From positions 177,646,897 through 177,710,896 of the forward strand of contig NC_085845.1 in the NCBI RefSeq assembly GCF_035594765.1: DNA of 64,000 bases. Direction: 5' to 3'. The notes beneath the pieces are model-generated. The model was given only the letters and a program-made list of their open reading frames with translations. It had not been told where the DNA came from and did no database searches. The translations under genes were made by a program, and so were the position numbers. This DNA comes from Anolis carolinensis (Eukaryota). Position 1 is the stretch's first letter. Each line of letters starts with the position of its first letter. Of this stretch, positions 1 to 64,000 are shown one piece after another.

Positions 1-403
1 AATGAATATTTTTATCTACAAAATCTATATAGATACATAGATGGCAAATGGTAGATTTGCGTGAAGCACAAAGGAGTGGATCAGTGACAAATCGGATAGG
101 ATAGGTTTTTAATCTGTTTTGAAAGTTATTTTATGGCATTTTTGAGAATTGTTCAGGTTTTATGCTGCTTTTAAATTGAAAAACAATAAGTAATGTAATG
201 AGTAATTGATGTTTTTAAAAGTTATATTACCTGCCTTGTGGACTGTTGTTAAAAAGTTATTTTTAAAATGTAACTTTCCAGAATGTCTCCAAAAAATACT
301 ACATCTTGGTAAAAGCATCCAGTTTTCAATGCATTCTCTTTTGTCTCTTTCCCTCTTTGTGTGGGAAATGTCCACATCTCAATTTTTCCCCTCTGTTTTG
401 CAG

Positions 404-536
404 CAAATCACAGTCTTTGACAAACACCTTCAGCCTCTCAGATTCTTCACAACGAGGAAATCCCAATGAAGATGAGGCAAAAGCTGAAACCATCCGCAAT
501 CTGAGAAAGTCATTTGCTAGCCTGTTTTCCGATTAA
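404..536 (+). CDS. SYN3: Synapsin III terminal coding exon (domain E)
   Basis: Pyrimidine tract and CAG acceptor at 401-403; encodes (N)KSQSLTNTFSLSDSSQRGNPNEDEAKAETIRNLRKSFASLFSD*, the synapsin E domain. Tail-to-tail position next to FBXO7 identifies SYN3. Confidence 0.93.
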
Positions 537-2220
537 TCTTTTGGCCTAGTTTGTGCAGTTTGGTTGTTCTTTTAAAAAAATCTATGTTCCTTTTTATATT
601 TCCCTATCCAGTCTTGTCATTGAAGTTACCTATTAGTAAATATAGTTTCTTATAGAACGTATTCACCCATACCGATGAAGGAAGTTTCAACAAACAGTGG
701 AATTTTAGTCATCCCACACCCTATTGCCCTGCTTCTGGGCACTACTGAAGCTATACAATTTCCATAACATCTAAAATATATAAACAGAACATATTCATTC
801 TTTGTCCCACACCAAGTTTGAGAGTAAAGGACATGTACACTAGAGCTGACAAGTGTGTGAATGAGAGGCCAATGTGGGTAGGCTATAATTTTACTGCAGC
901 ACCATTCATTCAAATCAGTATTTTACTGTGTATATATACAAGCCCAAAGCCTACAAACAGAATCCTTCAGTTATCTTTCTACATAAATAGTCCCTTCAGT
1001 ACCTGTATGTTTTTTGTTAACTCACTTCAAAGAAACACACTGATAATAAAATCACTTCAACCATTGCTTCCCTGTGTAAGCCAGTAACCAAAAGCAGTGC
1101 TCTACACTCAGATGAATGTGCAGGATATCCCTTTGTGCAAAAAAAGCAAACATCTTTTTCATGGTGTGTTTATACAGTATGTCACGAACAAGCAGAATTC
1201 TAGAGCCAGCTGCCCAATCATTCCTACTTGTAGCACGACAGATACAACAGATAACAGCTTCTTTCTGCAGTCGGGTTAATGTTGTTAGTGGCAAGCGGCT
1301 TCACATTTTTGGTTTATTCCTTCCCAACAAACCAAAGAAAGAATCCAGGGTTTTATCAAGTTCTTTTCTGCTTTGCTGGGAACAAAATAAGTAGAAGCTC
1401 CCTGCTGCCAGATGACACAATAAAATCAACTGCAGTACAAAGCTCCATGGTTTATTTAACTGTTGCTACTTCAAGCTGAGACAATCTCAGTATCAGCATG
1501 CAGTTTATTCAAACCAAAGTTCCCTTCTGTTGTCGAAACACACCTAATGTGGTGGATCACATAACTTTTTGCGTTGTTCTGTAAAGCAGGATCACCTTTA
1601 GAGAAATGCACCCTAGATAAAATCCATTCTAATTCCCATATGCAATTATATCATCCCTATAGCACTGGAAGTGGGAAATATTTAGTCTGACTCAAATTGT
1701 CTTGTTACATTGTCTACAAAGATGAAACTTGTCCACACCCTGACAATTTCTAGCCAATGAAATTAAAATATAATATATGTGTTACACAAATATCATATCC
1801 TTGTAAATGAACATGCAAATGTATGAATTATACTTGTGAGCAGGTTTAAAATAGCCATAATGCATTTCAGATAAGAGGCAGGATCTCTCACCAGGTTTTT
1901 AGAGAAAGCCAACAGCAAGATCAGTGTTGATTACAGATATTTTAAAGCAGCCACTGAAATTTAAGTTGGTGGAAAATTTATGATTCTTTTAAAGCACCCA
2001 GATATCCATTTGTCGGTGGCAACAAAGAACAGAGTAACAGTAGCACAGGCTGAATCCATAGCATAATGATATGCTCTCTTTAAACCAACCTGACTGTATA
2101 TTTCCAGCTTCCCAGTGTCAGGATTTGGCCTTAGCTCCATGACATTTAAGCAAGATCAGGTAACATGTCAAACATTAAAGTCATAGAGGGTGGAAAAATA
2201 AAGTCCATAGCTAATAATAT

Positions 2221-2620
2221 AATAATAATAAATTTATTCTTATATCCCGCCCCATCTCCCCGAGGGGACTCGGGGCGGCTCACAGCAATAGTAAAAAACA
2301 GTGACAAATTACACATTGTAAAATCAAACATGAAAAACAATCATACAATCAAAACATACATCACATGTTAAAAACAAGGAGGTAAAACAGTTCTGGGCCG
2401 AAATAGAGGGCTACATGAAGAAGGTGGCTTCGTGGCAGAAGTGCTCGACAAGGTATCAATAATCATGGTAGGACACTCTCTAATTAAATTAAATGGGCAG
2501 ACAAATCAACCCCCAAGAATTAGTCGAAGGCCCTCTGGAAAAGCCAGGTTTTAAGGCTTTTTCGAAAGGCGAGGAGGGTGGGGGCCTGTCTAATCTCCCT
2601 CGGGAGTGAGTTCCAAAGGC
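2221..2620 (-). mobile_element. L2-type LINE 3' end
   Basis: Terminal GAGCCGCCCCGAGTCCCC...GGGGCGGGATATAAGAATAAA hairpin/tail followed by (TTA)n; related tails at 25520-25565, 48100-48145 and 60155-60200. Confidence 0.75.
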
Positions 2621-2727
2621 TAAAATTCTTGCTTTTCCATAATGACTTTTAAACCAAACAATTTGCTTGACTTCCTTTTTACAGCACTATCTATGCAACA
2701 CTGAAATAAGCAGGACATCAGTCTGGC

Positions 2728-3200
2728 TTACTTACTTACTTTACTTAGGTGATCTCTTATAGGCCGAGGATGATGGTCCTCCCATTCTGGTGTCTTGGGG
2801 GTGTGTCTGTAGGTGGCTGAAGAGATCTATTCTTGATCCGCATGTTCTCCCGCTGTGAGGACATCGGTTTCCAAGTGGAAGGCGGTCCTGGTCAGGGTTG
2901 GCTTGACGCGCCTTCCTCTTGGCACATTTCTCTCTTAAGCCTTCCTTTCCTTCCTCTTTGAACTCTGCAGCACTGCAGGTCACAGCTGACCTCCAGCTGG
3001 TGCGCTCAAGGGCCAGGGCTTCCCAGTTCTCAGTGTCTATGCCAGAGTTTTTAAGGTTGGCTTTAAGCCCATATTTAAATCTCTTTTCCTGTCCACCAAC
3101 TTTCCGTGTTCCTTCTTGAGTTGGGAGTATAGTAACTGCTTTGGGAGAAGGTGATCAGACATTTGGATGACGTGGCCAGTTCAGCTGAGTTGATGGCCTC
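2728..3200 (-). mobile_element. RTE-clade LINE 3' end
   Basis: C-terminal CPH.GRTC.SRI.LFSH...H zinc-finger remnant and (AGTA)n tail; flanking CAACACTGAAAT..CATCAGTCTGGC is duplicated at 2696-2727 and 3253-3276. Confidence 0.85.
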
Positions 3201-4063
3201 TTTGACCACATTGGAGCTGCAATTCAGAATGTTCTGATAGAGCTCTGAACTACAACACTGAAATCATCAGTCTGGCGACTCACTTCAGACAGAAGAAAAG
3301 TCCTTAGTGTAACAGCTGGACTCTATGACAAGCTACCACAAAGATGTCATTTGCCTCCTCAGCACTCAATTAAAATAGATAGGATTGAGATCATAGTTTG
3401 TTACCATACCCTCTGATCCCTGAAGGTGGAAATTATCCTTACTCAGCACTAAGAAATGTAATGAGCTTTTTGTTTAACTTATTTTAAAGCTGAACCTGAC
3501 TTTCTCTCACATTCCCTCCACAGTAATTAGCCTCACAGATTTCAGTTCTGCAAGTATGCCACCCAATGTTGTTACATCAGGCAATGTGTAAACAAAGCTA
3601 AAGCCATGAATTTTAGCTTCTTTCACAGACTTTTTAACTAAGCCATTTGTTTTTACTCCAGTTTTGCATATATCACGTAGGACAGCAATATTACTTTTAA
3701 CAGTTCCACATCCTTGACTTAGCCGCTGGAACTATAATTTAAAGAGCTGTATTACTATAGCCTGGAATCAGAACAAACTAGCTCTCTACATATTGATAGT
3801 ATGGGCTTTCTAAGGAATAAGCACACCATAATGTAGCATAGTGATTAGAAACACTGAGATTGATGTTCAAATCTACGTTCAAGCAAGTCAGCCCTACTTA
3901 ACAGGGATAAAATGACATGGCCTTTTGCATGGGAGTACTATTGTTACAAGCAAATACATTCCATTAGTTGTCTTCTTTGCCAGTCAAAAAGGTTGACCAG
4001 TATAATAAATTGTAGAAGAGGAGAAACCCAAATACTTGGGAGCCTGGCTGAAATATGCCAGTA

Positions 4064-4405
4064 CAATGTTCTCTCACTACTTCGCGGTTCACTTTTCATG
4101 GATTCGCTGTTTCGCGGTTTTTCAATGAACTCTAAAAGACTATTATAAATCATAAAAATTACAATTTACAGCCTAAGGAAGGGAGGAAGGAGAAACCAAT
4201 GGGAGAGAAAAGGAGCCCAAGTGGCAACGGGAGGAAAAGGAAGCGATTTATCAACACACGATTGGTTGATAAAGACTGAAAATAGTTTATAACTACTAAA
4301 ATAATGTATAAATATTAAAATAAATATAGTGCCCCTACTTTGCGGATTTTCACTTATTGCGGGTGGTCCTGGAGCCTAACCCCAGCAATAAGTGAGGGAA
4401 CACTG
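4064..4405. mobile_element. Tc1/mariner/pogo-type MITE
   Basis: Imperfect TIRs CAATGTTCTCTCACT / AGTGAGGGAACACTG with TA TSD. Confidence 0.8.
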
Positions 4406-5948
4406 TACATACTTCCTACAAAAATCAGTAAGGGACCACTACTCTAGTATTATATCAAAATGATATTCTTCTACTCAAAACTATGTTTAGAATTGCTTTA
4501 GAGATTATTCAATTCTCACAATTTATTGCTTTATTTAGCATATAAATCGAAGTCCCCTTCCACACAGCTATATAAAATCCACATTGAACTGGATTATTTA
4601 TTTCCGATATTTCTACCCCGCCCTTCTCCCCGAGGGGACTCAGTGTGGAAGGGCCCTAGCATTAATATGAGTTTGTGTTCACAAATGTAATAATCCAGTA
4701 GCACAATTACACCTCAAAGCTATAGCAGAACTCAATGTTAAGGACCACTTCTGAAAGAAGACACATACTTTGTAAAGTTTCATGCTGCACCTTTAGTATT
4801 TGTGCCATCTAAAAACTACCAGTCTGCTAACTGCATGAGCAGATCTAGTGAAGAATCAAGCAAGCAATAATATATATAAATACTACCAAGTGCTACAGTT
4901 AACAGCAGGTGGGCATTTTGATGTGTGCACCTCAGAAATTGTTTGGAGAGCACAGCTGCATTCATTCTGTGCCTTCATTATATAGAACAGTATCATGTTA
5001 TAACCAATCAAACCCCAGTTATTAGAAAAAGATGCTAAATTGGCTTATTGAAATTAATGTGGATCAAACTGCATGTTTAAAACTTTCAGTTGGGCTGAAA
5101 ATACTAGACTGAGAACGTTACCGAAAACTAGTAGCTGTAGTTCACTCTTCGCCAGATAATAAAACAAAACTGAAGATATATACAGCCTTTGTTCTAACCA
5201 TACATCTTTGAAAGCTATATTTATATAGATCCTTTATTGAGGAAATATTTTCTATCAAGTCTTGTTCTAGCCATCATGTTGACTGTATAAATACTGAGTT
5301 TTGTCTATTACTTCCTGAGTATTGTACAGGCATGGTTATCCATCATACTTCAGAAGACATTACGACTAGGAATCTTTATTCATCTTGATGTAATGGAATA
5401 CAAGCATAGCAGGCAAGAACAAAGATGTGGATTCACTCATATCCATAGCTACACAGTTCTAATTTTATTAGATCGTACAGTGGGTGTGGTTTTATTTTAT
5501 GATGTACTTAAAGCTTTCTCCTGAGACCTGAAAAAAAATCAGCAAGGATTAGAAGGCAACATACTATTGTTAGTCCTTTTGGCATTCTCACTCATGATTT
5601 TGATCAGGATCTGGGTTATTTTGTAGCATGTTCTTATTCAACTGTTTGTAGGATGATCTGTCCAGTGTTTTATTCTTTCAAGTGTAACCAAAACATTTGA
5701 AATCTGTATTCTTTGTGCACTGAAGTCCCCAAACCAAAATTGCTTTTCAAGTAATAAAATGAGGAAAAAACTTCTTGTTACAGAAAATGTTTAAAAACAA
5801 TCATATCAGATAACGTTTGAGGCTTCCTATATATCAGACGCTGATAAACACCAAGCGCTCCTATGAAAGAGAAATTTAAGAAGGCTAATTGTTGAGAGGG
5901 AGAGGACATCACAGCAGACATTTTATAAGTATATTTCAAGAATAAGGC

Positions 5949-5992
5949 AATAAAGACAAACACAAATGTTTGTGTTTAAAGTGCGCTTTATT
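5949..5992. terminator. Polyadenylation signals on both strands (FBXO7 AATAAA on - at 5992-5987; AATAAA on + at 5949-5954)
   Basis: Each hexamer is followed on its own strand by a TTTGTGTTT GU-rich element. The minus-strand signal is about 280 nt past the FBXO7 stop. Confidence 0.65.
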
Positions 5993-6269
5993 TGATGCAG
6001 CTAAGGCCAACCATCTAATGCTTTTTCTAAGAAGCAATTTGCAGATGGAAGTGGAAAGAATAGTGTTCCATACAGATCTTTCAGAAAGGATCTCCAGTGA
6101 GAGAGCATTGGTTGTCAATACTGAGTTTTTGGGCCCAAGTCCTTGGCATCAGAATACATAGTACATACACACTGCCATAGTTAAAACAGTCAGTCATTGA
6201 AGACTTATAACTGACGTACAGTTTCAAAGCAAGCCCAGGAATGGGGAAATGAAAACACTAAAGGAACCA

Positions 6270-6629
6270 TCATATGAATGCACGGCGACTATCAATCGGA
6301 CGGCCTCGACTGGTTCTTCCTGGGAGTGTGGGATTGGGATTTTGAAATGATCCAAATGGATCTAAGTGTGACCCAAGAGGATACTCACCTGGAAGAAACT
6401 CTGTAGAGGCAGGAAAGAGGGAGTGGATTGGGTCACCAATGTAAGGAGGTGTAGGCCTTTCATCCATTTCACCACCAATGATCATTGGTGGGTAGAGAGG
6501 GTTAGGAGGGAAAGGATTGGGATACAGTGGGTTGGGATGAAGAGGGATGGGAAGGGGAGGAGGGGGTAGAAACATCATGTGCCTCCACCGCAGGGCATCT
6601 CTCTTCTGCTTCATTTTTTTCTTGTACAG
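6270..6629 (-). CDS. FBXO7: FBXO7 coding exon 9 (proline-rich region, stop)
   Basis: ttcttgcag|; LYKKKMKQK...PPMIIGGEMDERPT...SRGRPIDSRRAFI*. Confidence 0.95.
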   Translation of the reverse strand: MYKKKMKQKRDALRWRHMMFLPPPPLPIPLHPNPLYPNPFPPNPLYPPMIIGGEMDERPTPPYIGDPIHSLFPASTEFLPGEYPLGSHLDPFGSFQNPNPTLPGRTSRGRPIDSRRAFI

Positions 6630-7107
6630 CTGCAAGAAAAATGAGAAAGCTTAAATCCTTGACGGGTTCAATGTTCCTTAAAAAACCTCTTCCTAGAACC
6701 TCTGTTCTGTGGTGATGTATGTCTAATGGATCGAGAACTGCTAAACTGTCACACAATTGTTTCCAAAGCAGTTATTTGAATAAGTTCACAATTTATACGA
6801 AAAGGTATAACTAGGCTGCCCCCCCTTTGTCCCCAGTACTTTATTTAATTTAACCTTTTTATGAGACGCCTAGAATTCCAAACCAGTATGTAGCTGTTCT
6901 AGAAATGTTGTGAAGACTGGCATTGAGAAGAATGCTTAATCATTTTTAAGCACAGCACTAGCAGGGGAAAAGGCTGCCTCTTCTATCCACTGGAGCTCCC
7001 ATTAGCTTAGAACTTAATTTGCACATCCCTGTTTTTTATTACAACTGCCATCTTCTTTTCAACAAAAAAAAACCTGCTATTAGAAAAAACTTATGATAAA
7101 TACCTAC

Positions 7108-7145
7108 CTCCTTCCAGTCTGTGTCACGAGACCTGGCAACAGGAT
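7108..7145 (-). CDS. FBXO7: FBXO7 coding exon 8
   Basis: tgcag| ... |gtaggt; (D)PVARSRDTDWKE; 38 nt, restores phase 0. Confidence 0.92.
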
Positions 7146-7444
7146 CTGCAAAGAAGCAGCAAAATTCAGTTTGGTATAAAAATCTAAAATTTTATTTCTA
7201 TAATGCCAGGAACACAGGAGGTCTGTGATCACATAACTTCAAAATAAAATGGGCCTTCTAATGTAGGCAAGGTCAAAAGCCTTTCCCAAAAGAACTGTCA
7301 GATAACTGTCCCTTTGTGTTCACTGATTTTGATGAGTCACTTAAGGAAGGACTATAGCCTGCCAGATTGCTTAAGGCAGCTGTGAGCAAGATTAAACCTC
7401 TTTTCGCCTTAAGCAACTTGAAAAGAAGGTACATAAGTGATCAC

Positions 7445-7621
7445 CTCTGAAATCTCGCAGATATATGAATCTCCATAGTAGCTGATCATTTGAGGCTGCA
7501 TAGAGGTCATGGCACACAGCAGACAAAGAGAGGAGTGAACGGAAATCCAAGAGACGAAAAATCCGGAGTTTCAGTTCCAGTGGAAGGACCACCAAACCAA
7601 AAACATCAGGAAGGTTCAAAG
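7445..7621 (-). CDS. FBXO7: FBXO7 coding exon 7 (F-box)
   Basis: cttag| ... |gtgatc; (A)[58 protein letters not shown], a canonical F-box motif. Confidence 0.96.
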
Positions 7622-9194
7622 CTAAGAGGGCATGAAGGAGGAGAACAGAATTATCCACAATGCTAAAGTAACCTGACTTCTTCTTACAATGCACTAGACT
7701 ACAATCAGATAAGAATGACAGAAAGATATAGCTACAGAAAACAGATATAGTAATGTTTTGAAATAACTGTTCCCAAAGGGAATGGAATACTAAGTCCTCA
7801 ATTTATGCCTCAGTAAAAGACTAGGATTCTATTAACCTAAACTCCTTTCATTTTTTCAAATATACAGTAATTGTAAGAAAATTGAACCACAATGGAGAAC
7901 AGAAGAAATACCACAAAAGAAAAATAATCTAAGCAGAATACTACATTCAGAACACAAGTATCCTCACCACTGGATTCCATCTCTAATGTTTTTGAGAGAA
8001 GGGTGACAGAGCATATGCTTGCATATGCTTTCATATGCAAGGTTCCTGTTTTAGTATTCACTATAATCAACAGAAGAAGAATAAACGAAAAAATAGGAAA
8101 GTTCCCTGAAAGCCTCTCAGGATGGATACTATTAGGACTGATAGACATGCTTCCAACCTCAAGTAATCACTGATTGGTTCTCTGGCAACATGAAACCCCA
8201 AAATGTAAAATAAATATTATTTCTGATAGTTAAAAACCTAAAAAAGAGTCTGCCGTTTACAGATTTTCCAGATAATTTAACATTATATATGCTATACCAC
8301 AATTTCACATTGAATTTGATACCACCACTTACTAATATTCCAATTACAGTACTGTGACCACTACAAAGACCAAACCACTCTGGGAGAAGACAGCAAAGTA
8401 GTTTGAATGGTTGCTCTCTAACTAGACTCCAACAGACACAATGAAATACATGCTAAGATTCACACAATCAAAGCCTCAGACAATTACATTAGTAATGCTC
8501 AATATTGAGCATTGTGTTATTTTTCCTTAGCCTGGTCAAAAAGAAAAGGCAAAAGCCAAGAAGATGAAAAGATCAAAGCTAGCATTTTAATTCTTACTAT
8601 ATTGGCAAGCAATATAGGGAACAGTCTCTCCAACTGCTCAATAATAACAGTAGGGCCCTTTGCCCCTAAACGAAACATGAATCTTTCTGGATTTCAAAAG
8701 GGATGTTTGATTTTTATCTATTTTATTAGCATTTCCAAAATTAGAAACCAGTGTTTATCCTGTTTTATAAGTCATGGCCACACTACTTGAGAGGGAGAAA
8801 TGCATTTCCTTGCAAGTACTAGAATGCAACCAAGTTTTCTGTGAAAACTGGATTGCTACACTGCTAGTGCCCATCTAGACATTGCAAGATTTAGAGGATG
8901 TGGCTGATTCTTAAAGAAAGGTTAGCAGACCTCATTAGTTCAGGTCCATACACATACCCACAGACACAGTTACAATTACAGGCCTTCAGTGCATTATGTA
9001 ACTAGGCAGTATCAAAGAGAAGGTAATTGTGTGTATCATGGGCTTTCAATTCATTCAGAATCCAAAAGTTCTACATTTAACTAAAAGAGGACCGTTGTCA
9101 TAAACAGGTACTTTTAAAATTGCTTTAACCACAGCATAATAAACACTCTTTTAACAAAGAATAGACAATATGCTTTTTCCAGCTCTTCTTTTAC

Positions 9195-9287
9195 CTTGCC
9201 GGGCAGCAGCCAGAAGCGGGTAGACCAGTCGATCTTTAAAGAGACGAGACAGCTTCTGAAGATCCTTATACACACCTACAACATTTG
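9195..9287 (-). CDS. FBXO7: FBXO7 coding exon 6
   Basis: ctaaag| ... |gtaaaa; (A)[30 protein letters not shown]. Confidence 0.92.
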
Positions 9288-9483
9288 CTTTAGGGAAAAC
9301 ATAAGTTTCTAACATCAACAGCAATTATGGTGCATTTGAAAAAAATTCTCCCTTATTTTAAAGAACAAATCATCAATAACAAAAGAGTTAGTTCTCTTAT
9401 TCAGATTAAGAATGTGTCACAACAATTATATTTACACAGAACAGTCAAAGTTGGCATGGGATGCTAGCCTTTGAGCACTACTG

Positions 9484-9665
9484 TTATTGTTTGCTTCAAA
9501 TCATTTCCAACTTATGGCGACCCTAAGGAGACCTTATCATGGCATCTTCTGCAGCTGAAAGTAACTTCCCTAGATACCCAGTGAGTTTTCATTGCTGAGT
9601 AGGGATTCAAACCCTGGTCTCCAGAGTTGTAATTTAAGATTCTAACCACTACAACACGCTGGTTC
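9484..9665 (-). mobile_element. Older tRNA-derived SINE
   Basis: B-box-like GGGTTTGAATCC on the minus strand; related copies at about 37740-37895 and 46950-47060. Confidence 0.55.
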
Positions 9666-10183
9666 TCATGGGCAATTATTAGCAAAGCTAAATAGAACAG
9701 CATTTAAATATAAAGAGATATATGGGGTTTTTCATGTGAAGGAGGAGGGATGAACTAATGTAATTATAGTCATTGAAGCAACTACTGTAAGAGTAAATAA
9801 AAGTAAAAAATACTTAAAATGTGACCTGCATACACAATGCCCTATGCAAAGTGTTTTTACATTTTGCTTCAGATTTTCCAAGTTTTGGCTCTCTCTACTG
9901 GCCAATTCTCTGCCATTACACCACAAGAACTTCAAACCATAACAGTAGTAAATGTGATCTTGCTGCATTTCAAGCACTGTTTCAAAGACCTGGTAAGAAC
10001 CATTGCTACAAAACTGGTAAAAGTCTACGGACTGCTGCTGTCACAGACATCACGCACCTTCTCTGCCAATCTGCTCAATCCTACTGTTCACTATCAACAT
10101 GAATTCTACACGAATTCCTCAGTAGACCCTTGCTGTTCCTCACTGCCAATTAATTTTGGGTTAGGCTAGATCAGATTAACTAC

Positions 10184-10267
10184 CTGAATCCTGAAAGCAA
10201 ATGAAAGATGTTGGCAGAAGCTGCAGTCTCTTCACACTTTTGATGTCACTGGTGATCTTTAACATAG
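10184..10267 (-). CDS. FBXO7: FBXO7 coding exon 5
   Basis: ttacag| ... |gtagtt; (A)MLKITSDIKSVKRLQLLPTSFICFQDS. Confidence 0.93.
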
Positions 10268-10975
10268 CTGTAAAACAAAGAAAGTGGACACTGAAAAACT
10301 TCATATCCTATACTATGTTGCTGCTGCTTATTTGTTGTTTTTTTGGTTCCTAGGTTCTCAGGCTGACTGCTGCATGTTTTATACAGCACTCTGGTTGTGC
10401 AATTCTTTCATAAAAGACCATTGTGTCCCCATACTCTAAGACATATTTGTTATTTTAGAAATGAATAGTGTATGATTAACTATGTGTTTATATTTATATT
10501 GACTATTAACAATGCTTAGGAAGCAGCACAAGTTAAACAAATAAAACAAACAAAAGCAAGGAATGGCAACACATAGCCCTTCTTGTCACCAAACCAATGA
10601 AATTAGCAGTACTGCCACTGACACCAAAACCACAAAGAAAAATGTGAAGAGAACTTAGAAACCTCAATGGTTTTACCTTCCATTCCAGAAGGGAAAGAGA
10701 GACTCTCTTCTAAAGACTGGCGGGTCTCTGGGGAGCTTGAGAGCACTATGGCACTGTAAATGTAAAATGAGACCCCATGTAACTGGGCCCATGGACTGGG
10801 ACTTGGAAGAGCCAAGTTCTAGTCCACACTGAACCATAAAGTCTAATGGTGTCCTTGGTCCAGTCACTCTGTCGCAACCTGACTTTCCTCAAAGGGCCAT
10901 TTCACTGATGAATTAGGGAGAAGCGATGTAGGCCACCATGAACTTATGGAAGGAAGGGTGGGATATAAACTCTAA

Positions 10976-11921
10976 TCTATATATATAAAAGAATAAAAAA
11001 ATATCGGCCTGGGACAAAACAACAAAACTATATATCCCAGAAACACTAAACTTGGCAACACAACCCCTCATCCATGCCTCTACGTTCATACAACAAAAAG
11101 AAAAGAAAAATAAAGTCCTAATTAGAGAGAGAGGAATAATTGTTTTTTATCCAATTGCTGCCAGTTACAAGGCTAAACTCTGCCCACTTGGTCTCCTAGC
11201 AACCTACTCAGCCCAGGGGACAGGCACAGTTAGGCCTCAGGCCTCTTCCACACTGCCTATAAGATACAGATTATCTGATTTTAACTGGATCACATGGCAG
11301 TGTAGACTCAAGGCCCTTCCACACACTATATTACCCATTTATAATCTTATATTATCTGCTTTGAACTGGATTATCTTGAGTCCACACTGCCAGATAATTC
11401 ACTTCAGTGTGCATTTTATACAGCTGTGTAGAAGGGGCCTCATATAATCCAGTTCTAAGCAGAAAATATAAGATTATAAATATACAGTAGAGTCTCACTT
11501 ATCCAACATAAACAGGCCGGCAGAACGTTGGATAAGTGAATATGTTGGATAATAAGAACGGATTCAGGAAAAGCCGATTAAACATCAAATTAGGTAATGA
11601 TTATACAAATTAAGCACCAAACATGTTATACAACAAATTTGACAGAAAAAGTAGTTCAATGCTCAGTAATGCTATGTTGTAATTACTGTATTTACAAATT
11701 AAGCACCAAAATATCACAATGAATTTAAAACATTGACTACAAAAACATTGACTACTAAAAGGCAGACTGCGTTGGATAATCCAGAACACTGGATAAGCGA
11801 ATGCTGGATAAATGAGATTCTACTTTAATATGAAATAATTACTGTGGTAATCCAGTCCAACCCAATTCTGCCATGGAGGACACAATCCAAGCACACCCAA
11901 CAGATGGCCACCCAGCCTCCC

Positions 11922-11956
<35 letters not shown>

Positions 11957-12100
11957 GTAGTAGTAGTAGTAGTCCATTTATAATGGACTTAATGTAAGGT
12001 AAAACCTTTACCCTTTACCTTAACTACAACCAATTCATCAATACTTTATTTCCCATACCACCATACTTCGCCACAGCAACGCATAGCCGGGCACAGCTAG
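10976..12100 (+). mobile_element. Non-autonomous Helitron carrying captured TE fragments
   Basis: A|TCTATATATATAAAA 5' end, subterminal GC-rich hairpin remnant, CTAG|T 3' end; inserted in an AT dinucleotide with no TSD. Confidence 0.75.
11485..11825. mobile_element. Tc1/mariner-type MITE nested in the Helitron
   Basis: TIR CAGTAGAGTCTCACTTATCCAAC, TA flanks. Confidence 0.85.
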
Positions 12101-12206
12101 TAATAATATAATATATATATATATAATATATATAATATAATATATCAGCGGCCACAGCAGTTGTATAGCCACCAACAGGTACTGACTTATCTCAAAGGGT
12201 CTAGAA

Positions 12207-24227: not shown

Positions 24228-24610
24228 TGTAATAGATTAGCCTACCCTGTAAGAATGGTGTGTAGGGGCAGCCATTTTATTTTATATAAGCCTTGATTCC
24301 AGAGGCGTGGCTGAAGCCAGAGGGGAGGGGTGATCCGCCAGCCAATTCAGGGAGGGCAATCTGATTGGAGGATGAAAATGAAGTGTTTGCCTAGTAACAG
24401 AATGTGGGCGGGGCCAAAGTGACAGTTACAGCTGGAAGCCAGAGAGGCAGTTGGAGAGTGAGAGTTTTAAAAATGAGAGTTCTAAGGAGAAGTAGGAGTT
24501 AGGAGGTTGAAGAAAGGAGAGTGCATATGTTTGAGAATTGTAATTTGAGTTGAGAGCATAGTTTGACAACTATCTTGTGACAAAGAGAACTAGGTGGTGA
24601 TTCTCTAGAC

Positions 24611-25105
24611 CAGTGGTTCCCAAACTTATTTGGCCTACGGCCCCCTTTCCAGAAATAATATTACTCAGTGGCCCCTGGAAAGGGGGCGTGGCTTAGAGGG
24701 GTGGGCGTGGCTCCTGCTCAGGAGGGCGGGGCTGAGCCTCTCCCCTAGTCCAAGATGCAGGTCTGGGAGGGGGAGGGGGAGGTGGATGGGGCCACAAATG
24801 GGCGGTCAGGGCTGGGATGGGCAGAGTTACGAGCTCTGAGGCAGGGCTGAGCTTCTATCCCTGTTCTGTGGCACCTGCCAGGATACAGGAGGTGGGGCTA
24901 GAGGAGAGGGCGGGGCCTCTTCCCAAGTGCCTGACCAGGCTGAACCTCTCTACCCTGCCTCCGTGTTATAATAAATGCCTCAGGGGAGGTATACAGAGGC
25001 TCAGCCCTGTCTTTCCTCTTGGAAAGAGGCCCTGCCCCTAGCCTCGCCCTCTGTGTCCCAACAAGCTCCTCAGGAGAGGTATAGATTCTCAGCCTTCTCA
25101 CCTCT
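24611..25105. mobile_element. hAT-type element left end with G-rich interior (truncated)
   Basis: CTCTAGAC followed by CAGTGGTTCCCAAACT; right end not found. Confidence 0.55.
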
Positions 25106-25106
25106 G

Positions 25107-25570
25107 CAGGAGTCTGTCATATACCATGCAGCTGTGGACAAGTCTACATAGGAAACCCCAAACACAGAGGCCCCTACCCTCCTCTCCTTCTGGAAGAGCC
25201 TAAAAACCTGGCTCTTCCAAAAGGCCTTCGATGATTAATCGTTGTAGGTTCGATTTATCTGCCCATTCAACAATAGTTCCATCGTTGATGCTTTGCCATT
25301 ATTACATTGCACTTTATTTTAGCTGTGAAACTACCTCTCCCCATTTTGAAATATTCTGCACTTTAGCCCAGATCTGTGAATTAGTCTCCTGTTTTTAACA
25401 TTTTATGCTGTATGTTGATTTTTATGACTGTTTTATTGATGCTGATGTTTTATTATTGGGATATTTGTTTTATTGTCTTGTTGCTGTTATTATATTGTTG
25501 TGTCGGGCAAGGCCCCATGTAAGCCGCCCCGAGTCCCTTCGGGGAGATGGGGCAGGGTATAAAAATATAG

Positions 25571-25608
<38 letters not shown>

Positions 25609-26225
25609 GCCCAAACACAAGGAATATGAAAGGTACTGCAGGCTAATCCAACCAGAGGAATCAACCATAGCAGAGCACTTGATGAACCAACCTGGACACA
25701 GCATATTGTTTGAGAACACAGAAATGCTGGACCGTTCTAACAACTATCACATCAGACTACACAGAGAAGCCATTGAAATCCACAAGCATATGGACAATTT
25801 CAACAGAAAGGAGGAAACCATGAAAACGAACAAAATCTGGCTACCAGTGTTAAAAAACTCTAAAAATCAGGACTGTAAATAAAGAACACCACTCAGAAAA
25901 CAGAGGAGTTCCAGACAGGAAACAATCAGGACCACCTGACAGCTCCCAACAAAGGATTCCCCCAGGCAGTAAACAGCCAGACCTTGAAGCTGAAAGGCTA
26001 TTCAATGATAATCAAGTTGGCCAATTACAACATTCACACTTACCTCAAATAGACAAATGTTTTTTCTCCCACAGTGGACCTTCCACATATATATAAACCC
26101 CAATTGTCTAGTTTCTAACAAATCTCAGAACCTCTGAGGATGCCTGCCATAGATGCAGGCAAAACATCAGTAAAAAATGCTTCTGGAGCATGGCCATACA
26201 GCCCTGAAAACTCATAGCAACCCAC
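25107..26225 (+). mobile_element. Degenerate Penelope-like 3' fragment interrupted by an L2-type 3' end (about 25165-25608)
   Basis: GIY-YIG-coding segment at 25107-25155 resumes at 25609 (ORF 25571..25882, ...AEHLMNQPGH...); pLTR follows. Confidence 0.8.
26131..26171 (+). ncRNA. Hammerhead ribozyme relic (probably inactive)
   Basis: CTGAGGA at 26134-26140 and helix II are intact, but GAAA->AAAA and GTC->ATC. Confidence 0.5.
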
Positions 26226-26617
26226 TGGATCATGTGGTCAGTGCAGATTGGGCCATAAGCCCACCATTCCTAAGTATATTTTTACAGAAGACACTTCGGT
26301 AACCCATGGCACCCATGGGATTTGGGGATAATGATACGTTTTAGATTAGATGCTAGATAAATGTATTTTTTGGTTACTTGAGAATTACTACTACTAAAGA
26401 TCCACTTAATACTACCCTTCATTGTTATTGTGACTCTAAGGCCAGGATGAAAAGCCTCAGGCTCCTTCCAAACTGTATAAAATCCACATTGAACTGGGTT
26501 ATATGGCAGTGTGGACTGAGATAATCCAGTTCAAAGCAGATATTGTAGATTATCTGCCTTGATATTGTTGGAAATAGCAACCTCCTACAAGTTTCCTATA
26601 CTATACTAGTTAATAAA

Positions 26618-27170
26618 TCTATAAATATAAATGAGTGATGGAATCCCGGCACCGAGCAAAACAACAAAACTAAACACCCTCCAACCTCCAAATTTGACAA
26701 CACAATCCATCATCCATGCCTCTAGGTTGATACAACAAAAAGAAAAGAAAAATAAAGTCCTAATTAGAGGGGAAGGAATAATTGTTTTTATCCAATTGCT
26801 GCCAGTTACAGGGCTAATCTCTGCCCACTTGGTCTCCTAGCAACCAACTCAGCCAAGGGGACAGGCAGACTTAGGCCTCTCTTAGGCCTCTTCCACAGAT
26901 TATCTAATTTGCACTGGATTATGTGGCAGTGTAGACTCAAGGCCCTTCCACACAGCTATATAACCCATTTATAATCTTATATTATCTGCTTTGCACTGGA
27001 TTATCTTGACTCCATACTACCATATAATCCACTTCAGTGTGCATTTTATACAGCTGTGAAGAAGGGGCCTCATATAATCCAGTTCTAAGCAGATAATACA
27101 AGATTATCAATATACAGTAGAATCTCACTTAGCCAACATAAACAGGCCGGCAGGATAAGTGAATATGTTG
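26618..27170 (+). mobile_element. Second, 3'-truncated copy of the same Helitron
   Basis: Colinear with 10976-11550, including the same internal junction into the mariner-type MITE. Confidence 0.75.
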
Positions 27171-30100
27171 GCTCAACATTTATGCATAGTTTGTTTCCCA
27201 GACTTGGGATCTTACTCTTGAGAAACTGAACTTACTTCCAATAGACTGTAATTTCAAGAGATATGCTATACATTTGATGTCATCAACACAGGATCTCAAA
27301 GAATCAAAAGAACTTTTGGTCAAGGTTTTTTTTTTGGAACAAGCTTTTCAATACCTGTGAAGTCTTAAAAGATATATTAACCAATATTATTTTGCAAAAG
27401 TTGAATGTGTTTATATTATTTTGGTTGCCAAATTCAATTGATGTTTAAATAGTGGAGACTATCACAGTCTGGAAGATACTACTGTGGATTATAACAGTTG
27501 ACTGTACTTATTATTTTCATTACTGTTGTTAACTCTCAGGTAATATTGTATGTATATGGTGCTCTGAATTACATAGTGCAACTTATGTTTTGAAACTTTA
27601 TAGTATTCGCTTATCCTTTTTACATAGAAGGAAGATAGCTCTATACTCAGAGAGGCCTGACTATTTCTGTGGCCTTTGCAAGATGCTCTAATATACACAT
27701 CTCTTTTTTATGTTTTGAACCTTTATAGTGTTTGTTTATCTCTTCGACATTGTCTAGTATAGACATTTGTGTGTATTTATCATCACGTTATATCATACCA
27801 TAAACTTCATATTGACTTGATATTAATATTGAATTGAAATACAGTAATAAAATTAATTAATTAATTGAGACCCATAAACACAAACTTGACTCATCTTGAC
27901 TATTTTACTGTGTTATAAAGACATGTTTTTATTTAAAACTAGAATATATACCTTGCTTGGGTATCACTGGGAGCCAGTGCCCACCTACTTCCTCCCTTCT
28001 CGAGGTCTGAAAAGGCTGACCTCGAAATGTCTCCATGGCACATCTAGCCACAGCCAGCTAGCTTCAATCCTTTTCTTTTCCTCTCCTCTGGGCCCAAAAG
28101 GGGTAGTTCTTTTACTTGAGGTCGCTTCTACATTGCCATATAAAATCCAGATTATCTACTTTGAACTGGATTATATGGCAGTGTAGATGCATGTGGATTA
28201 TCTCATTTTATAATCTGGATACATATAATCTGGCAGTCATTTTAGGTTGAATAATGAAAGATATGTGGACCAAGTTTGGTCCAGATTCATGAAGCCATAG
28301 GTGCCTTTGTGGTACAAGCAAATAAACCAATATATATTTATACATACTTTGACATATGTGTGTGTGTATTATTTGATTTTTGCTATTTCCTTGAAAGACT
28401 ACTATATTAAACTACAACTATGGCTTTCACTCAACCTCTTTTCCTTTGAAGTGTGGAGAAATGAAGGATACAAAGTTGTAGTACACATAGCTTTCTGGTT
28501 CCAAGAATTGCTTTTTATTTGCAGAAGCAGATGAAGCGAAACAGAGAAGGGAACAGAAAGAAGGGGATGTTTTGTTTTTCTTTGTAATTTAAAGATATTA
28601 TAAAATATACAGTAACCCACTAACTACAGAAACTCAGCAAAATCATACAGAATATTCCATGTATTACTAGAATATTTCTTTTCTTATACTGCATGTGAGG
28701 ACTAGATAGAACTATTTCTGAAAAGCAAATGCATATTCCAACTACTATGATTTTACATTCAAATTGCAGCCTCGGGAACCACATAACAATAATATAAGCA
28801 GCAAGCAAAAACAAAACCAATCATTACATTTTTAATCCTAGTCATCAAAGCTGCTCAGACAAAATAAGAAAGGCTTAAAAGAAAGAAAAAAAGCCTTTGG
28901 AAAATGCTGAATAGTTTCTGGCAGCTCACCAATTTCCACTGTTTGTTTTGGAGTGAACAGACGCATAGCTTCTAAGACTTGAAAACCTAACAGATTCTAT
29001 GCAGATTTAGGCACATCAAAGCCCATAATCATTTGGTAATTGTATTTATGCTTAGAATGAAAGCCATGGCCTGGGGTGGGTGGGATAAGGTGTAACTCAA
29101 TGATCTTGCCTAAAATGCATAGCTATTTGGCATTTTCCATTCTGTGGAACCCAAAAAATACTTGATTTGATGTATAAATTGTTAACGGCTGTGATATTTT
29201 ACAAAAACATATATGCATGCTTTCTCTATTGAGTGAACACTGAGTTGGTATTACAATAATAAAAGTAGTACATATCAGTATTATCCTAAATTTGCTTTCT
29301 TTCCCATTAAATGGTGACATAAACATATCACCATGATGGAAGAGGGATGTTTCTCAGTTCAGAAACCTGATGGAAATATATGTATTATAGCATGTGCTCC
29401 TGCAATGTGTATTTGACCACATTTGACCACATACATCACAAGAACAAAGACAAATATGTATAATTAATGTAAAACTGTGGACATGTATTACTTTCTGTCA
29501 TTTCAGACAAAGATAGACATTTGTCATTCTGTAACACAAAGTTCCTTAAACAAAGAAATAAGAAATCTAATAAAACAAAAGTTATCTTCTTAAAGCCTCA
29601 GCAAGACATGTCTGTCAAGTTTTGTGCCTATATTGCAACAGAAACAAACCCAGCTGCTTAAGACAGCAATACTATTCATAATTACCTGAGGGAAAGCTCC
29701 AATAGATTCCAATTTTCATATGAGCAGATAGATCTAGATTTGCACTTTTACTAGTTTGACCTTTCTTCTGCAATTGTGGATAGCTTACAAAGTTATGGGT
29801 TATGTTGCCTCTATATTGCTAGTTGGCCATCATTTAGGAAGGTTCATTGGGTTAGTTGAAAGCATAGCCCCAAAAATCACTCAAGTATTTTGATATCTGA
29901 GGCAGAAAATTTCACAAATCCTTCTCTATTTATAGTGTAAAAATAAATAACACAAAATTAAACTACAGATAGTTTTCTGCCCTTTCATGACACCCAAGAT
30001 CTGTTGCATGATGCAAGTATTTCATTCTTCCTAACATCTGCCATAAGAAAATAGATATTTTCTCATATATCCTGTGGATAATTCTTGTTCATCTCTTTGT

Positions 30101-31599
30101 TATTCCATTTTAATGTGCTTCCCAACAAGATCTTTTGAGATGTTATCTTTATCTGTACTGAAAGAAGAGAAAAATATTTTGCCAGTTTACACGGCAAAAC
30201 TCATTTCACAGTCTAGTGCATCTATGTCTAACAATCCTTTGCATCGCTGCACACGAATGTGCTGTTGCACAAACTTTCAGAGAACAAGGAGCAGTAAAAG
30301 GCTCAGAAGCATGCCAAATATATAACAACTCCCACATATCTGTAAGAACAACCTATAAAATGTCAAAGCAATTCAGAATGTGCAGATTGGAACGTGACAT
30401 CGGACTACTTTCAAAAATGCCAAAAACTAAGACAACCGGAGCACCACCAAACAGGTCAACAAGGCTCTCAATGAAGTGTGCTTTTGAAACAAAATGTCTT
30501 CAGGACATTAGCATTGTCTTGGATGAATGATGGCCAGGTACTGTGTTGCTTTTCAGTTGCTGAGAAATGTCTATCTGGAGTTTAGATGCTGGGACTTTCA
30601 ATAGTGAGGAACTGCACACTCATTTTGCATTGGCTGATCTAGAATATTTCCTTACTGGCTGTGCTGTGCCATGAAAAAACGAGACCAACCTTGATTGCAT
30701 TGTCTTGGTGTATTAGGATCCTGAGTTCTCGTGCTTTGGAGTAAATTTGCTTACTTGGAAGAATTTTCCTTTTTTATTACGACATCTGAAATTGAGAGAG
30801 CTGGGAATCTCAATAGGTAAGTGATAGAAACAATTGTATCTTAAATTCTAATTTCTTCTGAAAGACTGCTACAAATATTTATAGTCTAGTTTTGGTTTTA
30901 ATTTTTCATTCAAAACTTTAGTCACACTTGGGCAGAAGGGTGACATAAAAATGCAATAAAGAAATTAACAATAAATAAGATCTGGCATATCTGATCTCAT
31001 CTTGATCTTTAGTTAATGAATTGGATCTGGACCTATTCATGTTTAGAACAGACCTATGGTAATTATTTATTATTATTATTGACGGCACATAAATCATAAC
31101 AGAATTGTTTCAATCAAGTAACCTGAAGCATAATTTTGTCTGGATCATCATATTTGCCTACAAACTCTAAAACAATTTTAACAGCATTTTTATTTGGTAC
31201 TAACTATGCAAAGAAGACATAACAGGTTTTTTGATGTTTTGTGAGAAAATCTTAAAACCGCTATTCTGTTCTTAGAGGGCTGTCCTTGTAATTTTCTTTG
31301 TTATGGAACTAATTTTGCATTAGAATTCTGGAATCATACCATAATATGTCAATGTTCTAAACATACAAATCAATGATAATAGTTTAGAAGTTATTATTGT
31401 ATCCTCTATTAACTTACCAACTACTACAACATCAATATATAGTTTTGAATTAGTTTGGGATTGTGATTTATGAAGTTATTTTAATAAGAATTTTGTTGCT
31501 TTTGAATATATAGCAAAACTGGTTTAAAAAACAAGAATAAAAACTTTTAGTATTTAACATATTTAAAACTGTTTCTATATCTTTGAGATCACTGCTCTC

Positions 31600-32106
31600 A
31601 TTTCCCCCAGTAGGCAGAAATGCATAGGAAGCACAAGCATATAGAATTGTGGACAATTTCGACAGAAAGGAGGAAACAATAAAAATGAACAAAATCTGGC
31701 TACCAGTATTAAAAAAATCTCTAAATTCAGGATAGTAAATAAAAAACACCACTCAGAAACAGAGGAATTCCAGACAAGAAACAATCATTGGCCAGCTAAT
31801 CACTTCCCAACAATGCATTCCCCCAGGCAGGAAGCAGCCAGACTTTGAAGCTACAAGGTTATTCAGTGCTAAGATGGCCAATTGCTCCATTGCCTCAAGC
31901 AGACAAGAGTTCTTTCTCCCACCCTGGACATTCCACAACTATATAAACCCCACTTGCCTAGTTTCCAACGATCTCACAACCTCTGAGGATGCCTGCCATA
32001 GATGTGGGCGAAACGTCAGGAAAGAATGCTTCTGGAATATGGCCATACAGCCCATAAAGCTCACAGCAACCCAGAGATTTCGGCCATTAAAGCCTTCAAC
32101 AACACA
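31600..32106 (+). mobile_element. Penelope-like element 3' fragment / pLTR
   Basis: Homologous to 42940-43361 (DNFxRKEET region, pLTR, hammerhead). Confidence 0.85.
31973..32022 (+). ncRNA. Minimal hammerhead ribozyme in Penelope pLTR (intact core)
   Basis: CTGAGGA at 31983-31989, GAAA at 32010-32013, GTC at 32015-32017, helix I cct/agg. Confidence 0.82.
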
Positions 32107-34554
32107 TAAGCATAATTGGTATATTTCCCTTTGAAGGGAAAACTCTCTCAAGCAATACAATTATTTGGGGTGTTTTCACACTACATTGTGATTCCACTTT
32201 AATTGCTATAGTTCCATGATATAGAATCCTGAAAATTTAGTTTAAAAAGAGGTATTTATTATTCCTGGCCAAACTGCAAACCTCAAGACTCCATAGGATG
32301 CAGCTGTGATGGTTAGCACGGAATCTCTGTGCAGTAAAAAAAAAATGGCATGAAAGGATCTGTAGACAGAGCATTTATCTATTTTCCAGTAAAGCAAAAC
32401 CAATACAAACATACACACCCATTACAGTTATCAATTAAACAAAAATCAGTTAAACAAAAATTGTGAGGGATTGCCAAGTCTGAAGTGCTCCTTCAGCCTG
32501 AGAGTTTGTGCTGATATCCCTGCTTGTAACTTTTTACTGTTTCTCTGTTTAGCAAGACAGCAACAGCAGCACAAAGATGGGCAATAAATAAATCTTTGTT
32601 GATATCAACAGATTCCTCTTCTGCTACCATCTTATTATCACACCCCTCCACTTGAACCTACTTCCCAGTAAACATGCATGGCTTTTATGAACATAGCACC
32701 TGCCTTACGCATATTGTCGTATTTGAAGATGGGAATGATCTGTGAATTTGCTGCAAGAAATGAAGGTTCTTATAGGTGACTTGGTGCTATACAACTAGGT
32801 AAGCATGCAACCAAGTGACTTAAAAGAAACTGAACATATAAGACTTAAGACAGCATGCCCTATATTTACATTACAAGCAACTACTTTTTAAAATATACTA
32901 AAATGACTTTATCTCATAATTCAATAGGTTGCCCAATATTATACAGAGTCGCGTCCAGTAGCGATGAGTTTAGTGGCTCCTGCAGTACCAGTTGCAATCC
33001 TATATGTCCTTCTCCCGAGTTTAGTAGAAGAGAAAGTGGAATATTTAGGATTTGAAAAATTAATAGTGGCCTGAAGTCTATTAGGATTCCTAAAGTGACT
33101 ATATCACTGTATCAATGGGAATTTGATAAATTAACACAATAGTTCTATCAGTTCAATAGAATTACAATGGTTGAAGCTATCAATTTGATTTAGGCACTGA
33201 TTTTAGTCACAAGAGGACTTTATTTTGTCTAGCTTATAATGTAGGTCTTTGGATTTGTTTTGCTTTTTTCATTGCAGTCTGCCAGTACTGATACTACAAT
33301 AGAAATAGCCGGACGAAAAGCTCATTGGCTCATTACAGCTCAAGAGGTAATACAAAAACCTAATCCATGAATATGTGTATGTGATGAAATGTGCTGGAGT
33401 CCACAAAAGCTGATGCCAAGTAAAAGTTTTTAAAGCTTTAATGTTGTTTTAAATAGTGAGCTTGTTTCTAACTTTTCATAATGGCACTGCCATATCCATG
33501 GTACAGTCAACTTTGGCTATAAAATATCCCAGTAAGAATTAACTGGGCATGAAAAAAAATCTACTGAAGGCGGCAGGAGATAGCAAGGGATAACAGTGGT
33601 TGTTATCTGATCCACATGGAACAAAAGTTGTGAAAGGGAAAGGTTTGTTAAACCCAGAACATTTCAGAATAAATCCATCTTCTGCAGCACTCTTGAATAA
33701 TGATTCTCAGCTTGGGAAATTTGCTAGTAGAAGCAAATTATAATGCCATTTTATAACCAAATTGAGAACTGCCTTCATCAAATTCTGGAACTACCTGGTC
33801 TTTTTAATCAGTAAGAATGTATCCCCTGTAAAGCAAAAGGTTCAGTTCCAGATTCCTTAATTGTCCCAGTAAAGTCGTTACTTTTTTGTCAGGGAAATTA
33901 GACTCACAGATTCTGAATGGCTAACAAATAGACCTGGAATGGGCAACATTCTCCCCCCCACCCATGCTACAACACAGCTAAAAGGGATGTCATTAAGATC
34001 TATATGAAAACAAACAAACAATATAAATAGAATCATAGAGTTGGAAGAGACCTCAAGGACCACCCAGTCTAGCATCCTGCCATGAGTGCGTCAGTCAGAA
34101 AAGGAGTAGGAATCTGTGATAGCTAACAGCCTTTTAAGTATTGGCTTCCTCTCTTTACAGATTTTTAGTGAGAATTGCAGGTGATGTTAACATTTTCTGT
34201 ATTCTATGTCTGGCATCTTAAAGAAAGAAAGCATGTATGCATGTATGACTCTGAATGAATTTAAACACAATTGTCTCAAAATAAAAGGGATCTATTGTCT
34301 GGTGATGTGCCGTCAAGGATGCATATGATATCTGAAAGTGCTGGAGTGTTTGTATAAGACCCATATGTGATATTTCCACAAAAGATTGCCACGTTTAAAG
34401 ATGTTGAGCATACATCTACCTTTAAAAATCTCAGTGCAGTAGGAGGGAAATCATTGAATCACAGAGGTGGGAGTGACAAGAACAATCCAGTTAAATTTCC
34501 TGTCATGCAAAAAGTCACAATCAAAGCACTCCTTAAAGATGTCAATCTATGTTC

Positions 34555-34806
34555 TATTTAAAAATCTCTTTTAAAAAAGGGGACTCCACCACACTCCAAG
34601 GCAATGTATACCATTGTTGAACAGCTCCTCCTACCAGGATGTTGTTCTCATGTTTAAGTGAATGCCTTTTCCGGTAGTTTATTTTCATTGCTCCAAAACC
34701 TAGTCTCTGGAGTAGGAAATAGTTAAACAAGGCTATCATGTCATCCCTTAACTGTCTCTTCTCCAAATTACACCAAACTGTTCCTCATAGGGCATGGTTT
34801 CCAGAC
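34555..34806 (-). mobile_element. Old CR1 fragment
   Basis: Degenerate EKRQLR.DMI..F.Y and V.QW..LP..VVESP motifs. Confidence 0.6.
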
Positions 34807-36865
34807 CTGTTTGTCAATACTGTAAAAAGAGATCAAATTGATGTGATCAGATCAATAAAATCCAAATATACATTTCCAAACTCTGGCCTAAAGCTGAGCA
34901 ATTTATTTGTACAAGTAGCCATGACTGACGTCTTACACATTGCCTCACCACATCATGTCCAGCTGTCTTCTCTGGACACTTGATTTGGTTTATGTAGTAC
35001 ATCTAGACCTGTTCAGTCTCAAAATGTTCCTGTGTAGCCCATAACCTTGACTTGGCATCTACTGAGGTCTGTTCTTGGCCTGGACGTTTGTTTCTGCCAT
35101 GACTTCTCTCTGTAAATATCAGGCAAAGGTTACTATTTGACCCCTCACAAAAGTCCCCATTCAGGATATATATATCCGAGCGCTCTGGATGTCTCATCTT
35201 TGTCATTGTACTGATATGTTAAAACCTCCGTTAAGATTAGGAACCCATTGTGCATATAAGTGTTAGAAGATCTTCCATACAAAGGTTTTTCCACTGATAA
35301 GTATGAGCTATTAGCATGCCTGAGTGTCTAGCGCAGCTCATGTTGTAGATGTGTGTCTTCGCTTCTATAGCTACTCTTTTTCTCTCTGATTCTTGTTGCA
35401 GACCACAGCATGACCCAACTTCTCATGTGACCCTTTCTCATCCCATTCCATTGCTTAGATGAAGGACCCATCTACACTGACCACTTAATGCAGTTGGAAG
35501 CAAGCTTCAAGCTGTGGTGGCAAGACAACAAATTTCTCCAAAAGCACACAGAAGAAAGCTCTTAATGTGCATCAGTTTGTGTAGTCACTATCAGGATCTC
35601 AAACTGATTCCAGAATTTCCAGTGTAATCATCTGCACAGCGAAACCACTTTCTTCAATACTCGTTTGAAATTACATTGAGTGGTCAGTACTGATGGAGCC
35701 TTAGACAACACATACACTCAGTAATGTGTAACAGGCATGTATCTAGTTCTTATTCTATTGAACAGAATAAATTTTCAACCATAGCCCTTACAGCAAAACA
35801 AAACAAAAACAGTAATCCATTTGCAGGTTGTTACTATATGACATAACTGGCTGCCAAATAATGTACTAAAAATGACATTGTTATCCTAGGGTTTCCTTCT
35901 AGTTGATTCCAAAAACTTTGGATCACTCTTTCCTTTTTCCTTTTTTTTTTACTGGATGTTATTAGACAGCAATAACATCTAGTCCTCCTCCTGCCCCAGA
36001 CATTATTTTTCCTAGAAAAACTAAAGATCAGAAATTCGGGCAACAGGAAATTTTGAAGGTCAAAAGAAAATAACAAAATGTTTCATACTGACACCCTGAT
36101 ATGCTCTGTTAGAGGCAGGTCACTCAACTACCACCGAGAAAGTGTCTTGCTATAATAAGAGGAAACATCTATGAATAAATAATGTTTCCAAAGCTTCTTT
36201 CCATACTATGGAATGGTTCAGTGATAGAAGTGAGCTCAAAGTATTAGGAGTTTAATCTAACAAGGTCTCCCAAAGAGCTTTAAATCATCAGACAGAGTGG
36301 AAGCAATCTTTAAAAAATTACTACAATAGCCACATTGGGTGTAGTTTGTGAAACACAGGCATGGACAAAAAAGGAAATAAAGGAGTCATCCTTTATCTTT
36401 CAAGAAATGTACTATCAGTCATTTGACTATCACTATCACATCAATTGTGTGCATTGCAAAGAATAGTTAATGTTTAGCATGGACACGATATTGTTTAAAG
36501 ATTTCTTAAAGTTCTCATTTGATGTTTAGTTCTCTGAAGTTTCCAGCCTAGCTGGTTGCAATTAAAGTATTTATTTCAGTTGGAGACAAGATTCATTTTC
36601 TACTCTCCAAGGATTCACCAAGGTAATGACAGCCAACTGGTTTGGTGATAATTTCCCTAAGGGCTGGTGAGTAAGTGGATGGGTCTCTTCATTTGGTTTG
36701 GTGGGGGAACCCTTAAGTTCAAGGAAAGTACTTTTCATGCTTACTTGGGGAATACAATACAACAAAAACTTGCGAGGTCTGGGCTGTAGAAGACAAGATT
36801 ATTGCTTTTCAACAGATTTAGGCAAAACAGGAGTCATTTTGTAACAAAAATGCTTGGTTTCAACT

Positions 36866-37155
36866 TTTTGTGTGTGTGTCAGGAGCAACTTGAGAAACTG
36901 CAAGTCTGGTTTGAGATAATTGGTCATCTGCAAGGATGTTGCCCAGGGGATGCCCTGATATTTTGATATTTTTTTTACCATCCTTATGGGAGGCTTCTCT
37001 CATGTCCACGCATGAAGCTGGGGCTGATAGAGGGAGCCCATGCGCGCTCTCCCCGGGTTGGATTTGAACCGGCAACCTTCAGGTTAGCAATCCAGCCTTC
37101 AAGTCATCAGTCCTGCCGGCACAAGGGTTTAATCCACTGCGCAACCGGGAGCTCC
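36866..37155 (-). mobile_element. tRNA-derived SINE (same family as 46503)
   Basis: Reverse complement shows A/B boxes and the shared 3' end GCTCCTGACAC..AAAA. Confidence 0.85.
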
Positions 37156-37548
37156 ACAACTGAATCACAACTTGTACAGATTTGTTGTAAATATAAAGTG
37201 TGCTTGTCATGAGCAATTCAACATAGAAATACTGTTGTGTAACAAAAGTACTATCCTGTGGACAGCTGAGAGATTTGGTTACACTGTTGAGGCCACTTGA
37301 TCTACAATTCAAGCAAATTTGGTGTTCTGCAGATAAGTATAACAAAAATGGAAGAAGACTTATAATCGGTAAGAGTGCTCTTTTGTTCCAAAATAGAATA
37401 GCCCAAATTGTTCAAATGATAAAGTTGCTATAGAGTGTAAGTTAGAGGGTAATATAAGATTGATGGTATAAGAGTGGAGGCAAAGGGAAAAAATTAAATG
37501 ACACATGTTTTAACAGGTATTTTTGAAAGGGGAGGAAAAGAAGAAATT

Positions 37549-37651
37549 ATGAGTGCCTGTAGTTTTTTGCTCCTTTTGAGCATCTCCAGCTTATGCCTCA
37601 ATGCTAACCCCGGCATCAAAGTGAAGATTACTGAAGAAGGTTTGCATTTTG
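37549..37651 (+). CDS. BPIFC: BPIFC coding exon 1 (signal peptide)
   Basis: MSACSFLLLLSISSLCLNANPGIKVKITEEGLHF; donor g|gtgagt; upstream acceptor at 37515-37516. Confidence 0.9.
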
Positions 37652-38564
37652 GTGAGTTGCAAAGATACATGTTCAAAATTGTAACTTAATGAGGGGAAAA
37701 GGATGTTCCTTTAGATAGCTGATTACATTGGTTTTAATATGTTGTGTGTCCTCATGTCCTTTCCGACTTATGGTGACCCTAAGGCAAACTTACCATGGGA
37801 TTTTTTTAAGGCTAAGTGTACATGACTGTCCCAAGGTCACCTAGTGGGTTTCCATGATCGAGCAAGGAATCAAGCCATGCTCTCCAGACTCATATCTCAT
37901 CTCACAGACAAATTTAACTAGTCCTCTGACAAAAAATACTTTTTCCTCCTGGCAGGTAGATGCAAAATGAAAAGCTATACCCAGTTTTGGCTCATGCCCT
38001 GCCAAAGGTTGGCACCCAGTTCCCAACAGATTACTTATGCGGGATCTCATCTTTAGTGGACCAAGTTCTATTTTGGTTCCATAATTAAAGTGGTTTGTGC
38101 TTTTAGCCTTAATATTAAAACTTGCTGACTAAACATCAAGCAGTGATTAAGCTTCAGATAGTAAGCTAATGTGGGGTATCCTGCAGTATGACCGTCTCAA
38201 GACATGAAATTCTTTAAGGACTTTTAAAAATTCACTTTTGAAACATGGATAAAACCTTGTAGAGGCCAATGCATTCCTCTTAAAACTATCTGTCAGGAGT
38301 ACAGCTCTTGTCAACAACACTCCATATCATTTGGAGCTTTTGAGTCATCTTCAAGAGCAGGCCTATGGATTACTTTGCAGTAATCAAGCCTGGAGGTGAC
38401 CTGAATGAGTATGGCAAGGTCAGGCCCATCTAAAGGGAGATAAACTTATACATCTGATTAACTGAATGAAATCCACATTGACTTGTGGAATTAAAGTGGA
38501 ATGGACTTTAAAATATCATTTGCATTTTTCTGTATGCATCACATTTTTTCATCCAAACATGCAG

Positions 38565-38676
38565 GCATGCAGGTTGGACTAGAGTTCCTGAAGCAAAGAC
38601 TAAAGGAAGCCATCTTTGAGGACTGGCATGGAGAAGATACGTCTGGATTAAGTGGATTTAATTACACAGTTTCAAA
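38565..38676 (+). CDS. BPIFC: BPIFC coding exon 2
   Basis: gcag| ... |gtaagc; (G)MQVGLEFLKQRLKEAIFEDWHGEDTSGLSGFNYTVS. Confidence 0.87.
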
Positions 38677-39245
38677 GTAAGCAATGTTGTTTACATTCAT
38701 GGTATCTTTAGCACTGGGGAAATTATTGCTTTACAGCAATCTGGTAGGAATGGAATGGAAGATATGGCCCTTCAGAAATTCCTTATCCTTTCATAGTATT
38801 TATTCACTGAAAAATCCCACTTCGTTCAGCAAAATTTTCCTGCCATGTTAATTAGTGTTTTTTTTTCTTTGCAAGTTCTGCTTATATATTTCTTTCTGTT
38901 TAGTAGTGTCTGGCATTAATGATGAATTGCCCCTTATTTTGGCCCTCTTCTTTTACATTCCTATGAAGAAGAAATGTGAAGACAGGAAAATACAATTTTG
39001 CACATCCTTAATCACACACTCTGTGGCTTATTTTTCTATGGGAGAGAGAAGCAAAGGCAACCAATAAGTAAAATTGTGGCCATCCCTTCCAAACATACTC
39101 AAAATTATGCTGAAACACTATATACAGAAAACAGTCAAAGCAAATTAGGAGACAAAGCCGCAATTGCTGAAAATTGGTCATTTGTTTTATTTCTCTTAAA
39201 ACCCCGAACACATATTGGCCATTAAATGGTTCTGGTGGTTTGCAG

Positions 39246-39374
39246 GATAAGAATTCAACATGTTCAGTTCCCCGGAAAGTCGCTGTTTCTCATACCAGCC
39301 ACTGGGATGAAGTTACTGGTTCATGATGCGTCAGCAATTGCTACTGCAGACTGGAGATTTTCCACCTGGTTACT
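39246..39374 (+). CDS. BPIFC: BPIFC coding exon 3
   Basis: tgcag| ... |gtgagt; IRIQHVQFPGKSLFLIPATGMKLLVHDASAIATADWRFSTWL. Confidence 0.9.
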
Positions 39375-39877
39375 GTGAGTATAATAGGGAAGGATGAACT
39401 AGATGTATTCAGACATGTATAGACTCAAAAAAGTACAAGCTCTCCTCATTTGGTGGGTTAGGGGCACAAGACCTCTGTGAGAGTGAAAAATAGTGAAAAA
39501 AGAAATTTCTTTTTTTGAACCAGAGATGATACTCTTTATGAATTTCTAGGTCTTCCAGCATGAGTGTAGGGTTGACTTCCACTGTAAACAGACATTAGAA
39601 TTGCACTGGATTGCCTAGAGATAGAACTTTCTAGAAATCTCTAGGTATTTCAGCATGACTGGAGGAAATTGATTTTAAAAACTTAGGTTCCTTTTGAACA
39701 TTTATTTGCTTGTTTTGTATTCACTCTTTCTCCCAGAATGGAGCAGTTTACAAAAAATTAGAACAAAATATTGATTAAACTATCAGAGTTCAAAAGCGGA
39801 AATTACTATTCAATGAACAATTCTATTAAAGTATAGCAATAGACTGTTCAGGTTAATGAATTGTGTTTTTTTAACAG

Positions 39878-40036
39878 CAGCAGAAGTTCAGGAAAACTGA
39901 AAGTCTGCCTTACAGGGGTGTCTATCTCTGCTGCTGCAAAAGTGTCAAAAGATGAGGATGGTCACCCAAAGTTGTTGCTTGAAAATTGCCATGGAAATGT
40001 TGATGGTATTGATATCCAGCTGGATGACACATCTAG
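39878..40036 (+). CDS. BPIFC: BPIFC coding exon 4 (acceptor ambiguous in 3-nt steps)
   Basis: ttaacag|cagcagaag ... |gtaagg; SRSSGKLKVCLTGVSISAAAKVSKDEDGHPKLLLENCHGNVDGIDIQLDDTS. Confidence 0.87.
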
Positions 40037-40578
40037 GTAAGGCAGAAAAAAGTTATATCTGATTTGTGAGAGGAAATAGACAATGATATAAGGTTCATTT
40101 TTTCCTGGATAAAATAATAAATGCATTTTTCATGATTCCATATAATCACAGTCCATTTGCTCAAATGCTAATTTCAGATAAACAAAAATGTTTCTGATCC
40201 TCACAATAAATCATGCAACATAAATTAAGCTTGCTCTTCATCCATGATTATTAGGGCTTCCATGACTAGCCATACCTTATAATTACATATACATGAGACC
40301 ACTCTAAAGTAATCCTTTATGATCAGATGAGAACATTTTTAAAGGTCCTTTCTAAAGATGATATTTTGTCATACAACATATATCGCTTCTGCTCTTCTCC
40401 AATAGGCAGTCAGAGAAAAAACATAACCTTCCTCCCTTTAACATCTGCATTAAACTTTCTGAGAGGATGGTATGAGTGGATTGAAGTATGAGGGTTGATA
40501 GCTTTTCCCACTGCCCTAGCCTTTTTCCATTTCATCAAATTGTCACAGATGATCCACCAATTCCCATGCCACTAAGTC

Positions 40579-40701
40579 AATGGTTCTCAGATTTTGGTCC
40601 TCTGGGTGTTTTCGGACTTCAACTCCAGTTGGCCAAGCTGGTTGGGATTTCTGGGAATTAAAGTCTAAAACAACTGGGGGACCAACATTTGGTAACCATT
40701 A
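40579..40701. mobile_element. Degenerate palindromic hAT MITE
   Basis: Similar to 51924-52058. Confidence 0.6.
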
Positions 40702-41867
40702 TACTAAGATAATGTCAAAAAGTGTTGTCATTTGAAACACCCATCCCACTAGGACCACTGGCAACCTTGGGCTGACAAAAAACATCCAAGCAGAAAGTTT
40801 GAGCATCAAAAAAGTAATAATAGAACTTAGGACCCCTGAGTCCTATTTGTGGAAGACACTAAAATGGAGCAGTCATGGCAAAGTAAAATCAAACTGGACA
40901 AACACAGTTGTTTTGTCCCCAAGGGGTTGTGCTGGAACTCATGTATACTTTAAAAGGGGAACATCATGAAATTCCCAGTCATCCACAACTGATACAAATC
41001 TGATACGTTAGAAGCAATCTCCATGGTTAGAAAGTGGAGAGCAGCAGGTGCCATCAAGTCCAGCCAGCTTAGCAAACTGATGGATTGGAATTTCTGTTCA
41101 GTATCTATAGGAGGTACCCATCCATACTCCATAATTATGAGATTAATTTTTCTTGGTGATTCCACAACAAATCTCATATCTAAAGACTTTATTTGGGAAA
41201 GGTTTGGGGCTAGGTGGTAAGGATGATAGTTAAATAGCATTAGCGCCTGTTATTATCAAGTGACTGCAAGGCCTTAACTTGAAATGTTTTCCTGATCCAG
41301 TTTGAAGGTCCACAACAGTTTTGTACTGGACTAGATACCTCCACAGCTTCTCTTTGCATCAAAGTGTGTATTCCTCAATAAGGAGAGGGTGGAGGGCGGG
41401 GGTAACAGCAAGTTAAATGTGGAGCAGTTTTCAACAAGTTGATAGAACACTCTTACCAGAATATGGATCATATACATGATTGAGCCATTATTATTGCTTT
41501 TAATACAAAATCTAAATGCCTGGTTTATGAAATGTTTGAATAACGTAACCCTAACAAAATCACCAGAAAAACGAACACTCTAATCAAGAACTCCTCCATT
41601 AACTTTGACATACGCCAACAGCTGTGCAAATCAGAAGCCCTCCCACCCAGGCTTTACGGACTCCCCAAAATCCACAAGGACTCCATCCCACTCAGACCCA
41701 TTGTAAGTGCCATTGGATCGCCGACTTACAACCTGGCAAAATTTCTGGCTACACAGCTACAAACCCACATTGGGCTCACTGCACATTATATCAAGGACTC
41801 TACACACTTTATAGAAAAGATCAGCAACCTCAATCTAAGCACCAAGGACATCCTGATCAGCTTTGAT

Positions 41868-43151
41868 GTGGTGTCCCTTTTTACCAAAGTCCCAGTAGCT
41901 GACACCCTCACACTAATCAAACAAAACTTCCCAGAAGACATCACAGCCCTGTTTCACCATTGCCTCACCACTAGCTACTTTCAGTGGGACACTGGATTCT
42001 ATGAACAGAAGGATGGAGTGGCCATGGGGAGCCCTCTCAGCCCAGTAGTAGCAAATTTCTATATGGAATACTTTGAAAAACAGGCCCTAGAAACAGCACC
42101 AAAAAAGCCAACTGTTTGGTTCAGATACGTAGATGACACCTTCACAATTTGGAGCCATGGAGAGGAAGAACTCAGCAAGTTCCTGGACCATCTTAACAGC
42201 ATCCACCCAAACATCCAATTCACCATGGAAAAAGAAAAGGAAGGAAAACTGCCATTTCTAGATGTTCTGGTCATCCGCAAACCCAATCAACAATTGGGCC
42301 ACACAGTTTACAGAAAACCTACACACACAGATAGATACCTTCATAAAAACTCCAACCATCACCCAAGTCAAAAAAGGAGCACAATCAAAGCCCTGACAGA
42401 CCGTGCACAAAGAATCTGCGAACCTCACCTCCTCCAAGGTGAACTCAACCACCTAAACTGGGCTCTACAAGCCAATGGATACTCCACCACAGACATCAGA
42501 AGAGCTGCAAGGCCAAGAACAAGCCATGAGAGTCAAGACAAAGATCCACCCAGAGGAAAGGTGTCCTTACCATACATCAAGGGGACTACTGACCGCATAG
42601 GGAAGCTGATGAAGAAGCACAACCTACAAACTATCTACAGACCCACGAAGAAAATCCAACAAATGCTACGGTCAGCGAAGGACAAGAGGGATCCTCTCTC
42701 TTCTGCAGGAGTCTACCGGATACCATGCAGCTGTGGACAAGTCTACATAGGGACCACCAAACGCAGCGCCCAAACAAGAGTCAAAGAACATGAAAGGCAC
42801 TGCAGACTAATTCAACCAGAGAAATCAGCCATAGCAGAGCATTTGATGAACCAGCCTGGACACAGAATACTATTTGAGAACACAAAAATGCTGGACCATT
42901 CTAACAACTATCATGTCAGACTACACAGAGAAGCCATTGAAATCCACAAGCATGTGGACAACTTCAACAGAAAGGAAGAAACCATGAAAATGAACAAAAT
43001 CTGGCTACCAGTATTACAACACTCAAAAATCAGAACAGTAAATAAAAAGCAATACTCTGAAAACAGAGGGTTTCCAGACATGAATCAACCAAGGGCAGTT
43101 AACGACTCTAAACAAAGGATGCCCCAGAGGCAGGAAGAAGACAGCAGATAA
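41868..43151 (+). CDS. Penelope-like reverse transcriptase / GIY-YIG endonuclease (N-terminally truncated TE ORF)
   Basis: 427-aa ORF in the track; the frame extends without a stop upstream to 41544; YVDD and GVY...YIG motifs. Confidence 0.85.
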   Translation: MVSLFTKVPVADTLTLIKQNFPEDITALFHHCLTTSYFQWDTGFYEQKDGVAMGSPLSPVVANFYMEYFEKQALETAPKKPTVWFRYVDDTFTIWSHGEEELSKFLDHLNSIHPNIQFTMEKEKEGKLPFLDVLVIRKPNQQLGHTVYRKPTHTDRYLHKNSNHHPSQKRSTIKALTDRAQRICEPHLLQGELNHLNWALQANGYSTTDIRRAARPRTSHESQDKDPPRGKVSLPYIKGTTDRIGKLMKKHNLQTIYRPTKKIQQMLRSAKDKRDPLSSAGVYRIPCSCGQVYIGTTKRSAQTRVKEHERHCRLIQPEKSAIAEHLMNQPGHRILFENTKMLDHSNNYHVRLHREAIEIHKHVDNFNRKEETMKMNKIWLPVLQHSKIRTVNKKQYSENRGFPDMNQPRAVNDSKQRMPQRQEEDSR

Positions 43152-43261
43152 GCTTTTCAATGCTAATTTAAGTGATTAACTACACTACATTCATACTGAC
43201 CTCTCTCACCCTAGACTTTCCACAGATATATATTAACCTCTTTGCTTAGTTTTCTCCATAC

Positions 43262-43313
43262 CTCACAACCTCTGAGGATGCCTGCCATAGATGTGGGCGA
43301 AACGTCAGGAGAG
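43262..43313 (+). ncRNA. Minimal type I hammerhead ribozyme in Penelope pLTR (intact core)
   Basis: cct-CTGAGGA-t-gcctgc(catagat)gtgggc-GAAA-c-GTC-agg: conserved CUGAnGA and GAAA boxes, helix II, GUC cleavage triplet (cut after 43306), palindromic ACGT mini helix III. Confidence 0.85.
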
Positions 43314-43779
43314 AATGCTTCTGGAACATGGCCACACAGCCCGAAAGACATACAACAACCCAACGTAACATAGAGATTGCCATGAATGGTCCACTATGTA
43401 AAAACCCCATGTATAGAAGTACAGGTTGAGTTTCTCTTATCTAAAATGCTTAGGACCAAAAGATTTTTGAGTATGGGTTTTTTGTTTTTTTGGTGTTTTT
43501 TTTTTAAAGAATACATCTGTATTTGCATGTACATGATGGAGTGGGATTGACAGGAAAGGCAGCTAGTCGCTAGTCCAGTTGCCCCGAGGAGCCCTGCAAG
43601 AGGAAAGGGAAGGGGAGGACTCAATTTCACAAGACCCCTGTAAGAAAGTAAATACCCCAAAATGCTTTTGTGGTACCCAGTTTTAGCTAATCAGCTGGGA
43701 AGGAAAATTCCTCCACATCCTTGTCCCAGATGAGCCTTCTTCATTCTCTTTGGGATGGATATAGCCAGTCTACACATCG

Positions 43780-43916
43780 TGTTGTCGAAGGCTTTCATGG
43801 CCGGGATCACAGGGTTGTTGTATGTCTTTCGGGTTGTGTGGCCATGTTCCAGAAGCATTCTCTCCTGACGTTTCGCCCACATCTATGGCAGGCATCCTCA
43901 GAGGTTGTGAGGTATG
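43780..43916 (-). mobile_element. 137-bp Penelope pLTR-only insertion (hammerhead + 3' tail)
   Basis: Flanked by a 12-bp direct repeat GTCTACACATCG at 43768-43779 and 43917-43928. Confidence 0.85.
43860..43911 (-). ncRNA. Minimal hammerhead ribozyme, antisense copy (intact core)
   Basis: Reverse complement is identical to the 43262-43313 ribozyme. Confidence 0.85.
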
Positions 43917-44019
43917 GTCTACACATCGCCTGGCCATTTCCAGGATGCTCACCTGCCACCTGTGACTATTGGTGAGGCAGAAAACGAGCCTTGAAACATC
44001 TGGGATATCTGCTTTTTAC

Positions 44020-44271
44020 AGAATGGTTTCAAACTACAGGAAATGAGATACCACCTGAACATTAGGAAGAACTTTCTGTGAGAGCTATTCTGCAGCAGAA
44101 CTCTCTGTTCCGAAGTGTCGTGGAGCCTGAGGCTCCTTCTTTGAAGGCTTTTAAACAGAGGCTGGATGGCCATCTGTCATGGGTGCTTTGAATGCGATTT
44201 TCCTGCTTCTTGGCAGGGGGTTGGACTGGATGGCCCACAAGGTCTCTTCCAATTTTATGATTCTATGATTC
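44020..44271 (+). mobile_element. CR1 LINE 3' end
   Basis: Homologous to 20017-20333, ending in TATGATTCTATGATTC. Confidence 0.88.
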
Positions 44272-44284
44272 AGTGCTCTCTACT

Positions 44285-44286
44285 CT

Positions 44287-44352
<66 letters not shown>
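44285..44352. repeat. (TTTC)n microsatellite
   Basis: Read directly from the sequence. Confidence 0.95.
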
Positions 44353-44353
<1 letters not shown>

Positions 44354-44580
44354 CTCATCAGGGAAAAACTCACCTAAACATGTGACTACTAGCCCGCTTT
44401 CCCCAAAGGTGGAAGGAATAAAATCTTTAGGATTTAGGAATATATATTATTTTCGATTTCTGGATCAGGGAAACTCAACCTGTATTAGGAAAAAAGCTAA
44501 ACCAACACTTACATTACCAGAATTTATTGCATTGTTAATGCTTGCAGTATCAATACTATAACTTCCTTTCTTTTTTAAAG

Positions 44581-44644
44581 GTGGTTTTATAGACTCCTTG
44601 TTAATTTATTGGAGAGACCTCTCCGCAACAATTTCAACTTAAAT
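44581..44644 (+). CDS. BPIFC: BPIFC coding exon 5
   Basis: tttaaag| ... |gtaagt; WFYRLLVNLLERPLRNNFNLN. Confidence 0.9.
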
Positions 44645-45685
44645 GTAAGTCTTCAAGAACCTTTCTGTGATATTCTTTCTCCCCAGTAAAATGTCCCTTA
44701 ACTTTCTTTCAAATTTAACTCAAAATAAGTAAATAAAAGACTGCTGCAACCTCAATTCATGTAAAAATGTTTGTGTACCTTGGAGTTTGTCACTAAAGAC
44801 ATTTTGTGTCACTTGGAATTTAGTGTGGTGTTGAAATTCCAGCATGCTGTATGTATGCATTTATGAATATTGTTTTTATAGAACAACATAATAGTCCAGG
44901 CAATAAGAACTTTTTCAGTTTAATTTTCTGGTGATTTGTTTTTTTAAGGAATAAAATATGTTTCCATGATCAGAATAACAAACAGAAATAGATGATTTAA
45001 ACAAATGTAACCATAATGATAATGGGAGTAGCTATAGGTTTCTTTAAAAAAAAAAAACCTAAGCTGTATGTCAGATCTGTGACTGTAAGTGATGATTTAT
45101 ACTCACTTTAGAAGCCAATTCTCTCACTGCTACTTGCAGTTTCTCAAGTAGCTCCTGACATGAAAAAAGTGATTCCAAAATGTTCCCAGTCAATATGTAT
45201 TCAGAAACTGTTTAGTTTTTATTTCCCTTGATCATTCAAAGATTTTCCTAGTATGTATTTGTTGACTTCCCTCTCTACACATGACTTTCTTTAGGTAAAT
45301 GCATTCTCTTTGACCAATTTTGACTCATTAGGATAATCATTTTGATGTTTTAGCTAGTTTTTTCAGAAATCCCTTCAAGAATAGTAGAATATATTTTCCC
45401 AGTGCTTTAAAACTGATGCTTGCTTTATAATATGTATGATAAAGCATCAGTTTTATATGAAGAAATGAGTTGTGACAATATACATATTTTGGATAGATTT
45501 TAAAGGCATTTGTTGTGTGTTTATTTGATTTTAATTGACACTGTCCATTATGGATAAATTTATTTTAAAATAATTGTTATTCTGGCATTCAAGATAAAGT
45601 AAGCTACCAAAGTAAAAAGATGGGATCATTGATTCTTTGTACCCAACCTGTGAACTGAGCACTGATCAGATTAATGTATTTTTAG

Positions 45686-45746
45686 TTGTGTCCAATCATT
45701 TATTCGGAGATCGAACGTTTTAACGCAGAATTGAAACAGCATCAAA
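45686..45746 (+). CDS. BPIFC: BPIFC coding exon 6
   Basis: tttag| ... |gtaagt; LCPIIYSEIERFNAELKQHQ. Confidence 0.9.
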
Positions 45747-45804
45747 GTAAGTTGCAACTGCTTCTTTGCTGATATTTTGGGAAATCCCTTTGGCTATGTA
45801 ACTA

Positions 45805-46127
45805 CAGTAGAGTCTCGCTTATCCAACACTCGCTTATCCAACATTCTGAATTATCCAACGCATTTTTGTAGTCAATGTTTTCAATACATCGTGATATTTT
45901 GGTGCTAAATTCGTAAATACAGTGATTACTACATAGCATTACTGCGTACTGAACTACTTTTTCTGTCAAATTTGTTGTTAAACATGATGTTTTGGTGCTT
46001 AATTTGTAAAATCATAACCTAATTTGATGTGTAATAGGCTTTTCCTTAATCCCTCCTTATTATCCAACATATTCGCTTATCCAATATTCTGCTGGCCCGT
46101 TTATGTTGGATAAGGGAGACTCTACTG
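45805..46127. mobile_element. Tc1/mariner-type MITE (free copy)
   Basis: TIRs CAGTAGAGTCTC...GAGACTCTACTG with TA TSD; same family as 11485-11825 in the opposite orientation. Confidence 0.9.
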
Positions 46128-46502
46128 TAATGAAAATTTCCATAATTGCATGTTTATTTTCTATATGATACATCTGTTCATGACAACAACCCAGTATCAG
46201 GCCCATGATATGGAGAGGGCACTGATTGAATTTTATTTAAAAAAAATTAAGATCTGTTTCCTAGAATAGAGAAAGGTAAACACAGAATTTTTAAAAAGAC
46301 TTTTAAAAGGTAATTTATAAAGGCATTGCATCATTTATTGTCATTTTTGATATAATAACAATAAACTATGATAGTTGTGGCCATTTTTCATAATGCTGCA
46401 ATTACAACAGCAATTGGACTACCTAGGAAAAAATGTATATTTCCTAGTAATTACTCATACCCTGCTTGAGTACTGGGAAAATGCAATATTTACTAAGATA
46501 AT

Positions 46503-46770
46503 GGAGCCATCGGTGGCGCAATGGGTTAAACCCGTGTGCTGGCAGAACTGCTGACCGACAGGTTGGCAGTTCGAATCCAGGGAGAGTGGGTGAGCTCCCT
46601 CTGTCTGCTCCAGCTCCCCATGCGGGGCATGAGAGAAGCAATGGTGGTAAAACTTCAAACATCCAGGCGTCCCCTGGACAACATCCTTGCAGAGGGCCAA
46701 ATCTCTCACAACAGAAGTGACTTGCAGTTTCTCAAGTCGCTCCTGACACAAAAAGAAAAGAAAAAAAACA
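46503..46770 (+). mobile_element. tRNA-derived SINE with A-rich tail
   Basis: A box TGGCGCAATGG, B box GTTCGAATCC; TSD AAGATAAT(G). Confidence 0.88.
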
Positions 46771-47065
46771 AAGATAATGACTTGAGAATTGTACAACAAT
46801 AGATAGAAAATATACTATTGTTGCATGAGGTCCAATCACCCTCTCTCATTAGGGGGTTTCTAGCATAGTCAGCCCCATGAGTGGTGCAGTTATGTTCCTG
46901 GATTTAGTCTGCTCTTGATATTTGTTATTATTATTATTACTACATGACAGAGTCCAACCTATGGTGACATTATCATAAGGTTTTCTTGGCAAGATTAATT
47001 AAGAGCAGGCTTGCCACTGCCTTCCAGCAGGTTTCCATGGTTGAGCAGGGGTTTAAACCCTAGTC

Positions 47066-47464
47066 CAGGGGTCCCCAAACTTTTTAAACAGGGGGCCAGT
47101 TCACAATCCTTTGGACCGTTGGAGGGCCGGACTGTAGTTGGCCACCGAGCAATAATAATAATGACAACAACAACAATAAAAAGAGGGTTGGAAGAGACCC
47201 TTTGGGCTATTGAGTCCAATCCCCTTCTGCCTTTGTGCACCGAAAGCACAAGCAAAGCACCCCTGACAGATGGCCACCCAGCCTCAATGTTAATAATAAT
47301 AATAATAATAATAGTAATATTACGATCTGCCAACTGCAAAAGGCCACCCTACTGGGATCTGCACACATCATCCAAAAATACAACACACAGACAGTTGGGA
47401 AATGTTCGACTTGTGATTTTGTGATACGAAATCCAGCATATCTATCTTGTTTGCTGTGACATAA

Positions 47465-47524
<60 letters not shown>

Positions 47525-47630
47525 GGTTGGAAGAGACCCCTTGGGACATTTAGTCCAATCCCCTTCTGCCTTTGTGCACCAAAAGCACAAGCAAAGCACC
47601 TGACAGATGGCCACCCAGCCTCAATGTTAC

Positions 47631-47675
<45 letters not shown>

Positions 47676-47805
47676 GGCTTGGAAGAGAAGAAGAGACCCC
47701 TTGGGTCATTTAGCCCAACACCCTTCTGCCCTTGTGCCGTGGGGGCCGGATAAATGGCTTTGATGGGCCGCATCCGGCCCCCGGGCCTTAGTTTGGGGAC
47801 CCCTG
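47066..47805 (-). mobile_element. hAT non-autonomous element, same family as 12207-13632
   Basis: Same TIRs; perfect 8-bp TSD CCCTAGTC at 47058-47065 and 47806-47813. Confidence 0.9.
47319..47465 (+). mobile_element. R4/Dong-like 3' end fragment inside a hAT MITE
   Basis: Encodes ITICQLQKATLLGSA plus the 3'UTR; flanked by (TAA)n. Confidence 0.85.
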
Positions 47806-48155
47806 CCCTAGTCTTTCAGAGCCCTAGCCCAAAACATACTGGTACCCTTGACTTATAAATAACTAAAACAAACATTTAAATAATATAAATATATAAATAA
47901 CTAAAACAAACATTTCCATAGAGTTTGGCCAATTTTTGAAGGCAGCTAGTTTTATCTACAGATGTTCTGTGTTTTTAAAATTGTGCTATTTTATTTTATG
48001 TTATGTGTTGATAGTGGTCATTGTTATAATTTTTATGTGCTACTGTTTTTATACTCATGTACTGGTTGATGTTATATGCTGCACCTTGGAGTTCCTTTGT
48101 AAGCCACCCCGAGTCCCTCCGGGGAGATGGTGGTAAGATATAAATGATGTTTCTA

Positions 48156-48208
<53 letters not shown>

Positions 48209-48209
<1 letters not shown>

Positions 48210-48343
48210 TTATTGTATGACACAGCAAACAAGATAGACATGCTGGATTTCGTATCACAAAATCACAAGTCGAACACTTCCCAAGTGTCTAGGACTGTGT
48301 GATGTATTTTCGGATGATGCACGCAGATCCCAGTAGGGTGGCC

Positions 48344-48345
<2 letters not shown>
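48209..48345 (-). mobile_element. R4/Dong-like 3' end fragment
   Basis: Near-identical to 48415-48544; embedded in (TTA)n. Confidence 0.85.
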
Positions 48346-48407
<62 letters not shown>

Positions 48408-48409
<2 letters not shown>

Positions 48410-49338
48410 GTATTATGACACAGCAAACAAGATAGAAATGCTGGATTTCATATCACAAAATCACAAGTCGAACACTTCCCAAGTGTCTAGGACTGTGTGA
48501 TGTATTTTCGGATGATGCGTGCAGATCCCAGCAGGGTGGCCTTTTGCAGTTGGCAGATCGTAATTTTGTCAATGTCTATTGTTTCCAAATGCCGGCTGTG
48601 ATCTTTTGGCAGGGCACCCAATGTGCCCATCACCACCGGGACCACCTGCACTGGTTTCTGCCAGAGTCTTTGAAGTTCAATCTTGAGTTCCTGATAGCGG
48701 CTGAGTTTTTCCTGTTGTTTTTCGTCAATGCGACTGTCACCTGGAATGGCGACATCAATCATCCAAACCCTTTTCTTTTCCACAACTGTGATGTCTGGTG
48801 TGTTGTGTTCCAGAACTTTGTCAGTCTGGATTCGAAAGTCCCATAGTATGTTTGCGTGCTCATTTCCCAGTACTTTTGCAGGTTTGTGATCCCACCAGTT
48901 CTTTGCTGCTGGGAGGTGGTACTTGAGGCATAAGTTCCAATGAATCATTTGGGCTACATAGTTGTGCCTCTGTTTGTAGTCTGTCTGTGCAATTTTCTTA
49001 CAGCAGCTGAGGATATGATCAATGGTTTCGTCAGTTTCCTTGCACAATCTGCATTTTGGGTCATCAGCTGATTTTTCGATCTTGGCCTTAATTGCATTTG
49101 TTCTGATGGCTTGCTCCTGGGCTGCAAGGATCAGGCCTTCTGTCTCCTTCTTCAGGGTCCCATTCATGAGCCATAGCCAGGTCTTCTCCTTATCAGCTTT
49201 TCCTTCAATTTTGTCAAGGAACTTTCCATGCAATGTTTTGTTGTGCCAGCTGTCAGCTCTAGTTTGTAGTGTGGCTTTCTTGTACTGGTTTTTTGTCTGC
49301 TGTGCTTTGAGGAGTTTCTGATTTTTGACTTCAATCAA

Positions 49339-49339
<1 letters not shown>
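48408..49339 (-). mobile_element. R4-clade (Dong/Rex6-like) non-LTR retrotransposon, 5'-truncated
   Basis: ORF encodes a CRLC..H....C zinc knuckle, RHN, PDITVV...IDVAIP and EKLSRY restriction-like endonuclease motifs; flanked on both sides by (TTA)n. Confidence 0.9.
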
Positions 49340-49392
<53 letters not shown>

Positions 49393-50110
49393 CCAAGTAG
49401 GAGTGATATATAAAGAGTATGCCCCCATTTCAGATAAAGCACGTTATGACTTGGGAATTTTTTATTTTGCCCCCCCCCCCCCAAAAAAAATTAATCAATT
49501 TTCAGCACCTAAGGTTTCTGAATGTGTCGGGGGGGGGGGGGGGGACGGAAAAGGACTTGGGCATTGCATCATCCCATCCTGTTTCTAAGATCTGCAACAA
49601 ATATTGAGCAAAACTAACTGATGGGATGTTTGTATCAAATTTGTCTGATTATTCTTCTACAGATAGTAATAAAACTTATTCAGGTGTTATTTTTATTTGT
49701 TGTGGTTGCAATTCAAAGTACAAGACAGAAGAAATCGCCCCAAAACGTATGGGTTTTTAACAGTACACAATAATAGCACCGTGATTCTATTTGAATTGCC
49801 TTATGGATGTAATTAAGAGCTCTAATTCCTCACCATACTGTAAACCTCAGGATTTCAATGTATTTGTTGAAGCAGAATCATAGAACTATAATTGTGTGAT
49901 ATGAAAAGTCCCTTATTGTAGGTCTTGGATCTTCATAAACATGATTTGGAATATCATGTTGAAAACATTCAATTTAACTCAAAAATGTATTATTCTACTA
50001 ACAGCACCATCACAAGAAGCATGATCAGATTATTTTTAATCCTTTTTTTATCTTGTTATATGGATATCTTTATCTTATAATATCTTTTTTTTGTCCCCTA
50101 CTCTTAACAG

Positions 50111-50202
50111 ACCGGATCCAGCTTGATGCATTTGCAGTAATAGACTACTCTTTGGTAAAACCTCCATCTATTTCGCTGGCATCCATTAGTGTGGATTTTA
50201 AG
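50111..50202 (+). CDS. BPIFC: BPIFC coding exon 7
   Basis: taacag| ... |gtaaca; RIQLDAFAVIDYSLVKPPSISLASISVDFK. Confidence 0.92.
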
Positions 50203-50472
50203 GTAACACATTAACCTTACATCATATTTTCAGAAATTTCATAAAGATAACTGTGTTCATCATTGGAATAAGTTACAGATGTTTAAGTTTCTTACAATCA
50301 AAACGAACTTTTCCAATATCTGCAATGAAAGGTCATCCTTAGATATCAGCAAAGCTTCAGCCATTGCAACCTTAATTTCAAGAGCTGATATGACAAGCTA
50401 ACATGTCTTTATCCCCAAGTTTTTGGGATTCTGAGAACCTTAATATTTTATTCTTCATGTCATTCTTTTCAG

Positions 50473-50646
50473 GGGGCCGTCTACTCAGCACTAAACAGAA
50501 CACAGCTTTCTTTTGAGCCGGATCCTTTCCATCTCCCAAACACACGTGACTTTATGCTCTATATAGGAATCTCAGAATATTTCTTTCGTTCTGCTTCACT
50601 GGCTTATTACACTTCTGGGGCTTTTGATGTTTCTATTGAGAAGGAG
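50473..50646 (+). CDS. BPIFC: BPIFC coding exon 8
   Basis: ttcag| ... |gtaaga; GAVYSALNRTQLSFEPDPFHLPNTRDFMLYIGISEYFFRSASLAYYTSGAFDVSIEKE. Confidence 0.93.
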
Positions 50647-51923
50647 GTAAGAATAAGCTATGTAAGATTAATACTGTCTTTCAAAGAAAAAGATAATGAG
50701 TATCTGTTTTTCTATGGAACAGTATTCCATGCATAAGAGCCTAGTTGCCAACGTGGTTAGCTTCAGTTTGTTGAGGGGACAAAGGACACGAAAAAGACAA
50801 ACTCAGAGCCCAGAATTACAAAATACTCCCAAGACTCTGCAGTGGCTTCATTTGTCCAGCTCTAGGAGCTAGCTCTCTTTCCTAGATCTGTTCTCCAGAA
50901 CCATTTCCAAGGACAGCTCTACACAGACAATGTATCCTGAGTCTGGGGAACGTGGAATGGCTGTGTAAATGATTGCTGCCAGTTCCATCTCGGAACCAGT
51001 CCAGCTTCTTACATAGGTCCAAAGTTACTGTTTGCTCTGCATTCTTGGGGTTCATGCAGTTCAAAGGTGTATTAAGCAGGCTTGGCCAGCATTAATCCAA
51101 ATCAACTCCATGTTTCATTTAGTTACAACAGAGCTGATTTACCCACTCTGTGGGATAACTCCTCAATATAGATGTGCCCCAAGAGAAAAAGGCAGCTTTA
51201 CCAGAGCCAGGTAGTTGAAACAGGACTGTCCTCATTGTTAGGCAGTCATGCAATTTCTCCAAACAGATTTTGGGTATCATGAAGATGCAGTAAATTCCTA
51301 GTTATTTATTCTGTTATTATATTGTTGTTATTTTTTACTTCTGGCAGTTATGCCCATTGACTTGAGTGAACAGTGGTATCATCTACTGCTCTGCTTTAGG
51401 TAGCCTAGCCTTGTGTCTTGAGCCAGTCTTCAACAGAGTGGGTATAGACATGTTCAGTACCAGATGTTTTCTCTGAGAATCTGGTATTGGAAATGCCAAC
51501 TTGACAACAGGAATTCTGAAAATCTGTTGCCTCCATCTCATTGGTGGAAGAACATTCTTGTTTGTGGTTTAGATTTATCTGGTTTCCTTTTTGTTGTGGA
51601 AAAAGGGTATCATTCAGAATGCCACATACAAGCTTTGGGGTTATGTCATACTCTTCCTCAGAACATGTGATTGCTCAAGAGCAACTAACAAAAAGGAGCA
51701 GTTAGCCGGTTTCTGAGCATGGGCAGAGCAAGACCCTCCTTGCCTACTATTGTTGGAAACAGGAGATGTATTCGTAGACATTAGTTAGTATAGCCCTCCT
51801 ACAATCCAAAGTAGGAGTGATTGTGACCTTCTGAGACTGCAGCTTCAATTCTTAGCCATTGGCTGTAATGAGTTGGCCAGGGCTTTCATGATTTTTAGTC
51901 CAACATCTGCTATTATTTTAAAG

Positions 51924-52058
51924 CAGTGGTTCCCAACTTTTGGGCCTCCAGGTGTTTTGAACTTAAAATCCCAGAAATCCCAGCCAGCTTACCAGCTGCT
52001 AGGAAGTGTGGGAGCTGAAGTCCAAAATACCTGGAGGCTCAAAGGTTGGAAACCACTG
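51924..52058. mobile_element. Palindromic hAT MITE
   Basis: TIR CAGTGGTT.CCAAC; perfect 8-bp TSD TTTTAAAG. Confidence 0.85.
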
Positions 52059-52209
52059 TTTTAAAGTGCTGCATTAAATGTATATGCCGAGGCAAAGCAC
52101 AGTAGAGTTTTCTTTGCAATAATTGTTGTAAGCTAGTAAGCAAACCAAATCAATGCACTATTCAAAACACACACATTTGTTTCTCATTACATTTTATTTT
52201 AATTCTCAG

Positions 52210-52263
52210 CTTTCCGCTTACTTCAGGTTAACTACAGAGACTTTCAACAATATCATTCCCACA
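52210..52263 (+). CDS. BPIFC: BPIFC coding exon 9
   Basis: ctcag| ... |gtaagt; LSAYFRLTTETFNNIIPT. Confidence 0.88.
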
Positions 52264-52418
52264 GTAAGTTCCTTTATGTTTATTATCTAAAAGAAACACA
52301 TTCTTCTGCAGTTCCAAGTGTTCTAACCAAGAATGAGTTGCTTTATCAAAGTTTATAAAACAAACAAACAAATAAATCAATCTGTCCTCAATATTTTTGT
52401 TGTTTTTCAACTCTATAG

Positions 52419-52589
52419 ATTGCCTTTTATTATGGGGTATCAAATCCAGTAATGATGAATCTAACAGTTACAGCGGCACCTGTGATTAGTCTTCACAATG
52501 GTCGATTTCTCCTTGACCTGTCTGGCTCCATGGATGTGCTGGTAGTTCAGACAAATTTCACAACTAACTCCATGTTCACCTTGAATATA
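52419..52589 (+). CDS. BPIFC: BPIFC coding exon 10
   Basis: ctatag| ... |gtgagt; IAFYYGVSNPVMMNLTVTAAPVISLHNGRFLLDLSGSMDVLVVQTNFTTNSMFTLNI. Confidence 0.91.
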
Positions 52590-53359
52590 GTGAGTACAAC
52601 ACAACAAAATCACTCCCTTTGGGCTTCTTTACCTGCAAGAATCTTTGATACTTGACTTGCCATCAAAATGTAGTATTTCAAAGGGACACAGCTTGCTGCC
52701 TTTCTACCTTAAGAATCTTATGAATTATTATTGTTATTGTTATTATTATTATGTTTATTTACACCTCGCTTTTTCTCTTCACAAAGGAGACTTAAGAATA
52801 CTTAAGCAGGCAATACCATACTAGCTGGATAGATATCCAGACTTGACAAAAGAGAAACCTAAGAATTTAAAGAAAACTGAATCAGAACAAATATATAATC
52901 CAGCTTTCGGTTCACTCAGTGATCAAACCGATGCCATAAGCACAATAGGACTTTCTTCTTGGGCTTCCACACAAAGTGATATGTGTTTAGATGTGTCCTC
53001 CCTTCATATAATTATGACTAGGAACAATGATAGTTTTATCTTTAAAAAATAGCTTCCTGTTGTTTATTGTCTTGTTTTCACTGTTTTTCACTCCTTGTGC
53101 CCTTTTTCTGCTTCCTTTTTTATTTTGTTAAAGTTTAATTATTCAAAAACTTCTTAAAAATTAAATAGAAGAGAGGATTTTCCAAATGTTTAGTTCCGTA
53201 ATTGCTTTGGAAAATAAAAAAAATGATATGAAAAAGGAAAGGAGAAATATGATACCCAAGTAAGCACACCTTTCTCACTTTGCTTTGCAAAATGCTTTGG
53301 TATTATTGCCTTGCTGTAAAAGAGGAGAATGATAAATGTAGACTTTCCCCCCAATACAG

Positions 53360-53427
53360 ACAGCCAAAACCCACATCAACATGATCATATTTGAAAAGAA
53401 TTTGATACCAACTTTATGTCTGGACAG
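53360..53427 (+). CDS. BPIFC: BPIFC coding exon 11
   Basis: tacag| ... |gtaatg; TAKTHINMIIFEKNLIPTLCLD; 68 nt gives the phase needed for the next exon. Confidence 0.83.
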
Positions 53428-54774
53428 GTAATGTTTGGTTGGATTTTTTTGACCTGCTGTATTTGTGAAGACCCCTTGAGTGCAATAGACTGATGAAACA
53501 ACTGAAGTTGCTATTCTCTTTAACACGATGTTTCAATTAAATTATTGTTTAAATCAAGGATACTACTAACATTAAAATCGTCTAACCCTTAATGTGTTTC
53601 TGTCTTGCTTCAGGTGGGCAAGACAAACCACAGATTTTGCTAGAGTTTAATTAAAATCAAAACATTCTCTTGTTGGGTCATAGTAATTTAATCACGGAAT
53701 TAAAAAATATATAGTATGGGAGACTCGTGCTAGTTTTTATAGGGAGTTAATGTCCTTCAGTTAGATGATTGGTTACAGTTGTAGAGGTTTCTTCCCCCAG
53801 CAAGGGTCTGGTTCCAGGCATTAATAAATTAACCAGTGAATCTCCTCATCCAGCCTGTTAGGGACATCGCATATTACAGAAACCAATACTGGTTCCCTTG
53901 TCATTTTAATCATGTCTTTTTAAAAATCTATACATTTATTATGTTTTCTGCAATATAAGTATTATCATACAATTTACAAGGACAATAATTTCCCCTCTCT
54001 GGCATATCTATATACATCAATTTTAAAGTAGTTTTCCCCACCCTCTCTATTACAAAACAATAATCAAAATAATAATAAAAAATTATGGGATCACCATGTC
54101 TTTCTGAGCTAGGCTTGGCTGGATGTAGCAAGGCAGATGAGCCTTGTCTTCCTTATGACTAGACCAGCATTCCATGGCAATACCTCCCAATGTTGCTGTG
54201 ACGAAGTTTACAATATGAACAGCAGATGAAAAGTGTGCAGTTGAGGTTGAATGATGGAAGTAAACTGGCCTTACGGATCCTGAAGGGTGCCTTAAATACC
54301 CTGGGAGTGGACATCAGTGAAGCCTATATCCTGGCTTCCTCTGGACCTACTCAGCAACCACATAGATACTTCTAACTGGCCATCTTTCCTGACATTTCCC
54401 AGAACCTGAAAAACTGAATGAAGTAAGGTAGAGAATTCAGATTTCCTTTGAGCCAGATAATTTGTGACCATCGAAACTTAAACTGTTAATGTAAAAGCAG
54501 AAGGCTCAGCATTGTTTGTGAACCATAATGGCAAAACCAACAAAGTGCTCAGGTTAGGTATTTAGTGCTATTTAGAGGAAGGGAGTAACCAGCCCTAGGA
54601 CCAGTGTCATATATGTGTTGTTAATGAAATACGTTACATAAAGTAGAAGTTCTATCAGTCCTGGCTGGCAATGGTGTGATCCTGAGAGTTTCCGGCGAAC
54701 AATGTCTAGAGGGCACAAAGTGCCTAACTCTGATGTACAGAATTCACTCTGAAACCTTTCCTTTTCTTTCACAG

Positions 54775-54817
54775 CTTTGATCTCGCCTTGGCTCACTCCA
54801 CTATTGGTTTCTTCAAG
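54775..54817 (+). CDS. BPIFC: BPIFC coding exon 12
   Basis: ttcacag| ... |gtaaat; (S)FDLALAHSTIGFFK. Confidence 0.88.
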
Positions 54818-55292
54818 GTAAATTTTAGCCTATAGGAAAAGCAACCTGCAGAAAATAAAGTCAAATGCAGCATTTGATAAACAATTTCATTGCATGAAAA
54901 TGTGTTTCTTAATTTGACTTTGGCATGCAATTTGTATAGTGGGGTTCTTTTGGTGATTGGTTTATTACCCTTTTTGTTCCAATTTTTCTTCCCCTCAATT
55001 TTCTTTCCAGACATATTTAATCATTCACAGACTACTACAAGCATACAGTGACCAATGGCTTAGGCACCAGAAGTTCTTTATCAAAATTCCCATAATAAAT
55101 GCCACAAAATCATAATATAGGAGCTTGCTTGCTTTCCTATCTTGTTCAGATTAGAAAATTCTCAGAGATAGTTCCCAGTGCTCATAAAACAGTATCGGTC
55201 ACACAAAGAAAACAATTCTCAGGGGAAATTCCCACTAGTTATCCAATTTTTCAATTCTTCTTTGTGCTGTCACATTTTCTTTAACATTTCAG

Positions 55293-55356
55293 GCTTCAAT
55301 TATGAAGAATTTCATGTCTTATATTTTACAAAAAGGAGTAATTCCAGCAGTCAATG
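55293..55356 (+). CDS. BPIFC: BPIFC coding exon 13
   Basis: tttcag| ... |gtaagt; ASIMKNFMSYILQKGVIPAVN. Confidence 0.89.
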
Positions 55357-55427
55357 GTAAGTATGGTGCTTGGGTTGTCTTCTCACTTCTGCAAATTATA
55401 AAGAAATTAAAGGAAATTGTATATTGT

Positions 55428-55545
55428 TTGGGTTGCTATGAGTTTTCCGGGCTGTATGGCCATGTTCCAGAAGCATTCTCTCAATGATTGCCGGAAAACT
55501 CACAGCAACACAGTAATTCTGGCCATGAAATCCTTCGACAACACA
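55428..55545. mobile_element. Short inverted pair of Penelope pLTR tail fragments
   Basis: Minus-strand tail piece (55428-55482) followed by a plus-strand tail piece (55490-55545). Confidence 0.7.
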
Positions 55546-56472
55546 TGGCATATCTTTTGTTTCTTGCTCCTTTTTCATGGATAATATAAACATAATCATA
55601 ACAAGAAATAAACCAATGTTATTCCAGTAAGTTTTTAAACTGCTTCATGATTAATTGGAGCTTGGTTCCATGTATGCCCACTGCTAAGAATTGATTTAAA
55701 GGACCATAACTGACAAAAAAACCCTGTTTATTTCCTCCTGCCTCCATGATGTGAAGACTTTATCTTCCCAAATAAATCGACTAGTTTGCGATTCTCCTAT
55801 ATACAGACCAGTTTGCAGTTCTATATACAGACCAGAAAGTATATTGGCTCAGGCTGATGATTTCAGATACTGTCTTTGGAAATTCCTAGAACAATTCACA
55901 GCAGTAACTACTCTGTTGTACTTGTATTATGTAGTTATATAGCAAACTCTGGTTGTTATATAACTACATAAAAAAATTCAGGAAGCATCGAGACTTTCCA
56001 TTTACTTTTGATTGTGCCTACATATCCCTACATTCGCATCCTATCTCTTTCTTGAATTACCCCAGGTTTATTCTCCTTTGTATTCTTCCATCTCCTCCCA
56101 CTGAGAATTCGATTTTGAAAAAATTGGCTTGTTGTGGAAATGAGAATTGGTAATAGAGTTTCAGTGGAGACCCCTTTTCCCCATGATAAAAACTCTTTCA
56201 AGAGTGAATTTCCTTTCCGAGGGGTAGATTCCTCTCACTGCTTGTCGTCTCACCTCCATTCTTTACTATAATTCATTTGTAATTGGGTGTTGGTCCCCAA
56301 GTTACATATCACTTTTCAAGAATAAAAACACACACATATACTTGTTTAAGCAGTAATACACAAATTGGGATCAATTTTTAAATTAATCCTATGAGCGTTA
56401 CTGTACCCATGACTAAAAACTCTGTTATTATTGTTTAATAATGGGGTTTTTTTTAATGCTCTCTTTTTAAAG

Positions 56473-56549
56473 TCAATCTGAAGGATGGGGTTCCTCTCCC
56501 TGTCTTGGACACAATGGTTCTTGTGCAGCCTACTATTACAATGTACCAG
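56473..56549 (+). CDS. BPIFC: BPIFC coding exon 14
   Basis: tttaaag| ... |gtgagg; (V)NLKDGVPLPVLDTMVLVQPTITMYQ. Confidence 0.89.
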
Positions 56550-56594
56550 GTGAGGTTTACAATACCTATGTCTTTTCGTTTGGTGTATCTAGAG

Positions 56595-56729
56595 CAATGG
56601 TTCTCAACCTGTGGGTCCCCAGATGTTTTGGCCTTCAACTCCCAGAAATCCTAACAGCTGGTAAACTGGCTGGGATTTCTGGGAGTTGTAGGCCAAAACA
56701 CTTGGGGACCCACAGGTTGAGGACCACTG
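56595..56729. mobile_element. Palindromic hAT MITE (SPIN-like TIR)
   Basis: TIR CAaTGGTTCTCAACCTGTGGGTC; perfect 8-bp TSD ATCTAGAG. Confidence 0.88.
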
Positions 56730-56778
56730 ATCTAGAGAGAAAACAACCATGCTGGTTAGCATGAGAATGTAGGATATA

Positions 56779-57430
56779 CAGTGGAAGCATCCTAACTTAA
56801 GAGCATTTTGAGTTAAGAGTTGTTGCTTGGCCCAGGGTTCACTTTGACATAAGAGCAGGATTTTGAGTTAAGAGCTAGCGCAAGAAGGAACACTAGTGCA
56901 AGAAGGAACACTAGTACAGGGCTTTAGGAGTTCAAGGGAGTAGCCTCTGTGCCCCATGCTCTTGTCCACTTTGGGAAATTGCTGTCCGCTTTGTTCTTGT
57001 CCACTTTGAGAAACTTTGAGTTAGCTGACTTTGTGTAGCTTTTATTCCTACTGTGTTTGGCTTCATGACGAGAGAGAGGGGGAAAGAGAGCAAAAGAAGA
57101 AATGAGGCTGAAATGACTACAGTATGAAGAAAATGATGCTTCTGCCTTTCACTTTGTGCTTTGTACTTCCTTGCCACAACTTTGTGCTTCTATTATTTTA
57201 AAGTTGATCTTTATTTTATTATTTCACGTGAATGTGCATTTGTACATTATTTGTTATTTATATAGAACATTTTCTTATTTAAAAACACATAACAAAAATG
57301 GGAGGGGGGGGCTGGGGCCCCAGAACAGATTAATAGCATTTCAATGGGAAAATACACTTTGAGACAAGAGCATTTTGAGTCAAGAGCTCTGTGACAGAAC
57401 CAATCAAACTCTTAAGTCAAGGCATCAGTG
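56779..57430. mobile_element. Tigger/pogo-like MITE
   Basis: TA-flanked; degenerate TIRs with internal ACTTAAGAG subterminal repeats. Confidence 0.6.
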
Positions 57431-57633
57431 TACATAGAATGTAGAAAGTCAGCAGCTGCTCATATCCATCTTGAGGTTCTCATTTGTTGTTCCCTATAAT
57501 TACTACCAGTGATGTAACAGGATTCTCACATTTGGATATAGATGCAGGCTGATGTATATTAGACAAAATTAATTCACATTATTTATGAAGGAATGTTAAC
57601 AATAGTAAGGCCATTGTTAATTTGTCTTTTCAG

Positions 57634-57711
57634 GGCTACTTGCTAATTTCCACTGATGCTAAGCTCAAGCCCACAAATATTTGGAAACACAATCATATAC
57701 GCACCTTCTGA
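57634..57711 (+). CDS. BPIFC: BPIFC terminal coding exon
   Basis: ttttcag|; GYLLISTDAKLKPTNIWKHNHIRTF*. Confidence 0.9.
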   Translation, partial: GYLLISTDAKLKPTNIWKHNHIRTF

Positions 57712-57920
57712 TATATGGGAACACAGCTATCAATTGAAGGTCAGGCTGCTTTGGTTGTGATTGAAGAGGGAAGATGTGACAAAAAAAGAGACTGGTCTAT
57801 TAAAAATGGGGAAAAGTTTGTGTTTTAGTACTTTGTAGCTCAGTAGTAGTAGTTCGTACTTTATGCTGTATTTCAGCATTGTAAATATTCTTTTTTAATG
57901 ATTGTATGGAGATTTTAGTT

Positions 57921-57960
57921 AATAAAAGCTGGGCTCTTGAAAAATGTGTTTGTGTTGATT
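57921..57960 (+). terminator. BPIFC polyadenylation signal
   Basis: AATAAA at 57921-57926, 210 nt after the stop, followed by a TGTGTTTGTGTTG GU-rich element. Confidence 0.7.
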
Positions 57961-57976
57961 TCTAACTACAGGGATC

Positions 57977-58010
<34 letters not shown>

Positions 58011-58413
58011 ATAAACTGACAAATTTCTCCTGAAAAAAATATGGGCAATCATTCTCATGCCACCCCTATAATGTCATCACACCATCAAGTCTTCACATTT
58101 TCCCCCATAGAATTGCTAACTGAAAACAAATCAAACACCTGAGTATTTACAAATACCTTTGTCTCTCTGGGAATGACATTTCTAAACTATGACCACGTCA
58201 CTTTTGGGTGGAAGCTATGGGCATATTTTAGGGTGTTTATGGCTCTGTATTTATGGCTGGAGTTAGGCAGGAATATCTCACACTTCTCATGTTACCTGTC
58301 ATCTTTTGTGAAAAACAGATAGTTTTCACACATAAAACTTTTTTGTTACTAGGTGTGAATCCGTAGAATTTATGTAGTTTCACATCACTTTAACTGCCAT
58401 GGCTTAATGCTAT

Positions 58414-59604
58414 TGATGGGTGATTTCAGTTAACAGCTAAAAGCGGGTTCAAGCCCGGCATGCTTTGCTACTGCCAATGAACCAGATTCAAAACATAAAC
58501 TGGGTTTGAAGGCAACAGAAACAGGTTTATTACTTTCAGGCCTGAAAGGATGTCAGAAACAGAGTCTGCTTTCAAAGGATCTAACATAAAGGATGCAGCA
58601 AAGTACAGAACATTTTATTCACTTTGACAGCCATTCAAAATATCCATACCCTCCCAATTGGCTGAAAAGTCGTTTCAGCTAGGATCCCGGCAATAACTGG
58701 CTGTGGCTGGGGATTTCTCCTGAGGTCACCAGTGGTTGGGGTTTCCTCCATGATCATTCATGGATTTGAAGTTTAAGTAATTTGGAAGGTCCACCCTGAG
58801 AAAGCTGTGGAGTAGTGGAATGTGGTGGGGTAATATGCAAAGCAGTCTGTAATTACATTAATTGTCCAGTCCAGTTTACACAAAGGTTGAGCTTCAGAAA
58901 ACATAATGGGTTTTATGTCAATACAAACAGTTCAGTGAAAAGTATACAGAGTTAATCTGTGCGCTGATGTCTGGTGCCTGATGTCATCTCTGGACCTCCT
59001 TGGGAAGTTGGAAAACTACATTATAGCATTAACTTCACATGGTATTTCCCTTTCTTGATGGCCCCAATTTCACAATAGGTGGGAAGCCAGAAAGAAATCT
59101 TTAGGTGCATCATATTATTTGTTTTCCAGAAGATAAGTACTGGACTGTATGAGTGCAGATATGGTTACCCCGCTTTAGCACATCTTGTTATCTTTCTTAA
59201 TTAACATATATGTTGAGATCACAAGGGATTATGAAGGAGACTGAGTTTCAGAAGTGATTATTGTGGATAATGGGTGTTACAGCTTTGAAACTGTGGGCAC
59301 GTTCTTGCTGTTAAAGGGCTTTTAGTATACACATAAGAAAAGTTTCAGCCTGGGATTGGTGAATAGGCATTTACTGTCTGGCTCCCCTGAGGTGATCTTT
59401 ATAAAAGATGAGAATCTCTTTTGGAATGTGTATCTTCCTGCCCCTCCTGGCACAGTTACTTAAAATGAGGCGAAAGGTGGGGAGGAGGAATACTACCTTT
59501 TCAAAATTGTGCAACTCTATAAAACGTTAAAATACATTCATATTTGACTGTGGAATTCATGGCAAGTCCACCTTTTGGGAGGGGAATCCAATTTTTCAAT
59601 AACA
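58414..59604 (-). mobile_element. Probable solo LTR of an endogenous retrovirus
   Basis: TG...CA termini, 4-bp TSD CTAT/GTAT, splits a host MITE (…GCTAT | GGAA…TGTAGTTT); AATAAA on the minus strand at 58531-58526, near the 3' end. Confidence 0.6.
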
Positions 59605-60200
59605 GTATGGAACCCTATGAGTTGTAGTTTTAAAGGTCTTTGGTCTTTCCTATGGATGCCACATTAAACTCCAACTCCCATTATTCCATAGCACTGAGCC
59701 ATGGTAGTTAAAACGGTGTTAAGCTGCATTCACTTTCCAGTGTAGAAGAACCCCCTATGAGTAAAAGACATTCACTTTTGAATACATCTACACTAGAACT
59801 AATGCAGCTTGACATCACTTGGGGCTGCTATGGAAACATGGGAGTTCTAGTTTTACAAAGTCATCAGCCTTCTCTGCCATAGTGCTGGTAACTCACCAAA
59901 GTGCAACTCCCAGGATTCCATTGCACTGAGCCATGGCAGTTAAACGGGTGTCAAACTGCACTAGTTGTACAATGTATATGTACAAAGTGTTTGATGAGAT
60001 TTTATTATGCTTTTTAACTAATTGTTTTGTTTCTAATTTAATTATTGGTTAGCCATTATAAGTTTATATTGACATTTATTTATTGGTTTGATTTGGTTAC
60101 TTTGTTTTCATTATTGAATGAATTCATTGAATGTTTGCTACTTTTTTGTTTGGAAACCGCCTTGAGTCTCTTTGGGGAGATAGGGTGGGTTATAAATAAA

Positions 60201-60269
60201 GAAGAAGAAGAAGAAGAAGAAGAAGAAGAAGAAGAAGAAGAAGAAGAAGAAGAAGATGATGATGATGAT
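60201..60269. repeat. (GAA)n(GAT)n microsatellite
   Basis: Read directly; follows an L2-type tail. Confidence 0.95.
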
Positions 60270-60545
60270 ATGCATAAAAAGGAACTTTTCCACTTAAGCA
60301 AATTTTGCCACTTGCATACTATAGGACTGGAGGAGGGAGGGTGGATGAGACAAAAACATTTTACTTTTAGTCTCATTGTTGTACTGTTATGTTGTATATA
60401 TCGTTTAAAAATCAAATCTAATTTTTAAAAGGACGAAAAGTAACTCTACTCTGGAATTAACTTTCCAACAGCATCCACCTAAACATCCAATTCACCATGG
60501 AAAAAGAAAATGAAAGAAAACTGCCATTTCTAGATGTCCTAGTCT

Positions 60546-60812
60546 TCTCATGCTGTGGCCAAAGTACTTCATCCTTCCCTCCAGTGAGCATTCGGGCATT
60601 ATTTCCTGGAGTAAGGACTGGTCTGACCTTCTTGCAGTCCAAGGCACTCTCAGAATTTTCCTCCAACACCAGAGTTCAAAAGCATCTATCTTCCTTTGCT
60701 CAGCCTTCCTTATGGTCCAGCTCTCGCATCCATAGGTTACTACAAGGAATACAATTGCTGATCTTCGTTGCTAGTGTGATGTCTCTAATCTTTACTATTT
60801 TATCGAGGTTAG
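60546..60812 (-). mobile_element. RTE/BovB-like LINE fragment
   Basis: Minus strand encodes degenerate ...W..TAR.SNQS.L.EI... and KYFGH.MRR motifs. Confidence 0.7.
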
Positions 60813-61559
60813 GTGTAACTCCCAACAAAGACATCCAATTCACCATGGGAAAATAAAATAAAGGGAAATCTATCATTTCTAGATGTCTTAGTCATCCGCA
60901 AACCCAATCAACAATTGGGCCACACAGTTTACAGAAAACCTACACACACAGATAAATACCTACATCGAAACTCCAACCATCACGTAAGTCAAAAAAGAAG
61001 CGCAATTAAAGCCCTGGCACACCGTGCCAAAAGAATCTGCAAACCTCACCTCCTCCAAAGTGAACTAAACCACCTAAACTGGGCTCTACAAGTAAATGGA
61101 GACTCCACCACAGACATCAGAAGAGCTGCAAAGCCAAGAACAAGCCATGAGAGTAAAGGCAAAGAATCACCCAGAGGAAACGTGTTCTTCCCATACATCA
61201 AGGGAACCACTGACCACAGAGGGAAGCTGATGAAGAAATACCACCTACAAACTATCTACAGACCCTCTAAGAAAATCCAACAAATGCTACGTTCAACAAA
61301 GGAAAAGAGGGATCCTCTCACCTCTGCAGGAGTCTACCGTATCCCATGCAGCTGTGGACAAGTCTACATAGGGACCCCCAAATGCAGCAGCATTGCCCAA
61401 ATGTGAATCAAGGAACATGAAAGGCACGACAAACTAATCCAACCAGAGAAGTCAGCCATAGCAGAGCACTTGATGAACCAACCTGGAAACAGCATATTAT
61501 TTGAAAACATAGAAATACTGGACCACTCTAACAACTACCATATCAGACTACACAGAGAA

Positions 61560-61824
61560 AGTCTCCGATGGCCTAGGGGATAAAAGCTTTGTGACTTGAA
61601 GGTTGGGTTGCTGACCTGAAGGCTGCCAGGTTCGAATCCCACCCAGGGAGAGCGCGGATGAGCTCCCTCTATCAGCTCCAGCTCCATGCGGGGACATGAG
61701 AGAAGCCTCCCACAAGGATGGTAAAACATCAAAACATCCAGGCGTCCCCTGGGCAACGTCCTTGCAGACGGCCAATTCTCTCACTCCAGAAGCAACTCCA
61801 GTTGCTCCTGACACGAAAAAAAAA
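61560..61824 (+). mobile_element. tRNA-derived SINE nested in a Penelope fragment
   Basis: B box GGTTCGAATCC, poly-A tail, 13-bp TSD ACTACACAGAGAA at 61547-61559 and 61825-61837. Confidence 0.9.
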
Positions 61825-62130
61825 ACTACACAGAGAAGCCACTGAAATTCCAGTATTTTAAAAACTCTAAAATCAGGACAGTAAGTAAAGAACACCACTC
61901 AGAAAACAGAGAAATCCCAGACATGAAACAATCAGGGCCAGCTAACACCTCCCAACAAAGGATTCCCTCAGGCAGGAAGCAGCCAGGTCTTGAAGTTGCA
62001 AGGCTTTTCAATGCTAATCAAGATGATTAATTACAACATTTACACTTGCCTCCGGAAGACAAGAGTTCTTTCTCCCACCCTGGACCTTTCAGAGATATAT
62101 AAACTCCACTGGCTTAGTTTTCCAATATAC

Positions 62131-62182
62131 CTCACAACCTCTGAGGATGCTTGCCATAGATGGGGGCGAAACATCAGGAGAG
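62131..62182 (+). ncRNA. Hammerhead ribozyme motif, partly degenerate
   Basis: CTGAGGA at 62141-62147 and GAAA at 62168-62171 are retained; GTC->ATC breaks the ACGT palindrome. Confidence 0.6.
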
Positions 62183-62319
62183 AATGCTTCTGGGACATGG
62201 CCGTACAGCCCGGAAAACTCACAGCGACCCAGTTCCCCCCTTTTGCTTATCCAGTTCCCCTACCACTCTCACTTTGCCTTACTGCTTTTGCTTAAATTGG
62301 CCAGTAGGTGGTGACCAAG

Positions 62320-62521
62320 AAAGGCGGGGGACTTCTACTGATGGAGTTTGACCCTCCGCAGGCGCCGTAGATCCTCTTCTCGACTGCTCTGGGAATATTG
62401 CCTTTGCTGCCTGTGCCCGCCTACTTTCTTATCGGCTTCCGTACTCGCGTTAAAGGGGACGTGACAGGGAGTGAGCAGGAAGTGTTTGGCTTGCCTCAGG
62501 TTTTCCCTCGCCGCCGCAGCC
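62320..62521 (+). promoter_or_regulatory. RTCB CpG-rich promoter / 5'UTR
   Basis: CpG-rich stretch directly upstream of the ATG, with GGCGGG, an ETS site (CAGGAAGT) and an ACGTGAC motif. Confidence 0.65.
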
Positions 62522-62614
62522 ATGAGCCGAAGCTACAACGATGAGCTCCAGTTCCTGGACAAGCTCGACAAGAACTGCTGGCGCATAAAGAAGGGCTTCG
62601 TGCCCAACATGAAC
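62522..62614 (+). CDS. RTCB: RNA 2',3'-cyclic phosphate and 5'-OH ligase RtcB, coding exon 1 (gene continues beyond the window)
   Basis: GCAGCCATG Kozak context; [31 protein letters not shown]; donor |gtgagt; syntenic with BPIFC. Confidence 0.96.
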
Positions 62615-62664
62615 GTGAGTGGGCCCCGCTTGGCCTCTTCAGGCCATGTGCTTAAGGTATATAC

Positions 62665-62866
62665 CAGGCATGGGTCAACTTGGGCCTTCTCTTCAGGTAT
62701 TTTGGACTTCAACTCCCACCATTCCTGACAGCCTCAGGCCCTTTCCTTTTCCCCCTCAGCCGCTTAAGCGGCTGAGGGGGAAAAGGAAGGGGTCTGAGGC
62801 TGTCAGGAATGGTGGGAGCTGAAGTCCAAAATACCTGGAGAGACGGCCCAAGTTGATCCATGCCTG
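62665..62866. mobile_element. Fold-back hAT MITE in RTCB intron 1
   Basis: TIR CAGGCATGG; near-perfect 202-bp palindrome centred on CCGCTTAAGCGG; TSD GTATATAC/GTAAATAT. Confidence 0.85.
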
Positions 62867-63399
62867 GTAAATATGAATCATAAATAGACCAGGGTCCTTT
62901 CGTTTCCCTTCATTTCCAAGATATCCCATTATGTAAATATATATATGAATAAAGGCATTCCAGAATCCGAAACCCAAGACGCTTCTGGGGCCAGACGTTT
63001 CAGATGAGGGATAATCAATCTGTACTGGCAGCTTCATGTATCAGCAAAGGGAGTGGCAACTAATATGTCCTCAGCTCAGTTGAGATGCCGTTAACCCACA
63101 GCCCACTTCGTAAAACAAACAGGTACTGACGAAATAATCCAGAATAACCCCACATGTAAGCATAAAATTAGAACCTGACATAAATAAATTAAACAAAATG
63201 TAAGCAAACAAAATTATATACAGTATAATGACATAAAACCTAAGCATAAAACATCCACATTGATTTACTGGAGCCAACCAGAGTTCATAAAGTCATATGA
63301 GTTGATTGTATAGCTAATGATGACTGCTCCGCCAACATGGACTAGCAGGGCCCGAATACAACATTAGTTCTCAACCAGAGGTCCAAAAGTGATCTCTCA

Positions 63400-63620
63400 T
63401 TATCTAATCCTCCTCTCCGTATGCTAGTGAGTTGAGATGAGTCTTCAGTTGTTTTTTGAAGGAGAGGAGGGAGGGGGTCATCTTTATTTCTTTAGGGAGG
63501 AAGTTCCAGTGGTGGGGAATGATCACAGAGAAGGCCCCCTCTTTTGTTCCCATCAGCCTCACTTGACATGGGGGTGGGACAGAGCGCAGGGCCTCCTCTG
63601 CTAACTGCAGTGCCTGGGCT
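63400..63620 (-). mobile_element. L2-type LINE ORF2 C-terminal fragment
   Basis: GAFSV..P..WNFLP.EIK..PSL.SFKKQLKTHL motif. Confidence 0.7.
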
Positions 63621-63734
63621 GGTTTGTAAGAGGAGATGCAATTGGCCAAACAGCCAGTGAAGCTGCTGCAACATGGGAGTGAATCTCTCCCTGTACGGAG
63701 CTCCTGTTAGTTACCTGGCTGCCAACAGAATTTT

Positions 63735-63945
63735 TTCACAGAATCCTAGAGTTGAAAGAGACCCCAAGGGCCATCCACTTCAACCACATCCAGTCCAACC
63801 AAGGGACACAGAATCAAAATATCCCAACAGATAGCCACCCAGCTTCTGCTTCAAAGTCACACTCCAAAACAGCATACCCCACTGCCAAACAATTCTCACC
63901 ATAGAATGTCTTTTCCAGCGTTTTGAATCCATTGCTCCATGTCTT
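63735..63945 (-). mobile_element. Old CR1 3' end
   Basis: AGAATCCTAGAGTTGAAAGAGACC...GGCCATCCA...CAGATAGCCACCCAGC similarity to the other CR1 tails. Confidence 0.6.
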
Positions 63946-64000
63946 AGGCCCCTTCTACACTGCCATATAAAATACAGATTATTTTATTTGAGTAGTGTAT

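Follow-up and report, generated by a model that had tools for sequence, protein, structure and literature searches.

The five hammerheads and their surroundings

The window, as the whole analysed stretch of 64 kb is called here, contains five hammerhead motifs, at 26131, 31980, 43269, 43864 and 62138, and a gene of the BPI/LBP fold, which, judged by synteny, is probably BPIFC-like. SYN3 and LARGE-like genes lie beside the window. All five derive from the ends of Poseidon_Ac (PAc), a Penelope-like retrotransposon of the green anole. The features are as follows.

25609-26224, plus strand: 5'-truncated PAc copy around the 26131 hammerhead, ending at about +84
26131..26171, plus strand: broken minimal hammerhead, with G12>A, G16.2>A and a G>T in stem I
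30715..57690, plus strand: host BPI/LBP-fold gene with three of the five copies in its introns; 3' limit approximate
31980..32020, plus strand: minimal hammerhead with intact core, in PAc fragment 31648-32105 (end at about +117); sense to the BPI-fold gene, in its 5'-UTR intron (30817-32611)
41544..43151, plus strand: PAc ORF, 5'-truncated, 535 aa from stop to stop, with a reverse transcriptase (RT) domain
43152..43361, plus strand: PAc pseudo-LTR (pLTR; -126..+84) with a TATA-like box at about -51
43269..43309, plus strand: minimal hammerhead, intact, on the sense strand of intron 40037-44580
43779..43916, minus strand: short PAc insertion (about -22..+117) with an intact hammerhead at 43904-43864
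55428..55546: head-to-head PAc stub without the hammerhead core, arms +32..+84 and +64..+117
60831-62231: decayed PAc copy that has the 62138 hammerhead in its end part, end at about +84
62138..62178, plus strand: minimal hammerhead with G16.2>A, by which the palindrome is lost, and a broken helix II pair

Inspection of sequence and structure bears out an earlier sequence-only reading, both in where the motifs lie and in what they are: minimal hammerheads of type I carried by Penelope, in which a palindromic stub takes the place of helix III. The full core (CUGAGGA / GAAA / GUC) occurs at 31980(+), 43269(+) and 43904-43864(-), and each of these copies has a 3-bp stem I that closes the ends, a 6-bp helix II, G10.1-C11.1, one extra base after A9 and the palindrome ACGU. 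The wider core of minimal hammerheads in Penelope-like elements (PLEs), namely CUGANGA, GAAA and NUH, is found in four of the five copies, the exception being 26131 with its G12>A. The helix III stub forms four of four pairs in three of the five copies and two of four in 26131 and 62138. The core pattern matched four times in the window against 0.01 expected (100 shuffles), the motifs being copies of one repeat and not independent. No hammerhead family was among the 44 matches to Rfam covariance models up to E=5.

The 26131 copy is probably intergenic. Its G12>A and G16.2>A are both CpG>CpA changes and its stem I G>T is a non-CpG change. The 62138 hammerhead is also intergenic and lies about 290 nt upstream of an RtcB-family start codon; its G16.2>A is CpG>CpA, the helix II pair is broken by a non-CpG change, and the catalytic letters are retained (with an AUC triplet), and only the palindrome is gone. 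In the 43269 copy A9 (43278) is the first base of the ORF's start codon and the predicted cut falls between 43306 and 43307. The 43779-43916 insertion has an 11-bp target-site duplication, is antisense in the same intron (40037-44580) and is predicted to pair with the 43269 copy over 106 bp in the pre-mRNA. The inverted, core-less piece at 55428-55546 is the sixth PAc piece in the window.

The GT..AG joint 30814>32610 spans the intact sense copy at 31980; the host gene is thus spliced across a hammerhead. The joint 40036>44581, which would remove the intron of the 43269 and 43864 copies, was deduced from its GT/AG ends and the open frame and is absent among the joints listed.

Identity with Poseidon_Ac and copy number

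When compared by eye, 43152-43361 and the published Poseidon_Ac RNA template (PMC11167929) are equal at 207 of 210 bases; the three differences are in the 126-nt UTR, there is none in +1..+84, and the hammerhead motif is the same throughout. Also shared are the position of the start codon, where stem II begins, and a cut 26 nt past that codon. The ORF upstream of the pLTR matches Pfam RVT_1 with E=9e-14 (41544-43148). Near its C-terminus a GIY-YIG-type motif, VYRI...VYIG, was recognized by eye, with no Pfam match at E 0.1. ORF remnants accompany three of the five window copies.

The PAc element, its ribozyme and the protein dependence of the ribozyme are already in the literature, and repeats in general show CpG decay. 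The main text and methods of PMC11167929 deal with a consensus in vitro and contain no genomic copy counts, CpG decay, intron orientation or pairing of ends at +84 and +117. What is added here is one positive side result, on the pairing of copy ends, together with tests that came out negative for a targeted switch-off, an orientation bias and fossils of cut RNA.

The minimal hammerheads of metazoan PLEs (Cervera and De la Pena 2014, PMC4209133) are likewise type I with no real helix III, a palindromic 15.2-16.2 and an extra base before G10.1, and are described as thousands of dispersed single copies with opposite-strand pairs and low activity in vitro. Unlike them, PAc has a stem I of only 3 bp. 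Genome-wide there are 14,934 exact intact cores and an estimated 75,000-96,000 PAc copies (about 10^5), roughly ten times the figures given for Xenopus tropicalis (9,000) or coelacanth (4,000) in PMC4209133. The probability of five or more copies per 64 kb is 0.12-0.24, and introns of long genes hold one copy per 19 kb (790 kb sampled). The density in the window is therefore ordinary and equals the genome average. The earlier proposal that self-cleaving RNAs are seeded at high density through host genes is not supported: only three of the five copies lie within a gene, the splicing of which passes over an intact sense copy.

Within the hammerhead, none of 37 non-CpG sites has a common variant, compared to 16 of 71 flanking sites (p=0.001). 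This points to constraint in the replicating element, although the first 11 codons fall in the same conserved stretch, so that ribozyme and protein constraint are not fully separable.

The 3' ends of 191 sampled copies peak at +84 and +117, about 33 nt apart, and match the two in vitro priming (RT start) sites reported for PAc (PMC11167929). The 5' ends of 34 of the 191 copies are at -23..-18, near -20, with 8 of the 34 coming from one tandem array.

Decay and activity of the copies

In the core, CpG transitions outpace all other changes (7.5-28 times the non-CpG rates), as had been proposed, and at least one core CpG is altered in 55% of anchor-matching copies. That they act as the switch which the proposal made of them is not supported. 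The killing change G12>A was found 1,511 times genome-wide, half as often as C11.1>U (2,940), which keeps G12. A control CpG outside the ribozyme (+65/+66) is altered as often as the core CpGs (29 and 30 times among about 103 copies), and G12>A is lacking in 31 of the 47 sampled copies with a broken core. Thus the CpG decay is real but is no targeted switch, and is probably ordinary methylated-repeat decay. The ratio of C>T to G>A at the two core CpGs is 1.95:1 and 0.81:1 genome-wide and 51:16 and 11:30 in the sample, the control CpG being even. Sequence context is the likely, if speculative, explanation of this asymmetry; the two changes in excess are, in addition, those that are synonymous in the ORF. 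A single amplified subfamily as the source of the surplus of C11.1>U was considered and is unsupported: TG stands beside CG in seven of the eight marker groups listed, the youngest of which is CG-only.

Intronic copies are sense in 20 cases and antisense in 21, with the core intact in 12/20 and 13/21, respectively (p=1). The intact-core comparison proposed in the sequence-only reading thus showed no difference, at low power, as the 41 copies, taken from four long neural genes (SYN3 and the LARGE-like gene were left out), make up 30 independent clusters, a number that may miss a modest bias.

The PAc hammerhead was reported not to cleave without the PAc protein and to cleave with it (PMC11167929, Frangieh 2024). 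Cleavage is lost in C3G or G8C, core mutants still insert, so that the ribozyme is dispensable for insertion, and RNA-seq ends are absent at the cut site (PMC11167929). For activity the RNA must contain a minimum of about 172 nt of the ORF, and a dimer is predicted for the protein (PMC11167929). The expectation that such hammerheads cleave efficiently as dimers is at odds with these reports, in which the PAc ribozyme is inert without its protein, and with those on PLE minimal hammerheads, which cleave poorly even as dimers (PMC4209133; PMC6765202). In ViennaRNA calculations the double-hammerhead fold of the intact copies lies 17-24 kcal/mol above competing dimer folds, which, as the model lacks the non-standard contacts of the core, supports an off state weakly. 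Core, palindrome and G10.1-C11.1 are all kept in 19 of 117 sampled copies (about 16%).

The motifs are very probably PAc end fragments that travel as inactive passengers in host RNA and decay by ordinary CpG mutation. In PAc RNA the hammerhead would lie within the first 50 nt, straddling the start codon, if transcription starts near -20, as the TATA-like box near -51 suggests. It is predicted to be held off by a competing hairpin and, according to the published work, cuts only with PAc protein bound, which makes the scattered copies likely dormant. A cut would remove the cap and the AUG, and the likely role of the ribozyme is therefore feedback on PAc RNA and not on host genes. The hammerheads are copied along because the RT begins its work a little way downstream of the ribozyme: with copying begun at +84 or +117, nearly all copies longer than about 100-130 nt carry the uncut motif. 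Once inserted, they would mutate neutrally, fastest at CpGs.

In a rival view along the lines of the sequence-only reading, the copies are active, damage host pre-mRNA and are silenced by methylation-driven, host-selected CpG>CpA decay. The CpA changes in two of the five window copies and the fast decay of the core CpGs accord with it, but the rarity of G12>A relative to the milder C11.1>U, the equal decay of the control CpG, the lack of sense depletion, splicing across the 31980 copy and the lack of protein-free cleavage in the assays of PMC11167929 have already largely contradicted it, and we regard it as very improbable. An unlikely alternative, though a better one, is that copies dormant on their own are cleaved in trans where PAc protein is made (e.g. 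in the germline): the dimer would join two RNAs, the ACGU palindromes would pair, and cleavage would incidentally reach some host transcripts. Protein-assisted cleavage by a predicted dimer, the 4-bp palindrome kept in three window copies and the one sampled copy in six that keeps all three elements are consistent with this. However, dispersed copies stop at +84 or +117, short of the ORF sequence needed for activity, many are in inverted pairs that would form duplexes, and the even orientation counts also argue against it.

Genomic copies of ribozyme-cut RNA were considered as well and rejected. Twelve of the 191 sampled 5' ends are at +30..+37, but there is no specific genome-wide peak: the counts, corrected for pattern pass rate, are 997 (+13), 355 (+23), 314 (+28), 469 (+30) and 243 (+33), and about half of the ends at +13, and part of those at +30, are microhomology deletions. 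These counts show no enrichment of copies that begin at the cut site.

Paired ends and insertion

There are at least 48 head-to-head pairs, and 33 of those listed have a flanking duplication of 6 nt or longer. One +84 end is paired with one +117 end in 41 of 43 informative head-to-head insertions, which suggests twin priming. Inverted pLTRs with a 30-40-bp tail are already in print (PMC3846280, PMC8557442) and share with PAc the head-to-head arms, the tail on one arm only, the target-site duplication around the whole unit and the TATA-like box in the pLTR. They are described there as optional or frequent and as arising via self-priming or endonuclease resolution, whereas the PAc pairs follow the rule almost throughout. 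PAc is the one element in this comparison with both priming sites mapped, and the only PLE with an in vitro system; the pairing rule bears on how the telomerase-related Penelope enzymes insert.

Tentatively, and at somewhat less than even chance, twin priming may be obligate. A protein dimer would prime from either strand of the same DNA break, at +84 on one and at +117 on the other of two sites in a single RNA that is uncut, and would copy both to the 5' end of that RNA, giving the one-sided Penelope tail. The hammerhead in the first 50 nt would then be a protein-triggered feedback brake, which removes cap and start codon, and the genomic copies would be dormant by-products.

Non-LTR retrozymes (10.64898/2026.07.22.740005) also have PLE-derived short hammerhead repeats. 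They are tandem non-autonomous units and are reported to be depleted in introns; the five window copies, unlike such hammerhead-bounded monomers, are dispersed truncations of an autonomous element. Small tandem arrays of the PAc end are found elsewhere in the genome (L088, L044).

Identity of the hammerhead motifs

All five hammerhead motifs that the sequence-only reading had claimed in the window were found, at 26131, 31980, 43269, 43864 and 62138. They are copies of a single repeat. A scan with the core pattern gave 4 matches against 0.01 expected, and the Rfam hammerhead models match none of the five. Three of the five copies form a full minimal type I hammerhead, consisting of a 3-bp stem I, CUGAGGA, one extra U, GAAA, an ACGU palindrome and GUC, with a helix II of 6 bp closed by the pair G10.1-C11.1. 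The 26131 copy has CpG to CpA changes at both core CpGs and an additional G>T in stem I. The 62138 copy carries G16.2>A and one broken helix II pair, and retains the catalytic letters.

The assignment to a Penelope-like family was right. The 43269 copy is the end of an element truncated on its 5' side, whose 535-aa open frame contains an RVT_1 match (E=9e-14) and a GIY-YIG-type motif, recognised by eye where a Pfam search gave no match. Compared by eye, window 43152-43361 differs at 3 of 210 bases from the RNA template of Poseidon_Ac (PAc) printed in PMC11167929, and sequencing contigs carry the alternative letter at those three bases. This makes the green anole the probable source of the genome. 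The element and its hammerhead are already known. The Poseidon_Ac ORF begins at stem II of the hammerhead, and the cut site is 26 nt 3' of the start codon; the ribozyme shows no cleavage without the PAc protein, insertion by core mutants is normal, and the RNA-seq data contain no reads that terminate at the cut site (PMC11167929). Motifs of this type, dispersed in thousands of copies and of low activity, dimers included, are described by Cervera and De la Pena (PMC4209133).

Constraint, decay and density

Variants present in at least 10% of copies occur at 0 of 37 non-CpG hammerhead positions versus 16 of 71 flanking positions (p=0.001), and helix II alternates between TG (100 copies) and CA (7) with pairing intact in either. 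The replicating element keeps the hammerhead stretch, which also encodes the first codons.

Decay was counted genome-wide with a 33-base anchor that tolerates changes at both core CpGs. The core is intact in 8,887 matches, whereas C11.1>T accounts for 2,940, G12>A for 1,511, C15.2>T for 793, G16.2>A for 977 and three non-CpG transitions together for 317. The CpG changes are thus 7.5-28 times as frequent as the non-CpG rate, so the methylation-type decay claimed earlier is real, methylation itself being what we infer from it. It is not directed at inactivation, however, because loss of G12, a catalytic base, is half as common as C11.1>T, which leaves a G-U pair. Genome-wide, C>T and G>A changes differ in frequency at the two core CpGs (1.95:1 and 0.81:1), each time in favour of the synonymous change in the overlapping ORF; the imbalance was not limited to one subfamily when this was looked for, and it counts against a simple neutral picture.

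Removing 36 targeted and 5 window copies from 158 left 117 untargeted motif-spanning copies. All catalytic letters are kept in 70 of these, and catalytic letters, palindrome and G10.1-C11.1 together in 19. The 47 broken cores include 16 with G12>A and 31 without it, some of the latter being truncation junctions. At a control CpG outside the ribozyme, the two positions carry changes in 29 and 30 copies out of about 103.

Copies altered at both core CpGs number 4,802, about five times the expectation under independence. In one listing from the genome-wide counts of 5' ends, roughly half of the first 100 matches share a recurrent 12-nt deletion between two GATG words, by which the 5' strand of helix II is lost.

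The comparison of sense and antisense copies covered the introns of four long laminin-G genes (loci L001-L079), where 20 sense and 21 antisense copies lie (as clusters: 11 sense, 13 antisense, 6 mixed). At this low power intact cores do not differ (12/20 versus 13/21, p=1; by a strict criterion 5/20 versus 2/21, p=0.24), and nothing points to intact sense copies being selected against. The 35-base intact core has 14,934 exact matches in the 1.85-Gb genome and the 33-base anchor 19,910. Since the anchor recovers 31 of the 117 untargeted copies, about 75,000 copies are estimated; from the 41 copies counted over 790 kb of long-gene introns, the figure is about 96,000. Five copies in 64 kb have a Poisson P of 0.12-0.24. 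The proposal that self-cleaving RNAs are seeded in host genes and switched off by CpG decay is not supported by the decay, orientation or density tests.

Host genes around the copies

Genes in the window:
to about 23 kb, minus strand, F-box gene, presumably FBXO7 by synteny
from at least 30.7 kb, plus strand, BPI-fold gene
from 62523, RtcB-family gene

Contigs of runs presumed to be RNA contain GT..AG joints, among them 30814>32610, which spans 31980, an intact sense copy. The BPI-fold gene also shows, within its 5' UTR (window 33344-37515), an alternative joint in the contigs, 33344>35400. Both 43269 (sense) and 43864 (antisense) lie within a putative intron, 40037-44580, delimited by GT/AG ends and an open frame. 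Over 106 nt these two copies are 99% complementary, and a duplex between them is predicted in the pre-mRNA. The antisense copy is an insertion in its own right, with an 11-bp duplication. Stretches 43256-43361 and 43812-43917 are separate young insertions in this intron that make a 106-bp near-perfect inverted repeat, a possible candidate for a double-stranded RNA or editing substrate.

The 26131 and 62138 copies are probably intergenic. About 290 nt upstream of the RtcB-family gene, and pointing in the same direction, is a PAc end (62138-62231) that includes its TATA-like box. RtcB is a ligase that joins the type of end that hammerheads leave; the juxtaposition is probably due to chance.

Ends of copies and head-to-head insertions

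Ends were mapped in 191 copies, after 11 of 202 had been excluded for a locus edge or a low score. With the A of the start codon as +1, the 5' ends peak near -20, about 30 nt past a TATA-like box, where PAc RNA would start. With such a start, the cut, predicted to fall between C+29 and A+30, would lie behind the start codon and within the first 50 nt. In the predicted fold, a hairpin (-17..-13 with -5..-1) masks the core. In genome-wide counts, 5' ends are not enriched at the cut site, in agreement with uncut RNA being the template. The 3' ends peak at +84 (short) and +117 (long), and two RT start sites published for PAc in vitro coincide with these peaks (PMC11167929).

Head-to-head pairs came from L003, L056, L058, L069, L081-L140 and window 55428-55546. 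One long and one short end are joined in 20 of 22 informative discovery pairs (4 further pairs had an end without class) and in 22 of 22 test pairs from 20 loci fetched for testing. One test pair repeats a discovery locus, hence 41 of 43 independent informative pairs join a +84 end to a +117 end; unpaired copies are short in 62 cases, long in 49 and other in 33. A flanking duplication of 8-16 bp accompanies 33 of 48 listed pairs, and in most head-to-head insertions a single such duplication encloses the whole unit.

The end pairing is consistent with reverse transcription being primed from both target strands, at the two sites and probably on a single RNA. Alternatively, fold-back self-priming, as proposed in PMC3846280, may yield the head-to-head pairs. 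One-sided tails are already in print, in PMC3846280 and PMC8557442; literature searches listed no PLE paper using the term twin priming.

At L088:4560-5120, L044:9490-9965 and G000:C16:3484527-3486327, PAc end units of 80-180 nt, all containing a hammerhead, are arranged in tandem. Unlike dispersed copies, they could form dimers in cis, and these small arrays resemble incipient retrozymes. Elsewhere in the window, 47140-49443 (minus strand) is a 3' fragment of a non-LTR retrotransposon with a zf-RVT-like match (E=4e-4), surrounded by nested AAT/ATT-tailed repeats in inverted orientation. MITE-like inverted repeats at 62658-62873, 56590-56734 and 51919-52063 match Rfam mir-5408 weakly, under the gathering score.
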